Shown here: positions 1-64,000 of the stretch, piece after piece | Layout of the letters: the number at the start of each line of letters is the position of its first letter | How positions within the stretch are numbered: position 1 is the stretch's first letter | DNA from: Bigelowiella natans CCMP2755 | Lineage: Eukaryota; Protista; Cercozoa | Direction: 5' to 3' | Assembly (NCBI GenBank): GCA_000320545.1 | Contig: ADNK01001791.1 | Coordinates: forward strand, 37,832-101,831 | DNA length: 64,000 bases | Made by a program: the position numbers and the translations under genes | The notes under the pieces: model-generated | Databases searched by the model: none | Seen by the model: the letters and a program-made list of their open reading frames with translations, nothing else | Told to the model about the DNA's origin: nothing

Positions 1-75
1 AATAAAGATAGTGATGATCCTGCTCCTCCCGTACCAATCCACCACCCAATAGGCAGGCAGGCAGGCGGATATATA

Positions 76-80
<5 letters not shown>

Positions 81-147
<67 letters not shown>

Positions 148-148
148 G
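81..148. repeat. (TA)n-(TG)n compound microsatellite downstream of the first gene
   Basis: Direct reading of the sequence. Confidence 0.95.
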
Positions 149-177
149 TATATATTCATGCCCATATCACTCCACTT

Positions 178-1702
178 CTAACCCGGTGCCGGCCCAACAG
201 GAGAATCTTCGCTCAAAGTAGCAGCAGCAACAGCAGAGGGCCCTGCTCCAGAGGGGGAGGCCATCAATCCCTGATGAGCTCCAAACGACGGCAAAGGGGC
301 GAATCCTGATGTGTATGGGGGGTTAATGCCGGGGTGATGCTTGGGCGACGACTGTGGTGAGGAGAACGGCGTGCCGGCACCTGATGACTTCAAATGGCGC
401 ATCTGGAAGGACCGATGATGCTGCTGGCTGCTAGGGAAGTGATGACGTGTCATTTGGTGGCGTCTCTTGAATAGGCGCCACTCCTCTACCGTGACCTGCC
501 GGTCTTTGTTCATCCGTTGGAACTGATTCCATGAGATGGAGGCGAGGAGGGGGTTGGGCTTGAAGTCGGTGTCGTTTTGCTTCATCATTTCCGACGGGTT
601 CATGTTTGCGGCAGAGTCGGCAGCCTCTTTTGCTGCCTTGGCCGCGGCCTCAGCAGCAGCTGCAGCTTCTATCTGCTCCTGCTGCCGGCGGTGCTTCTCC
701 TTATAGGCTCGCCATTCCGCGGGGGAGACCTGGCGGCCAGTGTGCATCTTCTGGAAAGCGTTCCACGAGATCGTAGCCCCCTCTTTGACCCGGTTTGTGA
801 GCTTTGGGGTCTTCATGACCTGGTCCGTCTTCTCCGGTTCTTTCGGAAAGCTCTCCTTAATCCCGTTGGGAACCCGGACAGGGGCAGCCTTCGCTAATTT
901 GCACTGGGAGAGATATGACGCCTGGCAGCTCGCTTGAAGAGCCACGTATGTCAATTGCTGCATTTCTATCCAGCCCCAGTCCTTTACATGCACCATCGTT
1001 TCCACACCACCGCCATTTTTGGCCTCGTCATCGTTGTCGATCTCTTTCACCTTGCCGTCCTGCGGCTGCTTTTTGCTGTCGCCCTCCCCGTCTGCTCCCG
1101 TGTTCGATGGCGTAGGGTTTTTCTTTGTATCCCCCTCCTTGCCCGTGTCCTCACCACTGGTTTGTTCTTCCATTTTGACGACTCCCGCTTTACCCTCTTT
1201 GCTTTTTTGATCTCGCTGCTTCTCTAGTTCTTGCTTCTTCGCTTTGGCGCCGTATGCCACGGGCTTGACAGCATCTGCCAGCGGGAAGTTGATTTGGTCG
1301 AAGGCTATATCGATCCGGAACGCGTGGTCCTCTCCATCACGCTGGAACAGCTTCTTCAGCGCCGCTTTGGTAAGCTTCTTATGTTTGGAGATATCCAGCT
1401 TTAGGACGGAGGGATCGTCGAAGATCATATCTTTAGCTGAGAATAATGTTCCAACCACCCCCCAAAAAAACACTTGAGACACATGAATTCTTTGCGCATG
1501 TAGGATCAACAGTCGTCACTAACAATCACAATTAACTAATTCTTGCAAGCAGTGTATCATGGGTGAAAATGTACTTACAGGATTTACTAGTCCCCGCCTT
1601 TCCCTTGCTACCGTCCGGTTTCTTCCTCTGCTTCTGTCGTTTGTGCGACTTTGGCTTTGAGTCTGAGCTCGAGGGCTGAGCGTCGCTCTTGCGTTTTCCC
1701 AT
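178..1702 (-). CDS. Two-exon hypothetical protein (exons ~1702-1579 and 1436-178); K/S-rich basic N-terminus, two copies of a SWNxFQxM..RQV...EWR motif, P/S/A-rich tail
   Basis: ATG at 1702 (MGKRKSDAQPSSSDSK...), donor cct|GTAAGT and acceptor TTCTCAG|CT join in frame to the 443-aa ORF. Confidence 0.75.
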
Positions 1703-2802
1703 ATTTGGCTCTAAATAATCGTATTATCATTGGAAATTTTACTTGAGAAATGTGGACGTGGTGAACACATATTCTTAAAAGTGTTCGCCGCTCAAACCAA
1801 CGCTCGGAGTTGTGTATGAAGCCGAAAGTTTAATAGTTCTCACGATGATTCCCCAAACTATTCCATGCCCGTTCGAGAAAATATCATCTCTCAATCAAAA
1901 GAAGAAAGGCTGCTGGCTCCTCCCGGCTTCGCAGGCCAGATGCACAGCGTGACCATACAGGGGAATTTGCCATTATGACTAAATTTCTTTGTAATTATAA
2001 CTTCTCTAGAGTGAATTGTTGGTGGCATCGCTCCTCTTCACTTTTCAAATCCTAGTATCCTGACTGCCCCCGCCCTCTCCGAAATCAAATAGAGGTTTTC
2101 ACCTGTGAATCCGACGACTAGGATAGAGGGGCCTCCTATATGTGTCTCGTAAGAGTTGGAATTGGAGTTTGTGAGAAACTTGCTGCTGCCCCCCACAGCC
2201 TCTTTACGGTTTTAGGTCTTCCCTTTACTCCACGGTGTTTTCGCAGGCTTAGGGACAGGGGGGTGGGGCCGAGCCGATAGGAATATTCATAAGATCTCGT
2301 CCAATGTTCTGTTCTGTTCTCCGAAAATGAAAGCTAATAATACAGAATATGAAGTCATTTTTCTTGTCGTAGTGAATATTTAGGCACAATCTACACCCCT
2401 AAAAATGCGGCAAGCTGGACTTGGCTTTGAAATTCTTGGAAAAGAGAAAATGGTAAAAATGCATTATGAGGGCATCATACGGCAATGTAAAAAATAAGTC
2501 GCAGATATGTTTTCAAAGCCGTTTCAAGTCAGCTCTGAACAGAAATCACCCAGGATTTTATCTTAATGTATCGCTGGCTACTCGGGAAGTCGCAGGGTTC
2601 AGATGTCCCCCCATGTTACAGTCGTACCTCATCTGTGCGAAATCTGCATCGAGATCGAAAATACACCCAATAATATCTAAATACCTTATCGTTGAATGCA
2701 TGAGCCAAAACTCTTTGGCGCAATTTTGGATTTTACATCATCGAGACTGTCCTTACGTAATATGTGGTATTTAGATTTGACTTACTATTTGCACAAATTC
2801 CG

Positions 2803-4525
2803 ATGCGTTCGGAAGATGGCTACCGCGCCCTCCCTCTCCCCGTTGACAGGGAAGTTGTGAGGAGCGGTGCTATCAGGAGACGCAGACGTCGTGGTTGTGT
2901 AAAAATGATGCTTATATGTTGTTGTATTTTGCTTGCATTTCCAAAAGTGCTCTGATGTGATTTGAGGGACGAGTAGTCGTGACTTCGTGCATGCTCGAAA
3001 AGGCGAGTGCATCTGTGCATCCCTACTCAGGCTAATGGAGAATCCCCCCCCCCTCGATTTTCACCAATTAGGATATAAATTCTTTTTGCAATCAGCTCAA
3101 ATAACCTTTGAATCTTTTCCCCCCACCCTTGCCCATCCTAATTGCTTGCGACATCCCAGTAGGGTACCTGTTGCTCGCATGGCTCCTCTGTGGCCTCGCG
3201 GTTTTGCAACAGTGTGATAATTATCATCATCATTGTGCATACGACGATAAGAGTTGCTTTGGCAATGAAGGTATTGAAAATGGGAGAACTAGGTTAAATC
3301 TGCCCGTCCTCTGATGATATGTCGCTCTCCTTAGGAAAGGCATCTAGGACGACTGTGGCAGTTCCAATCTTAGGCGACTCCCTTGCTTCAAGAGCAGGAC
3401 CATATATAACTCCCGCGATAAAGTCATAAAATAAAGCACATAGGAAACACTGCATGTATATAGCTTGTGAGAGTGATGGCCATGCTTTTAGAAACCGTTC
3501 CCGCACAACACATAGCAAGAACACGCTGAATGGGAAGAAAACGTCGAGCTAACGTTCTGTTTTCAAGCGAAGAATCAGCGAGCAACACCCTGTTTGCTTC
3601 AAATTACCATTCATTGGTCTTGCTTTTCTTCTTCTTGTTCTTCTTCTTCTTCTTTGTCTCTTACTGACGGTCTGCAGCATTATTTCAACGCCGCTCCGGG
3701 CTCTTGCACGGTAAGTGGCATTGTAGCATTTCTTGGATTTACTGCTTCATGCAGGAGGATATTTTGCCTTAGTGATCTTCATGGCGCTGCTATGCCATCG
3801 GCAGCAGCCGGCGCCGACTCTTTTATCCGTACTCTGCATTATATTCAAACGTCAGTTGTTGTTCTTGTCAGGTCGTTGGTAGGCCTGGAAGCAGACGATG
3901 CGTCCTCAGATAGAAATAAGAACGACAAGAAGGTGGTGATGACTGGCACTAAAGTCAAGGGGGTGGAGACGCTTGTGTATGCCCAGAAGAACGATTATCT
4001 CGGCTTATTCTACATGAAAGGCATGCCCAGAATAGACTACTATGTAGTACTAGTAAAAGCTTAGAGCACTTAAGGCAAGAAATATCATCGCGAGCTTTTG
4101 TCCGCTTAGACGTTCATATTCTATGTATCTGAACATAATATAACCGATGTTTGGAAGGGTCGTCTTTCTCGATTTTACGTCTATTTTTCTAAAGAAAATG
4201 AGTGTCAAGATTAATTCATTGTTTTCAACGCGACACTGTAGGTTCACCCGTGAAGGGCATTCAAACTGTCATCAGTATTCCGGTCATCCACATGCAATAA
4301 TAGCGATGGCAGAAACTGGGGGGGGGGGGGGGGGGGGGGGGGTTAAATTTTAAAATCTAACTTCGGCTTCTGATGACAGTCAAATATACGTATCCTTTGA
4401 TAGGCCCAGACAAGTTGTAATCGTATTGCTGTTTTGCTGTTATAATGATCAACTTTTAGGGAAGATTTGAGTACAATATTCCTGTGGAGAATATTACCCA
4501 CAGTGGATCGGAGGTACATTCGTGC

Positions 4526-4563
<38 letters not shown>

Positions 4564-5121
4564 CTCTCTCTCCCCCTCCCCCTCTCTATGTCTTTCCGTA
4601 TTCGTTTCATTTTTGAGGCACAGCACATGCATGCATATGGGAAAAGGCTTTGCTCGTATCGGTCCTTCTCGGAAGTGGCGGTCTTGTTGGTGACGATGAA
4701 ATACAAGACGATAATGCCACAGCGAGTCAGCTTGCGAAAGTCATTGACGACTACAATGCTGCTGCAAAGTCTAGTGATTCTGCAAGAAAGGGGGGTATGG
4801 AAAACAGTGTAGTAGCCATGATCATGTGATGATAACAGCAGCTTAATTCATCATCGTCGTCACCCCCCATTATCGCAGTGCCATTCGCATCATCGGCATC
4901 TGCTGTCATGCTGAGTTGGTTCTCCAGCTGTACCCCAGACTATCCCCAAAAGATGAAATTTAATAAACACTCGAACACCGACGATTATCGTACTGCAGCG
5001 CCTCGCTCGCCTACCGCAGAGCAAATTCGCTGCCTTCGTTGCGAAACTCTGCGATTGCGGAACTCGCGAATGAGCTTTCCATTCCATTCACATCTCGTGA
5101 TTTTCAAGAGACAAGACCCAC
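2803..5121 (+). CDS. Putative exon fragments of an uncharacterised protein with a hydrophobic N-terminal segment; may be the 5' part of the ankyrin gene or a separate gene
   Basis: MRSEDGYRALP...RRRRRRGCVKMMLICCCILLAF at 2803; GT/AG-bounded open segments near 3161-3270, 3678-3710, 3871-4045, 4460-4514 and 4648-4768. Frame continuity to the ankyrin exons could not be fully resolved. Confidence 0.35.
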
Positions 5122-5161
5122 GTCAGCAGCACTAACATATTTGTACTCACACGACTGTCAG

Positions 5162-6276
5162 AGGAGAGCGAAAAAGGCCTGATAGCCATCAACGGCAAGG
5201 ATCCCTGGAACAGAACGGCCCTCTACCACGCTGCAGCCGCCAACAAGCCTCAATGCGTGCGAGTGTTGCTAGAGAGGGGGGCAGATCCTAATATAGGCCA
5301 GAAGGAGGGCGCCACACCGTTGTTCATCGCTGCACAGAATGGCTTTCACCATGTAGTCGAGGCACTTGTCGATTGCAATAGGACAGACGTCAATCAAGCG
5401 ACGACGAAGACCGACTCTACTCCTCTCTATGTTTCCGCACAGAATGGGAGGTACCTGTCGGCCTCCTGCCACCCTCCCCTCCCCCTTTCCTTTCTCTCGT
5501 CCCTCAGTACGTTGTGGGCGCATATTTGTGGGGGGAGGCAGTTTGGTTGCGGCCTCTGCTATTGAACGATAATGACATGGGGATGAGGGAGGGGGGGGGG
5601 GTGGCTGTTGGGGTTGCGCCTGTTTAAAACATCGACAATGGGCTTGTAATCATCATGATAATCACGATCAACAACAAAAACACAACATGAAGGAAGAATG
5701 AATGCTGAATTTGCCTTTTCTCCCCATACGGTAAGGTACGATGCCGTGATGTGTTTGGTGAAAAAGGGCAAGGCCGACATTGATAAGCCTCAGGTTTTGT
5801 AATTTATATACGAAGAGGGGGGGGGGGGGGGGAAGCTTTCGAAACTGACGAATAAAAGCAATAACTTTAGAACATATTGAGCGAAAAAACAGAGATGATC
5901 GTATCTCCCCTGCAATGAGATGTGATGCGGGACAAAAATCATTCGAAGATTCTCGTGAAAGATTTTCGGTTTTTTTTTTTTTTTTTTTCCAATAGTTTTC
6001 TTTCTATCTCTCTCCTTCCAAGCCAAGGGTTTAATGTGACGTGCATGATCCTGTGCAGGCTCTGAGTAACAACATCGTTTCATCATTTCGTGCTCCATAT
6101 CTATAGGCTGACGGCTCGACTCCTGTCTACGTAGCTGTGCAGAACAAACACAACAATGTGAGCTCTTTTAGACACTGAAAGGAGTGTGAGGAAAAGGAAA
6201 GGAGGAAGGATTGTATCACAAACACACGCGCGCGCGCACACACACACACACACACACATAAAATATATGTATAAAA

Positions 6277-6309
<33 letters not shown>

Positions 6310-6441
6310 CGAACGATTTGTTCTTACCCCATCTGTATTTGTTGTGTGGGCAAGATCCTAAAATTCTTGCTGAAAAATGGAGCAGATCCCATGAGAGGTA
6401 TCTCAGCAGCAAACTAATATGCGATTTTGAAGGAAAGAAAG

Positions 6442-6478
<37 letters not shown>

Positions 6479-7208
6479 AATACCGCGATTGCGACTATTT
6501 TTGTGTGATTTTGCAGAGAGCAGATTCTTTGAACGATCCCCTCTGCATGCATATTGTCTCGGTGCTCCTCCTCCTCCTCCTCCTCCTCCTCCTCATTACC
6601 TTGGTTGCGTTGCAGGGAACGTGTCAAACTCCGTGTTTGTGCCGTTGTTCATGGCGGTACAGGCAGACACACCAATGGCTACCAAGATGCTTCTATCGAA
6701 AGGGGCAAACCCCAACATTCGAGTCGATGTGGTAACATCCATGATATCGGCAATTCCATTCCCAAAATTTCACTTTAGATTCATTACGAGAGGAAGAGGG
6801 GGGGGGGAGAACTAGGGATCGTTCTCTATGCTTTGCCATCATTCTCACATTCACATCTGTCCATATATCATGCATCGGCCATGTACTTATTCCCAGACCG
6901 CGCAGCAGAAAATGATGGTGGGCGGCGATGTCGCGACGTTTCCGTTGCTGCTGTGCGCGGTTGCGAACAAGCCTGAAATGACAAGGCTTCTTCTCAAATA
7001 TGGAGCGCGGGTTACTAAAATCAACAACATTCGACAGAATTGACCCCATCACCGCCCTCGCCAACACTTCACCCCAAATTGACCATAATGATCGTGCTTC
7101 GTGCTTTCCGAACGCAAAATCGGTTTTCTTGCCCTTGGTCACAGGAGCATTATTGATAATGACACCAACATGTGGGTGCGTGTGTGTGCGCGTGTATGGG
7201 AATGTGTG

Positions 7209-7246
<38 letters not shown>

Positions 7247-10200
7247 GTAGGTTGATATGGTGGGAATCAATGGAACCACAGCTCTGCACATGGTCCGTCC
7301 TTTAATTATTACAAAAGAGCACAACCAATGCACGCGCACACACACGTTGAGCTGCACGCGACAGCCTCTTGCAGCACAATCCAGCGTATCAATTCTTCGG
7401 GTATCACGCTTCAACGCGTCATCACCATCGCCATCATCATCGTCATGATATCTGAATTACGCCGTCCTCTCCTCGTAGGCGTGCGCGTACGCGAGCTCCA
7501 AATCAGCAGCAGTGCTGATTAAACACGGGGCAGACATCGAGCACCCTGACAACCGCGGATTCACACCGCTCATGAGGTTGGAAATCATGCTACCATTGCA
7601 AACACTTCGTAACCTATTTGACGGCATTTGGCGTGGGAAAAGCTCATCAGCGATTCTTCTTCAGCGACGGCTCAAACGCCGATGATGACAGATGAACCTC
7701 TTCTGACTGGGTGTGATAAGGGAGATGATCTGCGAGTCTTCTACGCATTCATTCCCACACAACCCTGATCTGGCGCTCTTTGTTTCGTGCTAAAATTAGA
7801 GCATTCACGATGATGCTTTAAGCTAGGATGTGATTGCTGTCTAACCCAATCCTCTCCGTAACAGGTCGATCTATAAGAGTGAGGCGGAGCTGGGATACCT
7901 AGCTCATAAGTTCACCAAAGTAATACTGCGCGCACCGCCTTTGAACCCGCTATCGAGTGAAAGGGCTGATGGCGTTGTGCTTCGATGCCACTTGTGTCTG
8001 TTGGTGTCGTCGGACAACAACAACAACAACAACAACAACACAACTACAACAGCAAAAATGATGGATTGACACATGCCGCAGACGATGGTTTCGGCTACAC
8101 TTTACCACTTTCTCAAAATCTTGTAGTTGTGGAGCTAGTAGTAGCAATAGTAGTAGTAGTAGAGGAGGAGGAGGAGGAGGAGGAGTAATGTAGAACAGCC
8201 ATTGGCGCGTGATCTTTGTGCAGCAGTTTATCATCGAGTGAGTTGGGTGTCATTCCTACCTATCATACCACCATCTCTCATACGCACGCGGATTGCTTCT
8301 TCCTCCTCAAACATTAGACCGACGACATGGAAAAGTACATCGAGGCTGTGAATAAGCGCCGGCGCAACTTGGCCGAGTTCCTTCTGTTCCAAGGAGCCGA
8401 TCCCAATCAGCAAACCCCTGACGGGTTCACTCCGCTCATGACAGGTAGTCGTTGGTTTTAGAGGGGGGGGGGGAGGACGTTGTGGGCGGCGGCTTTTGGC
8501 CTGTCACGCGAACAGGTCTTCTTCCCAATATATCCGCCCGTGAGAACACACACGCATACACACACGCTCGCGCGCGCGCGCGCGCACATCAGACAATTAT
8601 GAGGGGGGTGGAGGAGAGGAGAGGAGAGGAATACATTTGTAGTAACGTCTATTGCTTGATTTCCCTCCCACCCACCCCCTTCACCCCCTTCATCAATGCT
8701 CACAGCTGTGGCTGCGAATGACCCTGAGATGATAGACTTACTCGTCGAGGTACACTAGGAAGAAGAACAACAACAAGAACAACAACAAGAAGAAGAGGAT
8801 GAGCGGCGGCTGTGGGATGGAGGGGTGGGGGTGAGGAGAGGAAATAAACGCTTTGATACTGGGGCAAAACTTCCGTTGATGTGTCGTATCGCTGCTCATA
8901 AACAGCACGGAGCAGATGTTAATATGAAGACTGCTACTGGAGTGTCTGCATCCATCATTGCAGTGACGCTGGGGCAATCTCGAATCCAGGTGGTGTGGGT
9001 CTCAGGATGATGGGAAATTATGATGATCACAGTGATGATGATGATGATGATGATGATGATGACGATGATGATGGTGGTGGTGGTGGTGATGATGATGATG
9101 ATGATGATGGGGAGGAGGAGGAAGAGGAGGATAAGGACGTATCTTTCCGGATAATAGTAATTAAGCCGTTCCGCACTCGGCATCTGCGCCACCTGTCAAA
9201 ACGAGCGGCAGCCTGAAAAACCGATGATTTCCGTACTGCCGCTTTGCCGCGGAGACAAAATTATCGGTGCACTTCAGCGATGGGAACTTAGGAGATTTCG
9301 GGTGTTTGCATAGGGCTGCTCTCACTGCATAGTGTGGCTAATCACCTTCTGTTTCTTCACCTTCCTCGCCCGTGCGACATCATTCTAGTGCCTGATGAAG
9401 CTGAAATCACACGGAGCTGACCCGAAAAAGGACAGGGAGTACCTCGAAAGGTAAAGATCAGGATAGGGTTCAACTGATGGTGATGATGATGATATTAACG
9501 ATGATGATGATGATGATGATGACTGCATAAGAAAAGCGTTCCCTAAAAGTCTAGAATGTCACCGACAACATCGAAAAAAAGTGGTTGCGTTGTGTTATAC
9601 CATATCAATAGCTCTTATTTTCTCGTCGTCCCCCTCCCTTCTTCCTCTCCTCCAACTCATCCTCCTCCTCCTCCTTCCCGGTCGATTATCGCGTGAATTC
9701 CTTGTTAGGGTCTCGAAAGAAGTCTCGGAGCGTCAGCCGGAGATAATAATCCATGAGCTTGGAGATATACCCCCTCAGTACATGCCTTCTGATTTGGTGA
9801 TAGTACCACTACTAGTTGTTGTGACAGTTGTACAAACAACACACCATCCATCTTTTGGGGATGAAGAGGAGGAGGAGGAGGAGGAGAGAATCAGTTGGCT
9901 GATGATGATGAAAGCCAGAATAATGGACGGGAAAGCTGTGTGCATGTGTCTGTATCTGATGTATGCGCCCTCCTCCTCTTCTTCTTCTTCTTCTTCCACT
10001 TACCCGTTCTGTTTCCGCATCCATTTCTTCCCTTCGCATAGACAATAAAAGAACGCCTGGACTACTCGAAAGGCTTCCATGAGCGTCAGCAGCTGAAAGA
10101 GTCTTTGAATGACCCATCGAAGAAAGAGCAGGTCAAGTATCATTCAGCCCCTCTCTCGCAGCCTCAACCTTACAATCAGTGTATTGCGAGTATGAACGCA

Positions 10201-10786
10201 GATAGCAGCTCCCATCTTCTGATTCTCCTCCTCTTTGTTGCCTTTTCTCATGCAATGCAGGTGGTTAAGGAGTTGGTGAGAAGAGGGCCTAAGGATGGAC
10301 TTAAGTTTGTGCGTCGATTGGATAAATTCAAGTATTTTTTTAGCTACTTTAATAATTATTACAATAATAATAAAATCTTTTCTCCAGCATCTTTCCTCCT
10401 CCTCCTCCTCCTCCTCCTCCTCCTCCTCCTCCTCCTACCACTACTACTTACTACTGCCCGTCTTCTTCTTCTTCTTCTTCTTCTTCTTCTTCTTCTTCTT
10501 CATCTTCTTCTTCTATTATTCGTTTGGCCCTTTACAGGAAGGAAGAGGCCGCCATTAAGTGGTTTCAACAGCTAAACAGGACGGAATGGAAGAAGAATAT
10601 CTCCAAACTGTCCCCAGCGGAGCAAGAGGTATATACTTACGCCACTCCTCGCTACTACCATCACAATCCTCATCAGTAGCAGCAGCAGTAGTATCGGCAG
10701 CAGCAGAGTCATCATCCATCGTCGTTGCTACCATCATCACAGAAATGTTTCCTTTTCACGTAGCTTTCATCATGACATCGAAGATC

Positions 10787-10826
<40 letters not shown>

Positions 10827-11936
10827 TACACAATATGTATTATGAAATCCTCACCATCGCTCTATCCCATCATGGCCGTGACCTCCAGCTGAACGAATTA
10901 ATGCTCGAAACGTCGGAAATGCATCTGCGAGACACGCTGGAGAGTCGTAACAAACGGCGAGAGGAGTACTTTAAGGGGAAAAAAGAGAGAGATGGTGATA
11001 GCAAACCAACCAATAAGGTGGTGGCAGTAATGCGTCGTTGCGGTCTATTCAAGGCCATTGATGTGGATAGTACTACGCATACTTTTTTCCCCTCATTATT
11101 CTCCCATCCACCCTCTTGCTTTTACAATTTTGAGACGCCGTGCGAAACTATTGCCCACTATGCGCAACTTTGTGGTGTCTCCCAAATATCATCATTATCA
11201 TCATCATCATCCACAACTCATTGAGCGATGTATCAGGACTACACAGCGCTGGATTCGTTAAGTCTGGATATCGACTCCGAAGACGCGAAGAGAGAGGCCA
11301 TCGATCTGGCGCAGTTTACGGCTAGGACAGTGGAAGATACACGGAAGGAAATGGAGCGGTACACCTATGCAAAAGCGAGAGGTAATCGGTGGAAAGACTC
11401 AGCTGCTGCCCTTTCAAATGAGAGAAACGAGTAGATAGAGAAAGCTAATTTATTATGTTGGTGTTACTACTACTACTTCTACTATTTTTAAGTCCTCCTG
11501 ATGCCATCCCGATGAACTTCTCACGCTGCTCTTTGTTTGTCATCAATCTCCTCCTCCTCCTCCTCCTCCTCTCACCTCCATCTCAATCCGCCATCATGCG
11601 TGATCATGCCCAGGCCTCCCAGTCGACACGCAAACCGAGCAGCTGGTGAGAGAGGCGAGGAGGCAGCTTCAAGAAGAGGGCTACGAGCTTCCAAATACGA
11701 TGCCGCCAGGAAATGCTGTGGTGAATTCACTCACAGAGAACCACCGGGATGAAGATGAGACAACGAGGCGCTTTCGCGAGGCTAAGGACGACGGAGAAAG
11801 GGACGAGATGCTGCGGCGGAAGATCGAAGAGATTGATGACGAAATGGATGGGTTCAAGTCAGGGGAGATCTCCAGAGATGACGAGTGCGAGTCATTCGGT
11901 AGCCACACTGAAAGCGATGGCGTGGAAGACTTCTAG
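5162..11936 (+). CDS. Multi-exon (~18 exons) ankyrin-repeat protein with a charged/acidic C-terminal region; 5' end uncertain
   Basis: Repeated ankyrin motifs across exons (RTALYHAA, LLERGADPN..GATPLFIAAQNG, DGSTPVYVAVQN, LLKNGADP, GTTALHM, HGADIEHPDNRGFTPLM, FQGADPNQQTPDGFTPLMT, HGADVNMK); stop after ...SDGVEDF at 11936. Confidence 0.85.
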
Positions 11937-12380
11937 CACTGCATCGTCGTAGAATTACAAAAAACGCATGCGCCACAGCCGTGCATGCAACGTTGAAGCT
12001 ATGCATACTTATTACTGTATACTAAATGGTCAAACATTTTCATGTTTATGTAGAATTTTCGATCAGTTACGCGGGTACGATAGTATCATGCTCAGTTGTA
12101 TGTGCCACCCGTTATGATATGAGGACAACTTGCATTGCGCACATGTACTCGCACAAAAATAAAGAGGATGCTCCTTTTCAGCATGCTACACGCCCGGGAT
12201 GGCAAGCTTACAGTAATAACCATTGCATGTGCGTGGGGCTAGCATGGCATAAGCGAATGCATTCTGATGCCATGCGTTCTTTGAACACTAGAGGATTGCT
12301 GCTTTTTGCGTCTATGTCACTCATGTAATGATTCAACTCCGGCTTTTATTTGCAAGCTCTTTGGGATTTATCCATGGATG

Positions 12381-12421
<41 letters not shown>

Positions 12422-12531
12422 CGTGTATTAAAAGAACGCTGGAACCAATAGCACAAGGCTATACAGTCTAGATAGTTCGTTAGAACATCAGAGCCCAGCT
12501 ATGCTGCACTAGCCGCTTGCTTTCACAGGCT

Positions 12532-12804
12532 TTATACTGCTATGAATCTGTGGGTACTCGCTCGTGTGAGTTGGAGGAGTGGGTTTGCTCCCTCCTGCAT
12601 GCCGACAAGAAGCTCGATGAACTCCCATCCGGCGTTGGAGTCGGCGCCGAATATCTCGCAAAGCTGATGGTAGTTATGACGAGCAGGCATTTATGCGTAT
12701 ATTTCGCGTTTATTGCGTGATTATGTGGAAAAGCAACAGAGCTCGATGAGCTTCAGCTAGGGTATACCTATGGTTCTCTTACAGTGTATATGTGACTGTG
12801 TGTT

Positions 12805-12840
<36 letters not shown>

Positions 12841-13371
12841 TTTGTGTGAAACAGAACAGCACAGCATACTTGCTCTATGCCAGGATAATCATTCGCACCA
12901 ACCCCTGAGGCAGTAGCACGTGCCTTACAGACGTGATAGAAGCAACAGTGCGTTGATTAGAGACGGCAGCAAACGGTATTATCATTATCAACGATCTTCT
13001 CCAGAGTGGGAAGCGAGCAGCAGCCGCCACGCAATCATTATCACCATCAATATTACCATCGTCATCATTGTCATCATTTTCATTATCATTATCATTATCA
13101 TTCTCACTGCAATCGAAGTTTCATTAAAAGTAGAGGGTACTTGTTCCTTCAACGAGCGCCAAGCCTCCAAGCCGCCGTCAAGTGGGATAAGTTCTCCCAG
13201 ATTTTTTGCTGGAAGTTGCTGCTGCACATCACCACCAAGCGGTTTATATCTCTATCTTAGCTACCGCCGAAGCATGAGAAAATAAAATCTCAAAATATAA
13301 TCGGTGACAGATAATGCCATGAGAAAGAAAGGGAAAGGGAAAGGGAGAGAGAGAAAGAGAGAAAGAGAGAA

Positions 13372-13414
<43 letters not shown>

Positions 13415-13605
13415 GAGAAATACTCTCTTTCCATTATTCTCCCCTAAAACCTTTGCAGAGCCGGATAATGGCCTTCGTTCGCCTCCTCCTCCTCCTCCTC
13501 CTGCTGCTGCTGCTGGCCCCGTAGTAAGAAACCCACTAGAAAGGTTCAAAGAAGCAAACAGAATCTACCCCGCCGAGATGAGCGGAACAAGATAGAAAGA
13601 GGGAG

Positions 13606-13648
<43 letters not shown>

Positions 13649-14082
13649 GAGTTATCAACCGACTATCGAGGAGCTTTGTGGAGTGAGCGGTGTAGCATGA
13701 TGTGGGATGGAAGAGATGGGGCGGGTATCGACTTATTGCCATGGGCTGCATGAGCGGGAATCTCCAAGAATAATGATAGCGATTATTTTGCAATGCCATG
13801 GAAAACATGCAGACACAAACAAAAGCAGCCCTGAAAAAATGGTTGTTCTCTGGCATGGCCGTTGCAGCACCGCAGGAGAACAAACAACGGATTCGTAGTG
13901 CCCTCTCCTCGTATGTCTGCATCTCTCTGGCTTGCAATCACCTCCACCAACGCAACGGCGAGCCTCCTCATATCTTCCTTCCTCGCCACAGATCCAGCAA
14001 GAACCTGGAATAGGAAGAAGCAACGGTAAACAATGCAACGACATCATGTCGTAGTCGCGGTAGCAGCACCAGTAGTAGCTAT

Positions 14083-14120
<38 letters not shown>

Positions 14121-14227
14121 AGAAGTAGCATACTGGATCATTGTCGAGGCCTCTTTTTCCGGCGGACGCTGCAAGCTTAGCTGCGCTCAGGAATGGCATC
14201 GCAGTCTTATCATCCTGAGAGGGACAC

Positions 14228-14268
<41 letters not shown>

Positions 14269-15355
14269 GAGTTAAGACATGACGATAGTGAAAGCTATTA
14301 AGCTGATGCCTTGAGTAGCCCTTAATACCTAACCCTTTTAGCATCTGCAGCCGAGTTAAAACCTCGCTCATTTTCTCCGCATCATCATCGTCATCATCAT
14401 CATCATCATCATTATGATCCCATCAACAGCAATAGCACGAAGACGACGACTGCCAGTCCACCTTGGACCCCAACTTGGCAGCGTATCCGAAGTTAGACAA
14501 TCCGGCGCCGATCATCTCTGCACAAACAACGATTGCATCATTGCGTGGCAGTAGCAGTAGGGTTGTGTCAGCAGAGGCCCGAGAAGTGCAGCATCGCCCG
14601 TTCGCACGTGCACGGATTCTGTATTCCGATGTGACAACGTGCTCATCTTATGTATTATTCATACGCACCCATCTCCTGATTATTGCTGAGATCGCCTTTT
14701 GTAACCTTATTGGGGAGGATGACATAACGCGTAAGAGACGTAAAAGCGATGTGAGGGCTTTGTCGATTGGAGGGAGAAGTAGGGGGGAGGGCAAGGGCAA
14801 GCACGGGGATAGGGAGAATGATAGGGGGGTGGGTTATTGCATGGGATTTTCCCTTTCTGCATGTGAAGAGGATATTATCACCATAATCGTGCTGCTGTCG
14901 ATGCCACCATGTGCAAGCTGAAGATGGATACATGCAGAGTGGTAGTAAGTGAAGTGGTTTTGCGAAGGAAGTTATGATGCTGTCTGCTGCTGCTGCTGCT
15001 GCTTTGTAGTGGTAGTAGAAGTATTAACTGGCTATCGATCTATCTACCCCTTCTTGGTGTGTCGTTAGCAAGCCCTTAACAGCTCCTTTGGCCACTCTAC
15101 GGAATATATTTAGGATCTTCTCTGTCCCCAGCTGGAGATCATACATTTCGTAAGCGAGTGACAGCCCATCGCGGTCTGAATCAACATCATCACGTGATTT
15201 CATATCATCATTTACCATCATTAACAATTAACACCGTCCTTATCCTGTGGTTATGTTGGCCGTGTATAACTGTATGCTTTGTGTGTGAGGAGCCCACCAA
15301 GATCCTTCAAGCGCGTGACTGTCCACACAGACATCTCATCGTCGCTCTCTGCATC

Positions 15356-15392
<37 letters not shown>

Positions 15393-17100
15393 GACAACCC
15401 ATAGACCTGCATTTATTGTGTATTTCCACAACTTAGATACACAACACTGCAAAAGAAATTAAGGCGACGATGATTCTTTGTGCAAGCGCTCGTTCCTCCC
15501 TGTCTCTAACGCACACTTAAAGCACCCGCTCACTCTCAATACCACTGTCTGCGTCACAAATGCTCCCAGCACGGCCATGAAGCTTTCTGGCTCCGAATTT
15601 GTAGCTGCAGGTTGATACTCGTCCAGGCCTATTAACAAGGGGTAAGAGCAGTCGTATTGTGGTCGTTGTGGTAGTGCCGGGGGGGGGCGGGAAGCTGTGG
15701 GTGAGCTTCAGTGAATTTGTCTTTGGTGGAAAGTGTAGATATTTTTTTCGCATACATAGTATAGAAAGAGGAGGAGAAGGGCAAGGGAAGAAGGAGAAGT
15801 AGAAGGAACAACAAGCACCCATGTGGCGATATGCAGCCCATTCTCTAACGCCTAGATCGCTGGCAGCCTTCTGTATTATTTGAAAATGCAAATCAACTTC
15901 GTATGCACGTACATTCCAGCAAATGCGACAGGCAAAAAAGCCCTTATGTCTCTTTACTTTGTTCGCTCCAGGATTTCATCGAAATGCGTGTACAATTCAT
16001 AATATTTTGTGCCGCTGTTGCTACATAGGTTGACGGGAAAGATCTGCTACGCAACGCACCGTGTGCTCACGTAACACAAGCGTCTGGCTTGCCTGCTCCC
16101 TGATAATTTCATGAATTTCCAAAGGCGTCTTGGTTTCCGTAAAATATTCTCACATATGATACAATGTCGGTAATTTCGTGCTAAAAAAATCGAAGAACGA
16201 CGACTTCCATTACAATGTAGCAGAATGAAGATCATCAGGTCTATACAACCATTCAGACGACCGAATAAATATTATATATATATATATATATTAGATAAGT
16301 GTGTCAATTCTTTTTCTCGCAATATTTCTTAGAACTCTTAGATATGTAGATAGTACCCAGATTCATAAACGGCGCGATCTGGAGACAGTCTGAGGGAGAA
16401 GGGGGGAAGAGGAGATGAGAGATGAAAATTTAGCTTTGAACTTGTACTTTCCAAAGACCTTGCGGCATATAAGCGTATGGAACTTCCTCCTCCTACAAAT
16501 ACCTTCATGTAGGGGGCAAGAATAATTGAATGCGATGGATGCAAACGTCGTACAAACCGCATAATCCTCGTCGATATTCGATAAAAAAAATGGAGGCGCC
16601 CGTTCCTATCACTACTTGTCGGATGTTGCTGTTGTTACCGATGTCGGTGCTGCCTCCCCGAATGTGATTTCACCAATCTTCTCCAAAATGATAAAGTCAC
16701 TCGAGTCGAAGCGGGAATAGCCTAGGCGTTGCTGGATCTTCTCGACTGGCGACAGGCCCTCCCCCCCCTGTGTCTCAGCTTTAGGTACCAGCAACTGCCG
16801 TCTCACTTTGCCACCCATGGCGATTCCACCAAATCGCCTGATAAATAGGGAAAACGGCACACTGAATTGAAAGGTCGCTCTATTCTTCCGACTCCACGGT
16901 TAGCATTTAGAGGTGGTTGACGTGGCTCGGATGTCGGCGAGCGTCTCCCTCTCCAGCACGCTACGTCCAGGCCCAACTGACGATGAAAGAATCGTCGAAA
17001 GCATAGCTAACTGCATGAGAGACGACTGCCTCCTAACGCCGCAGCCTTGCTGGCAAATGCCTCGGTCAATCCTCGGGCCGAGGACTCGGGCGCGGCCCAT
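12532..17100 (-). CDS. STN7/STN8-like protein kinase-fold protein, probably a plastid-targeted pseudokinase (~12 exons)
   Basis: Spliced motifs in kinase order: DFIILEKIGEITFGE (I), KAASDLGVREW (II/III), IFRRVAKGAVKGLLTTHQEG|LAHGGIDSSTIM (VI, HRD replaced), GLSNFGYAAKL (VII, DFG->NFG), KEDMRRLAVALVE|ILF (IX), DSNAGWEFIELLV...THRF (XI, resembles the STN7 GGxGWELL..H.YF segment). The N-terminal exon has a hydrophobic stretch followed by an R/S-rich segment. Confidence 0.7.
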
Positions 17101-17500
17101 CGACGTCGACGCTCTTGTGGTACACTTATTTACGCGTCCTCTGTTCGATTCTGTTTGGTTGTGTCGATATTTTATCGATGATTTACCGTATATTTTATAA
17201 TATACTTTCACGACTGAATCGGTTTATGACATAGCTTGCCATTATCTTCCTTCCTTTCTGGCAATTTCGAGTGGGTATACGCAGGGTAAAAAGGAGCTAG
17301 TCAACAAGTAAGGTTTTCCTGACAGGATTCCAGGCAATATCGATGTTGCGACTACCCCTGATTGCCCTAAATCTTAAATTCTTTCTAAGTTCGAAGGCCC
17401 GACGAATTTTCGGATCGAATTCGCCTGTTTTTTACCCCGGAAACATCTCAAGTATGAAGTCTCAAGGAGTTATCTCCAGTAGCCCTTCTTCTAAATCCGA

Positions 17501-18394
17501 ATGATTGCCACGGCGCTGCCGCTCTGCATGCTTTCGTTGGCCTCGAGCACCGTTGCCTCTACCATTCGTGCCTCAGCTTTGGTAATTACCTGGGGGGGAT
17601 AAATATATTATCGTGTAACTTAAGAGAATCGAGCTTAACCTGATACTTTATGCATTAGGCAAGGCGCAGGTTCGTACGGGCTGAGGGCAGCATGTTTCGT
17701 TTGAAGCTGCGAGGAGGATCATCGCTTCTGCGCCAGACTGAGACAACTTCTGTGCCTCAAAAAAACAGGAGGCGTCTCTCGGTCGGGGCTGCTTCGAGTG
17801 GTACTCTTCTCTATGTCAATGTATACGTCTATTGCTAGCCCGTTGCTTATGCAATGATGTGTTAATTACAGAACCCGTGGACACAATTGTACAGTATGTA
17901 GTTGTAAGGCGGGATCTAAAGGACCAATGGGGTAAAGCACTGCTAAAGTTTTCACAAATAATATCTGCTGGCTTTCAAGTCCAGACTGCTTTTTTGCGGT
18001 TCGTTCTGGTCGCTTAACCTCTTACTCTTTGATCCAAAGGCACTGGCCCGTTAATAGCACAAGCATGCCATGCTTCTACGGCAGCCTTGTGGCTATCTAG
18101 AGATGAAGAATACACTAAGGCATACACTGATGGTCACTATATCAGAGAGTAAAAATTAAATCAGTTTACAAATTTCATCCATGCCGGCGTTCCATTCATT
18201 CAGGTCTTGATGCTATGCACAAGGTCATTTTGAGTGCCAAAAACGAAAACGCTCTTCGCAAAGCCGCGAAAACATTAGAGGAGGTATGTTGTGTATATTT
18301 ACTAGTCTTATCTGTGTATATAAACATGAATGTGTGCTGGCCTATCTTGTGGCATTACGACGTGATATGTGTGCGGTACTTGTTTGTGTGTATC

Positions 18395-18430
<36 letters not shown>

Positions 18431-18680
18431 CGTAGGGAGGTGTAAAATGCAAATTGTGGATCGAGCAGCCAGAAAATATACCAACAGGTTGGTCATACTA
18501 CTGTCGTCTCTATCTTCGTGAAAAAATAGTGAGGTGTTGGCTTTGCTATCGCATCTTCTTTTAGCACGCTCGGTTGCCACTGAAACTTTGATTTCCTATG
18601 ATGTAGCTCTAGCAACTTTCCCAAGGCCTCGTAGCGAGATAAAGCCATTTACAAAAGGTCTACAATTGTTTAAAGATTAG
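17501..18680 (+). CDS. PTRHD1: Peptidyl-tRNA hydrolase PTH2 superfamily, PTRHD1-like, with a bipartite (signal + transit-like) presequence
   Basis: IVQYVVVRRDLKDQWG|TGPLIAQACHAS..., MHKVILSAKNE, KLWIEQPENIPT|CLATAPRPRSEIKPF; N-terminus MIATALPLCMLSLASSTVAS then ARRRFVRAEGSMFRLKLRGG. Confidence 0.85.
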
Positions 18681-18780
18681 CTAGATTAGGATAACAGCAG
18701 CCACTTTCTAGGTTTGAGTATGGATCTTCTCCTGTAAATTCTCATTTCTAGATTATGGTGACGGCACATAGTCTAGATAG

Positions 18781-19620
18781 CTAGATAGTCTAGAGTGTGC
18801 TAAAAATTCACAAGCAACGTTTCATTCAACTAGTCAAGCTAGCAAGGCTACAAGGTAGCATGTTGATCCCATTCATGACATCTCTCATGTAGCGTTACAT
18901 GAAATGAGTCTAGAAATACACTAGCACACGCCGCAGCTTGCTAGCTAGCTAGCTAGCTGGCATCGATCATTTGCATGTCTAGCAGTGGGCATGTCAAACA
19001 TTCTGTCATTACTAGATTGCAACATCGCTAGATCGCTAGCTAACTAGCGGTACATTTGTCAATGACAATTGTCAGCACATGCAGCACACTCCATTTCTAG
19101 CATTTGCAAGAAAACTGCATACTAGCATAGCTACACAGCATGCGATCACATGTCTAGATGTGTGTGATTAGCTCGAGAGCTGCAAGTGCAAGTTCAATTA
19201 GCGCTAGAGCGTTCGACATGCACGACAGGGACGAGACGCAGCTTCCGCAAGAGGAAAACTTTGAAACTGGACTTTTGAAGTTCTAGTTCCAAACAAAGAT
19301 GGAGTACCACGTTCTAGCGCCATAGCGTTCTAGCTAGCATACGATGATCTAGATGATCTAGTGATGGAGGCTAGGAGGGTGAGTCAACTCCATCTAGCTA
19401 TGCTGGCATGCGAAGACACCAATACCATCTAGCTATGCTGGCATGCGAAGATACCTACGCGCTGTGACACCGTTCAAGAAAAGAATTGAAATACATCTAA
19501 ACATCTCAACACGATCTAGATTTGTAAACTCTCTCTTCCATTCTAGTCAAAATCACTGCATTTTTGGATCAGTTCAAATCGAATGATACATCTAGACATC
19601 TAGATAGCTAAAATTGGTGT
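18781..19620. other. CTAG-rich, partly TpA-depleted spacer between convergent genes
   Basis: About 32 CTAG in ~840 nt by eye; many other surviving TAs are in CTA or TAG context. Confidence 0.85.
19390..19455. repeat. Tandem direct duplication with a 35-bp period (ccatctagctatgctggcatgcgaaga x2)
   Basis: Direct reading: copies start at 19390 and 19425. Confidence 0.9.
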
Positions 19621-19752
19621 ACTATTGTTGAGGATTTAACATGCTAATGTAGCCTTCGAACGCACGAACACGCACTGCTCCCAAACGAGCAGCGCTCATT
19701 ACGTAGTAGCTTTAATCTGACGTATATGAGTGCTATAGCTCTGTCTATTTTA

Positions 19753-21585
<1,833 letters not shown>

Positions 21586-22029
21586 TGTGTGTTATGTATC
21601 GTTAAGCTTTAAAGCTCTTTGCCTGTGCATATGCCTCATGGCATTTCCCCCCTAATGAGCAAATTCGTGCTCGTCGCAATAGAAAATAAAGCCGAATTAG
21701 GAACTATTTGTTTAACTGATGCCCTTCTAGTCGATCTGGGTGTCAGATCCCTGTTGTGTTGCGCGGGAAGTGGGTTTTTGCTGAGATCAGATAATTTTGT
21801 TGCCATCCAGCTCTATCTTGTAGAAGGAAATTCAAACCATTTTTCTCTTGCGTCAAACTCTGTAGGGTAGAGAAGGAAATATTTCTGAATGTCACATTCC
21901 TTGAAATTTGATAGAACGAAGTAATTATTTTTAACCATCAAATGACGATTCAATAAATGGGCGCAAAACCATGGTGTGGATAGTTTCCGTGTTCTTTCAC
22001 CTTAATTTCGTTTCGGATTCGATCGGATA

Positions 22030-22916
22030 GAAAACGACTTGGATGCTGCTCCTGCGACAAGGTGTCCAGTGTCCAATTCATTGCAATGAACAAAACTCAA
22101 CTTGGTGCATCTTGAGCTCAAGTGCCAAACGATTTCAATTTCACAGATCGCTTCATCAATTGTGCATCTCTGGACCTGTTCGGTGCGACATCTGTCGAAA
22201 TGAACATGAGAACATTGTCACTTTGGGAGCCTTTGCTGCCATGTCTTCAAAGGAAAAGCTGTGCCTTGCTCTGGGGGCACGATTTGGTGCACCTTCGACA
22301 GGCAAAGAAATCGACAGGGCTCCGCCGAATCGATGTCCAGCTCAATGATTTTGCTGCTGTGCGCCAATTTGGTGATTTTGTCCTTCGTCTCTGTGCTCCT
22401 AGTTTCTGTCACATGCAAACCCGATCGAGATGACTGATTTCAGCTTGAACTTGGACACACTCCACCTACTAGCCTGTTCCTCTCTAGCTCCCTGGCTCTC
22501 TAGCTCTGATCAACAGATCAACAGGCAGTTCACCTGGCCCCAACTCATTGTCCTTGGCTTCCTCAGTCACAGGACACTGTGTTAGTTTTGTTGCTCAACA
22601 CCAACAGGGTGCTGACAAGTCCTCGCAATGATTTTTGTTGAGGCGCTGCTGCACGCATGTCCAGCTAGCTAGATGTGCACGTCCCATCTGCATGGCCATG
22701 TGGTTCTTGCTCACGTGGTTTTTGCATCACTGGGTCAATGCTTCGTTCATTGTTCATTGTTCAACATGAATCAACCAATTCGTTGACCAATCGCTTTTGT
22801 CCGGTCATCATTTCAAGCAAAAAGTGACACCATTCTTGCAAGTCTGGAAGTGGTGATGAAAGTGCCAGCTCCAGAGATCTAGAGATGCCTGCCTGTGTGA
22901 CTGCATCAAGTCCATT
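22030..22916. other. TpA-erased intergenic tract 1
   Basis: 9 TA in 887 nt by eye: 7 CTAG, 1 CTAC, 1 TTAG. Confidence 0.9.
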
Positions 22917-23247
22917 TATGTTTTAAGTTGCACTTTGTGTGTGCGCCCAGCCCAGGCCGGAGGACTGTGAGCATGTGTGCGTATCGTTGTCTAGTTCTAG
23001 AGTTATGCATCATTCGACAGGCCGTGTCGGCGCCAGAACCATCAGTTGTGCACATGCTCGATGACAAGTGTTTATGCACGATGCTGCTGTGTACGCCACA
23101 TTTAGACAAGTATGCGTTTAAAAAAAGTGCATGCAGATAATTAGATAATTCAGGTTTGTTTGCAGACACAGCGAAATAAATTTGATCATCGATAATTTGC
23201 CGCTCTATTGGCTAAGTTTTGTGCATGTACATATATTATGTATATAA

Positions 23248-23252
<5 letters not shown>

Positions 23253-23302
<50 letters not shown>
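23253..23302. repeat. (TA)n microsatellite
   Basis: Direct reading. Confidence 0.9.
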
Positions 23303-23311
<9 letters not shown>

Positions 23312-23412
23312 TTTGTCATACAGAGCCGGAAGAGACAAAAAGAGGATTCCCCATATACGTCAGGCACTACATAGGGCCAATTCTGCCTCTACCAGCAAAA
23401 TTAATGAAGTTA

Positions 23413-24756
23413 TTATATTTCCGGCAACCACCTACCCGTCTTCGTAAATTTAATAGTGACTCGTCTCCTTTTCTCAAACTGAGCCTGAGCGAATGCCTTG
23501 TTCAACTTATTTACTTTCACGTCCCTAGAATCCGCAAGAGAGTAATGGCGTTTGGCTCGCCGAGCTACATGGTTCGAATCTTTACTTTTCGTGTCCCCTT
23601 CTTCACCTTCAGCACTGCTTCTAATCTGTGCCGTTGTCGACATCATCATCACCATGCTCTTGCCAGCACCTTCTCCATCTAATTTGCTATCCTTAGCCTT
23701 TAAGTCCTGCGTCGATGTTTCCGCCCCAGCTGTTCCATATGCTGCATCCTGAGCGACAACACCGTTGGGCGTTGAGCCGTAGGCTCCTGCTGCTGCTGGG
23801 TCATAGTATCCTCCTCCTCCTCCATAAGCAGCAGCAGCCCCATATGGATATGCTGCAGCGGCTGCAGCAGCATACCAGTACTGCTGATATGCAGCAGCAG
23901 CAGCAGCTGCAGCATATCCAGCCCCTGCATTAGCCTGAGGCGAGGCCCATCGTACTCGGAAGCAAGAATTACCGATTTGTCGACCGTTGAGGCCCTGGAT
24001 CGCTCTCTGGGCCATCTCTCTAGTAGCATAAACAACCGTTGCAACCCCCTTTCCAACTGGCATGGCGAGGCTTGTGATTTCGCCATATTCCTCAAATTCG
24101 CTCCGGACTTCAGACTCCGTCAACGTGAGATCGATATTCGTGACCAATAGACCGGAAGTTGATGCTTGTACTGCAGGATCACCACTGCCCCCTGTGCCGT
24201 TCTTGGCCACAGCTACGGAGACTCTCATGGCGCGATTTGATAGGTAAACGCCGGTCATTTCTTGCACTGCGCGGTCGCGCTCCATTTGGTCCGTGAATTT
24301 AATGAATCCATACCCTTTGGATATGTTGGTCGCTGGATCTATAACTACTCGTGCTCCCGAGACCGTGGTATAGCGTTGACGGAAGCACTGCTCTAGCATA
24401 TAGTCTGTCACATCAGGTGCGAGATCTCCAACGAAAATAGAGAATGAGGGACCCACGCCGCTCCCTCCACCCGTCTGAGCCCAGTTCAGCCTATAATATT
24501 TGCCAGGATTGCTAGGGACCGGTTTAGAGTTGAGGGTGGTTAGAACTCTTTCGGCTATATCACGGGAGCAAAACTCCACAAAGCCATAACCAGCGATGTC
24601 CCCTGTTTCTTTATTCCGGATCACTTTGACATTCTCGATCACATTCTTGTAGTCCTCGAACATTCGATAGACGAACGCCTCGTCCATGTGGGCATCAAGG
24701 CCTCCAACCCATAGCGTCTTGACATTTGTAGGCCTCGAGTAGTTCGCTGCCGCCAT
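23413..24756 (-). CDS. Intronless triple-RRM RNA-binding protein, RBP45/RBP47/NAM8/TRNAU1AP-like
   Basis: TLWVGGLDAHMDE..GYGFVEF, SIFVGDLAPDVTD..SKGYGFIKF, third RRM LLVTNID..KGVATVVY; A/Y/Q-rich region. Confidence 0.92.
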   Translation of the reverse strand: MAAANYSRPTNVKTLWVGGLDAHMDEAFVYRMFEDYKNVIENVKVIRNKETGDIAGYGFVEFCSRDIAERVLTTLNSKPVPSNPGKYYRLNWAQTGGGSGVGPSFSIFVGDLAPDVTDYMLEQCFRQRYTTVSGARVVIDPATNISKGYGFIKFTDQMERDRAVQEMTGVYLSNRAMRVSVAVAKNGTGGSGDPAVQASTSGLLVTNIDLTLTESEVRSEFEEYGEITSLAMPVGKGVATVVYATREMAQRAIQGLNGRQIGNSCFRVRWASPQANAGAGYAAAAAAAAYQQYWYAAAAAAAYPYGAAAAYGGGGGYYDPAAAGAYGSTPNGVVAQDAAYGTAGAETSTQDLKAKDSKLDGEGAGKSMVMMMSTTAQIRSSAEGEEGDTKSKDSNHVARRAKRHYSLADSRDVKVNKLNKAFAQAQFEKRRRVTIKFTKTGRWLPEI

Positions 24757-25110
24757 GACCGCGAGGAGGAAGAAGCTTCGGGTTGTCACAGTACCGAAAT
24801 AATAACAAGAGAATGAAAAAAAAGAAAACAATAAAGCGGCTATTGTTAATTTGATGCCCCACCAACAAATGCTTGTAGATCAAGAAATACACCGAATACT
24901 TCGTAAAAGGATGCAATGACAAAGAGAAGTCACAGTCCCAAGTTGGCAAGGCACGAAAGAAAATGGAACCAGGAATGGAGGATGCACCTGGAAAAAAGCA
25001 ATTGGAAAAAAGATGGACGAGGATTTCAAATGAGATCTTCAAGCTCCTCGATGGCTGAAATGCCATTCTTGATTCCTTCTGGTTTCACTAGTTAGACCTC
25101 GCTAAAGTTA

Positions 25111-25664
25111 GTTCGAGGCACTGCGTTTCGCACACTGCAAATGTCTTGCAACGTTTTGGAAGTGCAGTTTGTCTGTGATCATTGTTTCATTGTTTCATTG
25201 TTTCTTTTGGGATCGACTGCATCCAGGCTGGTTCAGCTTGTGCATGCCTTCTCATGGGATGCCACACACAAGTGGCACGCATCTGCATCATCACGGAACA
25301 TGCGCCAGCCCACACATTGAGCTGGATCGACTTGCTAGCTTGTTGTGCGTGTGCAATTGCGCAGTTTTTGTTCGGAAAGCGAGGCGTCACACGCGTGAAC
25401 GGAATCACGCGATGTGCGGGCTGCTGTGTGTTCACAGTCCAGGTTGTCAGGCACAATCACAATTGTGATTTCGCTGCATGACGAGCACAATTTCAAATGC
25501 ACGATGCAACTCAAGTGTGACATGATCGAAATGCCATGGAATTTGCATCAGGTTTGACCCGCATGCACACATGCGTTTCCATTTTGCATTGTGCAAATGA
25601 ACCAATGCAATTGACTGCTGAGACGTGGCATGCATGCATGCGCCCTCATTGCAGCGCAGCTCAC
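25111..25664. other. TpA-erased intergenic tract 2
   Basis: A single TA (in CTAG, 25336) in 554 nt by eye. Confidence 0.9.
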
Positions 25665-25793
25665 TAGCTCAAGCTAGCCAGTCCTATAGTCTAGGGTGCA
25701 CATGCAAACACATGTGATTGATGACTTTGAAATGTGCATGATACCGTTGTCGTTCGATTCTGTTGTTCATGCTGCAGCATGCACCACGACGGG

Positions 25794-26564
25794 TCATGCT
25801 AAATGAATCTGTGGCCATGCAGGATCACTGAAGTATTGAACCTCCCATCTGTAACAACCCAGACCATTTGTTGTATCTTTGTCATAGAAGTTGAACGCAT
25901 AGCAACCGTATGTTGATGAATGTCCTGGCTCTGTTACACGAACCCGCGTGCTATTTGCCTGTGTGGTTATGTCATCATAACTGTCATTGTCGTCATTAGA
26001 TGCCATGATTATGACGATCAAACCTGCACAAGATATGTGTGCCAGTCATCAACTTCTTGTTTAGATGACACCACCATAGTGTAGGTGGATTTTCCGGGAT
26101 TGTCCTGTGAAAACATAACAAAAAAGAGAGTATTTTTTAAAATTCTGAACCACAAAAGAGCGGAACGCTTCACGTGAACGGATGCGATGATTAAAGCATC
26201 AAGTAAGTGACCTTCTCTTCTGGACCTCCCACCGTACAATTAGGGGCTGCACGTGTATTACACACTGCACAGAAGTGGTTTGATGTCGAATGGAATATCC
26301 GACATTCTTTCTTTTGGAGCAGGTTAGGAACCTTATGTGTTAGTTTAGTAATCTTTATTTAATGCAGTTCATGTGTTGATATTTATTTTATTGTCTGACG
26401 ATGACACTACTAATCATACCTCGTTCAAACCAACGACATCTCCAAGAAAGCTAGCTCCAATATCCAAATCCTATTAACAACATTCGGGTCACGCACACGC
26501 ACACACACACACACACACATAAAAATATACGTGAATATTAATACATCTGTATGTAAGTATATTA

Positions 26565-26649
<85 letters not shown>

Positions 26650-26863
26650 TCATGCATTCACTCACTCTCGCCCGCAAATTAGTCACGTAAACCAATTATA
26701 CGTATTGTCCGCCGAAATGAAGATAAAATATGATATTGCTTACGTTCGCATAAAACCATGTGATCTGTTGTGGTATTTCGGGTCGCTTAATCCTCTCACA
26801 CGTCGCTCCACATAAGGCTAATAAAAATACAAAAGCTGCAAGCTCTAGTCTCTTCAGTCCCAT
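25794..26863 (-). CDS. Signal-peptide-bearing VOC (glyoxalase/bleomycin-resistance) family protein, 5 exons
   Basis: Spliced product MGLKRLELAAFVFLLALCGATCE...QQITWFYAN|DLDIGASFLGDVVGLNE|V...ECRIF...FCAVC...|...TMVVSSKQEVDDWHTYLVQ|ANSTRV..P.HSSTYGCYAFNFYD...YRWEVQYFSDPAWP; all introns phase 0 GT-AG; follows the beta-alpha-beta-beta-beta VOC pattern. Confidence 0.7.
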
Positions 26864-27524
26864 ATCCAAACCCTAGGAAGAAGGAAAGAAAGAAAGAAAG
26901 AAAGAAAGAAATATTTGTGCAACCAGATTACAGCACAATCACACCACATCTACACCTAAACATACACAGAATCACAGCATATTCGAGTTCACAATACTCG
27001 CACACGAACACACCGCTACCATATACAAATAGATGTATTCACACATACGTACGCACACAACTTACTTAGTGCATCAAATGCACACACATACACACATACA
27101 CATGTACATGTTCCAAAATACATCCACACGCAATTCTCACTCCCTCACTCATATCTCTCTCTCTCTCTCTCTCTTTTCTCCCTCCCCCCCCCCCCCCCCC
27201 ATACACACACTATTTTGTGCTAAAGCATTTCACCATGCTAAGAAGGCGACTGTCTATTGTAGCCCGTGTGGGCAGGCATGAATTAAGAAAGAGATTATTC
27301 TGTGTAATAAGTGAATGAATGGAACTACACACAACATGTATTTTGAGGGAAAAACATCTAAAAATAAGACCCAAAAAAACTACGACAATTCGTGGTTATT
27401 TTTCCGTTCGAGGCTGTATTACCTTTTTGTTTCGGGTTCTAATAGCGCGTGAAACTACGTAAATAATCCTTTTATTGCAGCACAGGACAAAACAACAACT
27501 ACAACACTTTTAGATCATTTGGCA

Positions 27525-28754
27525 ATGGAGCGGCCGGAGGCCTCTTCCGCTGCTGCTACGGCAGCCGCAGCTACAGCTGCCTCGCCCTCCAAAGTTACCG
27601 TGGAGAACTGCGATGAGGAGAGCAATGTTACACAACGCGATCAGGATGGAAGTGAGGATCAGGATAGCAAGAAGGGGCAGAGCAAGACGACGGGGACTAT
27701 GAAGAAGGAGGAGGAGGAGGGGAAGAAGAAGAAGAAGAAAAAGCCAATCGTTTGCCTGATCATTGGGATGGCTGGGAGCGGAAAGGTCGAATTTCTCTCC
27801 AGCTTCTACTTCTCCATTCTAACAGTTTGCCGTGCTACTACAGTCTAAATGGCAGCTCCTCCCCTCTCCGCACACTCCTTTTCTTACTACTTTTTATCAT
27901 CATCACGTAGACAACTCTCCTGCAACGGCTCAATTCCCATTCACATCAGCACAAAATTCCAAGGTGTGTGTGTAAGAATATGTCTGTAAGTGTGTGTATT
28001 TCAGTGGTAGTAGAAGGTATACGATCAGACGATCCCCCCCCCCTCCTCCAACTAGTACGACCTAATCAATGAGCTAGTCTTCAAGTTCCCACCGAGTTCT
28101 GTCCTTTCCATTGTGGTGATCATGGCTAAGCGTCATTTTCTACTGTTCTTCTCCTCTTCCTCCTTCTCTTCCTCCTTCTCTTCTTCCTCCTCCTCCTCCT
28201 CCTCCTCCTTCCCTCTTCTTCTTCTTCACGATTTCAGCTACATCCTTAATCTAGACCCTGCGGTAGCAAAGGTGCCATACTCTCCTAATATTGACATTCG
28301 AGAGACTGTTCAGTACAAGGTATGGAAACTAATGTAGTTTATCTTAGTTCATTGCGTGCAAACCACGTCCAGTTGAATCCTTTGGTGGTTCCATCGAAGA
28401 GAGTCGTCTAGCCTGCCCTGGTAGCGCAAACCCAGTACTTCTTCTGTTTTTCAGGAGGTGATGAAGCAGTATAATCTCGGACCGAATGGTGGCATTTTGA
28501 CCGCGCTCAACCTCTTCGCAACCAGATTTGGACAGGTTGTACATGGGTGTCTGCTGAGCACAGCCGCGAGCTATCGCTTGATCTGCTGCTATTCTTCTCC
28601 TGATGAATAACTTGCTTGTATCCACCGAATAGAAAGTGATCATGCTTGTTTCCCTAGCATAGAGCATGGTAGACACAATCGACTCACCACCATCCCCAAC
28701 ATACGTGCTGAGTATTACAGCAACACTACAGGTCATCAAGAACATGCGATGATA

Positions 28755-28787
<33 letters not shown>

Positions 28788-29220
28788 GCATACTTCCAAA
28801 GGTGATGGGATTTGTCGATAAACGCGCGGAAGAAGTGAAGTATTGTTACGTTGACACACCTGGGCAGATCGAGGTATTATTTGAGAATGAGGAGGGAAGT
28901 GGGCGAGACTAAACAGAAGACATACCACACACACAGAATCACACACACACACACACACACGCAATTGATGTTCACAGACGTATGCGTGCGTACGCGATTG
29001 CTCAGAGTACGATGATAACCTTTTGGATGTTCTGTGACTACTACTTCTACCACAAACCTTAATTCTCCTCCCCCTCCCCTCCCCCCCCCTCCTCCTCCTC
29101 CTCCTCCTAATAATAATAATAAAAACTACTTCTTGGAAGGTGTTTACGTGGTCAGCATCCGGTCAGATTATTACAGAGACTTTCGCATCTTCATATCCAA
29201 CGGTAGTTTGTGTAGTAGTG

Positions 29221-29261
<41 letters not shown>

Positions 29262-30042
29262 GGTAGTAGCGGGAGAGCAACTGCTTGATTGCTGAATCAT
29301 CCCATCTCTTCATCTTCGTCAGGTGCTGGTGTACGTGGTAGATACGCCGCGTACTGTGAACAGCCCGACTACATTCATGTCCAATATGATGTATGCATGC
29401 AGGTACTACCACTAGTACTTGTATTATATAGTTTTTGCTGTTGTTGTTGTTGTTGTTGTTATTGGTGTTGTAATGTCCCTTTTCGCAACGACGAGTGTGA
29501 TGGTGGTGGTGGTGATGATGATGACTACTAAAAGCACGCAGAATAGAGATACAACGACATCTATCGATGGGTGCTCTGCATGCTAGTTTGCAGATTTTGG
29601 TGGTTGGAATGCATCATTCGTGTGTTGTGTTATACGATAATATTTATCGAGGATGAGAGCGTCCCTGTATGTTGATGCTGTACATGCTAGCGTGATCACT
29701 ATCACCACCACCACCGTTTCACCATCTTCCTCTCTTTTCCCATAACACGTAGCATCATGTACAAGTCGCAGTTACCGTTCATCATCGCATTTAACAAGGT
29801 GGAGGTTACTTCCCACGAGACAGCAACACGGTATGTAGTAGTAGTAGTAGTAGTAGAACTAGTACTAGTACTAGTAGCAGCAGCAGCAGTACAAAGTAGT
29901 ATTAGTAGCAGTATTAGCGGCCTGGTGATTCCAAGCAGACGAGAGATGAGGCAAGCAACATCCCAATTTCACCACCATCATCTTTGCAGCTCCTATCGTT
30001 AATATTTCTTGCAATCAATCAGCAGCTGCTGTTATGCTGCTT

Positions 30043-30073
<31 letters not shown>

Positions 30074-30480
30074 ACATATACATATAGGTGGATGACCGAC
30101 TTCGATGCCTTTCAGGAGGCTATAAATCAAGACAAGTAATCATCGTTCTATTCCAAAGAATATCGATTGTGTGTTGCTTAGCATTCAATAGCAGCAGCAG
30201 CAGCAGCAGCAGCAGCAGTGAGAGGCAATGATAGTTCTGCCTTTGGGGAGCAAGCGTCTTGCTTCGTTTCTTCTCGGTTGCTAGTATAACAATTGTAATA
30301 TATTACCACTACTACTACTACTACTACTAATACTACTATTGTTGATTACTAGGTCTTACATGTCCACATTCACACGCTCCATGAGCTTAGTGCTGGATGA
30401 GTTCTACAAGTAAGTTGCAGTACTACGACATCATATTTCAACCAGCGAAGAAGTAGTAGACGCGTAAGCAGGACGAGGCG

Positions 30481-30516
<36 letters not shown>

Positions 30517-30735
30517 TTACACTCTTGTGGTACACTTAAACAATTTGATGAAAATAAAAGGAATATTCGAACGGTGGGGGTCTCCGCAGCTACGGGCCTT
30601 GTAAGATTTGATTTTCCCCAAATAACTCGAAACAACGTTCATTCCTCCAAATTAGCACCACAAACGCGCCCAACTGGCTCTAGTAGCACATTTTTTAGAA
30701 GACAAATAATGCCATGTATTATACAAATTTAAAAC

Positions 30736-30814
<79 letters not shown>

Positions 30815-31161
30815 GTGTGTGACGCACTCGGCAGGGAATTGACAAGTTTTATGAAGCTGTGGAGAGTGCAGCAAAGGAGTAAGAATTCATTTCTTCTCTA
30901 AAAAAAGATGTAGTAATTATGATCATGTCTCTAGTCTTTGAGCAAATATCAGCTTCTATACAATATTTGCGTGGATTGGGATAGCTTGTAGTAGTAATAG
31001 CACCTATCATGTCGTATATTGTCTTTCTATTAGTATTAGTGTTGTCATTACGTGATTATGATGATGATTATGATGAAGATGATGATGATGACGCAAAAGA
31101 GAGAGGACTACATGTATTAGGATGTATCAGTGCAGTAGCGCTTGCATCCTGCTGAGGATTG

Positions 31162-31245
<84 letters not shown>

Positions 31246-31814
31246 TGCGTGTGTTTCTTTCCTTTTTCCCTTTGATACTGCGTATTAGGTATGAGGAGGT
31301 GTTCATGCCGATGATGGAAAAGAAACGAAAACTTGCGGCAGAGCGAAAGGTAAAAAATAACGATTAAGCGATGAGTAACTTCATACACCCGCACAAACAA
31401 AATCAATATACAAGGGAGAACGACGATCCGTTGTTGTTGTCAATTGTGCTTCTGAGTCCACAGTAGCGACCGAGAAAACGGTCTTATTTTGTGGTTATGA
31501 ATGAACACCTGCTTTGGTATGTGCTGGTGGTTTCTGTGCATTTCATGCGCCGGCCATATCAGGCTGAGAAGGAAAAGAGAGAAATTGCCAAGATTAAGAA
31601 GGAAATGCAAGATTCCAAAGGACTGAAAGTAAGTGCTCCCATCATCACATTCTCGATAGCTAGCTGATAAATTTTGGAGTAGCTGTACTTATTCTCCGCT
31701 CGTCAACTGTATTGTTGTATTTTATAGGCAATGAATCACGAAGATGAGGGGGATGAAGGGGGCAATTATAAGCGTGTTCCGAAACGGATGCCTGACGGAG
31801 GCATTCACCTTTGA
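27525..31814 (+). CDS. GPN1: GPN-loop GTPase 1 (XAB1/Npa3), ~14 exons
   Basis: IIGMAGSGK|[26 protein letters not shown]|[29 protein letters not shown]|[32 protein letters not shown]. Confidence 0.95.
30742..30811. repeat. Intronic (TA)n microsatellite; representative of dozens of intronic SSRs (TA, TG, GA, GAT, GAG, TAG, CAG, CAA)
   Basis: Direct reading; lies in a GPN1 intron. Confidence 0.9.
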
Positions 31815-32787
31815 AATAGTAAATATATGACAATTGTATCATCAGACGAGATGAGCATGGATTTCAGGTTGCACTCCTTTTGAGAAGCATGAAGAATTAG
31901 ATTAGCTTGTTCTCGAGAAATGCTAGTAGATAAAAAATTTCTAGCCATATTACCGTTTTCGGATCAATCTAATCCACTCAAATTGTGCGAGCGCAGCGTA
32001 TACGTCGTGCTCGCATACAATAGTAACATAGCATAGCATGATATGCTTTTTCTGTCTAGCTGTAGCAGTTATGAATCTTTAAGAGACAAGTAGTGTGTCT
32101 CTAAAATCAGTAAATCTAAAGCTGTAGCTTGATGTAGCTCTCTACAGCGGTCATTAGCGATCATCGCTACTTCTGGTCTAGTAATACTAGAGAACTAGCT
32201 ATGCATGTGTGGATGCGATGAGCTATGGTGCGGGCGCATTAGCGCTGTAGCCGCTGCATTGCACAGCTACATCAGGATGACCATTGAAAAAATTTAATTC
32301 TTCATTACATCCGTCTCATAGTGCGGGCGCGCTAGCGCGGGCACAGCGAGGCTAGTACGTGAGTACGCTACCATGACGAACGCTGGAACAACATCACATC
32401 GAGCGCACATGTAGCGATAGGCATAATAGCTAGACAGGCTTGTGTGACCTCCTATGATGCTACATAGGATGTATGCGTGTCGCATATATAGTTGCGTCGA
32501 TACGTGTCGAGGCAAATAGCTGGCGTTATTACTGCCGCGCCTAGCTAGCTAGAGCCGTCTAGCTAGGCGTGAGTCGTTCGCGGCATCGTATCGTTCACAC
32601 ACACTGCGCGTGCACAGCATTTGGATGATTGGTCAAGCTGGTAGCCACATATTCATGTGTACACATATGATTGTGCATGCTAGTATGCTATTAATCACGC
32701 TTTGTTACATTAAAAGATTCCCTAGTGTGCCGCTTTGATAGAACGATGGTACTAGCTGTGCGAACCAGTTTCTATGGCCCTCCAACT

Positions 32788-33723
32788 TTACTTATTATCA
32801 TCACCGCCCTTATCATCGAAAGCACCAGTTATCGAAAGAATGATAATTATGATGACTGCAAGAACTATCATTGCTATTACGAAACAGATAAGCATTTTCT
32901 TTCTCGCGGCGAACTGATATTCTGCAGCAGCATGAAGTTCGACCACCGCCTCCCCAGTGTATTCCTTTGCTTGCGACACGTGGCAAGTAATATTGTCTAT
33001 TGTTTCTTGCTGCGCATCAACCAGTGCAGCCATTTCGTGGAACATCTCCAGAATCTCTTGTACGCCTTGGTTTATTTGTTTCACTTCATCAGCCTGAGCA
33101 AGCAAACGACCTAACTCTTGTTCCTCTCCGTTCATCTGCTGTTCAATAAACTGTTTATCCAAACCCTTCTCGATAAGTTCTTCAGCCTTCTCGGTTGTCA
33201 AATTATTGCTCAAGAACTTGAGGTCGCGCACCTGCCTGTTGTGTACCTTGTCTTTGAACATTTTCGCCAGAGAAGTGTATCTCTTGTGTGCCAGAAAGTA
33301 TTTTCGCATGTAGAAATTGTACATATTATCCCTGATCTCAACTTCAACGGAGCCATCTTCCCTAGAGTTTGACCTGAACTTCTCATTTTGATCCTTCAAC
33401 CCCCCCTTATCAGTCAGTGTCTTCTTCAAGCGGACAGATGAGGCCCGGGCCTTCTTGAGTTTCTTGTCAATATCTGAAATGATTCGATTTTTTTGCTCCT
33501 CAACGTATACGTTATCAATTTCTTCTTTAGCCTTGGCAATGTGATCACTACAAGCTTCAAGAAATTCAATGTCCTTCCTGATGGGTTCATACTTCGTTAG
33601 CTCCAACCGAAAACTCTCGTCTTCCTTTGAGTCAGCAGCACCGTTCTCTACATCCGTATCCCCCACGTTGACATCATCAAATCCGAAAAGTGTTATCAGA
33701 GAGTGCACTTGGGCCGACGGCAT
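32788..33723 (-). CDS. Intronless Qa-SNARE syntaxin (syntaxin-1/plasma-membrane type)
   Basis: Habc helices, SNARE motif INQGVQEILEMFHEMAALVDAQQETIDNITCHV, C-terminal TM MLICFVIAMIVLAVIIIIILSI. Confidence 0.93.
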   Translation of the reverse strand: MPSAQVHSLITLFGFDDVNVGDTDVENGAADSKEDESFRLELTKYEPIRKDIEFLEACSDHIAKAKEEIDNVYVEEQKNRIISDIDKKLKKARASSVRLKKTLTDKGGLKDQNEKFRSNSREDGSVEVEIRDNMYNFYMRKYFLAHKRYTSLAKMFKDKVHNRQVRDLKFLSNNLTTEKAEELIEKGLDKQFIEQQMNGEEQELGRLLAQADEVKQINQGVQEILEMFHEMAALVDAQQETIDNITCHVSQAKEYTGEAVVELHAAAEYQFAARKKMLICFVIAMIVLAVIIIIILSITGAFDDKGGDDNK

Positions 33724-34177
33724 GGTTCACCTGCGAAGACAGACATGTTTTGAGAAAGGTCTCCCAGATGGAAAAATTCAGCATCCACAGTGGATATTTA
33801 GATATGATTCGGCTGTAAGCCCCCCAGCTAGCAAACAAAACTCTGATACCTATTTCCCAGTCCTTCGGTTCCCTTCCCTCAAAAGATTGACGGACGAGAT
33901 ATGGGGAGGCGGGATGGAGGTTTGCAGTGTGTTCAACCGTATCAAGCAACTTTCAGATCGAAAGGTGTGAGAGAAAATTGTGCACAATCTCTATTTTATC
34001 CCTATAATTGCTTTATCTTTAAGTCTCTATCACTAAATGTAAGGCTTTAGGGTAAGTCACATATTCTGATGTTGAAAGTCTTCTTCTAAATCCAACCCAA
34101 GTAGAACGACCAAATCTTCTGAAAAACCAAAAGATGGCCTGCGTTTTGGGCAGCTTTTGGGGCAAAATCGCGACGTA

Positions 34178-35635
34178 ATGTCTCGAAAAATCTCTGGTGA
34201 ATCCAGAAAATCTCGCATTCTGATTCCATCGCGACATGGTTGCTGCGTGTTTGTGCGTGTCCAGATGTCCCCTTGTGGTTCTTGCTCATGTGCTCATGTG
34301 GTTTGCATCAATGATTCATTCATTGCTCATTGTTCATTGTTCATTGGCTGAAAATTGTTGTGGTTGTGAGAAAGAAAGACAAATTGCGTGACGATGCATC
34401 CCCCTCTAGCTAGCTAGCTAGCTGGCCCTTGTGTCGCAAGTGTCAGTGTTTGTGCGTCAGTTGCTTCTTCGTCCCGCCTTGATTGCAGTTTTTCACGTTC
34501 ACGTCGTCGAATTTTGTGCACATGGCTAGCTGGTCCCAAACCTTTCTCAAGGTCGAAGGTTTCGCTTGACGACGAACAATCCTGTTCCTTCTGCATCGCT
34601 TTCGTGGTTGCGGTGGTGCTCTCTGGCTCTCGGTGAGCTGCCGCGCAGTGTCGAGTTCCCGGGCAAGGAAACACGTCTTTGAGGATGAACTCATCAAATT
34701 TCTGTCGATAATCCTCCATCTGAATCGTTTGCAGCCACTCGACGTAGCCCGGATCGACCATCACACCGCACACCGCGCAAGCATGGCTGTTGCACGTTCC
34801 TGGACAACAAGAGCACGAGCACATGTCGTTCTGCTCAGCGAGGTCGATTTGATGGCATCCGTGAGCTCGTCGACCGCTTGGATGCGATTTTTCAACAAAC
34901 GTGACACATGCTCATGATGGACAAAGCAATGTGACATGCACGTCACTAGCTAGCTAGATCACATGTGCAACGTGCAGCGTCTGGACGTTGCACGTCCATC
35001 ACATTGTGATCGTTCAGCGTTTGTGACGTTCCCGCCCTTTTCGCCTTTTGCGACTCGTGAGAACGCAAATGAATCGCGCAAACTAGCAAATCACGTTGCG
35101 ACGCGACTTGACTCCTTGCAAGTTCGTTCGTGACCTGCACAAGCGCGCACACGTGGCTTTGCGTATGTTTGCTGCCACACGACACGTGCAGTGGTGCGTG
35201 CACTGCGGCGAGGCGTGACACGAGTTGCGACATGAACACTTCGCTCTGAACTCACGTTGCACGCACATTGCACACACGTGCGCGCGCGTGCAGCCACGTG
35301 TCACGCAACTGCATGGATGTGTAGATGCTCACACATGACGATGATGACATTTTGCTCTTTAGCTCTGTGTCCACACAAGCGATGCGATGCAGCAACAAAA
35401 AAGAAATGCGTCGCAAATTTAGCGTTCATTCGGTTGTGAGCAACTTTCGTGTGTTGTGTCCATTGTTTTCGAACTCTTTGCTTCAAGAAAGATAAGAACG
35501 ATGCAACGCAAGTTGATCTCTCATGTGTGCTTGAGATCAGGTGGACACTCTTTGCACGTCACGCACTCATTGTGACTGCTTCTTGATGTCTTGCTCACGG
35601 AACAGCCAACTTTCTTTCTTTTGATCCACAAAGGG
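34178..35635. other. TpA-erased intergenic tract 3 (largest)
   Basis: 16 TA in 1458 nt by eye: 9 CTAG, 2 GTAG, 2 TTAG, 2 ATAA, 1 GTAT. Confidence 0.9.
34414..34824 (-). pseudogene. Possible decayed coding fragment with a partial SAM-domain-like segment
   Basis: VEWLQTIQMEDYRQKFDEF resembles the SAM helix 1-2 pattern V.EWL..I.M..Y...F; the rest is C/H-rich and does not complete the domain. Confidence 0.3.
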
Positions 35636-35649
35636 TAAGTCAAAGATGG

Positions 35650-36327
35650 TCAAAATCCGCGAATCCCCACCTGAAGTACATGCATGTGAACTGCTGCCAC
35701 TTGTAATGAAACAAATAACCATGTAGTAAAATCTACAAAGGACAGGAAATTCATCGAAAGAAATATTGAATTTAGATTTTCACCATGATCTGGATCGTAT
35801 CCCCCTTTCAAAACGACATGGGATTCTACAAATTCTTTCAGTTCCTTTTCATCTCCAAACTAACCAAACAAGAAAATTGAAAACTTAATCGGAAGACATG
35901 CGTAAAAATCACTTGATTATTGGCCAAATAGAAATACAAACTTCTCCACACTTCTTTCGAAGAACATGTGGCTAGGCAAGGCAATCTCACCGGAAATAAG
36001 TCGCGGAAGTACTCGGTGTAGATATTCTGAAGCTGGATGGCATAGAGAAAGGGATGTAAACGAAAAAGTATAGGTAGATAGCCATGCCAAAATATGCCCA
36101 TTCAAGTGGATACGAGACTAATGAGAGTAGGTGCATTTCATTGTCTGTTGATTTTTCGTTGTGACGTATTCGACTCGATCGCGGCTCGATCTCTCAACCA
36201 CCTCGCCAACCCCCCCCTGCATACACATTTGAACTCTACTCGCCTAAACTTCGGTTTGAAAACACTTCATCATGTCGCACCACAGAACCGATGATCTACT
36301 TCGATTAGATGTACTTGCTACATATGT

Positions 36328-36370
<43 letters not shown>

Positions 36371-37000
36371 TATTTATATGACCGGCTGGAATATGTTATT
36401 TTCGTCGGTATTTGAAGGAATCACTGGGTTTATTTTTACCGGAATGCACTTTTTCATCTTATACTCAGCCTATTATGTAAATATAAAATATAGAATTTAT
36501 ATATTTCTTTAATAAACATCCATGCTCGCAGTGCGTGGACTAGGGACCTCAACGAACACTTTTCAAATCGAAAGACTCGTATAAGTACCAACACAAACAT
36601 GGACAAACAAGGGTGAGAGGGGAAAGAAGGAACACATCTTACGATTTGAAACGTGGAGTCAATCTTTGCGTCTAGTTTGAAGTATGCACGCAGCACAGGA
36701 TCGCAAGCAGATGTAGTCATAGGCCCCTCTTTTCCATCGACAGAATTGGAGGGTACTCTTCGCTTCATCACTTGAGCTTGAGGAAAGAAGACGGACAGCA
36801 TTTGATGCCTCCTACGAGAACACATTCGTAAGACTTATGTAACGAAACGCTCTCTACTTCCCCCCTCCAGTCACTACTCACCCATTACGCTGGTACTTCC
36901 AGGTGCTTCTTCCTCCAAGCTGATTGTTTTCGTAATTAAGATGGTTATGTAGGAATTGTGGGAGAGATGACCGCTGCTAGCAGCAGCCATTTTCTTATAA

Positions 37001-37043
<43 letters not shown>

Positions 37044-37447
37044 CATATAAAATAATTTATCATATTGTACCTACTTCTTCTCTCTAATTTTGACATACCT
37101 CTGAGATTTTCAGTTCTTCTAGGTAAAAGTCCAGCACGTCAAGTACTTTCTGCACAAAGAAGGTCATGGTCACATTCATCCAATAACTGTCGCAGTAGTA
37201 TATCTTAGTAGCAATAACAATAGTAGTGAAAAGAACAACCTTTTCGATGTCAACACTCGTCATTGTTTCGGGTATCCCGCTGAGCTCAAAATGGGGTGAG
37301 TTGTAATAGTCTCCCTCCCTCGTCTTCTTCTGCTGAAAGAGATTTCTGTTTCCAGAAGTGCTTCCATCCAACTTTTTCTCTTCTACTTTCGATTTTTGCT
37401 CCGCTAATTATATACAAAGATATTAGAAGAACAAGTACGCTCTCTTG

Positions 37448-37509
<62 letters not shown>

Positions 37510-37711
37510 GAACGCACACCGTAGAACCATCATTACGTTCTGGTTGTTGATTTTGAAAACGATTTTTCGACTGCATCTGTATCCATTGATTTCCTTTCTG
37601 CATTAGCCTATGCAGCACCAAACACATGCAGTAAGAAATGAGGAAGAAATCACGATGCCAATTAGATATTGAGTTTTACTCCATGCATGTTGTAACATGT
37701 AAGCGCGAGTT

Positions 37712-37761
<50 letters not shown>

Positions 37762-38639
37762 CACACACACACAATATAAGGAAAAATATATTAATAGTGC
37801 GCTAGTAACGTGCGAAAGATAAATGAATACACACAATCAAATCTACCCATGCATCATGCTGCGAAGGGTGGTCTTTTGCTCCTCTTCGTAGCATGCACTT
37901 AATCTGGTTGTTAAGTTAAAAGAACAGAGGCATAAATAATAATAATAATAATTATTATAATAATAACAATACAATAATATTTGGAACAATGATATGCACG
38001 GTTTCACAACAGTCTTGAATGCATTCACTCTCGAAAACATTCTCACGATTTCTGTACTGTCTTTTTTTTATTTTTTATTAAGATTTCTTGGCCACCAACC
38101 CCCAGTAGTTTTTGAATAGCGTTTTTGCCTTCCTCAAATCATCGCTCGGTGTAATCTGATAACCCAAGGCAGTTTATAGATGACAGCAGCAACAACAACA
38201 ATGATGATGATAAAATTTTTAGCCAAAACGCAGGCACATATTCCAATGATGATGATTGATGTGCACCTGAAACGAAGTAGAGCAGAGATCCGAGTTCTTA
38301 ATCCAGTAGCTCCTATCTTCTGTTTTCTGATGATGATATGGTGACATTATCGTCATCATTATCATATTGTCTATCACACTATTTCTTCTAATTACTACGA
38401 AGCGCGCGCGCGCGTGTACGTGTGCTATACGCAAGAAGACACGCAGAACCTGTCGTAATAGCATGCATGAGATGAGGTAATCTACCTTATTTTCTCCAAT
38501 TGCTGATTCATATTTAATATCGTTTCTTTCGTAAACGTCAAAGACAAAGCTCCATGGGTCTACGGGCTACATACATACGTCGTGTGAGCAACCCACCCAC
38601 GTACACACACACACAGAGAGAGAGAGACACACACACAGC

Positions 38640-38671
<32 letters not shown>

Positions 38672-40074
38672 TTCTATGTGCATTTCACTTAAAACATAAA
38701 ATGGGAGGGTTTATCGATATGGATCGGTGGATGCATTCGTACGTTAAGGTCATCGGTTTGTTTGCACATTATTTCCTCGTTGCTGCATAATCCGAATAAT
38801 CGAAGCGGCTGTTGACGCACCTACGAAAGGTATTAAGAGGGTAGTCGGCATCATAAAGCAGAATACCATGATGATAATGGCGGTGTTGGTGTTTATGGTG
38901 GTGGTGATGATGACTTGCTCTCAATTTAGTAGTAGTAGTAGCAGCAATAATATAATAATAATAATATCAGCTTACTTTAACGACGACACAATACGGTCCA
39001 CGGTATCTTTCCTTAGCGGTGCTGTAGTATTAATGCCGAACATGATTACTATTATTTGACAACAAAGTGATAGTGCTGCTCACCGAGCTTTATCTACAAA
39101 TAATCCCTTCTATTTTGCTTTTGATACTATGTCGCTCTCCCCCTTCTAATACCACTACAGCGGTACAACTACTACCCACCGTGAACAACCTGCAAGATGT
39201 CTATTATCGGAGTAAAAAGGTTGCAAATGGCTACGACTAATCCTACTTCTCAAACAGCTCCTCATCGATAATCGTCACGAATTCCAGAGCAAGTAGATTC
39301 AGCACAATGTCTATTTCCTCAGAGGTAAGTACTGATCGGGGCAATATTCACACACGACGGCACACGACGACACACGCGCATAAATACAGATGCATGCGCG
39401 AAACACAAGAAAAATAGGGTGTGAGCTGTCGTTTACCTACGGCGCAGGCTAACGGGATGATAATGTACCTGACACAATATGCAGAGCCAAATTTAGTTTT
39501 TGCAAATAAAGAAGAAATATCTGAACTATGCATACAAGAAGGAGTTGCTAGTAATAACAAGCTCTCATTATTCGAGCAGCACATCGAATATGATGGCCAT
39601 GGCAGTGTACACTAGCTACTACTACTACTACTACCACTACTACTTCTTACTTACGCGTAAACAACATTTGTGAGGAAGTCCACGAACAATGTAAGGTTTG
39701 TCACATGTCCTACGCATTGATGATGACAGTTGTTGATCAGCAAAAAGTCAATGCAATCGTAAGGGTTATGGGGAAGTAACAACTGCAACTGCCTTCGTTC
39801 ACGATTTGCTCCGAGAGGCAAGTTTCCATGAAATATGGACAACCAAAATGATGAAAATTAACGCTCCCCCTCCTCCTTCCACCACGCATGATGACAACGA
39901 GTATAAAATCCGTCCGCAACGAAAATTGAAGGCTATTTTTTTTTTAAAATGGAATAGAAAAACCGACACCATATTCAATAAACTAATTGGCGAGCAGTAT
40001 TTCGTGAGCTCGAGCTCGCACGTCGAGTAGTGCGCGCAGTAGGAATTATCGGGCTACAAGGTCACGAAATACCG

Positions 40075-40143
<69 letters not shown>

Positions 40144-40446
40144 ACACCTTTGGCTATTTGTGTAAACTTCTTCGTTGACTCTGCAGCCTTTATGATATCA
40201 GATACAGATGAGTGGTTATAAATAAAACACTGAGCAGCTGCTCGTATGTATAGTATTATCAGCCGCTATTTGTCCGTGTGAAGTACCTTGACAGTGTAGT
40301 AGATAGATGCTGCGATTGCAGATGCAAAACGAATCCTTTGAGGAATAGTATATAGCAATATCAGAGATACTACCAACGATGCTTAACTATGATTCCTAGT
40401 TATTATCATTCTTATCATTATTGTTGTTATGGTTATTGACGCCACA

Positions 40447-40498
<52 letters not shown>

Positions 40499-42556
40499 CA
40501 CCATATCGCCGTTGATAGTCATTACTATGATAAAAAATAAGAAATCAAAATCGAAAATAATCGAGTCGTTTATTCGATACGGGCTTCGGTCTATAAAGTG
40601 TACAAAGAGGTTTTATAATTATATCGTACTACTCATTTCCCTCCCTCTCCTTGCCGCTCCCCCATTTTCCACTTCTTACTGTCCGTCTCTGCTGTCTTCG
40701 TATTTGAAGTCAAGGTCCCTGATAAGTAGCGGTTACCAAGATTAGACGAACGTTGCTAGCATGTGTTAGATAGTTAGTGTGACTCTTATATATTTTCCAC
40801 GACATTTATTTGCATGCACTTTCTTCTATTTGAGTTTCTGAGAGTCATTCGATGTTCTTTGTTAACTAATCATCTTTATCCTACATCACCACTTGGTGGC
40901 CCTTGTGTATTATTTATGTAATTACTGATAAATGTAGACGATATAAAGCAGCATCGTCTCCACGAAGAAGGGCAATAAGGATTCCGCGTAGCCAATCACT
41001 AGAGTTCAATGACATTACAGTTATGATGAGAATAACCGAATTTTGTTCTCTAGGATCCCACTTCCTAATCATCATTCACCTTCTGTGTTTGTCAAAACGG
41101 CGGAGAAGCTACGAAGAGTCGTATCGATGTGCATTAGAGATATCCGCGTCTACATAGAAGATCATGATGAATACAACGTATGTCTCAATAGGATAAGGTT
41201 CCCGACGGTCTTTGGTATGATATCATCGCAGAACAAGATCTTTTCGCTATTTGACAATAATCTGTATTTTGAATCTATTCTTGATATACAGTTGAGTAAT
41301 TGGCCATCCATGTATATTGTACGTGTATCTTTGAGGCGAGGAGAAGATGAACAGAGGTTTTAAAGTCATGTAGCAAATGAAACGGTTATTTTCGTGTCTT
41401 TTCTTAATCAGCACGCAACCTGCGAGTCAGCTTCAATACCATCGGGATCATTTTTTAGCTGAATACAAGAATTTTCATGATCAAAATGGTCATCAACAAG
41501 TGAAAGGAGGCATAAAGGATGGTAGAAAATTTGACGATTGTTGCACTTCATACGGCAAGACCAATATATCCGATTCGTCCCTCCTTATATCTTAAGCAAG
41601 TTGTTGCTATATCTCATTATCAAGGAGCACTTTTTTAAACTTTAATCATCATGGGGAGGGGAAGGGTGGAAATGACTACTTGATCTGCTCCCCAGGCCCA
41701 TCTCTCTAGAATATTTCCAATCTAATGATGATGATGATGATATCAATGCAACTATTTGACCATTAAAAACAAGGCGATTAAGAAATATCCTCGTGTTGCG
41801 CTGAGAACACCGAAAATCGATTTTATTATGAAAGGAAGCTAATAGTGGCGAGGGAGGGGGAGGGGATAACAGGCACTAGAACCAAAATAGGATTCTGTCC
41901 GCAATGAATAATAAGGGACCCCACCCCCCAACACAAACACACACACACACAATCATAGAAACACTAACATTGTTGGCGTGTAACTGTACGTTTTTGTGCG
42001 TGAATGCTCAATAAATGTGTGGAATGACCTTCATGAACGACTTCCTTTCATATTCAAAAGGCTCCACAACAACATTTTCATATACTGCTTTTACTGCAAA
42101 GCAACAGCGAAATGCACATTAGAAGGACGAGATCAGTTACTATGTCAGAAAGATCATAGTGTAATTCTGGTCTACAATTACAGCAGCATCATCATCAACA
42201 ACAACTACCACTACACTACCACTGCACTATTGCTAACCAAAGACGGTGAGACTCAAAATAGGAATAAAGATGAGCTTATCGGCAAAGACCCCCATCCAGA
42301 AGTTCAAGCACGTGCACGGTATAAGAATAGCAGTCAGCCTACCAGAGAAATACGAATGTGCGTTATGGGTGCATGACGGCGTCTAATGGAGAATTGAATG
42401 TTGTTTCCTTAGGAAAACACACGCACACACACACACACACACACACACGCACGCACACACACACGCCTATCTATGTCGATAAATATAAATGAGATCTTTT
42501 ATCCATCCCCCCTCTCACTGTCGTTGTATGCATGCATACATACATGCATGCATGAA

Positions 42557-42601
<45 letters not shown>

Positions 42602-44465
42602 ATGGCGTTAATGAAGAAAGAGCATATAATCTTTAGAGGTTCCAACGACTTCACTCCACAAACGGAGAATTTCCCCTATTATGGCCAATGGAAATAAGGA
42701 TGATTTAGCGTGGTGCGTTGCATGATATTCACCCTGAGAATGTGGGAATCGAGTTTGTAATTAGAAATAAAAGCTTCTGTATTTTAACAGGGCTTTGCGG
42801 ATAAAAAGAAGTTCTCTGTTGATCCATCTTGCATCCATAGTACGGTTGAATTACCCAGCAGCAACATCTCTTGATTAGGCTTATAGATCGTAAGAGAACA
42901 AAGTCACAGAACACAACAAAAGGTTCATACCGTAATCAGGATGTCAGAACGCGGCAGCTACGTATTGTAAGTTGTACCATGAAATAACATGTTGGCGGCG
43001 TGACTCACGATATACTTCTCCCCTCCTTCCCTTCCGCCCTTCTTCTTACAAGATGTATCCTCTCCTTCCAATTCGAAAGACAACGGAGTTGAAGCACATG
43101 ATCAAAATCTGGACGTAGTACATCGGTACTCGCAAGCAAAGGTGGCATAAATAATGCAAAAGAATAGTCAGGGTGTATAGAGGAGTTAGGTAGAAGTCCT
43201 CCTCTTCCCCTTTCGAGCTGCTGGTAACGTCCTACATCATCAAACACACCCAGGTTTATGTGCGACACGACAGATTTGTGTGTTTACTTATCCTTGGCTT
43301 CTGTCCCCTTCTTGAAATTACACTCGCTAAAGCACGGCACAGCACAGCACAGCACAGTACAGTACAGCACAACACCAGACATGTGTAGACTTTTATAATA
43401 ATACATATAATTTTATTCATATGTGGCATTTTGCGTTCCGACTTCGTAGTGCTCTCCTTTTGGGTGGACAGATGACGCGCTGTTTCCCGCTTTGCAGCAG
43501 CACCAGCACCAGCACATCATATACCCTAACCAAGCATAAATTCTTGTCGCCTTCAAGTATCTTTCCTTCGTTAGACCCTAAAAGTGGTCATCGTATTGAC
43601 TTTCATGGATATGATGGATACGATGAAAATTATGTGAATATCGAAATACCAGTTGAACCTACCACCTTAACTCTTTTAGCCGAAAATCAAATATATTATA
43701 CAAACATCAGCTAGGATGTGAATCGTTGTGGAATAGGAGGCTGTTGTCGAACGAAGATCCCAGTTCCACGAGTATCTTTCAACTAACCTACCTCGTCTAC
43801 GATTGTGCATGCAACTCATTTGTTTTACCTCTGACGGTTCAATAACCATGAGATCGTAAGCCCATTTTCGCTCCCATATGGGCAGCCAAAACAATGACCG
43901 CGCGTCCTTTAAGCTGATGGACACAGAATTAGCTCCGCATCATGTATCAGAAAAAGACTGCAGCATGCAAACTACTATCTACCTGTTTTCTATAGAGGTA
44001 TCGAAGTCGGTGTTAATTGCCACCCCACATTTTTGGAGCTAAAATGAGCAGATGCAATATGTAAGAGGACGATCACCATTACGCTTGGTCGATTAGTCCC
44101 ACCACCGTGCTTATATCTAAAGTTTACCCTTGAGGTGAGAGTCATAAGCTTCTTGATATGCTGTCGCTTGAGTTCTGCTCTTCCACTTTAGAAAAAACTT
44201 TCCTGCTTTGCGCCAGTAGCCTTGTTGTGTAGGTGTAGTAGTGTATCGCACGTATGGGTTCTGTCCCCCCCCTTTCGTTTCGTGTTTTCCCTTCCGTTTC
44301 CGTGCTGAATTTTGTCGACAAAGTCGTCGGTTCAAATGCAGGCCATTTTCCATCTATCAGCATCGAATTTTCCCCTGCGACAACCCTCGCAACGGCTTGG
44401 TACTCGACTCTGTGTCCCGGAAACGGCTTATTGGATCGGGGTTTCCTTTGGCGATTGTCGCTCAT
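35650..44465 (-). CDS. Large multi-exon uncharacterised protein with several TM helices; could be two genes
   Basis: Start MSDNRQRKPRSNKPF at 44465; many in-frame GT-AG exons, e.g. LTLFVDFLTNVVYA|YIIIPLACAV|VLTSEEIDIVLNLLALEFVTIIDEELFEK (~39250-39690), KVLDVLDFYLEELKISE, RAYFKLDAKIDSTFQI, FGDEKELKEFVESH. Not all junctions resolved. Confidence 0.55.
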
Positions 44466-44697
44466 TTTCCTTGTCGCAGTTAGAAAATGGAGGAATAAAC
44501 TGGCTATCGTTTCGCTCGTGAGGCTGCATATTACTCAGACAAAAAAAGCGAAGGGGCGCGCAGGGGCTCGAATTGGAGCGTTTTCGAAGAGGAGAACCGT
44601 AGATATCACAGCTAGTCTGTCTCTATTTTCCCCAGCGCATCCCATTCCGTTCGCAGAGTACCTTTTGAGATAAGGAAACAGGCCTTTCAGTGGGCAG
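44466..44697. promoter_or_regulatory. Compact bidirectional promoter between head-to-head genes
   Basis: Divergent ATGs at 44465 (-) and 44698 (+); inferred from geometry only. Confidence 0.5.
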
Positions 44698-47600
44698 ATG
44701 TCTAGAAATAACTCGAAGAGCCTGACCATCGTACGGTGGGTTAATTCAGTGCTGGCACGGGGCAAGTATGATCCGATCGAATCAATGACAGATTCCTCCA
44801 TGAGGACAGGGATAAAGCTTATGCAACTGATGGCAGTCCTCTCAGGGGAGCCTCTCCCACGCCATAACCAGCGATGTCTACTGAGAGCACAGAAGCTTGA
44901 CAATGTGGATCAGGCACTGAAGATGGTAAAGAGGGCCGGTGTACCGAATAGTTTAGTGCACACCGAGCACATTGTGGATGGAAATGAGAAGATGGTGTTT
45001 GGTCTTCTCTGGGCCATATTCAAGCGCTTTTCTCTCTCCAAGATCTCGCTTCGCCGAAAGAATGGTGGAGATGCACTAAGAGGGAAGGAAGGTTTGCTCG
45101 CATGGGTCAACGACAACCTCGCAAATGAGAGTGGATCCGCAGAGGGTAAAGCGGATGGCAAAGATGATGGCAACGATTCCAGCAGCAAGAGCAGTAATCC
45201 GGTCACGGTGGTCTCCAATTTCACCAGCGATTGGAGCGATGGGTCAGTGCTGTGTTCGATTCTTCGCCACAATGGCTCAGAGAAAACTGGAATGTCGAGG
45301 GTAGCAACGATGAGTGCTGAGGAGAAAATTAAGACTGGGTTGACAGTCGCCGAAAAAGAATTTGACGTTCCTAGGCTGCTTGATGTGTCTGACTTTAAAA
45401 AGCCTATCGACGAGCGGAATATCTTGGTTTACGTCTCCGAGCTCTACATCCAAATAAACGCTCAGAAAGCTGATCAAGCACAAAAATCGTTCGAGAAAAT
45501 GCGGAACGAGGCCAACACGCAAATTGGTGACCTAGAGGCCCAGATCAAATCTCTCAAGGAAAAGGTCAGTATCTCCAACAAGGAACTCGAGGACAAAAAC
45601 GCGAAGCTCAAGGATTTGGCAAGTGCTAATGAGGAGCTCCAACGACGGTTAGAGACAGTCGAAGGGGGGCTGAAGAATTGCCAGGAAGAGAAACAGCAAC
45701 ATGAGAAAGAATATAAGTCCTGCCTTGGCAAAAGTGAAGAGGAATTAAAAGATTGCGAGAAGGAGAAAAGTGACCTTCGTATGAAACTCTCGCAGCTTCA
45801 GGAGTCAAGGTTATCATAAAACTCACACAACCATCAAATACGTCTCAATCTTTATTGACGTAGATGTATCTTTCATCTCATCACGTGACGTGTTTTTTGG
45901 CTTGACAATATGTATTCCGTGCGTGCAGCGATGCCAGGGTATTGGAATTGGAGAGAGCGAATGAGGAGCTCAGGAGACTGCTGGAGGGGGTGAAAGAAGA
46001 TCTCAAAGATTGTCGAGAGAAAAAGGAGACACAGAATACAACGCTGTGAGTTAATCTCATTTCCTTCCTCGCTTTTTCATATCCGCATAAGTATAATGAG
46101 TACTTTTCTCCTCTTAGAGAAGCTCGTGTGCGTGCTTTCGAGGGCGAAAACGATAAACTCAAAAGCGAACTCCTGACTTGTGAGAAAAATCTCAAGCAAC
46201 TACAAACTACGAGGTAATGCCAATTCTTTCAGATAATGCATTTATGTTTGTTGCTTTCCGTTCCTCACTTACGCTATTTGTTGTTCGACGGCTGCATATA
46301 TAGAGACGCCCAAGCTCAAGAGCTAAACCATGAAAACGCCAATCTCCGGACACAGCTAGAAGGAGTAACTAAAGAACTCAAAGACTACAAAGAGAAGCAG
46401 AAAGAGGATGATTCATCTCTTCGCGGGACCGAAAAAGCACTCAGGGACTGTGAGAAAGAGAAACAGCAGCTGCACACAAAGCTGCAGCTTGCAAACGGAG
46501 AAATTAAAGATCTTGCACAAACACTCTCTGCGTTAAGGAAGGAGAATCACGACATGAAGGTACCCAAGACGACGACATTATGAGAAGAATCTCTTCGGCA
46601 AAATATGGGAATAAATGTCGTTATCTTAATGGATCCAGCATAATATGATAATCACCGTATTTTCTTCATCATAAATATCATTACTATCACTATCATCCCC
46701 ATAATTAACGGCCACCTGCATATTACCATGACTCACATATCCATTACTCTGGGTATGTTTCCAACCATCATATAGATTGCTAGCGCTGCCAATCATGGGA
46801 AGGGCTTGGTAGGTCAAGGAGGATCAGAAAACTCCGGCTTATTAAAACAGCTGCAAAAGGAGAATAGGGAAAAGGACATCAAAATCAAAGAGTTGTATGA
46901 GAAAATTCTCCACCTCTCGAGTTCATTGAAAAAAAGTCTCCATGCACAAATCACAGCTCAATCTAAGCTGCAAGTCCCTCGTTCTTCCCGATCAAGAACA
47001 AGAGGTGACAGTAGGAACAGCAGGACGAAGAGTGGTAGTCGGTCACGGTCACGGTCGCGTGCATCCTCGAGAGCTTCGGCGAGGAGTGCGTCAAGGAGCT
47101 CTTTTGGAAGAAGGTGTAATCATCTTAGAATGTTGAGGATTTGGATTCCATTTTTTTTTTTAATGTAGTGATATTAATGATACGGTATGCTATCGATCGA
47201 TGTTTGAGTGGCTGTATAGTCGTATGGCGTACATTCACATTGCTTTTAGAGAGTTTTTGCGTGATGTAAGGGTTTGTGTGCTTGACGTGAGGGTGACTCC
47301 GACTATATAACGTTCTTCACTATGGGCACAAGCGCATCAGTTATATTGTATTTGCCCCAATGTTTGTGTGCATATATGCGCTTGTTCATCGGATTTCTTC
47401 GTTAGAGACGACGAGAAGGAGAAGGAGATACAGCGTAAGATGGTGGCTGAGAAGATGGAGGAGTTTATGGCAAAAGACCCCCATGGGCATCTGCTCTCAA
47501 AAATCGAGAACAATGCGTTCCTCTTCGGCACACGGAAGATTCATCTCTTCATCGTGACAGGAGAGTTGCACGTGCGAGTTGGTGGTGGCTATGTGAGCCT

Positions 47601-47748
47601 CGCAGAGTACTGTGCAAAATACGGTCACGTAGAGCGTTTGCACCTGGAAAAGCAGAAGGAAAAGATTGAAGCGCTACTCAAACTTGCCGGCAAGGAAGAA
47701 ACAACCGAAGCTCCTACTTCCTCCACTACAACACCGTGGCGGTCCTAA
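44698..47748 (+). CDS. Actinin-type actin-binding domain (2 x CH) + coiled coil + C-terminal GAR (Gas2) domain protein, 6 exons
   Basis: TIVRWVNSVL..GIKLMQLMAVLSG..QKLDNVDQAL..HIVDGNEKMVFGLLWAIF (CH1); KEGLLAWVN..NFTSDWSDGSVLCSIL..AEKEFDVPRLLD..DERNILVYVSELY (CH2); heptad region; FLFGTRKIHLFIVTGELHVRVGGGYVSLAEY (GAR). Confidence 0.88.
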
Positions 47749-47769
47749 CTAGCTAACACGCTGGTGCTA

Positions 47770-48411
47770 AATGCAGCTTGTGCGATGATGAGTGTGCACA
47801 AGAACACAGAAGCACTCACCGCTGTGGCATTCATCTCCAGTCACATCACTGTGTTGGTTCATTTGAGCTGTGCTGGCATGCATGCACAATGGCAATGCAT
47901 GCATTTTGTTGAAGCATTGCGAGGCATTGAGATGTGCATCAATGGATCACAAAGACGAATTTGCTTCAGGTGTGGCATGCACAGATTCCACGCCCAGTGC
48001 GATGCACACGTTCACACAGCTAGACAGACGGATGTGTGTGCGTGCACTGTGAACAACAATGCACGTGCACCACGTTCATTTTGCACTCAGTGTGGTCATC
48101 ACTGCACGCACGTGCACGTCGCAGTGACGTGCAATCAAACGTGACGAGCTGCATGTTTGCGATGCGAGCTGTGGCTTGCTCGAAATACAACAATGCCCCA
48201 ATTTTTTTGCGGCGCACAACTGCTCACACACGCCAGCACGGGTGCCAGCATGCACGGGATGCCAGCGCGAGTCGCATCACGCGTTGCAGCCGGCCCGTCT
48301 AGCCGTGTTGCTGCGTGTGCTCGTGTGCTCGACAGGCTTCAAGAGGTTCCCTGTTGATCATCACATGCTGGCATGAGTGCCAAGAGTGTTGCGAGTGCTG
48401 GCTGACACCAG
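47770..48411. other. TpA-erased intergenic tract 4
   Basis: 3 TA in 642 nt by eye: 2 CTAG, 1 ATAC. Confidence 0.9.
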
Positions 48412-48858
48412 TAGTCATCCATCATTGCAATTCGGAACGACGACCTCCAATTTCACCCAAAAAAATAAGTCGTCATCCATAGGATGTCGCTGGTATAAAT
48501 ATGAGGCCATTTTTCAACAATCTCGGTCTCTCTGGAAGGATACGACGACCGCCAGGATCAGTTCTTCCCCCCCTCTTTGCGAATCACTGGTGCGTCATGA
48601 CTATGGGCGCCATACAATCATTTGCTACCCATAAAGCACGATCGGCAGTGTGGCCTCATTCCAACATATTCCACCTTCTGTCTTCGTGCTTGTCATATCA
48701 CTTGAGACTTCACTGTGCATCAATTGTCGCATCGGCGCGTGTTGCTCATGCATACACGGCTGAAAACTTGAACTACTCCAAACCATTAGCTAGTGTTACG
48801 TGTCTCACTAGAAGGTTTTGGTTATAATAGATACGATCAGCGGAAATTTATACCTTCG

Positions 48859-49790
48859 ATGTCGGTGCAAAAGGAAATAACATCCGAGGAGGTCGGTGCG
48901 AGCATCAACGTTGCATCTATTTTCCTTGCACCCAGCTCACCAAAACTTTTGATTACTGAAAATTGATTCGAGATTTGCTGCAAAAGAGCAGCCACGGGTT
49001 TAGAATTCGCTTTGAGATGCCCATAAAAATAATATCTACCGACTGTTCACTACCGTGTGTAGTTTGGGTGTTGCCATTCCCAAAATCGGCACTGCTAACT
49101 CAACGCATTTGAACAGGCGAAGCTGTATGACCGGCAGATTAGACTATGGGGGATGGAAGCTCAGAAGCGCATGCGGAATGCACGCCTCTGCATTGTCCAG
49201 TTACGTCCACATACAGACTAAACAAATTGCCCAAATGCCACCTGCTATTTTCAGCAACGCACGCATGATGATGCTCTTACTCTTCTGAGTGTTAATGCTG
49301 TCAGGTTCTCCGGATTAGCGACGGAGATAATTAAAAACCTCGTCCTCGCCGGCGTTGGGGAGCTTACGGTGAGAAATTACTTCCAAATATTTAAAAATGA
49401 CAAGTATGCGCACCCCGTAAAAAGCTGTGTCAAATTTCAAAAGGGGCTCTTGAGAGCTCATCATTATCTCCGTTGTCATCACTTCTTATTCCTGTGTTAT
49501 TAATCAGATCCTGGACGATGCCATCTCGACCAAAATCGATTTAGAAAGTAATTTCTTCTTAACGAAGGACGACATTGGGAAATCGAGAGCTGAATCTGCA
49601 ATAAAAAGGTAGAGATTAGGGTGCCGCTACTGTGTTGGTGAAAGTAGCGTCTCTTTTCTTCCACACTTTTTCACCATCTCTCTCCGCCTAAAAATTGATG
49701 AACAGGATCAAGGCGTTAAATCCGAATGTCAATGTAAAAGCTGATGTCACAAAGAGTCAGGTCGGATGAGTCAATTGTGGAGTGCAGAAT

Positions 49791-49822
<32 letters not shown>

Positions 49823-50521
49823 CTTTCTGTTGCCTTATTTGTAATCTCATTATCACCTATTTAGCACGTGCTGTATTGTAAAACACACAACACACAACAC
49901 CTGCCGATGATTATAATGATCATGATGTTAGTTCGGTAGTGCTAAGAAAGGGCGAGATGCTGTTCACGTTTATCACTGTTGCTTGCGACTGATGACATGT
50001 GCACGGACAATGGCGGTTGCACTCTCATATGCGTCATGTAGGACAAAGATGGTGCTTATTTTCGTGGGTTCGATGCGGTGATTTGCTGCGAAACACCTCT
50101 CCCGGTAGTAGTAATGTTGTGATCGTGAGGAGGAAGAGGAGGAGGAGGAAGGAGGAGGAAGAGAAGAGGCAACGACGATGGCGTGATGTATCATCAACGA
50201 AAACAGCGATCATACATACATATACATTGCTTGTCCCCTCTTCCACCGTGGTCATCACCATTAACTTCGTGCTATGAAGGTGTAGATTGAGTTCCTTCGT
50301 CGGTAGTAGTAGTAGTAGAAGTAGTAATAGTAGTAGTAGTCGTCGTTGGAGTGGTAGACCTCAAATTCTCCCGCTTTCCTCCTCCTTCTGATGCTGTTTC
50401 GAAAGATCATCTCTTCTTATTTCCTTCATTAGGAACAGTTTCGAATAAATTCGGCCTGTCGCGATGTCGCTGGGGGCGGAAAGAATCCTGTTTTCTTCGG
50501 ATCCATGTGCATGGGTCGGCG

Positions 50522-50592
<71 letters not shown>

Positions 50593-50664
50593 TGTATATA
50601 GGGTATTGGGTAGAAATTTCCTAGGTTTCTTTGCTGATGTTGATGTTGATGTTGGATATTGCGA

Positions 50665-50700
<36 letters not shown>

Positions 50701-52007
50701 CTTTTGTTATTTTGTGTTATTCGTTTGATTTTACTATACTCCTTACCCGCGCTACCCCCCCCCCCTCGCAGGATACGATGCGTTTTTCTTTGAAGATGTT
50801 GGCCCTTCGTTTCAGTACATGGTAAGTTTAAGCTCGTCTCTTAGCATTAGTGATATAATATTTTGTTGGCCGTTGTTTCACGGTTTATTAGCGAGATTCA
50901 CAAGCTGATGATCGAGCGACTCATTGATTGTTTGTCCTTTTCCTTCAGCCAAAGTCTACCGGTGATGATGGGGAAAAAAAGAGTGGAGAAGGCAGCACAG
51001 AGAACAAACTCGAGACGGTGCTAACACGCTACTCGACAATATGTTTGTTTCTGCGAAATGCTGTTGTTTGCCCTGCTATTGAGCTGCAGCAGCGATTAGC
51101 AAGGTTATTTACTTGAATACGTGGAAAATTACCACTACGGGGCAGGTGCAAGGCCTTACCATGAAGGAAGCTTTCAGTTGTATCAACACACTCGCACGGT
51201 GCAAAGAGATTCTTGGGCGGAAAATGCGGGTAGTTGAGCGCATAACGTGGGAGGAGAAGAACACCATCATATTTACTCCTAAACTCTTCATCAGATGTAA
51301 TAATTTGTATCCGTTCAGTCTTATCTATATGTTACATTTATTCGCTTGATTCTTTAATATCCTGTCCTCCTCCATCAGAGACACTTGAGGTTGCTGTCTA
51401 TAGTGACGATATTCATTCACAACGCCTTGGCCGTGCAAGAAGGGGGGCAATACAGCTCGGATCTATCCTCGTTGAAGGTACGTTGGTGAACGACATCTAA
51501 GGGAGTTTATACGGCGGCAAAAAATCTGTTAGGAATTCTGTAAAGTAAGCACATCCGTCTTCTCCCCCCCCCCCTTGTACCTGCTCAGAAAATGCGCAAG
51601 AATCTAAGCCCGAAAGAGGTCGTTGTAGTTGTGCAGTTGCTCTGAAAACTTGGGGGATGAGACAAAATTGCTGTCTAGCCAACAGAAAAATGCGAAGCGT
51701 GCAGAAGGAAGCACGCTGTGGTGTGTTGTGGAATGAGAGACCGCGCAAACTGCCAACCCCCCCCTCTCCCACGAAAATACCTACCATTCCTCTCAAATCG
51801 TTGATTGATTGACTTTTGGATGGTGGTGAAAATAAAGGCTGCTGACGCAGTGGTTAGCGATGCTGATTTGGAAGCCTCGGCGCTGACGTTTGGAGGCGCC
51901 CTGACATCGGTGCTGTCTATTGTTGGGGGAATCATAGCCCAGGAAGCACTCAAGGTACTACGTTCACCGATAAATATATCTTCCTTGCTTCTCTTCCAAA
52001 GGGATTT

Positions 52008-52042
<35 letters not shown>

Positions 52043-52228
52043 TTGTTTTTACCGTAGGTTGTGTCCGGGAAGGGTGAGCCCCTTCATAACTGCGTGCTCT
52101 ATGATGGAAAGCGGGCTGGTGGGAGGGAGGTGTTTCTCCCACCACCTACCACCGGGAAGGCAGAAAGGGTAGTGGTGCCATCTCGGAAACGCAAGGCTCC
52201 CCCCGTAGAAATCCTAGACATCCTCTGA
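48859..52228 (+). CDS. SAE1: SUMO-activating enzyme subunit 1 (SAE1/AOS1), multi-exon
   Basis: MSVQKEITSEE|AKLYDRQIRLWGMEAQKRMRNA, GLATEIIKNLVLAGV, SNFF...IGKSRAES, LNPNVNV, SVLSIVGGIIAQEALK|VVSGKGEPLHN. Confidence 0.9.
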
Positions 52229-52758
52229 CAGTAAGAACGAGGATTGTTGTGTTGAATGATGATGCTATGCTAGCTAATTACAAGACGGCCATCATTGCCA
52301 TATTAAACATCTACATGGAGACGCATATAATATACTGCACGATGCCTGTCGTACTGCTATGATTTGTTTAATATGAAGCCGTGAATGCATGTGTATATAA
52401 GGGTGCATGTGTGTGGCACAGCGCGAGGACATTTAGCATCGCGCTGCAGTAGCATAAGCATAATGTAGAGTACGTGCCAGCTTGCACCTTATGGCGCCTC
52501 CGTACATGAAGAAAGTGGACTCTCACTAGACGTAGGCGCAATCATATGTTGCAGGCCGTTTGGAGCTGCGCTAATATACAACATGCATGGAATGCTGGTA
52601 AATACGTAAAGTGACTTTATTAAACACAATTTATTCCGCACTTAGAACTCTGTGCCCTACAAAGATAACATGTAGTCGTAGCAGCGGATGTATTCCAACG
52701 GACTTGACATGTATACCACAATGAATAGCTAGCCATGCTACCTTCACCGCAGTAGACG

Positions 52759-52795
<37 letters not shown>

Positions 52796-52842
52796 AAACG
52801 CACATCATGCAGCATCCTGCGTATGCAAACGACTCCTAGTTT

Positions 52843-53149
52843 CTAACGGCCGCCGCCAACACTCCCATTGCTCCCACGATTCGCATTATTAGCAGCAAGA
52901 TTCTGCAGGAAGAAGTTGAGGTCTCCCGACGCAATGCGATGAGGCAGTATTCCATTCTCGGGTTCCAGTACAGGATAATCTCCTTTCGAATCCCTGAATT
53001 CTTGAGAGAACTGCCGCAAGAGAGGGGGGATCGTCATCTGCCCCAGCTTGTTTTCGCTCATGGGCTGCTCCGTATCGTCCATGACGTTGAAGAATGCTTG
53101 TTGGTTGTCCTCCGTGCGAAACACGGTCTTTGTCTTAAGAAACACAACG

Positions 53150-53182
<33 letters not shown>

Positions 53183-54594
53183 TCAGCGATTATGCAACCG
53201 ACACCCTGGAAAATTAACGCGTGGCGGGAAGATGTGAAGGCTGCAGAAGGAGGAAGTTGGTATATGTATAGAGGGGCAGCGGCAACCTTGCTTCGCTGCC
53301 GCTTCAAAGGCGGTGGTTTGGCTGCTGTATCTGCTTCTTCGTAACCCTTGCTTTCGCTACTTCCCGAGCGCTGCATTATCACACAAATGGTTAGGATATC
53401 AAACAGCCGCGGTCCGTGAAGAAGAGGCAAGGATGCAACGAATGCTATCAGCTAACGATGACCTCATGCCTTTGCAAACAAAACTGCAAGAACCAATGGC
53501 TATAGCCAACAGCACATCGTACCTCTGTAGCTGCCTCTACTGCGCCAAGACGAGTGACGCATTGCTGGAGAACCAAGACCATCTTCGATAGTGCGGACTG
53601 CGTTGTTGCAAGCTTCTCCTGAGTTTTACGCAGCTCAACCACGATTTTGTCCATGTTCTCGTGATCTCCTGAGGAACCGGAGGTGCGGTGTCTCTTGCGG
53701 GGAGCCGGGCTGCGGCTTCGTGCTCGTCCAGCAGATGGAAGCTTTGACCGAGACTGATGAGGAGTATGGATGGTGTAGGATGGGATTTTTCGTCTAAGTT
53801 GGTAATGCGAGTTTTCGATCGCATGGGCACTGGCGTGTGTTTCATTTTTTATTTAGCGTTACTACTTCGTTAGTTCATCAGTGTGAATGAGTATTCAAAG
53901 CCCCGCATGCTGCTACTGCTACAACTGATAAATAGCAATTACCTCTATGGGTCTTGAGTATACAACATTCAACTCTGGGGAGGCAAGATTCGGCGCAACC
54001 TAGTTATCATTTTTGTGGTGGTGGATTAGCTGCTGAGATAATAATCGAAGCCATTGTCGATGAGTTTGTTGCTTCATTTTTACCCCTTCAAATCCTGGGG
54101 GAGGGCGTGGCTTCGCATAGCAGCGCACACGGAACTTCTGTCCCATGAAGTTCTTTGACACCTTCTCGATGCGGAATAAGAACTTCACCGAGCGATTCCT
54201 TGCGTTCACAATTGGGGGAGAACTCTGATTGTGTTGGGTCTTGAGAATGCTTTGGAATTTGTCTTCCACCCTCCTGCGGAATAAAATGAAAAACATTAAT
54301 TGCTGCTCAATGCTCGTTGGCAGAATCAATACTTGCGATCTTCAAAGAATAGATCCAAATGCAGCTCCCATTGAAGATCAGCAGCCGCTTGTCCCTCCAG
54401 CACAACCTGGAGACTCATGAATGTATCTTTCTTACCACCGATGTCCTAATAAAGCACGTGATAAGTAACCTCTTAATCAGCATCCAAGCGACCCCCTTAT
54501 TCCATCACATCGAGTCGCCATTTACCTTATACCAAATTTCAGGAGGCTCCGTCTTGATCACCAGCCTGGGGATTTCCTTTAGTTCGTGCAGCAT
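52843..54594 (-). CDS. Putative CudA-like (Ig/p53-like fold) transcription factor with a coiled coil; start uncertain
   Basis: Spliced motifs LVIKTEPPEIWYK|DIGGKKD, LDLFFED.K|RVEDKFQSIL, FLFRIEKVSKNFMGQKFRV, SRPIE|SRSK, then a basic NLS-like PRKRHR and a heptad helix. Family name from motif recall, not a search. Confidence 0.55.
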
Positions 54595-54820
54595 CGGGTT
54601 GATACGGGAGATTTGGGGAGAGGTGGGTAGCAATAATTTCTTGTTTTTTTGAAATGTGGGATGGGGGTGGATTATTGTTGTCGTAGTTGTTGTAGTTGTT
54701 GTTTGCGTAACAACCGCTACTACCGAACAAATATCCCAAATAGATTAGGTTTTATGTCTGCGACAAGGTAAAAAGATAGAAGTCCGTGTTGCTTCACTCA
54801 TCCGAAGATTGATTGCAACG

Positions 54821-55504
54821 ATGTGTTGGTCTTTGGAGGTGTCGGCATCCTCCGCTGCCTTTGGGACCATGGCCAGCATTGTCCTTTGGATGCGTAACAC
54901 CAGAAGGGATAGATTAAGCGCCATATGGCTGTTCAGCTATACGGTGACACAATACGTTGATGTGATTCTCTGGTTGGATGTAGCAGCAAATCCTAAAGCA
55001 TCGATCGACGATGGTCACCAGTTGTGCACCCGCATGAATCACTTACTATCGCAGTATGTCATCCCCCTTGATGTAATTTGGCAATGCTCATTTGAGGGAG
55101 GCCGCGATGTAAAACCTGGTTGGACATTAATGTCTTTGATTATGAACCGCGGGGTAGTCTTAAGGGCAGTTTTTTTCACGTCGCTGTTCTACTTCTTTTG
55201 GCCGTACCCTGCATGCAGCCATTTGCAGCACGATGCTTTTGGAAGAGAATTCATCTCGTGGGCTAATTTTGAGGTTCCCTTTTGGGCGGCTGGCCTTGTC
55301 CCGTTGACCGGAATGGTTCATTCAGTAGTTACGAAAACACTGACTGTTCGAAAACTGGTTGTTTGGACTGTATTTTTGCTTCAAATGTGCCTCCATGGCC
55401 GTTTCCTCATGAACACTTGGTGTCTATACTGCTTTGCGCTATTCCCATTCATGTGGATCCACATGACAGAGTACAATGTTCTGGAAAAATACAAAACGGC
55501 ATGA
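54821..55504 (+). CDS. Intronless multi-pass membrane protein (227 aa) resembling a family seen in giant viruses/bacteria (MC[FW]SxxxS...Q..D..LW, DUF5765-like)
   Basis: MCWSLEVSASSAAF...RNTRRDRLSAIWLFSYTVTQYVDVILW; ~6 hydrophobic segments; C-terminal NTWCLYC. Family resemblance from recall. Confidence 0.6.
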   Translation: MCWSLEVSASSAAFGTMASIVLWMRNTRRDRLSAIWLFSYTVTQYVDVILWLDVAANPKASIDDGHQLCTRMNHLLSQYVIPLDVIWQCSFEGGRDVKPGWTLMSLIMNRGVVLRAVFFTSLFYFFWPYPACSHLQHDAFGREFISWANFEVPFWAAGLVPLTGMVHSVVTKTLTVRKLVVWTVFLLQMCLHGRFLMNTWCLYCFALFPFMWIHMTEYNVLEKYKTA

Positions 55505-56598
55505 GTCTGATAGAGTTATTCTTCGTTGTAGTTTCGAACGTTCAAATTAAGATTAATTGAGATAAGCAGAGTCCTACCTTAAATTTGCACATTTAGAAGT
55601 GCAGGAGCCAAAGAAATATGGATTCTACGAAACACCTTGGCACCTACTCATTGTACACCTAAGTAACTTACATATAATCCTCGAGAGCGGATGTTGCATC
55701 CTCATCATTATCTGTATATTGTTATTATAATTATCATTATCATCAAAGCACATGTATATCGATGAAGAATCATTACAAACATGATAGCATGATAGACTCA
55801 CATGGAGTGCAGACATGCTAGTATGGGTAGCATGTACCCATGCTAGCTGCGCTGTACGTGACTTTTATTCACTGGTAGCTACTAACTGATGGGTGGTGGG
55901 TGTACGTTAAATGTGAGACGGCTGTGATGGACATTATTCTTTTTAAATAAATACGAGTACGTATGCATAGCATGTTGTATTATTGCTACGTGCACATCTA
56001 GACCTCTCTAGATATCAACAGCTCGTCCAGGTGGTGTTACATGCGCATAAACATGTCTAGATGTGAGATCGACGGATAAATAAATGAAGTGATTAAATCT
56101 TTCTATTCAATGGTCACCCTGATTGTAATGTAGCTATACAAAGTAGCGGCTACATCGTGTATGTTGTATCTGTTTGTTTCCACTGTCATGTGCTTCGCTG
56201 CTGCCTACATAGACCATGCCCTTCATTTCATTTCCCTACTGTTCGCGGTAGCAAAAAATGCCATAATTCGCAACCCTTGCAGCATGGCTGTACACACACA
56301 TGCATCTTAGCCACCCTAGCTGTATGCATCGCATAGCTAGCATAACATCGATCATCATCGAGCTAGATCGTTACAGACGTCAAGACTGTGCGAAGGGCAA
56401 CTCTACTAAAAATAAGATCATTCTCATTATTATCATTGACAGTTATTCTGTGCCTTGCGGCTGTCGGGTGTCGCACCGGACATGATAGATATAGAATTGC
56501 CTAATAACTCTATACTGGCAATGAACGCCACATCTGAAATGCACCGAATAGCTGTGGTCGAGGCACCTTTTATCCCCATAGCACTCGTAGGTAACTCT

Positions 56599-59500
56599 TC
56601 AATCTTCGGATGAGACCTGCGAAGTAGTAGTCAGACGTTGCTGGAAGAAAACGTTCTCCTCGCCCTTGAGCGCATCTTCAAGGGTGAGTCCGTCCTCATA
56701 CAATCGCTTGTCGTTAGCCTTGACATGGTCCACACACCAGTGCTTGCTCAAGAACTGTGGCTTCATGCCGTCGAGAAAGTGCTGCCGCCATTCCTTTTGA
56801 AACTCAAAGAGGCCCTTTCCGCCCCCCCGCCGCATCACCTCCCTCACAACCATGTAGCCGTGGCTGAGCTTTTTGTCTGATTTGACCTTGACTTTCCCCA
56901 GAGTGAGCAGCCGCTTCAGATCTGCACGAGTGAGAGTCGTGTCGCCAGGAAGAGGTTCCAAGTCCTTCTGGAAGATCTCTGACCTCTCTCCGCATATTCT
57001 TGACATTGTCACCCCCCCGACCTTCCCACGGAGCTCCTCCGACAGCGCAGCCTTCGCCGCCGCATCATAGGTGTTGAAACGGCGCGCTTGCGCGCTAGTC
57101 TTGCACGTAAAGTCTCTGAGAAACACACCCTTGAAGGGGCCGTCAAGGTACGTGGTGCCGCTCTCCTTGTTCGATCGTACGAGCCATGACCATTCTTCAT
57201 TCGGCGATTTAATCAATTTGGTTCCCTGTCGCAGCGTGTAGCCACCGATCACCGTGGGATACGAAGACGGCAAGGATAAGGAGGAGGAGGAATAAGGAGA
57301 AGAGGGAGAGACTTCTGAATCACGATTCGTGATAGCAGAAGACGATGAAGCTTTCTCCTCTTCTTCTTCTTCTTCTTCTTCTTCTTCTTCTCGTTCATCA
57401 GTGACGACTGTATTGGTAGTAGAAGAAGTGGGCATGGGCCTTCTTACTGCATGCTTGGAATCAGATGGAGAAGGACCTTCAGAACAGAAAAGCCGTGGTG
57501 ACGAGGCGGAAGAGGAGGGGGAGGGTGACAACGATGATAAAGATGATTTCTCCCATTTCTTTGTTGAGTCCGTGTTGGAGGAATTAGTGCTGCTGACCTT
57601 CTCTCTTTTGTTACATTGACCGCTGCTTCTTTCATCAGTCGTGCTTGACCCTCTCCATTCACTTTCATTGTCATCACCATCATTCGTGCTTGATCCTCTC
57701 CATTCACTTTCATCGTCATCACCACCCTCCTCACCAACGCTCGTAGACGTTTTAAATTGCCGTTGCTGCGCCTCATCCAATTTCTCTTCTGTCGCCTCGC
57801 TTTCGCTGAAAGTACCCCCCCCGTAGTTCTCAAGAAAATCGGAGACTTTTTTGATCAAACAGTAGTAAAACTTGTTATTGTGGAGACGGATCTTATCGCC
57901 GTTCAGGTATAAGGCTTTTGCCGCTCGGATGGCCTCACTCCTCATTTTAACTTCACTGTTTCGAGACTGCTTGAAGGGCACATCATAGCGAACACAAAGT
58001 TCCCTTTTCAATTCTTCATTAAGCATGTTGACCTTGGCATTGCAGATACGGCACGTAAGGACGATATCATGAGAGCTGTGGGACTTTATCGCCAGCGGGA
58101 AGAACTGGCGGTATGCATGCGGAATAACGTTATGCTTCATCAGCATATCACCACGTCCGCACACAACGCATTCATTTTTCCTCTCGCAACAGAAGAAGGG
58201 ATCCCCGCTGTTTCCTAGCCCTTTTGGCGTGAACGTGAGTTGGATTGTAGGCGCCATTTGCCAGCTTTTTGTCGTAGCACTGAGCTTCGCATCAGTGGGG
58301 CCATCAGCGCCTTCCTTGCCCCTCCCCAACAATTCTGGATATTTCTTCTTGATGTCCTCGTATGAAACTCGTTTCGCGAGACCCTTTTCGAGGTAGAAGT
58401 TGATCTTTCTCCTTGCGCACGTGAACATCAGCTGTCCATTGGGATGAAGCACGCGGCAATTGTCATAGAGATTCTTCGCGGGCACCCCGTTCTGACCGGC
58501 AGCGTATTTCTTCACCCTCTGGAGCCACCTTTCCTCGATACGTTGGCGATTTGAAGAAGAGAAAGAAGAAGAAGAAGAAGAAGAAGAGTTGTTCCTGCTC
58601 GAGGTGCTGCTGCCATCAGTACCATTACGGTTATCTGAGCTGCTCGAAGCTCCTATCTTCCCCCTCACATGTTTATTACGCTTTCGAGACTTCTTTGGGC
58701 CTGGTCTAGGCGGCATATCGAGGAGACTTCTCACCCACTGCACATGGCCGCTGCCTCCTCCCCCTCCCCCTCCTCCTCCTCCTCCTCCTTTGCCACGGCC
58801 CTCCTCTTGAAGCGAGGGTCCGAATTTGGCTAGAAATTCACGGTATATCTCCGCCCCGTAGAACGCGTCGGATGCAGCGTAAAGGAGCTGTGCGGGTGTT
58901 AGATGTTTCCTCTCCCAATCGCTGCAGCGCACCTCATCGCTCTTGGGAAGTATCATCCCCGTCGTCTTCTTCGAGAGTCCGTGCAACGAAAACCTAAAGG
59001 AGGAGGGGGAGGAGGAAGTAGCGTGGATCTCCCTCAAAGCCACGTTCTTCATCTCGAGGCACCCTCTGGTCTTGACGTGGAAGTACTTTGCCAGCTTCTT
59101 CGCGTCCTGCAGCACACCCACGCCGCACTTGACAATATCAGCATCTTCCAGTAGCGACTGAAGCTTTGGACCGATCCCGCCCATGTGTGACAGTCGAAAC
59201 AAGGCAAGCTCCCTTAGGATGCCCCCCCCCTCCTCTACACACATGCAGATCTGCAAGAGAGCGACCTTGGCATGCTTAACAGGTCTCCATTCACAATCCA
59301 GCCCGAGATAAAGCCGACGTGCTGGCCCGACTTCAATTTGTACTCCTTCTTTCCTCTCTCCTTCTTCTTCTTCTTCTTCTTCTTCTCCTTCTTTTTTCTT
59401 CTCCTCCTCGTCCTGTCCACCCTTTGCTACAGAATCACCACCATCCACAAGACCGTCATCGCCCTTGACCCTTGCAATTGTGTGGTCATTTACTTTGCTT

Positions 59501-59826
59501 TCTCCTCTCCCCAGCACCCCTTCTCTTGGCACTTCGCCTTCTCCCCCCCCCTCTTGCTCATCCCTCCGCGCCTCTAATAATCCATCTCCACACGGCGTTT
59601 TCGCCTTGGAGTTTATGCGGAATGATGGTGGTATCGATGAAGATGCCACCTCCTTTGCTTGCTGTTTGATGGTACTGTCTTTCCTACGACGGCGCCCCGC
59701 CCCCCCCCTTCTCTTTTTGACCGTAACATTGCAGCCCAGCCTTCTCAACGCTTGTTCGATGTAGACTTCTGCATCCGTGGCGTCTTTCAGTACGGCAATG
59801 CGGCTGTTCTCCACCCCAGCGAGCAT
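56599..59826 (-). CDS. EXD2: EXD2-like 3'-5' exonuclease (DnaQ/WRN-type exo domain + C-terminal HNH-like domain); probably extended 5' by exons up to an ATG at 60521
   Basis: LGLDCEW, VALLQI, LLEDADIVKCGVGVLQDAKKL, RCSDWERKHLTPAQLLYAASDA; LYDNC..PNGQLMFTC.RRK..FYLEKGL, KNECVVCG, KHNVIPHAYRQFFP..IKSHSSHDIVLTC. Confidence 0.9.
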   Translation of the reverse strand: MLAGVENSRIAVLKDATDAEVYIEQALRRLGCNVTVKKRRGGAGRRRRKDSTIKQQAKEVASSSIPPSFRINSKAKTPCGDGLLEARRDEQEGGGEGEVPREGVLGRGESKVNDHTIARVKGDDGLVDGGDSVAKGGQDEEEKKKEGEEEEEEEEGERKEGVQIEVGPARRLYLGLDCEWRPVKHAKVALLQICMCVEEGGGILRELALFRLSHMGGIGPKLQSLLEDADIVKCGVGVLQDAKKLAKYFHVKTRGCLEMKNVALREIHATSSSPSSFRFSLHGLSKKTTGMILPKSDEVRCSDWERKHLTPAQLLYAASDAFYGAEIYREFLAKFGPSLQEEGRGKGGGGGGGGGGGGSGHVQWVRSLLDMPPRPGPKKSRKRNKHVRGKIGASSSSDNRNGTDGSSTSSRNNSSSSSSSSFSSSNRQRIEERWLQRVKKYAAGQNGVPAKNLYDNCRVLHPNGQLMFTCARRKINFYLEKGLAKRVSYEDIKKKYPELLGRGKEGADGPTDAKLSATTKSWQMAPTIQLTFTPKGLGNSGDPFFCCERKNECVVCGRGDMLMKHNVIPHAYRQFFPLAIKSHSSHDIVLTCRICNAKVNMLNEELKRELCVRYDVPFKQSRNSEVKMRSEAIRAAKALYLNGDKIRLHNNKFYYCLIKKVSDFLENYGGGTFSESEATEEKLDEAQQRQFKTSTSVGEEGGDDDESEWRGSSTNDGDDNESEWRGSSTTDERSSGQCNKREKVSSTNSSNTDSTKKWEKSSLSSLSPSPSSSASSPRLFCSEGPSPSDSKHAVRRPMPTSSTTNTVVTDEREEEEEEEEEEEEKASSSSAITNRDSEVSPSSPYSSSSLSLPSSYPTVIGGYTLRQGTKLIKSPNEEWSWLVRSNKESGTTYLDGPFKGVFLRDFTCKTSAQARRFNTYDAAAKAALSEELRGKVGGVTMSRICGERSEIFQKDLEPLPGDTTLTRADLKRLLTLGKVKVKSDKKLSHGYMVVREVMRRGGGKGLFEFQKEWRQHFLDGMKPQFLSKHWCVDHVKANDKRLYEDGLTLEDALKGEENVFFQQRLTTTSQVSSED

Positions 59827-60061
59827 GCGCTTGTATGCAGGGGGGAGGGATGAAAGTGCCAGGCGGGAGGGGAGAGAAACATCGTGGTGGTGATGGTGAT
59901 GATGGTGTGGGATTCTGCTAGTTGCTTTGCTCTCTCCCTTGTCCTCCTCCTCCTCCTCCTCAGGTATGTTGAAAGCGTTCCACTCGAAGTATATCTACGT
60001 TAGAATGGGGGAGGAGAAAGATATAAGTAATTCTGGGTAAAATTAATATAAACAGGCGTGT

Positions 60062-60116
<55 letters not shown>

Positions 60117-60197
60117 ATTAGTATAAATACTGTCTCTACGACGCATTCCAATATCCACTTCTTCGATGCTATGCCTCCTTCGCATCATCATAGTCAG

Positions 60198-60232
<35 letters not shown>

Positions 60233-60233
60233 C

Positions 60234-60521
60234 CTTGGAGTCATCCCTCGTATTTTCAGAGCGTGCACGAAGAAGTGATGCATGGTGCAAGCGGATAAGC
60301 CAGGAATTCACAACCCGCGACCTCTCACTCTCGCTCTCAGCAGCGCAGTGTTCGCTGCCCGAATCCTTCCATCGAAGAAGTCGGTTGGTTGACGTGAAAA
60401 GGGGGATGAGAACATCCTGTGCGAGGAAACGTAGCCCCCTTGCGCCAACCCCAGTCAGGAGAGCAGCAGCAGTGAATTGAACAAGCGTTGTTGATGATGA
60501 TGAAGATGAAGACACCTCCAT
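60234..60521 (-). CDS. Probable first exon of the EXD2-like gene, with an N-terminal hydrophobic anchor
   Basis: MEVSSSSSSSTTLVQFTAAALLTGVGARGLRFL...; donor AAG|GTGATG. Animal EXD2 has an N-terminal TM anchor. Linking exons not fully phased. Confidence 0.4.
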
Positions 60522-60601
60522 GCGGTGAGGACGTGATAACGTACTATCCGTAGTGAAGAGAAGAAGGCGCATCCCAGCAACAAAGACTGTTCCTATGTGT
60601 A

Positions 60602-62266
60602 TTAAGTTGAGAATCGTAAGCTCTCTCTTTTCCCCACCTTAAAAAGCTGCAGGTGGTATTCTCTATGGCGGTTTGCTAAGGGGGGGGGGGGGAGGGAATC
60701 AAGATGTACACGATTTGACATATTTATACAGCCGGATTTTACAGAGGACAGGGGATCATATAGCGGCTTTGACTCTATTCTATCTCTCCGTGCTGCCGCC
60801 TTCATAATAATGTCGCCATCATCATTACCATATCCCAACCCACGCAGCAATACCACTCCGCTACTACGACAGCGGTAGTCCAGAGGGTTATTATTATCAC
60901 TGCTTGTGTTAATAATGCCAGCAGCTGAAGCAGCAGCATCTTCGTTGTTTGATCCAAACGAGAAGAGTGCATGCAATGGGGCAAAAGCGATTACGGCCGC
61001 AACAAATGTGCCTACCACCATGCCGCTGTGTGTTGATTCAGAATTTGTGCGAGTAGAGGTAGGAGTAGTTGTAGTTGCACGAATTGCTGCTGTAGCATTT
61101 GCGATGACGGAATTGTCATTATTGTTGCTTTGGGGTGATAATGGACTCGATTCCATTTTCTTGAGGGACTTGACTTTACGAGGGAAGCACCACCTACGAC
61201 GGGGGGATGTGGGAGCTGTATTCAGTTGTTTTCGGTGCAATGAACGCTTAAATCTTTTCCCATCGACTGTATTTTCGTTGTCACTCGAAACACCCAGAGC
61301 ATTAGCGCTCGATGAAAATTTTGCACGCACCTCTTGGCCGGGCTCTTGGCCCGTTCGGATGGAGGGGGAGGGGAACAGTTGCAGACCTTTCCTCCCTCAC
61401 CCTTTCTTCTTCGGCCCGCTGTGTTAGGTCTTAACCGCACAGATTTCGGACTGCCAAAATATGGGAAAACACAGGGGAATTTTACGATATTTCCGGCCTG
61501 GGAGAGACCGACTTCGCAACCAAGGGCCCTCGCTAGCGCGCATTTCCACCCCCCTGGGTCCGCGCTCCCCCATCGGGAAAACATCTAGGGAGAATTGTCC
61601 AGAACGCACCACTCTCCCAGCAGCGTCTCGGCGGACACCGAAACGGTCTCATCATCCGTTTCTGCCCACCTACAGCCTGTGGAAGAACAACGAGGGGGGA
61701 GAGCGCTGCTGCTCCAGACAACCAAAGAGGGAGCGGGAGAGAGGGGAGGCATCTCTGTCTAAGAGGGGCGGAAGGACGTCAGGATGGTACAGTGCGCTGG
61801 GTTTGGCTGAGGGGGGACGAGCATCTAACGCCATTGTCTGTCTGGGGCAGATGTGAATGAACATGTGGTTAGAACTCAATTCCGACCCTTCGTCATCACA
61901 GAAATCAACGCATCTCCTGTATTCACCTGAAAGTTCTCGCCGGAGTCACCAAAGGTGCGGCTGAGCAGCTCTTTTCCCATGGCGATGCGCGGCCATTGGT
62001 GCCATGATTTCCGTGTTGAGTGGAAATGCAAATGGTTGGAGGCGACAACGACGATGACATTGCCAAAATCACGCGAATCGTGTAGGTGCACACCCACCCC
62101 CCTCTTGACAACCATATTCTTTCACGTAAAAGGGATGGAAGATCCGGCACCTTTCGTCCTGCGACAGCTAGGCCTCGTAGACTCCCCAAACATGCCGACA
62201 ACAACGCAAGACCCCAAACGTCACATGGGTATTATAGAGCAGCGGTAGCTAGAAGGCGAAAGAGAG

Positions 62267-62365
<99 letters not shown>

Positions 62366-62987
62366 ATTCGAACAACAGGGGGTAATAGAGGACAAGCAGG
62401 GCGGGGACAAAGGGAAAAGAGACGATTCATGAAATTGAAGATGATTATTTTCAACATCACAAACTGGTGCGATTCTTGCTGTCTGCTAAGTTTTATTGTG
62501 GTTTCTCTGCACTAACAGTATTAGCGTGAGGAGGAGGACATCTCGGACTCCGCCACTTATCACTAAGCCAAGGAATGGCAACTCATTACCAGAATCGGGA
62601 GGCGGGGGGCTGGGGTGGGTGGATGCTAGGCCTTCTAGGATGGAGATGACAAAGTCACGCCAAAAGGTGTATTTCTGTCTTTCCAATCCCCCCCCCCCCG
62701 CCGCCCCCCCAAAACCATATGAAGCTAGCCGATCACTAACAAAAAATTAATTTCTATAAATTTTGATAATATGAATATTGTACGTAATTCATGAGAGGTG
62801 TTCTGTTTTCTAAGATCAAGAGATCTATGCGTGATGCCTTGGCACTCGACCTGCCGTCCTCTAGCAGGGGACCGGGGCAGCGATTACGATCTAACAATGT
62901 ATCCATCTGCTAATCTTACGAATGTATAATGTGATATTCGGGTGGTGTTTGATCACAACTACACACACAGAGACGCACACACAATTG

Positions 62988-63032
<45 letters not shown>

Positions 63033-63411
63033 TTGTAAGCACTAATACTATAATTAATGGTGACATATTTAAGAGAATTACTTTTTGATATTCGCAAATC
63101 AATGAAGGTCTCTCCTCCTTGGAAATGAGCGCATATGATGATTCATTAGCAAAATCGTCGGTTAGACGAGAGGTGGTGACTCCTCATTTCTTACTTCTGT
63201 TGTTCTCTCCAATATCGTATCCCCCCTCCCCCCCACCAACACACACTTTAAAAATAATATATATAATCAGCAGACTAATTGTCATCATATTGATATACTG
63301 ATGATGATAGAATCTTGAATACGAAATAATCGCTTCCTCAATGTCGCGTGTTCTGGATAAGGTTGGGAGGCAGGTCATCATCACTCGAAATGTTCAAAAG
63401 CGTATGTGCGT

Positions 63412-63467
<56 letters not shown>

Positions 63468-63579
63468 TGTGTGTATTTGTATTGAGTAAAACTTGCTACC
63501 GCAACCCTCCCTTATTACATGTGTGTAAAATCCAAAGGCATTGGCATCTGAGTCTCCGGCATTAAGGTCCCCATCCCCC

Positions 63580-63610
<31 letters not shown>

Positions 63611-64000
63611 CCCCCCCCCTCTCTCCCTCTCCCGCCTCCATAAAAATATTGATATTATGCCCAGATTCGTGCTACTATTGTAGTCATACCGAGTTTTGAC
63701 TCGAGGTGTTCGATGATTTAGCCCCGATGCAGGCTGTTCCCCCCTCCAAAGAAAATACTCATTATCAGTCAACTCACGGCTCATCGCTGATACATTTTTC
63801 TCTGTATTAAGAGGACAATTCTCTCTCCATCATGCCTTCTCTCCTATAGTTGAGTGGAAAACTAGAACAAGCACGACTCCACTTTGCTTTTGAGATCCCA
63901 TTGGAAAATGCAATTCGGGAAGGAAGTCTTCGAGGAGGAGAAGGGACTATGCATTGCCGAACGTGGTCTATCTACCCCGTCTACCCCAGATATCACCCGA
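60602..64000 (-). CDS. Fragments of one or more uncharacterised minus-strand genes running in from beyond the window end (242-aa ORF 60602-61330 plus several GT-AG-bounded open segments)
   Basis: Open segments e.g. EKNVSAMSRELTDNEYFLWRGEQ (~63690-63800), KYTFWRDFVISILEGLAST (~62630-62675); no recognisable domain. Confidence 0.3.

What the first reader, a model, noticed from the sequence alone, without database searches (positions are those of the whole stretch)
22030..48411. Candidate reverse-RIP: strand-symmetric TpA->TpG/CpA hypermutation of intergenic DNA that spares CTAG
Seen: four sharply bounded spacers total ~3.5 kb and hold only ~29 TA. At ordinary composition well over 100 would be expected, and adjacent introns and promoters are full of TA, including (TA)n. 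Of the ~29 survivors, 19 are CTAG and 6 more are CTA or TAG. TG, CA, TGCA and CATG are abundant and CG is not depleted. Inference: an A->G change at TAH (H = A, C, T) on both strands removes every TA unless both strands read TAG, and only CTAG meets that condition. Established contrasts: 5mC deamination depletes CG, and fungal RIP creates TA, so neither fits. Context analogues are Pol eta WA->WG errors and the YA/TA preference of TadA-derived adenine editors. A natural DNA adenine deaminase, a modified-adenine decay route or error-prone patch synthesis are hypotheses. I know of no described eukaryotic system with this signature, but cannot search.
Basis: partly seen in the sequence, partly recalled or inferred. 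Interest (0 to 1): 0.95.

Follow-up and report, generated by a model that had tools for sequence, protein, structure and literature searches.

The report
TpA-erased hypermutation tracts in Bigelowiella

Summary
The four tracts (3,541 bp) carry 29 TA against about 215 expected; 19 are CTAG and 6 more have TAG on one strand. The window is Bigelowiella natans nuclear DNA (scaffold_42).

The proposed mechanism, A>G at TpA on both strands, is no longer undescribed. A 2026 bioRxiv mutation-accumulation study in this species found 231 de novo mutations in two integrated viral regions, essentially all TpA>TpG/CpA.

I add direct evidence from this window. The core of the largest tract (34474-34920) is a frameshifted fragment of a scaffold_10 gene that sits in a virus-like, densely packed, partly TA-depleted locus. 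The two copies differ at four adjacent CA/TG pairs (expected 0.15), which marks independent conversions of an ancestral TA.

"Spares CTAG" is only partly right. In the preprint's own table, a G 3' of the mutated A occurs in 9.8% of events against about 19-22% availability. TAGC/GCTAGC dominate the survivors. But CTAG does convert, giving CCAG/CTGG products. Protection is therefore kinetic, not absolute, and it is confounded by CTAG-rich spacers native to this genome.

Other first-stage notes report the same signature elsewhere in this genome.

Verdict: real, and a new instance of a just-described kind.

The parts
22030..22916 (.). Tract 1. TA-erased, between the 3' side of the RRM gene (- strand) and the 5' side of a STE20-like kinase gene (- strand).
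   Evidence: 9 TA against 58.5 expected; 6 of the 9 are CTAG; meets the preprint's thresholds; kinase exons lie on the - strand at 19.7-21.3 kb.
25111..25664 (.). Tract 2. TA-erased, between an upstream VOC-like gene and the RRM gene (both on the - strand). JGI model 89018 treats it as an intron.
   Evidence: 1 TA (a GCTAGC) against 34.4 expected; exon map of P0001.
34178..35635 (.). Tract 3. The largest TA-erased tract, upstream of the SNARE gene (- strand).
   Evidence: 16 TA against 88.2 expected..
34474..34920 (-). Core of tract 3: a frameshifted pseudogene fragment homologous to Bigna1 model 129981 (aug1.10_g4689, scaffold_10) and to its allele on Logan contig L001.
   Evidence: the only hit among 1.84 billion representative proteins, E 7e-25; identity of the hit; blastn 85% over 401 bp, E 1e-128; alignment with indels and TA-directed differences.
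47770..48411 (.). Tract 4. TA-erased. It starts 22 bp after the stop codon of the CH-domain gene (+ strand) and ends about 80 bp before a TATAAATA motif.
   Evidence: 3 TA against 34.3 expected; sequence. CH domain.
34406..34421 (.). (CTAG)4 array, followed by CTGG, about 50 bp from one end of the viral-gene fragment.
34946..34957 (.). (CTAG)3 array, about 25 bp from the other end of the viral-gene fragment.
22665..22672 (.). (CTAG)2 array preceded by CCAG. The matching place in tract 3 reads CCAG with no array.
22699..22763 (+). Short element shared with tract 3, including (TTCATTG)n.
   Evidence: (z 9.9).
34274..34346 (+). Copy of the same short element in tract 3.

Best explanation
The four tracts are saturated footprints of the TpA-specific A:T>G:C hypermutation of Bigelowiella natans. 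On either strand, an A that follows a T is converted to G. Each TA therefore becomes TG or CA at random and independently.

The dose was finite, at roughly 3.5 hits per unprotected TA. A G 3' of the A, and especially GC, slows the reaction. Survivors are therefore mostly GCTAGC or CTAG, then sites with TAG on one strand.

What is shown: the direction of change, the TpA specificity and the strand symmetry.

What is inferred:
- The chemistry. The preprint's candidate is DNA adenine deamination by an ADAT2/ADAT3-like enzyme.
- The targeting. At least tract 3 is a relic of virus-derived DNA, which fits a defence aimed at foreign sequence. The origin of tracts 1, 2 and 4 is unknown.
For: 1. Organism: B. 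natans.

2. Experiment: 231 of 302 de novo mutations fell in two integrated viral regions, nearly all A>G/T>C at TpA.

3. [quoted passage not shown]

4. Mass balance: among YR steps, the TA share falls from 25% to 2.9% and the TG+CA share rises from 57% to 77%.

5. Simulation: applying the rule in silico to ordinary window DNA reproduces GC 0.51 and rho CA/TG 1.6-1.8. It raises the 4-mer correlation with the tracts from 0.37 to 0.82.

6. Strand symmetry: TG and CA are balanced in each tract and interleaved at random.

7. Polarised comparison: the core of tract 3 against its paralogue L001 shows 4 adjacent CA/TG doubles (expected 0.15, P 2e-5). Three more sites are TA in L001 and TG/CA in tract 3, with none the other way. 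At one double, the reference protein P0121 still has Tyr where L001 has His and tract 3 reads Cys.

8. Context effect: a 3' G occurs in 23 of 235 events (9.8%) against 18.6-21.7% availability, P 3e-4 to 2e-6. The survivor-based rate ratio of about 0.37 agrees with this.
Against: - No mutation-accumulation hit lies in these tracts, which have almost no TA left to hit.
- Tracts 1, 2 and 4 have no detectable foreign homologue, protein domain or repeat family.
- The simulation under-predicts CG (0.6-0.7 against 0.89) and GC. Tracts 2-4 have unusually high purine/pyrimidine alternation, so their ancestors were not average DNA.
- CTAG survival (19 sites) exceeds the roughly 3 predicted from the 3'-G slowdown on an ordinary ancestor.
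- The partly depleted viral locus L001 shows no clear CTAG enrichment.
- That L001 and aug1.10_g4689 lie inside the preprint's NCLDV region is inferred from composition and gene density. It is not shown.
Confidence: 0.85

Rival explanations
1. The CTAG survivors are not protected. They reflect a CTAG/TAGC-rich ancestral sequence class and microsatellite growth of (CTAG)n, and CTAG mutates like any TAG site.
For: - TA-replete spacers in this window carry 23.6 CTAG/kb against 1.9/kb elsewhere.
- They share the tracts' low CC/GG, high GC and, for two of the three, their RY-space spectrum.
- With such an ancestor, the 3'-G slowdown measured in the mutation-accumulation data predicts about the observed number of survivors (note).
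- Six of the 19 CTAG are extra units of tandem arrays.
- L001 shows no CTAG enrichment at half depletion.
Against: - Retention is graded by the 3' dinucleotide: TAGC 1.27, TAGA 0.43, TAGT 0.21, TAGG 0.15, TAH 0.02-0.11. This suggests a real extended context effect.
- Tract 1 has an ordinary RY composition, yet 6 of its 9 survivors are CTAG.
Confidence: 0.3
2. The footprint is the same but the chemistry differs. The T of TpA is modified, for example oxidised by a TET/JBP-type enzyme to 5hmU or 5fU, which mispairs with G. This would give T>C rather than adenine deamination.
For: TpA is palindromic, so T>C on one strand cannot be told from A>G on the other. The disfavoured 3' G of the A equals a 5' C of the T. 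This argument is an inference from established base-pairing chemistry, recalled from memory.
Against: - The preprint finds an ADAT2 homologue with the motifs linked to DNA editing.
- U33-A34 is the natural ADAT/TadA target context (established knowledge).
- No TET/JBP candidate was examined here.
Confidence: 0.15
3. The tracts arrived already TA-poor as foreign DNA of unusual composition and were not mutated in place.
For: The core of tract 3 is derived from a virus-like locus that is itself TA-poor, at rho 0.42.
Against: - The two copies resolved the same ancestral TA sites differently, CA against TG, four times. Tract 3 lost TA that L001 keeps.
- Tract 3 is far more depleted than its relative.
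- Tracts 2-4 match native TA-replete spacers in RY space.
Confidence: 0.05
4. TA is removed by selection, because the tracts are UTRs or promoters in which TA or UA is harmful.
For: All four tracts lie between tandem genes, downstream of a stop codon and upstream of the next gene's TA-replete core promoter.
Against: - Neighbouring spacers of the same class are TA-rich.
- One neutral mutation rule explains most of the 4-mer spectrum.
- Tract 3 holds a frameshifted pseudogene.
- A mutational mechanism has been measured directly.
Confidence: 0.04

Closest known systems
TpA hypermutation of integrated viral DNA in Bigelowiella natans (Mettrop et al., bioRxiv 10.64898/2026.01.13.699255)
   Same: Same species. 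Same signature: TpA lost, CpA+TpG gained, CpG unaffected, strand-symmetric. The tracts pass the paper's own window thresholds, and the core of tract 3 is related to a scaffold_10 gene in a virus-like locus.
   Different: - The tracts are 0.55-1.6 kb, below the paper's cluster size of at least 3 kb.
- They are saturated, at rho 0.13 against 0.45 for the paper's NCLDV region.
- They sit between ordinary host genes on scaffold_42.
- The paper does not analyse flanking context and never mentions CTAG.
- Three of the four tracts have no recognisable foreign origin.
Repeat-induced point mutation (RIP) of fungi
   Same: A localised, saturating transition hypermutation that inactivates invading or repeated DNA and leaves a dinucleotide footprint.
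   Different: RIP converts C to T, mainly at CpA, and so creates TpA. Here TpA is destroyed and CpA/TpG are created. No repeat dependence is shown: the tracts are not one family.
ADAT2/ADAT3 and TadA adenosine deaminases, and TadA-derived adenine base editors
   Same: They act on an A preceded by U or T (U33-A34 of tRNA) and give A>I, read as G. The preprint names an ADAT2 homologue, Bn78255, as its candidate.
   Different: Natural ADAT/TadA enzymes edit tRNA. Genome-scale DNA editing by one has not been shown in this organism, and no enzyme was tested here.
ADAR editing and hyper-editing of double-stranded RNA
   Same: A>G outcome with a preference for a 5' U.
   Different: ADARs favour a 3' G (recalled from memory), whereas here a 3' G is disfavoured. 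The substrate here is heritable nuclear DNA, including a transcriptionally silent region.
APOBEC3-type antiviral hypermutation
   Same: A deaminase-type defence that mutates foreign nucleic acid in a dinucleotide context.
   Different: APOBEC3 converts C to U rather than A to I. APOBEC clusters are strand-coordinated, whereas TG and CA here are interleaved at random.

Membership tests
B. natans TpA>TpG/CpA hypermutation footprint (Mettrop et al. 2026) | [quoted passage not shown] | tested here: met
   exactly four intervals of the window pass, and each contains one tract.
B. natans TpA>TpG/CpA hypermutation footprint (Mettrop et al. 2026) | Direction of change is A:T>G:C at TpA | tested here: met
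   tract 3 against L001 and P0121 shows 4 CA/TG doubles (P 2e-5) and 3 sites TA>TG/CA, with none in reverse. For tracts 1, 2 and 4 the support is compositional only.
B. natans TpA>TpG/CpA hypermutation footprint (Mettrop et al. 2026) | Target is of foreign (viral or transposon) origin | tested here: inconclusive
   The core of tract 3 is homologous to scaffold_10 model aug1.10_g4689. That gene lies in a dense, intronless, ORFan-rich locus with rho TA 0.42. Tracts 1, 2 and 4 have no homologue, domain or repeat.
B. natans TpA>TpG/CpA hypermutation footprint (Mettrop et al. 2026) | Cluster of at least three consecutive depleted 1-kb windows | tested here: not met
   The tracts are 0.55-1.6 kb. 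They are below the paper's cluster definition but within its window-level signal.
B. natans TpA>TpG/CpA hypermutation footprint (Mettrop et al. 2026) | Elevated de novo mutation rate in mutation-accumulation lines | not testable with these tools
   The only scaffold_42 event in Table S2 is an ordinary C>T at 108270. The tracts have almost no TA left.
Fungal RIP | C>T at CpA creating TpA, in duplicated sequence | tested here: not met
   TA is depleted and CA/TG are enriched. The tracts are not duplicates of one another.
5-methylcytosine deamination decay | CpG depletion with TpG/CpA gain | tested here: not met
   rho CG is 0.89 in the tracts and 0.86 elsewhere.
DNA polymerase eta WA>WG errors | A>G at both TA and AA | tested here: not met
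   AA/TT are not depleted, at rho 1.09. Nearly all mutation-accumulation events are at TpA.
ADAR-type editing | 5' U preferred and 3' G preferred | tested here: not met
   5' T is met. A 3' G is under-represented about 2-fold. The ADAR 3' preference is recalled from memory.
ADAT2/TadA-like DNA adenine deamination | A deaminase acting on dA in the T-A context of nuclear DNA | not testable with these tools
   The candidates Bn78255 and Bn77986 are named only in the preprint. No enzyme was examined here.

The most novel reading that the evidence does not exclude
GCTAGC/CTAG palindromes are actively shielded, for example by N6-methylation of the A in CTAG or by a bound protein. The TpA editor would then distinguish marked from unmarked DNA, much as a restriction-modification system does. 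In that case the editor also reshapes native intergenic spacers (tracts 1, 2 and 4), not only foreign DNA.
Probability: 0.12. Interest if true: 0.8.

Novelty: new member of a known kind. Interest (0 to 1): 0.5.

Why it matters
A natural, heritable, dinucleotide-specific A:T>G:C editor of nuclear DNA would mirror fungal RIP and animal APOBEC defence. It would also be a possible source of adenine-editing enzymes. That discovery belongs to the 2026 preprint.

This window adds three points:
- The process has run to saturation on small relics scattered among ordinary host genes, below the preprint's detection size.
- A copy-against-copy comparison gives a polarised, sequence-level confirmation that does not depend on the mutation-accumulation lines.
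- The reaction has an extended 3' context, TAGC << TAGD < TAH, that the preprint's own table supports but does not discuss. This context constrains which enzyme is responsible.

Rate arithmetic from the preprint's numbers gives about 1.1e-5 per TpA per generation in the lines. At that rate saturation takes about 3e5 generations. Yet the viral copy keeps over half of the reconstructable TA sites after about 6% background divergence from the tract 3 fragment. The process must therefore be episodic or recently switched on. This last step is an inference.

Tried and rejected
- Purine/pyrimidine-coded blastn of the tracts against the window. E-values in a two-letter alphabet are meaningless; only the known tract 1/tract 3 match stood out.
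- Transition-tolerant Smith-Waterman alignment, tract against tract and tract against window. There is no unmutated paralogue in the window, and only tracts 1 and 3 share a short element.
- Pfam scan of 10 tract ORFs and of 17 other window ORFs. Nothing turned up in the tracts and there are no transposon domains nearby.
- Rfam and tRNA scans: nothing found.
- A suspected paralogue of the VOC-like gene at the right edge of tract 3: chance similarity only.
- The right edge of tract 3 as a splice site, and the idea that tracts are UTR exons: no transcript data could be reached. Exact-protein look-ups for window genes failed.
- Showing that L001 is viral by name: two IMG/VR scans and one protein search gave only anonymous relatives.
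- Blanc et al. 2015 could not be read.
- A fifth candidate at 6901-7400 is a (TG)n microsatellite plus coding DNA, not a tract.
- Edge bias of CTAG within the tracts: checked by eye, not evident.
Full report
**Identity of the window**

A 472-aa ORF (23413-24831, - strand; three RRM domains) is 97% identical to JGI model Bigna1 89018, named estExt_fgenesh1_pg.C_420096. The window is therefore nuclear DNA of the chlorarachniophyte alga Bigelowiella natans, on scaffold_42. It has 45% G+C, many introns and many microsatellites.

They hold 29 TA where base composition predicts 215 (rho 0.13, against 0.81 elsewhere).
- 19 survivors are CTAG, 6 have TAG on one strand only, and 4 are other contexts.
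- CA and TG are raised (rho 1.81 and 1.67). CG is unchanged (0.89 against 0.86).
- TGCA, CATG, GCATGC, GTGCAC and CACGTG are 3- to 12-fold over expectation. TATA and ATAT are absent.
- TA-free gaps reach 372 bp, where 0.006 gaps of 220 bp or more are expected.
- The flanks return to 3.7-6.0 TA per 100 bp within 300 bp.
- CC/GG are also low (0.54) and GC is high (1.38).

**The mechanism has already been published**

[quoted passage not shown] Its main results are:

- In 15 mutation-accumulation lines of B. natans, 231 of 302 nuclear point mutations fell in two integrated viral regions. One is an NCLDV-like region (scaffold_10:336000-521500) and the other a virophage-like region (scaffold_146).
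- The rate there is about 1000-fold above background.
- Almost all events are A>G or T>C, and the authors report that all of these fall on TpA.
- The authors scanned the genome in 1-kb windows. They defined depleted windows as rho TpA <=0.43 with rho CpA+TpG >=1.52. They found 124 clusters of three or more such windows.
- They propose an ADAT2-like DNA adenine deaminase, Bn78255.

Sliding 1-kb windows across this window pass those thresholds at exactly four places, one per tract. None reaches 3 kb, so these tracts fall below the paper's cluster definition. The scaffold_42 models listed in the part of the supplement that is held (pg.42_#_80 and #_151) are not the ones here.

**Quantitative fit of the rule**

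- Among pyrimidine-purine steps, the TA share falls from 25% to 2.9% and the TG+CA share rises from 57% to 77%. The CG share hardly moves.
- I applied 'A>G at TA on either strand, not when followed by G' in silico to ordinary window DNA. G+C rises from 0.45 to 0.51 (observed 0.504) and rho CA/TG rises to 1.6-1.8 (observed 1.74). CC/GG falls and GC rises. The correlation of the tetranucleotide spectrum with the tracts rises from 0.37 to 0.82.
- TG and CA are balanced within each tract (95/85, 69/68, 155/128, 83/83). They are interleaved at random (runs z about 0), whereas ordinary DNA is strand-clustered (mean z -1.45). Hits are therefore independent on the two strands, unlike APOBEC-type strand-coordinated clusters.

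**What the tracts are**

- They are not one repeat family. Only tracts 1 and 3 share a 70-100 bp element, and a (TTCATTG)n-like minisatellite recurs in tracts 1-3.
- No tract ORF has a Pfam domain, and there is no Rfam family or tRNA.
- A 136-aa ORF in tract 3 gave a single hit among 1.84 billion representative proteins. The hit is Bigna1 129981, model aug1.10_g4689, on scaffold_10.
- A 98%-identical allele, P0122, lies on a 43-kb Logan contig. I fetched 21.5 kb of that contig as L001.
- L001 is packed with intronless ORFs. These include a 2,194-aa ORF, and nine of the L001 ORFs scanned against Pfam gave a single match, DUF5767. L001 has G+C 0.467 and rho TA 0.42.
- The preprint gives 45.5% G+C and rho 0.45 for its NCLDV region. 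That L001 is that region, or a strain variant of it, is my inference. I could not obtain coordinates or named viral relatives.

**Polarised evidence from tract 3**

- Window 34474-34920 (- strand) aligns to L001 10176-10593, with 85% identity over 401 bp by blastn (E 1e-128). Tract 3 carries frameshifting indels, so it is a pseudogene fragment.
- There are 392 aligned columns, with 29 transitions and 7 transversions.
- Four differences are adjacent doubles in which one copy reads CA and the other TG. Two copies that resolved the same ancestral TA independently should leave exactly this mark. The expected number is 0.15 (P 2e-5).
- At one of these doubles the reference protein still has Tyr (TAY), L001 has His (CAC), and tract 3 reads TGC.
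- Three further sites are TA in L001 and TG or CA in tract 3, with none the other way.

**The CTAG exception is real as a bias but not as a rule**

Evidence for a bias:

- Table S2 of the preprint gives the three bases around each event. My hand tally of all TpA events, corrected for strand, gives the base 3' of the mutated A as A 74, C 57, G 23 and T 81, with n = 235.
- A 3' G is thus 9.8% of events, against 18.6-21.7% of available sites in ordinary or coding window DNA (P 3e-4 to 2e-6). That is a per-strand rate ratio of about 0.4-0.5. The availability figures come from this window, not from the viral regions themselves.
- Survivor counts in the tracts give about the same ratio, 0.37. Relative to ordinary DNA, 2.9% of unprotected sites and 8.8% of half-protected sites survive (note).
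- Retention by the 3' dinucleotide is graded: TAGC 1.27, TAGA 0.43, TAGT 0.21, TAGG 0.15 and TAH 0.02-0.11. The best-kept context is TAGC/GCTAGC rather than CTAG as such.

Evidence that CTAG is not immune:

- L001 has CTAG where tract 3 reads CCAG.
- (CTAG)n arrays end in CCAG or CTGG at three of seven arrays.
- In the tracts, CTGG+CCAG are twice as frequent as elsewhere, and GCTGGC+GCCAGC are 7.7 times as frequent.
- The half-depleted locus L001 shows only the modest shift expected from a partial slowdown. Half-protected sites are 37.7% against 31%, and CTAG is 4.1% against 3.5%.

A confound:

- This genome has TA-replete spacers with 23.6 CTAG/kb (18700-19620, 31960-32760, 52230-52750).
- These share the tracts' low CC/GG and high GC. 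Two of the three also match tracts 2-4 in purine/pyrimidine space, at r 0.86-0.88 against a window median of 0.11.
- If the tracts began as such DNA, the partial slowdown alone predicts about the observed number of CTAG. If they began as average DNA, only about 3 are predicted against 19 seen, and extra protection would be needed.
- The data here cannot separate these two cases.

**Position relative to genes**

All four tracts lie between tandem genes. Each is downstream of one gene's stop codon and upstream of a short TA-replete stretch before the next gene:

- Tract 1: RRM gene to kinase gene.
- Tract 2: VOC-like gene to RRM gene.
- Tract 3: unidentified upstream gene to SNARE gene.
- Tract 4: CH-domain gene to a TATAAATA motif at 48494.

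I could not test whether the tracts are transcribed.

**Rates (inference from the preprint's numbers)**

- 211 events over 6,169 TpA and 3,132 generations is about 1.1e-5 per TpA per generation. Saturation at that rate needs only about 3e5 generations.
- The non-TA divergence between tract 3 and L001 is about 6%. At the background mutation rate this implies on the order of 1e7-1e8 generations of separation.
- L001 nevertheless keeps 5 of about 9 reconstructable TA sites in the aligned block.
- The long-term average rate must therefore be far below the rate in the lines. This agrees with the preprint's finding that only some lines hypermutate.

**Residuals that the simple rule does not explain**

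- CG and GC are higher than simulated.
- Tract 3 reads CG twice where L001 has TG or CA.
- Table S2 holds three T>C events in an ATG context.
- Together these hint at a weak second hit at TpG/CpA.

**Verdict**

- The kind is already described, in a 2026 preprint. These tracts are new, smaller, saturated members of it.
- The new elements are the extended 3' context and the small viral relic.
- The chemistry, adenine deamination or thymine modification, cannot be decided from sequence because TpA is palindromic.
- Other first-stage notes report the same signature on many other pieces of this genome, including transposon islands. I could not read those pieces.

Noticed in passing
window 18700-19620, 31960-32760, 52230-52750: TA-replete spacers with 23.6 CTAG/kb (1.9/kb elsewhere) and TAGC+GCTA at 39/kb. 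They have rho GC 1.71 and CC/GG 0.5. They look like un-erased counterparts of tracts 2-4. Why CTAG/TAGC is so abundant there is unexplained.
   Followed up: partly
window 23416-27046 (- strand): JGI model 89018 (662 aa) appears to fuse two genes. One is a VOC/glyoxalase-like N-terminal part (exons at 27046-25836) and the other is the RRM protein (24993-23416). The model treats TA-erased tract 2 as an intron.
   Followed up: partly
preprint Table S2: Strand asymmetry among events with a 3' G: 4 are recorded as TAG (A>G) and 19 as CTA (T>C), binomial P 0.003. The other three contexts are symmetric. This may reflect gene orientation and stop-codon avoidance in the viral region.
   Followed up: no
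window 34406-34421 and 34946-34957: (CTAG)4 and (CTAG)3 arrays bracket the viral-gene fragment in tract 3 at about 25-50 bp. It is unclear whether they mark the ends of an insertion.
   Followed up: no
window 22746-22763, 25170-25205, 34312-34346: A (TTCATTG)n / (TTTCATTG)n minisatellite recurs, on the + strand, in tracts 1, 2 and 3. In tracts 1 and 3 it is preceded by a conserved 19-mer, TGTGGTTCTTGCTCAYGTG.
   Followed up: partly
L001 (Logan ERR12177241 contig 174209), 1-21473: A dense array of intronless ORFan genes, including a 2,194-aa ORF and one DUF5767 protein. rho TA is 0.42, with GTAC the best-kept palindromic TA context (o/e 0.79) and ATAT the most depleted (0.18). P0122 differs from the reference protein P0121 at 10 of 490 residues, including Tyr>His and Met>Val.
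   Followed up: partly
preprint Table S2, and tract 3 against L001: Three T>C events in an ATG context, and two sites where tract 3 has CG against TG or CA in L001. These may reflect a weak secondary activity at TpG/CpA, which would help explain why CG is not diluted in the tracts.
   Followed up: no

What the first reader, a model, noticed from the sequence alone, without database searches (positions are those of the whole stretch)
22030..22916. TpA-erased tract between the RRM gene and the STE20 kinase promoter
9 TA in 887 nt (7 CTAG, 1 CTAC, 1 TTAG), none in an unprotected context. The first ~370 nt (22030-22399) have no TA at all. The overlapping ORFs lack Tyr completely and are C/H-rich, as expected if TAY codons became TGY or CAY. 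The frame 22122-22433 reads protein-like and might be a decayed gene fragment.
Basis: partly seen in the sequence, partly recalled or inferred. Interest (0 to 1): 0.8.

Follow-up and report, generated by a model that had tools for sequence, protein, structure and literature searches.

The report
TpA-erased retroelement relic in Bigelowiella
This 0.9-kb stretch between two genes of the alga Bigelowiella natans is a dead fragment of a repeated mobile element in which nearly every TA has become TG or CA; a 2026 preprint has already shown this TA-specific hypermutation experimentally in the same species, so it is a further example, not a new system.

Summary
Window 22029-22916 has 9 TA (about 46 fewer than background), TA obs/exp 0.15, and CA and TG obs/exp about 1.64. 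Seven of the 9 TA sit in CTAG, and no TA occurs over 372 nt.

The window is Bigelowiella natans nuclear DNA. The tract is one of four like it in the window.

Its long Tyr-free ORFs are no longer than chance allows once stop codons are depleted. It does hold a decayed gene fragment: 22199-22321, continuing after a 2-nt deletion in another frame to 22367, matches the C-terminus of a Tyr-free protein family found only in B. natans. DNA is 80% and 71% identical to a transcript contig, L006, whose copy is also TA-free. So the tract is a 5'-truncated, frameshifted copy of a dispersed repeat, probably a non-LTR retrotransposon; that assignment is inferred, not shown.

Paralogous copies differ by TG-versus-CA and Cys-versus-His discordances, so ancestral TA was converted independently in different copies.

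The mechanism, TpA to TpG/CpA hypermutation of foreign DNA, is described in bioRxiv 10.64898/2026.01.13.699255. Three paralogous gene models are in that paper's low-TA lists. Other agents of this scan reached the same reading on other DNA of this genome.

What the preprint's text lacks: CTAG is not depleted at all, and the edges are sharp.

The parts
22029..22916 (+). TpA-erased tract: a 5'-truncated, frameshifted relic of a dispersed repeat (probably a non-LTR retrotransposon), sense strand +
   Evidence: TA obs/exp 0.15, CA 1.63, TG 1.65; 9 TA, 7 of them in CTAG. Homologous to the family P0121/P0126/L006.
22199..22321 (+). Remnant of the element's ORF, block 1 (near the C-terminus)
   Evidence: 68% identical over 41 aa to P0126 residues 202-242, E 8e-17. 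phmmer over 1.84 billion representatives: P0121, E 6.6e-6. tblastn E 2e-11.
22317..22367 (+). ORF remnant, block 2, in another frame after a 2-nt deletion near 22322
   Evidence: 65% identical over 17 aa to P0126 residues 242-258, colinear with block 1. The deletion shows in the DNA alignment with L006.
22511..22631 (+). Part matching the element downstream of its ORF (3' untranslated part)
   Evidence: 71% DNA identity to L006 3285-3402, where the contig ends. 22520-22552 matches P0129 residues 378-388. The family ORF ends near L006 3228.
22696..22778 (+). About 80 bp shared with the sister tract at 34271-34351
   Evidence: blastn 76% over 74 nt, E 2e-8. Purine/pyrimidine alignment score 40 against a null maximum of 27. 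Alignment.
22917..23110 (.). Flank rich in TG/CA but with background TA density; unclear whether it belongs to the element
   Evidence: 20-24 TG+CA per 100 nt, but 5 and 3 TA per 100 nt, in unprotected contexts.
23230..23300 (.). Intact (TA)n microsatellite that marks how local the erasure is
   Evidence: 34 TA per 100 nt, about 310 bp from the tract's edge.
24905..25665 (+). Sister TpA-erased tract, just upstream of the RRM gene; holds a segment of another repeated sequence
   Evidence: TA obs/exp 0.10. 25042-25173 is 61% identical to Bigna1 model 82088 (P0129) residues 167-210, E 2e-10.
34103..35677 (.). Sister TpA-erased tract, upstream of a syntaxin gene
   Evidence: TA obs/exp 0.19; 9 of 18 TA in CTAG, including (CTAG)n arrays. 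Gene position.
47769..48466 (.). Sister TpA-erased tract, starting about 20 bp after a stop codon
   Evidence: TA obs/exp 0.10, CA 2.05, TG 1.96. The upstream ORF ends at 47748.

Best explanation
The tract is a dead, 5'-truncated and frameshifted copy of a dispersed repeat of the Bigelowiella natans nuclear genome, most likely the 3' end of a non-LTR retrotransposon. It lies on the + strand between the RRM gene and the STE20-kinase gene.

After this copy's lineage split from its paralogues, its TpA dinucleotides were converted to TpG (A to G on one strand) or CpA (A to G on the other). This is the TpA-specific hypermutation that a 2026 preprint observed directly in integrated viral DNA of this species. 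The preprint attributes it tentatively to an adenosine deaminase acting on DNA.

Conversion hit both strands about equally and stopped at the tract's edges. TA in the palindrome CTAG is not detectably depleted. TA with only one C or G flank (CTAH, DTAG) survived at an intermediate level.

Shown: the composition, the repeat origin and the independent conversions among copies. Inferred: the retrotransposon class, the enzyme, and how the cell recognises the element.
For: - Organism: the RRM gene is 100% identical to jgi/Bigna1/89018.
- Signature and budget: about 46 TA lost and about 55 TG+CA gained; TG 95 and CA 85 on the + strand.
- Published mechanism: 230 of 231 mutations in the two viral regions were A to G or T to C, nearly all at TpA; low-TA coding sequences were enriched in RT and endonuclease-RT Pfams.
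- Repeat origin: hits to P0121 and P0126 and 80% and 71% DNA identity to L006.
- The family has several B. natans copies: MMETSP transcripts and Bigna1 models 146792, 127844 and 82088. All three models are in the preprint's low-TA tables.
- Family proteins have no Tyr in 313-336 aa. L006's copy has 4 TA in about 1.4 kb: CTAC, CTAG, TTAG, CTAG.
- Independent conversion: 6 TG/CA-discordant dinucleotides between T1 and L006, against 2 for all other adjacent double transitions; 4 Cys/His-discordant columns among paralogues.
- Context hierarchy in the four tracts pooled: unprotected NTAN retained at 0.04, half-protected at 0.13, CTAG at 1.7 times background.
- LINE-like traits: copies are cut at different 5' points (T1, L006, P0127), and in L006 a full-length U6 snRNA abuts the element's 5' end.
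Against: - The retrotransposon class is not demonstrated. There is no Pfam hit on any family member, no PDB sequence hit, unusable AlphaFold models (pLDDT 41 and 32), no target-site duplication and no clear 3' tail.
- With one DNA paralogue only, the discordances could have arisen in different source lineages before insertion, not in place.
- The ancestral CTAG density is unknown. CTGG/CCAG are also twice background, so some CTAG loss cannot be excluded.
- In the preprint's mutation list, contexts with G 3' of the mutated A do mutate: 20 of 206 by my hand count.
Confidence: 0.85

Rival explanations
1. The element was already TA-free when it inserted. Either editing acted on the RNA or cDNA intermediate during retrotransposition (as APOBEC3 or ADAR act on retroelements), or this copy came from an already erased source copy. 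The tract would then have been born erased, not mutated in place.
For: - The edges coincide with the element's ends. In L006 the last TAs lie inside U6 and the element that starts at 1982 has almost none.
- In the window the left edge is abrupt at 22029, and an intact (TA)n lies about 310 bp from the right edge.
- Every copy seen is TA-free.
Against: - TG and CA are gained equally (95 and 85). Editing of one RNA or cDNA strand would give only one of them.
- Copies carry discordant TG/CA and Cys/His states, so at least part of the conversion was independent per lineage.
- In-place hypermutation of integrated DNA on both strands was observed directly.
Confidence: 0.1
2. The tract is host regulatory or untranslated sequence kept free of TA by selection, for example to avoid TATA-like sites, UA-cleaving RNases or TA-targeting transposons. 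It would not be a product of mutation pressure.
For: All four tracts lie between genes, near gene starts or ends. The target lies about 440 bp upstream of the kinase start codon.
Against: - The tract is a frameshifted fragment of a repeat that is also erased at unrelated loci.
- TA loss is matched by TG+CA gain.
- The mutation process is documented experimentally.
- No RNA family matches in the window.
Confidence: 0.03
3. The TG/CA excess comes from ordinary decay of methylated CpG in a silenced repeat, and the TA deficit is simply the native composition of the element.
For: CG obs/exp is 0.51 in the tract against 0.86 in the window. Several differences in the 80-bp repeat shared with 34271-34351 are CG-versus-TG/CA transitions; there are 7 such sites between T1 and L006.
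Against: - Only about 12 CpG are missing, against about 55 TG+CA gained.
- Two sister tracts have normal or high CpG.
- CpG decay cannot remove TA, produce Tyr-free proteins with Cys/His discordances, or spare CTAG.
Confidence: 0.02

Closest known systems
TpA to TpG/CpA hypermutation of integrated viral and other foreign DNA in Bigelowiella natans (Mettrop et al., bioRxiv 10.64898/2026.01.13.699255, 2026)
   Same: Same organism and same signature: TpA depletion with CpA+TpG gain on both strands. The targets include reverse-transcriptase-bearing elements. Three paralogues of this tract (Bigna1 146792, 127844, 82088) are in that paper's low-TA gene tables.
   Different: This tract is 0.9 kb, below the paper's cluster definition of three consecutive 1-kb windows. 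It carries no gene model and lies in a gene-dense region. The paper's main text has no tri- or tetranucleotide context analysis, so CTAG sparing and the sharp edges are not described there.
Repeat-induced point mutation (RIP) of fungi
   Same: Heavy, dinucleotide-specific transition mutation of repeated or foreign DNA in the genome, acting on both strands and leaving gene-free relics.
   Different: RIP turns C into T (mostly CpA to TpA), so it creates TpA and lowers GC. Here TpA is destroyed and GC rises. RIP needs duplicated sequence and a sexual cycle; here a single-copy viral insert was mutated in clonal lines. No RIP-type enzyme was examined here.
ADAR hyper-editing of repeat-derived double-stranded RNA, and APOBEC3 hypermutation of retroelement cDNA
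   Same: Deaminase-type, context-specific hypermutation aimed at mobile or viral sequences. ADAR favours U 5' of the edited A (as the preprint notes).
   Different: Those act on RNA or on single-stranded cDNA and mark one strand; here both strands of integrated DNA are marked equally. From general knowledge ADAR favours G 3' of the edited A, whereas here G at that position goes with survival.
U6/LINE-1 chimeric retrocopies of mammals (template switching during target-primed reverse transcription)
   Same: In the paralogous contig L006 a full-length U6 snRNA (1884-1981) abuts the 5'-truncated element, the layout of U6/L1 chimeras.
   Different: Seen in one transcript contig that also carries the 3' end of LSU rRNA, so it could be a true U6 gene in an rDNA spacer next to an insertion. 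The target tract itself has no U6.

Membership tests
B. natans TpA-hypermutated DNA (Mettrop et al. 2026) | TpA depletion (paper's cut-off Rho 0.43 or less) | tested here: met
   TA obs/exp 0.15; cut-off.
B. natans TpA-hypermutated DNA (Mettrop et al. 2026) | CpA+TpG enrichment (paper's cut-off Rho 1.52 or more) | tested here: met
   CA 1.63, TG 1.65; about 55 gained against about 46 TA lost.
B. natans TpA-hypermutated DNA (Mettrop et al. 2026) | Foreign or mobile origin of the sequence | tested here: met
   Copy of a dispersed repeat with several B. natans paralogues.
B. natans TpA-hypermutated DNA (Mettrop et al. 2026) | Cluster of at least three consecutive 1-kb windows | tested here: not met
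   The tract is 888 nt. This is the paper's operational filter, not a biological criterion.
B. natans TpA-hypermutated DNA (Mettrop et al. 2026) | New A:T to G:C mutations at TpA at this locus | not testable with these tools
   The only listed mutation on scaffold_42 is a C-to-T at 108270. Only 9 TA remain, and no reads are available.
Non-LTR (LINE-type) retrotransposon | Reverse-transcriptase domain in the family | tested here: inconclusive
   No Pfam hit on P0121, P0124, P0126-P0129 or the L006 ORF; no PDB hit. The resemblance of P0127 and the L006 ORF to the region after the RT catalytic motif rests on my recall only.
Non-LTR (LINE-type) retrotransposon | Copies truncated at different 5' points, sharing the 3' part | tested here: met
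   T1 is securely homologous from about the equivalent of L006 3020; L006's copy starts at 1982; P0127 reaches further 5'.
Non-LTR (LINE-type) retrotransposon | Poly(A) or simple-repeat tail and target-site duplication | tested here: inconclusive
   No flanking duplication found. An A7 run lies near 23121 and a (TA)n at 23230-23300, with no proof that either is the tail.
Non-LTR (LINE-type) retrotransposon | Small-RNA chimeras made by template switching | tested here: inconclusive
   Full-length U6 abuts the element in L006; a chance neighbourhood is not excluded.
Fungal RIP | C-to-T transitions that create TpA | tested here: not met
   The direction is opposite: TA is lost and GC rises.
Protein-coding gene (expressed Tyr-free protein) | An intact ORF longer than chance, with homologues | tested here: not met
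   Longest frame 105 aa against a shuffle mean of 122. The homology is split by a frameshift. No Pfam or PHROG hits. No word-based homologue of frame 22116-22430.

The most novel reading that the evidence does not exclude
CTAG is truly immune to the TpA hypermutation. TA in CTAG stays at or above background density, half-flanked TA (CTAH, DTAG) survives at about 13% and unflanked TA at about 4%.

A merely two- to three-fold lower rate for a 3' G, as the published new mutations suggest, would predict about 27% survival of CTAG. The immunity would therefore be a property of the tetranucleotide itself. It could come from an enzyme unable to act on TAG on either strand, from protective adenine methylation of CTAG, or from context-specific repair of inosine.

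If so, it gives a sequence-level fingerprint for identifying the editing enzyme, and a clock for how long a relic has been exposed.
Probability: 0.4. Interest if true: 0.55.

Novelty: new member of a known kind. Interest (0 to 1): 0.35.

Why it matters
The phenomenon is remarkable: a eukaryote that destroys TpA in foreign DNA, the mirror image of fungal RIP. It has, however, been reported, with direct mutation-accumulation evidence, so this tract does not open a new field.

This locus adds four things:
- Short retroelement relics among ordinary genes are hit as thoroughly as the large viral inserts, well below the preprint's 3-kb detection limit.
- The erasure stops within tens of bases of the element's edge, with an intact (TA)n about 310 bp away. 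That argues for recognition of the element itself, not of a broad chromatin domain.
- Paralogous copies record independent TA-to-TG and TA-to-CA choices.
- CTAG is not detectably depleted, a testable clue to the enzyme's specificity.

There is also a practical point. Erased tracts lack two of the three stop codons, so they yield long spurious ORFs and can mislead gene models.

Tried and rejected
- Pfam and PHROGs on ten frames of the tract and ten frames of the sister tracts: nothing significant.
- Word-based homology search with frame 22116-22430: no hit.
- Two exact-pattern scans of metagenome contigs, one in the tract's centre and one at the 3' coding end of the RRM gene, to find transcripts: both blank. 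The second was a sequence that any RRM transcript would carry, so the collection probably lacks these transcriptomes, and the blank says nothing about transcription of the tract.
- Exact look-ups of the RRM ORF: not on record. The contig of P0125 has no DNA held.
- Rfam on the window: no family.
- Search for relics of (TA)n as mixed in-phase TG/CA runs: not above dinucleotide shuffles (P 0.06). Dropped.
- Test whether the four tracts are copies of one another, including a transition-blind purine/pyrimidine alignment: only the 80-bp T1-T3 segment stands out. A trigger by duplication within the window is not supported.
- Inverted repeats and target-site duplication at the edges: none convincing.
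- AlphaFold on two family alignments: pLDDT 41 and 32, so no fold search was run.
- PDB sequence and profile searches: nothing.
- A simple rule that TAG is never a substrate: rejected as stated, because the preprint's list has 20 of 206 events with a 3' G.

Full report
**Organism and setting.** The RRM gene at 23413-24750 (- strand) is 100% identical to JGI model Bigna1/89018, so the window is nuclear DNA of the chlorarachniophyte Bigelowiella natans. The model's name suggests scaffold 42. The finding lies between the 3' end of that gene and the start of a STE20-type kinase gene (- strand, start codon near 21585).

- 22030-22916 has 9 TA: 7 in CTAG, 1 CTAC and 1 TTAG. The run 22028-22400 without TA is the longest in the window.
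- TA obs/exp is 0.15 (window 0.78), CA 1.63, TG 1.65 (window 1.17 and 1.18) and CG 0.51 (window 0.86).
- Only 0.1% of 888-nt windows have so few TA. Given the tract's own dinucleotide content, 0.56 CTAG are expected and 7 are seen.
- Against the rest of the window, about 46 TA are missing and about 55 TG+CA are gained. Only about 12 CpG are missing, so CpG decay cannot explain the excess.
- TG (95) and CA (85) are balanced on the + strand.
- A segmentation of the window finds three more tracts of the same kind: 24905-25665, 34103-35677 and 47769-48466. Two small low-TA stretches are only microsatellites.

**The mechanism is already published.** A full-text search found the preprint of Mettrop et al. 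(bioRxiv 10.64898/2026.01.13.699255).
- In mutation-accumulation lines of B. natans, two integrated viral regions mutate about 1000 times faster than the rest of the genome.
- Of 231 mutations there, 230 are A to G or T to C, almost all at TpA, giving TpG or CpA.
- The authors also find 324 low-TpA coding sequences enriched in reverse-transcriptase, endonuclease-RT and DDE Pfams, and 124 genomic clusters of at least three 1-kb windows.
- They propose an ADAT2-like adenosine deaminase (Bn78255).
- The main text holds no tri- or tetranucleotide analysis and no mention of CTAG.

**What the tract is.**

ORF length is not evidence. Dinucleotide shuffles of the tract give a longest stop-to-stop frame of 122 aa on average, against 105 observed. 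This follows from the loss of TAA and TAG. All frames inside the tract have no Tyr. Pfam, PHROGs and a word-based homology search gave nothing.

An exhaustive phmmer search with frame 22031-22345 found P0121, an MMETSP protein of 313 aa, at E 6.6e-6. The match was followed up:
- 22199-22321 is 68% identical over 41 aa to P0126 residues 202-242 (E 8e-17).
- After a 2-nt deletion the match continues in the other frame, 22317-22367 against P0126 residues 242-258.
- 22520-22552 matches P0129 residues 378-388.
- At DNA level, 22218-22371 is 80% and 22511-22631 is 71% identical to L006, a 3.4-kb JGI-hosted transcriptome contig from the same sample series that carries this window's syntaxin transcript.

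All named hits to this family come from B. natans or MMETSP transcriptomes: MMETSP transcripts, L006, and Bigna1 models 146792, 127844 and 82088. All three models appear in the preprint's low-TA tables. Family proteins have no Tyr in 313-336 residues.

In L006 the element occupies 1982-3405. It has 4 TA in about 1.4 kb (CTAC, CTAG, TTAG, CTAG), while the 1.9 kb before it has normal TA density.

So the tract is a 5'-truncated, frameshifted copy of a dispersed repeat. It holds the last part of the element's ORF and the sequence downstream of it. The 80 bp it shares with the sister tract at 34271-34351 lies in that downstream part.

**Class of the element.** I read it as a non-LTR retrotransposon, for four reasons:
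- Copies are cut at different 5' points.
- In L006 a full-length U6 snRNA (1884-1981, 88 bits) abuts the element, as in U6/LINE chimeras.
- The preprint finds LINE-type domains among low-TA genes.
- P0127 and the L006 ORF resemble, from my recall, the region that follows the catalytic motif of LINE reverse transcriptases.

None of this is a test. Pfam and PDB searches were blank and AlphaFold models were unusable. No target-site duplication or tail was found. I put this assignment at about 0.6.

**Was the erasure independent per copy?** An ancestral TA converted separately in two copies gives TG in one and CA in the other half of the time. Ordinary divergence rarely produces that double change.
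- Between T1 and L006 there are 6 such discordances in about 300 aligned bases, against 2 for the other seven classes of adjacent double transitions together.
- If half of the independent conversions are discordant, this implies about 12 ancestral TA, or 3.9% of dinucleotides. That is close to the 4.1% the preprint gives for B. natans coding sequences.
- Among paralogous proteins, four columns mix Cys and His and one mixes His and Tyr. The only Tyr left in the L006 copy is encoded at the CTAC site.

With one DNA paralogue, I cannot say whether the conversions came after insertion or in separate source lineages. The balanced TG and CA gain and the published in-place mutations favour action on integrated DNA.

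**Context rule.** The four tracts were pooled (3.9 kb) and scaled against the rest of the window.

| Context of the TA | Retention |
|---|---|
| Unflanked (neither C before nor G after) | 0.04 |
| Half-flanked (CTAH or DTAG) | 0.13 |
| CTAG | 20 sites seen, 11.5 expected |

A model of independent hits on the two strands with no action on TAG predicts 0.20 for the half-flanked class, close to what is seen. Counting each (CTAG)n array once leaves about 14 CTAG sites, still not depleted. TGG and CTG are the least enriched products.

In the preprint's Table S2, by my hand count, the base 3' of the mutated A on scaffold 10 is A in 67 events, C in 52, T in 67 and G in 20. A 3' G is therefore disfavoured about two- to three-fold relative to this window's TA contexts, but not excluded. 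That rate alone would predict about 27% survival of CTAG. CTAG therefore looks more protected than the sum of its two half-sites. The caveats are that the ancestral CTAG density is unknown and that CTGG/CCAG are also twice background.

**Edges.** The left edge is abrupt at 22029. To the right, 22917-23110 is TG/CA-rich but has background TA density, and an intact (TA)n of about 33 units lies at 23230-23300. In L006 the switch falls within about 57 nt of the U6-element junction. Either the cell recognises the element's sequence with fine resolution, or part of the erasure preceded insertion.

**Verdict.** The thing itself is a further example of a process published in 2026. Other follow-up agents of this scan reached the same reading on other DNA of this genome. 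The new points are CTAG's lack of depletion, the sharp edges and the TG/CA discordance test. The class of the element remains an inference.

Noticed in passing
L006:1-3405: One B. natans transcriptome contig carries the 3' end of LSU rRNA (1-430), about 1.4 kb of spacer, a full-length U6 snRNA (1884-1981, 88 bits), and directly after it the TA-erased repeat fragment. It is either a U6/LINE chimera made by template switching, or a U6 gene in the rDNA spacer with an insertion beside it. U6 keeps three TA while the element beside it has almost none.
   Followed up: partly
window 24750-26870 (- strand): JGI model Bigna1/89018 (662 aa) looks like a fusion. Its first 217 or so residues come from exons at 25794-26869 and from the edge of the erased tract, with the tract 24905-25665 treated as an intron. 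The homologue P0002 supports a start at the Met at 24750.
   Followed up: partly
preprint Table S2, scaffold 10: By my hand count, A-to-G at TAG occurs 3 times but its strand mirror, T-to-C at CTA, 17 times. The other mirror pairs are balanced (32/35, 22/30, 34/33). This strand imbalance is limited to the 3'-G class and is unexplained.
   Followed up: no
window 25042-25173: The sister tract upstream of the RRM gene holds a segment 61% identical (44 aa, E 2e-10) to residues 167-210 of Bigna1 model 82088 on another scaffold. That model also contains the T1-like segment, so this tract too derives from repeated DNA.
   Followed up: partly
window 47769-48466: An erased tract begins about 20 bp after the stop codon (47746-47748) of a calponin-homology, coiled-coil gene. 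It may lie in that gene's 3' untranslated region. Transcript evidence could not be obtained.
   Followed up: no
window 34407-34424, 34945-34958, 22665-22672: Short tandem (CTAG)n arrays (4, 3 and 2 units) lie inside the erased tracts. They account for part of the CTAG excess. Their origin is unknown.
   Followed up: no
window 22917-23110: A stretch rich in TG/CA (20-24 per 100 nt) but with background TA density in unprotected contexts, directly right of the erased tract. It may be a less exposed or younger part of the element, or unrelated sequence.
   Followed up: no

Follow-up and report, generated by a model that had tools for sequence, protein, structure and literature searches.

How more than half a kilobase of DNA between two intact genes can come to hold a single TA is the question raised by positions 25111 to 25664 of the 64-kb stretch of DNA analyzed here, which we call the window. 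The preliminary description of this 554-bp tract had reported one TA, inside CTAG, and a direct count bore this out: there is exactly one, at 25336, and its CTAG (25335 to 25338) is part of a GCTAGC that begins at 25334. Base composition predicts 34 TAs for the tract, or 27 when the window's TA rho of 0.78 is applied, and the Poisson probability of one or none is 6e-11. No 554-bp segment elsewhere in the window has so few TAs, the median being 31, and in simulations of a first-order Markov model of the window (n = 20) the minimum was 13 TAs per 554 bp.

A dinucleotide profile, which had been proposed as a check, showed TA nearly gone (Rho_TA 0.029) and TG and CA doubled (Rho_CA+TG 1.98, about 2-fold the expectation), with CpG undepleted (Rho_CG 0.85 in the tract versus 0.86 in the window). 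TG and CA were present in almost equal numbers (69 and 68), and the balance held overall and in each 100-bp bin, such that strand polarity was absent. The TA-poor zone extends beyond the tract. It covers most of the intergenic spacer, from about 24905 to 25795, and in its 891 bp there are 11 TAs (Rho_TA 0.18, Rho_CA+TG 1.75, Rho_CG 0.75). We refer to the full zone as the island, of which the tract is the core. The island also contains a perfect 16-bp palindrome at 25455 to 25470.

A mutational process with this signature has been described in B. natans. In a mutation accumulation experiment, TpA changed to TpG or CpA about 1000-fold faster in two regions than elsewhere in the genome (Mettrop et al. 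2026, bioRxiv 10.64898/2026.01.13.699255, version April 2026). One region is a 186-kb insert from a nucleocytoplasmic large DNA virus (NCLDV, a giant virus) on scaffold 10 and the other is a 25-kb virophage insert on scaffold 146, and in one hypermutable region 210 of 211 de novo mutations were A>G or T>C, on TpA (10.64898/2026.01.13.699255). In the scaffold 10 entries of Table S2, tallied by hand, the TpA events were 91 A>G and 115 T>C, and both strands were thus affected; by their triplets, 4 of 210 A>G or T>C events there lay off TpA, namely three T>C changes at ATG and one at ATT. For scaffold_42, which carries this locus, the mutation list includes at least one event, a C>T change at a GCC triplet, unlike TpA hypermutation. 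The authors further reported genome-wide 1-kb windows with Rho_TA of at most 0.43 and Rho_CA+TG of at least 1.52, and 124 fossil clusters with at least three such windows in a row, that is, at least 3 kb (10.64898/2026.01.13.699255). They tied the hypermutation to NCLDV, virophage and transposon sequences and proposed a defense against foreign DNA by a DNA adenine deaminase, which turns A into inosine, then read as G; their candidate enzyme is an ADAT2-like protein, and their candidate deaminase pair consists of Bn78255 and Bn77986 (10.64898/2026.01.13.699255).

The island carries the published signature. Sliding 1-kb windows starting from 24651 to 25201 passed both thresholds, as did the tract itself. 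The passing stretch measures only about 1.5 kb, and the island is therefore by definition not among the 124 published clusters. Moreover, the balance of TG and CA in the tract matches the two-strand spectrum of the mutation accumulation experiment. Per 500 bp, the window's TA-rich spacers contain about 60 TAs and 65 TG/CA dinucleotides and its islands, of which there are four, about 6 and 115; the total of pyrimidine-purine steps is thus conserved, and the gain in TG and CA equals the loss of TA. When sequences were recoded as purine and pyrimidine, which makes transitions invisible, the 6-mer spectrum of the tract correlated with that of TA-rich spacers (r = 0.74) and of the other islands (r = 0.80) but not with that of coding DNA (r = -0.12). 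In a forward simulation, each TA of the window's TA-rich spacers was changed at random to TG or CA with CTAG spared, and the correlation with the tract rose from 0.03 to 0.76 for 4-mers and from 0.05 to 0.62 for 5-mers. Coding DNA converted by the same rule fit more poorly (0.48). We conclude that an ordinary TA-rich spacer and a single conversion rule reproduce the k-mer content of the tract.

The preliminary description had read the tract as the product of mutation from TA to TG and CA, and that reading is supported both by the experiment in B. natans and by the quantitative fit of the composition. We conclude that the island is probably, with a likelihood of roughly 85%, an old footprint of the TpA-specific A:T to G:C hypermutation known in this species, as judged from its nucleotide composition. 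Acting on ordinary TA-rich spacer DNA, the process would have converted almost every TpA of the island to TpG or CpA, on both strands equally. The enzyme would be a DNA adenine deaminase that produces inosine from A, to be read as G, and the ADAT2-like protein named by the preprint authors may be the one responsible.

Motifs that had been singled out in the tract were re-examined against this background. The preliminary description had pointed to TGCA and CATG runs as the expected products of TATA arrays. One such run, ggcatgcatgcatgc, is indeed present at 25627 to 25641, but the tetranucleotides are no more frequent than the dinucleotides of the tract predict (TGCA 20, CATG 11, TGTG 10 and CACA 14, with z of at most 2), and TGCA/CATG was rejected as a special motif. 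GCATGC is in modest excess (5 versus 1.3 expected), largely owing to one 14-bp run. CATG clusters are likewise present where TA is normal, as at 18751 and 55751. Runs resembling (TTCATTG)n had likewise been attributed to conversion, of TTTATTA arrays. A tandem array (TCATTGTT)3.2 was found on the plus strand at 25179 to 25204, but every unit of (TCATTGTT)3 carries the identical choice of CA or TG, which under independent conversion has a chance of about 1/16. Because all units show the same choice, the array more likely expanded after conversion, or else it never carried TA.

Both neighboring genes are on the minus strand, and the tract lies within a 1038-bp tandem spacer. The downstream gene is a single-exon open reading frame (23416 to 24756, minus strand) for an RBP47-like triple-RRM protein of 447 amino acids. 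Upstream, the last exon of the other gene runs from 25794 to 26021 on the minus strand and includes a TGA at 25794 to 25796 that is probably the end of that gene. Location between the stop of a VOC gene and the promoter of the RRM gene had been claimed and was confirmed (TGA at 25794 to 25796, ATG at 24756). The VOC label fared less well: the upstream product is weakly VOC/glyoxalase-like, with a match to a lactoylglutathione lyase in the PDB at an E value of 0.048 and no Pfam match. The edges of the island are sharp: one coincides with the stop codon of the upstream gene, and the other falls about 150 bp short of the ATG of the RRM gene. TA content is normal in the coding sequence on both sides (Rho_TA 0.86 for the RRM gene and 0.71 for the upstream exon) and also in the 148 bp that precede the ATG (0.75).

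Because the RRM protein matches jgi/Bigna1/89018 with 100% identity, the window is B. natans nuclear DNA; its GC content, 45.2%, compares with a published 44.9% for the species. The JGI model Bigna1/89018 is 662 amino acids long and extends over 23416 to 27046 on the minus strand. Searches with tblastn indicated that upstream-gene exons (25836 to 27046) are linked in it to the RRM gene, with about 24994 to 25835, island included, taken as an intron. The model is most likely a false fusion of two genes, because the next-best relative of the RRM protein, a transcript-derived (MMETSP) homologue of 427 amino acids with 98% coverage of the RRM protein, matches the RRM part alone. To compare alleles, another B. 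natans assembly or transcript was sought by exact-protein look-up, with no match, and the RRM protein is the sole member of its 90% cluster, which has no contig.

Erasure of TA also has consequences for annotation. Within the island, frames free of TAA and TAG codons remain open for 89 to 118 codons in three reading frames. Overlapping open frames of 89 to 165 codons, in several reading frames and with no family match, occur in 25112 to 25481 and in the other islands. Such frames could pass for genes, and some of the 324 TpA-depleted coding sequences of the preprint may be of this kind. The hazard is twofold, since an island that lacks TAA and TAG gives spurious frames and the JGI model 89018 bridges neighboring genes across the island.

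The TAs that survive occur in a restricted context. In the island, 10 of 11 have a C before or a G after them, versus 36% in the rest of the window (p = 2.7e-4), and the contexts are CTAG (six), TTAG (two) and one each of CTAA, CTAT and ATAG. Four of them (CTAG, TTAG, CTAA and TTAG, each C-TA or TA-G) cluster at 25089 to 25110. A right-hand cluster at 25664 to 25695 consists of three CTAG, one CTAT and one ATAG and contains a second GCTAGC at 25673. A 14-nt motif centered on GCTAGC is present in two copies in opposite orientation (25329 to 25342 and 25670 to 25683), and two of the surviving CTAGs fall within it. In the islands of the window taken together (3955 bp), CTAG is not depleted, at 4.8 per kb versus 2.96 per kb outside, whereas the density in islands relative to outside is 0.35 for CTAA/TTAG, 0.16 for CTAC/GTAG and at most 0.10 for the remaining NTAN contexts; ATAT is absent from the islands, with a count of zero of 634. 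Part of the CTAG in islands belongs to (CTAG)2-4 arrays, and when each array is counted once, 14 loci remain among about 37 survivors. Short arrays of the (CTAG)n type were seen inside islands at 22665, 34406 and 34946. Elsewhere in the window, CTAG is very dense at 18 to 20 kb (18 and 22 per kb) and at 32 to 33 kb (15 per kb), versus about 3 per kb in other parts, while overall TA there is about normal.

The de novo mutations give a concordant picture. In the hand tally of the scaffold 10 entries of Table S2, the base 3' of the edited A was G in 20 of 206 events (9.7%), versus 20.4% of TpA strand-sites (p = 6e-5), the background being taken from this window rather than from scaffold 10. We conclude that TA is poorly targeted when G follows it, a point on which fossil islands and de novo mutations agree independently. 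Since CTAG presents a 3' G on both strands, the avoided context is doubled in it. Protection of CTAG nevertheless exceeds a model in which the strands act independently, which predicts survival of about 0.4 where no depletion was seen. CTAG is effectively immune, and the context rule constrains the enzyme; the immunity could reflect either a site preference of the enzyme or a protective modification. In the same tallied entries, TAG had 3 events and its complement CTA 17, though strand symmetry predicts equality. The main text of the preprint makes no mention of flanking context, CTAG, promoters or position relative to genes (10.64898/2026.01.13.699255).

Three sister islands in the window also pass both Rho thresholds, each with a passing stretch shorter than 3 kb. 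The first (21982 to 22923) reaches from the 3' flank of the RRM gene to the 5' side of a kinase gene. The second and largest (34088 to 35703) includes arrays of (CTAG)n and one of (TTCATTG)4, and the third (47751 to 48465) starts 3 bp past the stop of a gene for a cytolinker with CH and GAS2 domains. All four islands are located in tandem gene junctions, downstream of a gene's 3' end, and those at 24905 to 25795 and 47751 start at the upstream gene's stop codon. The one clear head-to-head spacer (27046 to 27519) is TA-normal. This positional rule was examined on the four islands, the codon-usage map of the whole window being too noisy to extend it. A further TA-poor segment at 11481 to 11933 (Rho_TA 0.25) was rejected as an island, as its Rho_CA+TG is 1.05 and it scores as a plus-strand coding exon.

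A homologous segment of about 70 bp that ends in a (TTCATTG)n array is shared by two islands, at 22700 to 22780 and 34270 to 34350. TCATTG is 6.7-fold enriched in islands (4.67 versus 0.70 per kb outside), and arrays of this type recur in other islands. The array at 25179 to 25204 resembles the (TTCATTG)n arrays of the sister islands, a likeness that falls short of established homology. At least 15 (TA)n/(AT)n microsatellites of 15 to 42 units were found in TA-normal spacers of the window, where they often adjoin (TG)n, (CA)n or (AG)n repeats, and none in islands. This distribution makes it plausible that alternating TG/CA strings descended from (TA)n.

Given hypermutation as the process, what was its target? 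One alternative is that the island is a degraded foreign insert, such as a transposon fragment, a MITE, a solo LTR or a viral piece, that was recognized and then hypermutated. An insert would fit the link of hypermutation to NCLDV, virophage and transposon sequences in the preprint (10.64898/2026.01.13.699255) and the sharp edges against unaffected genes. The segment of about 70 bp common to two other islands indicates that some island DNA is repeated, and the tract has its own similar (TCATTGTT)3 array. The structure expected of an insert was not seen, however, as the island contained no terminal inverted repeats, LTR ends, convincing target-site duplication or coding relics. The only candidate duplication, the 7-bp direct repeat TCACTAG close to both TA clusters, can be put down to chance. 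In addition, the spectrum of the tract resembles that of the window's own TA-rich spacers, and two islands that start at stop codons would be odd for two independent insertions.

Searches for an origin gave the same result. Seven frames of the tract and nine of the sister islands had no Pfam match below an E value of 0.05, and when the 118-codon frame was compared exhaustively by HMMER with 1.84 billion representative proteins, no meaningful homologue emerged. The sole match (E = 3.8e-5) was discarded, being to a hydrophobic protein with a 12-fold internal repeat that inflated the score. Rfam at a permissive threshold returned two snoRNA matches for the tract, the best with 19 bits against gathering scores of 37 to 85. 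IMG/VR was scanned twice and JGI metagenomes once for unconverted relatives by means of transition-degenerate patterns, in which TG was written as TR and CA as YA, with 0 matches. Within the window, blastn for a duplicate gave only chance matches of 12 to 34 nt, and with transitions ignored, the best score of the tract was 64 versus 60 to 83 for shuffled controls. Pfam, Rfam, repeat-end, protein and degenerate-pattern searches thus produced no match that would mark the island as foreign, though heavy conversion could mask such an origin. We consider a foreign insert possible at somewhat less than even odds, and lean toward a native 3' flank or intergenic spacer as the target.

The position of the islands invites a broader proposal, which we regard as possible but less likely than not. 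Most TpA hypermutation footprints of B. natans may be, instead of foreign DNA, short islands (0.5 to 1.6 kb) on native 3' flanks or tandem spacers of host genes, starting at or soon after the stop codon and sparing the coding sequence, with CTAG as the only stable TA word. If so, what guides the system would be something tied to the 3' ends of transcripts (small RNAs derived from them, for instance) or to intergenic chromatin, and not the foreignness of the DNA, and the system would continually reshape host regulatory DNA. Were islands native 3' flanks genome-wide, the reading of the system as a defense against invading DNA would need revision.

A second alternative dispenses with hypermutation and takes the island as functional regulatory DNA, whether promoter, UTR or terminator, from which selection excludes TA, or as an array of binding sites of the CATG or GCATGC type. 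Selection might act to avoid cryptic TATA elements, UA-directed RNA cleavage or TA-targeting transposons. The island does fill the space where the upstream gene ends and the RRM promoter must lie, and the placement of all four islands in tandem junctions, the modest excess of GCATGC and the two oppositely oriented copies of the GCTAGC motif would each suit a regulatory role. Yet many other spacers and promoters of the window are TA-rich. The tetranucleotides follow from the dinucleotides, CATG clusters are found in TA-normal regions too, the gain of TG and CA equals the loss of TA, and mechanical conversion of ordinary spacer gives the k-mers of the tract. A mutational process with exactly this signature has been demonstrated in B. 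natans (10.64898/2026.01.13.699255). We therefore regard selection for a TA-free region as improbable.

Two further alternatives can be set aside as having next to no likelihood. Deamination of methylated CpG to TG and CA, with low TA as an incidental feature, would account for the doubling of TG and CA but cannot remove TA, and it is contradicted by the unchanged Rho_CG and by the match between the TG and CA gain and the TA deficit. An assembly or sequencing artifact, which the preliminary description had named as a possible refutation and in favor of which nothing was found, is opposed by the complex, nonrepetitive sequence between intact genes with 100% identity to the JGI model, by four similar islands in one window and by the same class of window found genome-wide by independent Illumina resequencing (10.64898/2026.01.13.699255). 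The other refutation named there, a match to a known TA-free element, was not borne out either, as no such element matched the tract.

How long the erasure took can be estimated if TpA hypermutation acted here at the experimental rate. From the published 206 TpA events, 6169 TAs, 97% callable sites and 3132 generations, we derived about 1.1e-5 events per TA and generation, equivalent to a half-life of about 6e4 generations. Erasure of 97% of TAs (3% survival) would then take about 3e5 generations. Restoration is far slower, as ordinary GC>AT mutation (3.4e-10 per site per generation) at the 137 TG/CA sites of the tract would return one TA per about 2e7 generations. Because the 554 bp contain no TA outside CTAG and TA is restored so slowly, the island should be either young or still under surveillance. 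We infer that the erasure was geologically recent or that surveillance continues. So little TA is left in the tract that it offers almost no target for de novo events at the locus.

The process itself was described in 2026 (10.64898/2026.01.13.699255), and the locus is a new, small, host-embedded example of it. It shows the end state at small scale, with about 97% of TA gone from 0.9 kb between two intact, ordinary host genes, below the size interpreted by the published scan. The context rule and the position beside gene 3' ends are the parts of interest beyond the published work. The island is like the hypermutable regions of Mettrop et al. (2026) in species, loss of TA, gain of CA and TG, involvement of both strands, untouched CpG, passage of the Rho thresholds and survivors in the avoided 3'-G context. 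It differs in that the published regions are viral inserts or clusters of at least 3 kb, whereas the island is 0.9 kb long, lies between ordinary host genes and has no foreign signature.

Among systems in other organisms, repeat-induced point mutation (RIP) of fungi offers a first comparison, and TpA hypermutation is its mirror image. RIP changes C to T mainly at CpA, creates TpA, lowers GC content and requires duplicated DNA. Both are localized, dinucleotide-specific transition hypermutation that leaves a sharp-edged compositional scar, but in the island TpA was erased and GC raised, and the tract has no duplicate in the window. The excess of TpA in duplicated DNA that identifies RIP was accordingly not observed in the tract.

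Animal deaminases offer a second comparison. ADARs edit RNA and generally tolerate or favor a 3' G, and APOBEC and AID act on C, not A. ADARs also favor a 5' U, as noted in the preprint (10.64898/2026.01.13.699255). ADAR hyperediting and APOBEC3/AID mutagenesis resemble the B. natans process in producing clustered, deaminase-type transitions with a nearest-neighbor preference, but the change in B. natans is on A, disfavors a 3' G and is fixed in nuclear DNA. CpG islands are similar as dinucleotide-defined islands near gene ends that arise from a balance between context-specific mutation and its absence. In B. natans, however, the dinucleotide is TpA, CpG shows none of the depletion that methylation decay leaves, and the island is the part that was mutated rather than the part that was protected.

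What the first reader, a model, noticed from the sequence alone, without database searches (positions are those of the whole stretch)
34178..35635. Largest TpA-erased tract (1.46 kb) with a graded survival hierarchy
16 TA in 1458 nt: 9 CTAG (protected on both strands under the model), 4 xTAG (protected on one strand), only 3 unprotected. This ordering is what a per-strand TAH-targeting process predicts. The tract contains perfect purine/pyrimidine mosaics (cacacacgtgcgcgcgcgtgca at ~35271-35292) that could be fossil (TA)n arrays. It begins ~15 bp past the putative stop of the upstream gene and ends 455 bp before the syntaxin ATG.
Basis: partly seen in the sequence, partly recalled or inferred. 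Interest (0 to 1): 0.88.

Follow-up and report, generated by a model that had tools for sequence, protein, structure and literature searches.

The report
TpA-erased relic of giant-virus DNA
A 1.5-kb stretch upstream of a syntaxin gene in the alga Bigelowiella natans has lost almost all its TA dinucleotides; it contains a broken fragment of a giant-virus gene, and it looks like the end product of the TA-to-TG/CA hypermutation of foreign DNA that a 2026 preprint measured in this species.

Summary
There are 16 TA in 34178-35635: 9 CTAG, 4 xTAG and 3 others. The best TA-poor segment (34103-35676) scores 46.8, against at most 11.9 in 200 Markov nulls.

A 2026 bioRxiv preprint on Bigelowiella natans mutation-accumulation lines reports A:T>G:C hypermutation only at TpA in integrated giant-virus and virophage DNA.

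New here:
- The tract core (34470-34898, minus strand) is a frameshifted fragment of NCLDV gene Bigna1 129981. It is 90% identical to a viral-contig copy.
- The two copies differ by 31 transitions and 7 transversions, including 5 adjacent TG<->CA double differences (0.33 expected). This is the footprint of one ancestral TA resolved independently in each copy.
- My re-tally of the preprint's mutation table gives a 3'-neighbour order T>A>C>G. TAG is about 2-4 times less mutable, not immune.
- CTAG is over-retained beyond that, yet it is both lost and gained.

The "fossil (TA)n" reading cannot be decided. Origin of the other 73% of the tract is unresolved.

This is a new member of a known kind. 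Other unchecked notes from this scan describe the same islands elsewhere in this genome.

The parts
34103..35676 (.). TpA-erased tract, taken as the maximal-scoring TA-poor segment.
   Evidence: It has 18 TA in 1574 nt, rho TA 0.19, CA/TG 1.51, GG/CC 0.52 and GC 50%. Its score is 46.8 against a null maximum of 11.9.
34470..34898 (-). Pseudogene fragment of an NCLDV ORFan gene. It is homologous to about aa 68-200 of Bigna1 129981 (P0002/P0003).
   Evidence: phmmer against 1.84e9 representatives gave a single hit, E 1e-24, named EP00466_Bigelowiella_natans_P006831, aug1.10_g4689. blastn gave 85% identity over 401 columns to L014:10202-10575. There are 391 aligned bases at 90% identity, and 7 indels totalling 33 extra bases break the frame.
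34406..34423 (.). (CTAG)4.5 tandem array, about 45 bp beyond the left end of the viral homology.
   Evidence: Tandem Repeats Finder found period 4 at 100% match. It holds 4 of the 16 surviving TA.
34944..34958 (.). (CTAG)3 array, about 45 bp beyond the right end of the viral homology.
   Evidence: Read from the sequence. It holds 3 of the 16 surviving TA.
34183..34351 (+). Segment shared with another TpA-erased tract (22601-22778). The clear core is 34271-34343 = 22696-22763.
   Evidence: blastn gave 76% identity over 74 nt, E 8e-8. The purine/pyrimidine-coded extension scores 49, which is within the null range.
35100..35380 (.). Block rich in alternating purine/pyrimidine steps, including the perfect 24-nt run at 35269-35292.
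   Evidence: The alternation fraction is 0.69, against 0.50 for the window. In purine/pyrimidine coding it matches host (TA)n/(TG)n/(CA)n compound microsatellites.
34049..34059 (+). Left copy of the 11-nt direct repeat AGGGTAAGTCA.
   Evidence: It is one of only two copies in the window, and the two copies bracket the tract. However, flank repeats of 11 nt or more occur in 7% of random window pairs.
35632..35642 (+). Right copy of the 11-nt direct repeat AGGGTAAGTCA, at the sharp right edge of the tract.
32788..33930 (-). Neighbouring host gene, a syntaxin-like SNARE. The CDS is 32788-33723, the 5'UTR intron 33731-33849 and the mRNA 5' end 33930. The tract lies 173-248 bp upstream of it.
   Evidence: Pfam SNARE matched at E 6.6e-10. 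Four MMETSP transcript contigs, L001-L004, align to it.

Best explanation
The window is nuclear DNA of the chlorarachniophyte alga Bigelowiella natans. The tract is a relic of foreign DNA. At least its 430-bp core is a fragment of a giant-virus (NCLDV) gene.

The tract's TpA dinucleotides have been almost completely converted to TpG or CpA by the host's TpA-specific A:T>G:C hypermutation. This is the process seen at about 1000 times the background rate in integrated NCLDV and virophage DNA of mutation-accumulation lines.

Each conversion hits one strand of the palindromic TpA step. An ancestral TA therefore ends as TG or CA at random. G+C rises by several points, CA/TG rise, and GG/CC fall relative to base composition.

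The rate depends on the base 3' of the target A (T > A > C > G). The last survivors are therefore mostly TAG, and above all CTAG, which has the slow context on both strands. Short (CTAG)n microsatellites can persist or grow where other TA-containing repeats are destroyed.

Shown by the preprint: the TpA specificity and the rate.
Shown here: the end-state signature, the viral paralogue, the TG<->CA footprints and the 3'-neighbour bias.
Inferred: the chemistry (adenine deamination to inosine, as the preprint proposes with an ADAT2-like candidate), how foreign DNA is recognised, and that erosion happened at this locus rather than before insertion.
For: - Signature: rho TA 0.19, CA/TG 1.51, GG/CC 0.52.
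- Simulation: in-silico erosion of ordinary host or viral sequence, using context rates derived from the mutation-accumulation data, gives rho TA 0.16, CA/TG 1.4-1.7, GG/CC 0.67-0.78 and G+C 47-50%.
- Organism and viral link: the only relative of the tract ORF among 1.84e9 proteins is B. natans model aug1.10_g4689, on scaffold 10, which holds the hypermutable NCLDV.
- Viral contig: its 98%-identical twin sits on a 43-kb contig of compact intronless ORFs with Pox_VLTF3, NUDIX and DUF5767. That contig has GC 46.8%, rho TA 0.41 and TA 2.9%. The preprint gives GC 45.5%, rho 0.45 and TA 3.3% for the NCLDV region.
- Paralogue comparison: 31 transitions against 7 transversions, 5 TG<->CA doubles (expected 0.33, P<5e-5) and 3 TA>TG/CA sites.
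- Survivor contexts pooled over 5 tracts: 39 TA, of which 20 are CTAG (14 loci after collapsing arrays), 11 are one-sided TAG and 8 are others. Outside the tracts the shares are 4.8%, 31% and 64% (chi-square on the collapsed counts 14/11/8, p about 1e-23).
- Mutation-accumulation table: TAG-class events are 20 of 206 on scaffold 10, against 22% of available sites (binomial p 5e-6). Relative rates are TAT 1.65, TAA 1.28, TAC 0.77, TAG 0.44.
Against: - Only 27% of the tract has a detectable viral homologue. The flanks match nothing in 39.5 kb of the virus, in IMG/VR or in Pfam.
- The flanks are 'viral-like' only by a dinucleotide classifier, and the alternating purine/pyrimidine block looks host-like.
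- The CG excess (rho 1.15) is not produced by a strict TpA rule.
- CTAG is retained about 3 times more than the mutation-accumulation rates predict.
- The site-availability baseline comes from a contig of a 98%-identical relative, not from the reference scaffold.
- No mutation has been observed at this locus itself.
- The window's organism is inferred, not given.
Confidence: 0.8

Rival explanations
1. Leakage. Only the 430-bp viral fragment was foreign, and hypermutation spread from it into about 1.1 kb of ordinary host intergenic DNA, as fungal RIP leaks into flanks. The tract would then be mostly eroded host sequence.
For: - The flanks have no viral homologue.
- The 35100-35380 block resembles host compound microsatellites in purine/pyrimidine coding, and its alternation (0.69) exceeds the maximum in the viral contig (0.66).
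- A segment of the left flank is shared with another island at 22.6 kb.
- Three other islands in the window are compositionally host-like.
Against: - The flanks of this tract score viral-like: LLR +0.008 per nt, against -0.0095 +/- 0.0066 for eroded host pieces, of which 3 of 46 score above 0.
- The right edge is sharp, within about 30 bp.
- The preprint did not describe spreading from the scaffold-10 or scaffold-146 regions as a mechanism, although it did extend the NCLDV region by 21 kb on mutation rate.
Confidence: 0.3
2. Same outcome, different chemistry. The target is the T of TpA, for example oxidised or otherwise modified thymine that mispairs with G, rather than adenine deamination. 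Because TpA is its own reverse complement, the two give identical sequence footprints.
For: - Every event can be read as N-T*-A with a 5'-neighbour order A>T>G>C, just as well as T-A*-N with T>A>C>G.
- The 3'-G disfavour is the opposite of the 3'-G preference I recall for ADAR enzymes (my own knowledge, not tested here).
Against: - The preprint identifies an ADAT2-like deaminase with DNA-editing-type residues.
- A 5' T before the edited A matches U33-A34 of ADAT/TadA tRNA substrates (established knowledge).
- No thymine-modifying enzyme was examined here.
Confidence: 0.2
3. There is no directed mutation. The tract is a compositional island kept TA-poor by selection, for example as a promoter or nucleosome-excluding element of the syntaxin gene, or by stop-codon avoidance in a former coding sequence.
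For: - It lies 173-248 bp upstream of the syntaxin transcript start.
- Islands in this genome sit mostly between genes (and unchecked scan notes).
- CG and G+C are raised, as in promoter islands.
Against: - TG<->CA double differences between paralogues are a mutational footprint, not a selective one.
- The core is a frameshifted pseudogene.
- Depletion is far below coding levels (rho 0.19, against 0.35-0.55 in exon-rich segments).
- The same signature occurs in transcriptionally silent viral DNA.
Confidence: 0.05

Closest known systems
TpA-specific hypermutation of integrated NCLDV and virophage DNA in Bigelowiella natans (Mettrop et al., bioRxiv 10.64898/2026.01.13.699255, 2026)
   Same: - Same organism.
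- Same TA>TG/CA direction.
- Same long-term signature of low rho TpA with high rho CpA+TpG.
- Same viral source, since the homologue of the tract core is a scaffold-10 gene model.
   Different: - This tract is 1.6 kb. That is below the preprint's cluster definition of three consecutive 1-kb windows.
- It is far more eroded: rho 0.19, against 0.45 for the NCLDV region.
- It sits as an isolated fragment beside a normal host gene.
- The preprint text does not mention any 3'-neighbour effect, CTAG, or paralogue footprints.
Repeat-induced point mutation (RIP) of fungi
   Same: Both make context-specific transitions that inactivate selfish or foreign DNA in the germ line of a microbe. Both leave a dinucleotide-skewed 'fossil' with sharp compositional contrast to its neighbours.
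   Different: - RIP converts CpA to TpA. It therefore enriches TpA and lowers G+C, which is the mirror image of this tract.
- RIP needs duplicated sequence and the sexual cycle. The B. natans NCLDV target is single-copy, and mutation occurred in asexual lines.
Adenosine deaminases acting on polynucleotides (ADAT2/3, TadA, ADAR)
   Same: All produce an A>G outcome with a requirement or preference for U/T immediately 5' of the edited A. The preprint proposes an ADAT2-like enzyme, Bn78255.
   Different: - Their natural substrates are RNA.
- The ADAR 3'-neighbour preference, as I recall it, favours G, whereas G is least favoured here.
- No enzyme was tested here.
APOBEC3-type hypermutation of viral DNA
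   Same: It is a host deaminase defence that riddles foreign DNA with one class of transition in a fixed dinucleotide context.
   Different: - APOBEC3 deaminates cytosine (C>T/G>A), acts on single-stranded replication intermediates, and gives strand-coordinated runs.
- In this tract TG and CA are interleaved at random (runs test z 0.2).

Membership tests
B. natans TpA-hypermutated DNA (Mettrop et al. 2026) | [quoted passage not shown] | tested here: met
   rho TA is 0.19 and CA/TG is 1.51 over the whole segment. The CA/TG value sits on the cut-off, and 500-nt windows give 1.42-1.58.
B. natans TpA-hypermutated DNA (Mettrop et al. 2026) | Differences from related copies are A:T>G:C transitions at TpA | tested here: met
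   Against L014 there are 31 transitions and 7 transversions. Thirteen of 38 mismatches lie in steps that are TA, TG or CA in both copies, including 5 TG<->CA doubles (expected 0.33).
B. natans TpA-hypermutated DNA (Mettrop et al. 2026) | Target is of foreign (viral or transposon) origin | tested here: inconclusive
   The core 34470-34898 is a fragment of an NCLDV gene. The remaining 73% has no homologue and gives only a viral-like dinucleotide score.
B. natans TpA-hypermutated DNA (Mettrop et al. 2026) | Locus lies in the B. natans nuclear genome | tested here: met
   - The only protein relative is a B. natans model.
- The window protein is held by the MMETSP and EukProt sources, not NCBI.
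- Window GC is 45.2%, against the published 44.9%.
- This identification is inferred, not stated by any tool.
B. natans TpA-hypermutated DNA (Mettrop et al. 2026) | Raised de novo mutation rate at the locus in mutation-accumulation lines | not testable with these tools
   Scaffold coordinates of the window are unknown and no read data are available. With only 16-18 TA left, few events would be expected.
Fungal RIP | C>T at CpA giving TpA enrichment, in duplicated DNA | tested here: not met
   TpA is depleted 5-fold and G+C is raised. The direction is opposite.
ADAR-type A-to-I hyperediting | 5' U preference together with 3' G preference, on double-stranded RNA | tested here: not met
   The 5' T requirement is met, but 3' G is the least mutable neighbour (relative rate 0.44). 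The changes are heritable DNA changes. The ADAR preference itself is recalled from memory, not checked here.

The most novel reading that the evidence does not exclude
Short TpA-erased islands are not rare curiosities but a pervasive archive. This window alone has 4-5 of them, about 6.7% of its length, and most are below the preprint's cluster threshold.

They would record many small insertions of viral or other foreign DNA that were neutralised by editing and now sit in promoters of ordinary host genes.

The excess and turnover of CTAG, which is both lost and gained and forms arrays flanking the viral fragment, would point to a second, unknown layer. That could be a CTAG-specific DNA modification or binding factor that blocks editing, or CTAG arrays laid down at insertion junctions.
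Probability: 0.25. Interest if true: 0.75.

Novelty: new member of a known kind. Interest (0 to 1): 0.5.

Why it matters
The preprint's claim of a 'reverse-RIP' genome defence rests on two large viral regions and on compositional statistics. This tract adds independent, sequence-level evidence.

- A viral gene fragment and its paralogue carry the exact footprint expected: the same ancestral TA resolved to TG in one copy and CA in the other.
- The process runs to near completion in small islands next to working host genes.
- The 3'-neighbour order (T>A>C>G) extracted from the published mutation table is a concrete biochemical fingerprint. Any candidate deaminase must reproduce it, and it argues against an ADAR-like preference.
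- The order also explains why TAG and CTAG dominate the survivors.

The phenomenon itself is already described, so this refines rather than discovers it.

Tried and rejected
- Repeat family within the window: blastn of the tract against the window finds only a 70-bp repeat shared with the island at 22.7 kb. Purine/pyrimidine-coded (transition-blind) blast adds only microsatellite-like matches within the null range.
- Transcription: the exact product of the 136-aa ORF is not on record. No protein from the tract appears among 1.84e9 representatives. This is weak evidence that it is not in assembled transcripts.
- Coding relics in the flanks: Pfam at E<=10 on seven tract ORFs found nothing. tblastn of all 1156 window ORFs against 39.5 kb of the viral contig hit only the core. 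Two IMG/VR scans found nothing. The search for homologous proteins with P0002 found only itself.
- Target-site duplication: the 11-nt AGGGTAAGTCA repeat brackets the tract, but repeats of equal length flank 7% of random pairs, and the other islands have none. Not accepted as evidence of insertion.
- Strand-coordinated editing patches: none found; the runs test gives z 0.2.
- Rfam: no RNA family in the window.
- Upstream minus-strand gene: not identifiable by Pfam.
Full report
**1. Observation**

Base composition predicts about 88 TA.

The dinucleotide odds are:

| Dinucleotide | Odds ratio |
|---|---|
| TA | 0.18 |
| CA | 1.59 |
| TG | 1.53 |
| GC | 1.30 |
| CG | 1.15 |
| CC | 0.50 |
| GG | 0.44 |

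A log-odds segmentation puts the tract at 34103-35676 (18 TA in 1574 nt). Its score is 46.8. The best segment in 200 first-order Markov simulations of the window averaged 7.5 and never exceeded 11.9.

Four more segments share the TA-poor, CA/TG-rich signature: 22029-22916, 24905-25664, 47769-48465 and, weakly, 60192-60536. Together these cover about 6.7% of the window. Other TA-poor segments have normal CA/TG and are exon-like.

Seven of the nine CTAG lie in two small tandem arrays, so the tract has four independent CTAG loci.

**2. Surroundings**

A syntaxin-like SNARE gene lies on the minus strand (CDS 32788-33723, Pfam SNARE E 6.6e-10). Four transcript contigs from MMETSP-derived JGI assemblies match it. 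They show a 119-nt 5'UTR intron (33731-33849) and an mRNA 5' end at 33930.

The tract therefore begins 173-248 bp upstream of that transcript. The gene said to end just right of the tract could not be identified. Rfam finds nothing in the window.

**3. What the literature already says**

A full-text search found a 2026 preprint, bioRxiv 10.64898/2026.01.13.699255 (Mettrop et al.).

- In Bigelowiella natans mutation-accumulation lines, 231 of 302 nuclear point mutations fall in an integrated NCLDV (scaffold 10, 186 kb) and a virophage region (scaffold 146).
- The rate there is about 1000 times background.
- Nearly all are A>G or T>C, and all of those fall on TpA.
[quoted passage not shown] They propose a defence by adenine deamination, with an ADAT2-like candidate.
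- The text says nothing about the base 3' of the target, about CTAG, or about paralogue comparisons.

No other paper on this was found.

**4. The tract contains a broken giant-virus gene**

*The homologue.* The longest stop-to-stop frame in the tract (34417-34911, minus strand, 165 aa) was searched with phmmer against 1.84e9 cluster representatives. It gave one hit, P0002 (E 1e-24, 64% identity). P0002 is EP00466_Bigelowiella_natans_P006831, or jgi/Bigna1/129981/aug1.10_g4689, a model on scaffold 10. It has no other relatives.

*The viral contig.* A 98%-identical copy, P0003, lies on a 43-kb contig assembled from run ERR12177241.

- I fetched 39.5 kb of it (L014-L016).
- It is packed with intronless ORFs on both strands, including Pox_VLTF3 (an NCLDV core gene), NUDIX and DUF5767.
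- It has GC 46.8%, rho TA 0.41 and TA 2.9%.
- The preprint's figures for the NCLDV region are GC 45.5%, rho 0.45 and TA 3.3%.

*The alignment.* blastn aligns L014:10202-10575 with window 34898-34498 on the minus strand at 85% over 401 columns. Nothing else in the window matches the contig at DNA or protein level.

- Over 391 aligned bases identity is 90%.
- Seven indels, all extra bases in the window copy and several of them small tandem duplications, shift the frame repeatedly.
- The viral copy is an intact 490-codon ORF.

The window copy is thus a pseudogene fragment covering roughly residues 68-200.

*Organism.* The B. natans homologue, the MMETSP and EukProt sources of the window's own protein and the matching G+C (45.2% against 44.9%) identify the window as B. 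natans nuclear DNA. This is an inference.

**5.

Of 38 mismatches between the two copies, 31 are transitions.

- Five are adjacent double differences in which one copy has TG and the other CA. This is what independent resolution of one ancestral TA gives. With the same numbers of transitions and transversions placed at random, the expectation is 0.33, and none of 20000 simulations reached 5.
- Three further steps are TA in the viral copy and TG or CA in the window.
- Six more steps are CG against CA/TG.

Both copies have therefore been eroded since they separated. Whether the window copy was eroded at this locus or earlier cannot be told from the sequence.

**6. The survival hierarchy**

*Pooled counts.* Pooled over the five islands there are 39 TA: 20 CTAG (14 loci after collapsing arrays), 11 with TAG on one strand and 8 with neither. 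Outside the islands the shares are 4.8%, 31% and 64% (chi-square on the collapsed counts 14/11/8, p about 1e-23). Normalised for length, retention is about 1.2 for CTAG, 0.13 for one-sided TAG and 0.05 for the rest.

*Tally of the published mutation table.* I tallied the 3-nt contexts in the preprint's Table S2 by hand and confirmed every total by whole-word counts.

| Context (A>G / T>C) | Count |
|---|---|
| TAA / TTA | 36 / 38 |
| TAT / ATA | 41 / 40 |
| TAC / GTA | 25 / 32 |
| TAG / CTA | 4 / 19 |

The TAG class is 23 of 235 events.

*Relative rates.* For the 206 scaffold-10 events, I used site counts from the 39.5-kb viral contig as a proxy. Relative rates are TAT 1.65, TAA 1.28, TAC 0.77 and TAG 0.44 (chi-square p 1.6e-8; TAG binomial p 5e-6). 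So 3' G is disfavoured about 2- to 4-fold but is not protective in an absolute sense.

*Fit to the survivors.* With these rates, a one-parameter erosion model fits nine of the ten NTAN classes. The Spearman correlation between rate and retention is -0.61 (p 0.06). The model predicts 4.4 CTAG loci where 14 are seen (p 2e-4).

*CTAG turnover.* CTAG is not simply immune.

- The viral copy's TCTAGG is TCCAGG in the window (34802).
- The window has a 10-bp insertion containing GCTAGC that the viral copy lacks.
- (CTAG)3-4 arrays sit about 45 bp outside each end of the homology.

My reading is that slow-mutating CTAG microsatellites persist or grow where other TA-bearing repeats are destroyed. A specific protection of CTAG is not excluded.

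**7. Does erosion explain the whole composition?**

I applied the mutation-accumulation-derived rates in silico, until TA reached 1.1%, to host sequence and to the viral contig.

| Measure | Simulated | Observed |
|---|---|---|
| rho TA | 0.16 | 0.15-0.19 |
| CA/TG | 1.42-1.73 | 1.51-1.67 |
| GG/CC | 0.67-0.78 | 0.52-0.59 |
| G+C | 47-50% | 50% |

The fall of GG/CC follows because new G and C are created next to T or A, and rarely next to G or C. The CG excess of this tract is not reproduced from host ancestors. It fits a viral ancestor better.

A symmetric dinucleotide classifier was trained on eroded host pieces against eroded viral pieces. It separates them well: 3 of 46 host pieces and 35 of 35 viral pieces score positive. 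It gives +0.011 for the core, +0.010 for the right flank and +0.004 for the left flank, that is, viral-like. Islands 22, 47 and 60 score host-like.

Against this, the 35100-35380 block has a purine/pyrimidine alternation of 0.69, typical of host compound microsatellites and just above the viral maximum of 0.66. The origin of the flanks is therefore open: either the whole 1.6 kb is foreign, or editing leaked into host DNA.

**8. The 'fossil (TA)n' idea**

The perfect mosaic at 35269-35292 contains many CG steps. A strict TpA rule cannot make CG from TA. An extant (CA)7(CG)7 array at 30043-30071, outside any island, is 91% identical to it. The idea is possible for the TG/CA part but is neither needed nor demonstrable.

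**9. Other checks**

- TG and CA are interleaved at random along the tract (runs z 0.2). There are no long strand-coordinated patches of the APOBEC kind.
- The 11-nt AGGGTAAGTCA occurs only at 34049 and 35632 and brackets the tract. Equally long flank repeats occur in 7% of random pairs in this repeat-rich window. I do not count it as a target-site duplication.
- The left flank shares about 70-170 bp with the island at 22.6 kb.
- No protein from the tract is on record, which hints that it is not in assembled transcripts.
- The one metagenome scan gave only chance hits.

**10. Verdict**

The phenomenon was published as a preprint in 2026, so the finding is a new member of a known kind. What this work adds:
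- the viral identity of the core;
- the TG<->CA footprint;
- the 3'-neighbour order extracted from published data;
- the unexplained CTAG excess;
- the indication that small islands below the preprint's cluster threshold are common.

Unchecked notes from this scan report the same kind of island on many other pieces of this genome.

Nothing in this work required a referred step.

Noticed in passing
Preprint Table S2; viral contig L014-L016: Among TpA events in the mutation-accumulation lines, the slow class is strand-asymmetric: 4 A>G at TAG against 19 T>C at CTA (binomial about 0.003). The other three classes are balanced, and TAG (249) and CTA (252) are equally frequent in the 39.5-kb viral contig. 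This is unexplained.
   Followed up: partly
window 34802, 34522-34531, 34406-34423, 34944-34958: CTAG turns over inside the tract. One CTAG of the viral paralogue is CCAG here. A 10-bp insertion carrying GCTAGC is absent from the paralogue. (CTAG)3-4 arrays sit about 45 bp outside each end of the viral homology.
   Followed up: partly
window 34049-34059 and 35632-35642: The 11-nt direct repeat AGGGTAAGTCA is found only twice in 64 kb, and the two copies bracket the tract. It may be a target-site duplication, but the chance level in this window is about 7%.
   Followed up: yes
window 34470-34898 vs L014:10202-10600: All seven indels between the copies are extra bases in the window copy (33 nt in total). 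Several are small tandem duplications, which suggests an insertion-biased slippage regime in neutral DNA of this microsatellite-rich genome.
   Followed up: no
window 22029-22916, 24905-25664, 47769-48465, 60192-60536: Four further TpA-erased islands were found. None matches the 39.5-kb viral contig. By dinucleotide profile, three look like eroded host DNA rather than NCLDV DNA, so the targets may be heterogeneous (virophage, transposon, or leakage).
   Followed up: partly
window 18768-19604: This is a CTAG-rich spacer with several 8-9-nt CTAG-containing tandem repeats and an (AGCT)6 array identical to the array in the tract. Another note from this scan flagged it.
   Followed up: no
L014-L016 (Logan contig ERR12177241_174209): This NCLDV-like contig carries Pox_VLTF3, NUDIX, DUF5767 and a 2194-aa ORF. 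Its copy of Bigna1 129981 differs from the reference model at 10 of 490 residues, so it comes from a different strain or haplotype of the integrated virus, or from a free relative.
   Followed up: partly
window 33731-33849 (minus strand); L002: The syntaxin gene has a canonical GT-AG 119-nt intron in its 5'UTR. One of the four transcript assemblies (L002) differs from the window at two positions, which suggests strain polymorphism.
   Followed up: no

Follow-up and report, generated by a model that had tools for sequence, protein, structure and literature searches.

A probable footprint of TpA-directed hypermutation across a 3′UTR and intergenic spacer in Bigelowiella natans

What can remove nearly every TpA step from several hundred nucleotides of nuclear DNA that begin just past the stop codon of an expressed gene? 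The question is posed by positions 47770–48411 of a 64-kb window of the B. natans genome, the window being the whole stretch of DNA analysed. This tract of 642 nt, to which no strand is assigned, retains three TAs: at 48021 (CTAG), 48186 (ATAC) and 48300 (CTAG). Its base content predicts 34.3 and the rate of the 64-kb window predicts 37.7 (Poisson P 9e-12 and 4e-13, respectively). The minimum TA count reached in 20,000 mononucleotide shuffles of the tract is 18. Values of rho are 0.087 for TA and 2.08 for CA+TG. CA and TG occur 83 times each, relative to a window mean of approximately 47 for either, so that an 11-fold depletion of TpA is accompanied by a doubling of CpA. The motifs TGCA, CACG, CGTG and CATG are present 19, 11, 8 and 8 times, respectively (window means 4.2, 2.1, 2.3 and 3.5 per 642 nt), and GCATGC five times (window mean 0.4). 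Other dinucleotides are not similarly affected: rho is 1.17 for AT, 1.02 for TT and 0.75 for AA, versus 0.09 for TA. The loss is specific to TpA and is not a general loss of A and T. The two products are distributed along the strand without local skew (runs test on CA and TG, z = -0.31). GC content is 0.537 in the tract, 45.2% in the window and 44.87% in the published B. natans nuclear genome (Mettrop et al., bioRxiv 10.64898/2026.01.13.699255). The tract's GC gain of approximately 0.1 is equivalent to approximately 65 conversions. The window contains three further tracts of this type, at 21941–22980, 24881–25680 and 34071–35710. The initial annotation of this DNA had reported three TAs in 642 nt, two of them in CTAG, together with dense TGCA, CACG and CATG, and our recount returns the same sites and the same enrichment. 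Its placement of the start 22 bp past the stop codon is literally correct; the TAA occupies 47746–47748, and the tract is preceded by a last TA at 47768.

The genes on either side of the tract are transcribed from the same strand. The upstream gene (44698–47748, + strand), labelled a cytolinker, encodes two calponin-homology (CH) stretches, a coiled coil and one GAS2 domain; domain searches were done exon by exon (Pfam CH, E 4.9e-30; GAS2, E 2.5e-5). Its six exons are 44698–45807, 45927–46045, 46118–46211, 46302–46557, 46774–47111 and 47404–47748, with a coding length of 2262 nt, or 753 codons plus the stop. The start of the first exon is placed at 44698 by the open reading frame and the reach of transcript contig X1. 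The GT..AG joints are present in spliced contigs from three studies. The stop codon falls within TAACTAGCTAA (47746–47756, + strand), where the sequence and the translation of the last exon reveal stops in all three frames. Transcript contigs X4, X3 and X1, each from a different study, end at 47853, 47857 and 47866. Raw reads with a 3′ bias (X21) reach a depth of 4.0 and then 11.5 (47667–47863) in the last two bins and 0.01 beyond. Contig ends and raw reads together define a 3′UTR of approximately 105–118 nt (47749–47866, + strand). This length is ordinary for the genome, because the 3′UTR of a syntaxin gene in the same window is approximately 144 nt.

The distal 85–95 nt of the CH-GAS2 3′UTR, approximately 80% of its length, lie inside the tract. 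This transcribed part contains no TA in 91 nt (5.8 expected), with 13 CA and 12 TG. The other 545 of the 642 nt (85%) are untranscribed and contain 69 CA and 70 TG. They belong to a silent spacer (47867–48454) that is represented by no contig in three transcriptome assemblies and has a raw-read depth of at most 0.09. The tract therefore covers the 3′UTR and termination zone, as initially proposed, since the mRNA ends at 47853–47866 fall within it, 85–95 nt past its edge. The choice originally offered, between a very short 3′UTR and a process acting on 3′ flanks, resolves into a part of each: the UTR is of ordinary length, and the tract continues well beyond it into untranscribed DNA.

Downstream, a TATA-box-like element, TATAAATA (48494–48501, + strand), precedes the transcript starts of the next gene by 23–44 nt, and the TAs of the element are all intact. 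Contig joints define the first, non-coding exon of that gene (48524–48589, + strand); transcript starts are estimated at approximately 48524–48538 and intron 1 spans 48590–48829. The product is a SUMO-activating enzyme subunit 1 (SAE1/Aos1-like): a 27-aa exon (49117–49197) matches chains 8vy5 and 1y8q at E 1.3e-6, and a weak ThiF match is found in Pfam. Within this gene, contigs treat 50432–50820 as one 389-nt exon. This segment lacks a clean open frame and contains (CA)n, (TA)n and (TG)n microsatellites; it probably reflects an intron that the contigs fail to resolve or a fault of assembly at the repeats. Two other genes of the window have close counterparts in sequence collections. The open reading frame at 23416–24831 (- strand; 472 aa) shares 97% identity, over 99% of its extent, with jgi/Bigna1/89018/estExt_fgenesh1_pg.C_420096 (EukProt), a B. 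natans gene model on scaffold 42; this match and the GC content assign the window to the B. natans nuclear genome. It encodes an RRM protein of the RBP47 or poly(A)-binding type, with plant relatives at approximately 40% identity, and not a kinase. The syntaxin has letter-for-letter copies in the MMETSP, EukProt and JGI transcript sets.

The tract is sharply bounded. Flanking introns are TA-normal, with rho(TA) of 0.96 at 47112–47403 and 0.85 at 48590–48829, and exons remain at the usual coding level (rho(TA) 0.41–0.55, rho(CA+TG) approximately 1.1). Within the window, a lack of TA is not a general trait of 3′UTRs and spacers. In the last CH-GAS2 exon, six TAs that have a synonymous route to CA or TG are still standing, and two of these, at 47715 and 47727, are in its poorly constrained tail. 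The TAs between the stop codon and the tract (47750 in CTAG, 47754 and 47768 in CTAA) belong to the two most resistant context classes. Because the TA at 47727 is kept and every TA from the stop codon to 47770 is in a resistant context, the left edge is placed within 47728–47770, and the mutated domain may start as early as the stop codon. On the other side, TAs in sensitive contexts return from 48412 and rho(CA+TG) drops to 1.14, and the tract ends approximately 83 nt short of the TATA-like box of the SAE1-like gene. CTAG(C) motifs are also observed at or near the edges of other tracts, for example at 25665–25680, 34407–34422 and 34947–34958.

A process with this signature has been measured in the same species. 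In a mutation-accumulation study of B. natans, 231 of 302 nuclear single-nucleotide mutations fell in one NCLDV insert and one virophage insert; 230 of these 231 were A>G or T>C and were reported to fall on TpA (Mettrop et al., bioRxiv 10.64898/2026.01.13.699255). The same authors describe 124 genome-wide clusters of TA-poor, CA+TG-rich 1-kb windows, tie the process to viral and transposon or other foreign DNA, and name the ADAT2 homologue Bn78255 as a candidate enzyme (bioRxiv 10.64898/2026.01.13.699255). [quoted passage not shown] The tract passes both cut-offs widely and, at 642–710 nt, fails the three-window rule; that rule sets a minimum size for the survey and does not describe the process. 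Both expected products, TpG and CpA, are present, and AT, TT and AA show no comparable depletion.

From composition, edges, transcript map, species and published spectrum taken together, we conclude that the tract is very probably a footprint of the TpA-directed A:T-to-G:C hypermutation of B. natans. It shares with the mutated NCLDV and virophage inserts the host species, the conversion of TA to TG or CA on both strands, the combination of low rho(TpA) with high rho(CpA+TpG), and a weak point before G that is visible in Table S2 of the preprint. It differs from them in being 0.64 kb long, non-coding and without detected viral or transposon ancestry, and in lying between two expressed host genes, with a working 3′UTR included. 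The preprint's mutation lists contain a single scaffold 42 entry, an ordinary C>T. Almost nothing is left to mutate at this locus, because three TAs remain as targets. One feature counts against the hypermutation reading: none of the targeting models stated so far predicts that the left edge should fall sharply within a transcription unit. The preprint's text is silent on flanking context, CTAG, UTRs and non-TpA targets (bioRxiv 10.64898/2026.01.13.699255).

Sites that escaped conversion define the sequence context of the process. Two of the three survivors in the tract are in CTAG, at 48019–48022 (TA at 48021) and 48299–48302 (TA at 48300), and the 12-nt surroundings of the second are 92% complementary to those of the first. 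Across the four tracts of the window, CTAG accounts for 22 of 50 surviving TAs versus 4.7% of background TAs (odds ratio 16, P 5e-16), and ATAT for 0 of 50 versus 17%. The mutation-accumulation data reveal a related preference. The trinucleotide column of Table S2 (bioRxiv 10.64898/2026.01.13.699255), tallied by hand, holds 226 TpA events. On either strand, the base after the edited A is T in 76 events, A in 71, C in 56 and G in 23. G thus follows in 10% of events; its share is 20% for the TAs of this window (P 6e-5), which serves as background in place of the viral regions. Halving of the rate before G on both strands accounts for part, not all, of CTAG survival.

The same table points to a second target. 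Among the 211 mutations listed for the NCLDV region, four A:T-to-G:C events lie off TpA: three T>C in ATG and one in ATT. Read on the other strand these are CAT and AAT, with T following the edited A in each. At the ordinary mutation rate 0.04 such events are expected (P 1e-7). The text of the preprint says that all fall on TpA and omits these events that its own Table S2 lists. The ‘rest of genome’ list of that table holds two more of the kind (ATG and ATT). B. natans probably has a minor CAT-to-CGT side activity, which a rough per-site count puts at approximately 1% of the rate on TpA, and the dense CACG of the tract probably derives from it. A cluster of ACGTG, CACG and CGTG motifs at 48060–48150 can be read as secondary CAT-to-CGT products of CATG, the alternative being a cluster of functional boxes. 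CGT/ACG reaches 45 per kb in the tract, whereas background DNA has 20–23 per kb both as it stands and after simulated conversion. Among CpGs, the CGT-type share is greatest (0.38 and 0.35 versus 0.26) in the two tracts closest to saturation. TGCA and CATG stand at 72:41 across the four tracts, and one CACG/CATG difference occurs in a repeat common to two other tracts. A separate pattern is seen among the indels of Table S2. Of the 21 de novo insertions listed, many are short strings with ACA at their end (TGACA, CCAACA, TACA, TACACA, GCATTACA and others), a hint that B. natans has a second mutational process with a pattern of its own.

The DNA that preceded the tract can be partly reconstructed. 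When every TA of TA-rich stretches of the window is changed to TG or CA at random, the simulated products have 170–175 CA+TG, 12–19 TGCA and a GC content of approximately 0.5; the tract has 166, 19 and 0.54. One round of conversion applied to average DNA leaves CA+TG, CACG/CGTG and GCAC/GTGC below the tract values. A TA-rich ancestor and the putative side activity are needed, because the motifs of the tract exceed what a single round makes of average DNA. Transitions cannot change the pattern of purines and pyrimidines, so this pattern still informs on the ancestor. The pyrimidine–purine step frequency of the tract is 0.323, in the top 0.1% of the window, and is equalled by a TA-rich spacer at 52217–52860. 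From this match the ancestor appears to have been a TA-rich alternating spacer with approximately 60–80 TAs. The period-3 signal in purine/pyrimidine space is 3.3 in the tract versus 6.4–22.8 in exons, and since it is absent the ancestor is taken to have been non-coding. The spacer at 52217–52860, with a rho of approximately 1.3, a (TA)17 run at approximately 52760–52793 and many GCATGC/TGCATG motifs, resembles an unconverted counterpart of the tract.

A history of the locus can be proposed on these grounds. (i) The starting DNA would have been a TA-rich, non-coding spacer with alternating purines and pyrimidines. (ii) Each TA would have become TG, by A to G on one strand, or CA, by A to G on the other, presumably via adenine deamination in DNA. 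(iii) Many independent hits on both strands would have carried the conversion near to completion, so that three TAs escaped, two of which lie in slow CTAG; TGCA and CATG would be the double products of former TATA. (iv) The mutated domain of approximately 660 bp would extend from the CH-GAS2 stop codon (within approximately 40 nt) through most of the 3′UTR and the poly(A) site and across the spacer. The exons and introns on either side would have remained untouched, with the domain stopping approximately 83 nt before the SAE1 TATA-like box. (v) Once the TAs were exhausted, the approximately 100-fold weaker activity on CAT would most likely have produced the excess of CACG, CGTG and ACGTG. Published rates set a time scale: 206 TpA events were recorded on 6169 TpA sites over 3132 generations (bioRxiv 10.64898/2026.01.13.699255). 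The implied rate, approximately 1.1e-5 per TpA per generation, would bring erasure to 95% after approximately 3e5 generations. Through ordinary C>T and G>A mutation the tract would regain a TA only once per approximately 2e7 generations. Because new TAs arise so slowly, a finished tract would stay visible long after the activity has ended.

Whose DNA was mutated is a separate question, and here our confidence is lower: we lean modestly towards native DNA. The same hypermutation may instead have acted on a short foreign or mobile insert, such as a virus, virophage or transposon fragment, which landed just past the stop codon, provides the present poly(A) site and is no longer recognisable after mutation. 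We consider this doubtful and by no means negligible. In the preprint the process is associated with sequences of viruses and transposons (bioRxiv 10.64898/2026.01.13.699255), the sharp left edge favours an insert, and the loss of 60–80 TAs in 640 nt would mask weak homology. Several observations oppose an insert. Searches with the tract found no Pfam or PHROG match, viral relative, protein relative, copy in the window or terminal repeats. The lack of a period-3 signal is informative in the same direction, as the process cannot alter purine/pyrimidine space. Removal of the tract would leave just approximately 135 nt between the stop codon and the SAE1 transcription start. The CH-GAS2 3′UTR has a length normal for the genome and the tract holds a working poly(A) region. 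Finally, TA-containing spacers and the syntaxin 3′UTR share the motif style of the tract.

The searches behind this comparison cover coding relics, relatives and repeats. Ten open-reading-frame pieces from the tract were compared with Pfam and eight with PHROGs, and nothing falls below E 0.04; the Cys/His/Met-rich frames of the tract are a by-product of TG/CA-rich codons. Two of its frames have no match among IMG/VR contigs, and a 126-aa frame has no relative among 5.8 billion proteins. No orthologue of the last CH-GAS2 exon was found in metagenome contigs or by a protein word search whose length filter excludes full-length relatives. Blastn at sensitive settings, run against the window and from tract to tract, and a transition-tolerant diagonal scan detect no copies above shuffles. 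A 34-nt similarity between 47957–47986 and 25539–25572 in the tract at 24881–25680 (79%, E 0.01–0.13) is too weak and short to indicate a shared element. Terminal inverted repeats, target duplications and tandem arrays at the tract are nowhere convincing. An Rfam scan of the tract finds no family. A scan for bacterial-type promoters and terminators is empty, and is irrelevant in this host.

It is proposed, tentatively and at somewhat less than even confidence, that the hypermutator reaches native DNA, here a spacer and most of a 3′UTR. It would be bounded by features of the gene body and not by the ends of an element, and would remodel host regulatory DNA, with an approximately 100-fold weaker CAT to CGT target making CpG and ACGTG motifs in tracts exposed for a long time.

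Explanations that dispense with the hypermutator fare less well. The tract could be a selected promoter or terminator island, rich in protein-binding motifs of the TGCATGCA, ACGTG or TGCTGGCA type, or a product of GC-biased gene conversion; both are improbable. The location upstream of the SAE1 promoter suits an island, as do five ACGTG within 90 nt. The 8-mer TGCTGGCA or its complement is found three times in the tract (47871, 48243 and 48366) and nine times in the window versus 2.8 expected, and motifs of the GCATGC type also occur in TA-containing spacers and 3′UTRs of the window. Such an island leaves the loss of approximately 30 or more TAs over 640 nt unexplained, and the survivors share their CTAG context with three unrelated tracts. 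Gene conversion should strip A and T whatever their context, and it is excluded by AT and TT, neither of which falls below expectation. Against either stands the measured mutational process of B. natans, which has the exact signature (bioRxiv 10.64898/2026.01.13.699255). Two more copies of TGCTGGCA are found 35 nt apart elsewhere in the window, at 19401 and 19436.

Selection against UA at the RNA level in a long 3′UTR, as might protect an mRNA from UA-directed cleavage or from AU-rich decay elements, is very improbable and is refuted by the transcript map. The tract does adjoin the stop codon and its first 85–95 nt are in the mRNA; against this, the 545-nt remainder is silent in three assemblies and in raw reads, CA:TG is even in the transcribed (13:12) and silent (69:70) parts, such selection would not double CA and TG, and the syntaxin 3′UTR in the same window is TA-rich. 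The initial annotation preferred a DNA process and named a sense-strand depletion confined to the UTR as the pattern that would speak for RNA-level selection. Its preference holds: that pattern is not seen, and the depletion runs beyond the transcript with CA equal to TG. Strand-coordinated editing, as in an R-loop or single-strand model, is ruled out by the equality of CA and TG and by the runs test.

Comparison with known mutators and editors helps to delimit the process. Fungal RIP acts on duplicated DNA, where it converts C to T, chiefly at CpA, and so enriches TpA. It resembles the present case as a dinucleotide-specific, strand-symmetric transition hypermutation that acts in discrete, sharp-edged tracts and is read as genome defence. 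It differs in direction, as the tract loses TpA and gains CpA/TpG, and in its need for duplication, as the tract is single-copy within the 64-kb window. RIP of the fungal type is rejected on these grounds: TpA is depleted, CpA is doubled and no duplicate is found in the window. ADAR hyper-editing and the ADAT2/ADAT3 and TadA deaminases share the conversion of A to I, read as G, and a preference for U or T 5′ of the edited A. In the tract, unlike in these systems, the change is fixed in DNA, on both strands, and includes untranscribed DNA. ADARs tolerate or prefer a 3′ G, whereas G after A is disfavoured in the B. natans process. APOBEC3 and AID also produce clustered, context-specific deamination of foreign or selected DNA; their changes are C-to-T and usually strand-coordinated, whereas the change in the tract is at A and uncoordinated.

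The process is already published for B. natans, and the tract adds no new system. New here is an RNA-anchored footprint that overlaps a working 3′UTR and fills the spacer between two expressed, housekeeping-type genes. Its edges are at a stop codon and short of a core promoter, no foreign signature was found, and a minor CAT target emerges from the published table. The hand tally of Table S2 supplies two candidate rules for the enzyme: events are half as frequent with G after the A, and approximately 1% activity is directed at CAT. If the DNA is native, the preprint's reading of the process as defence against invaders would be too narrow, and its targeting would need to be explained by chromatin or position and not by the origin of the sequence.
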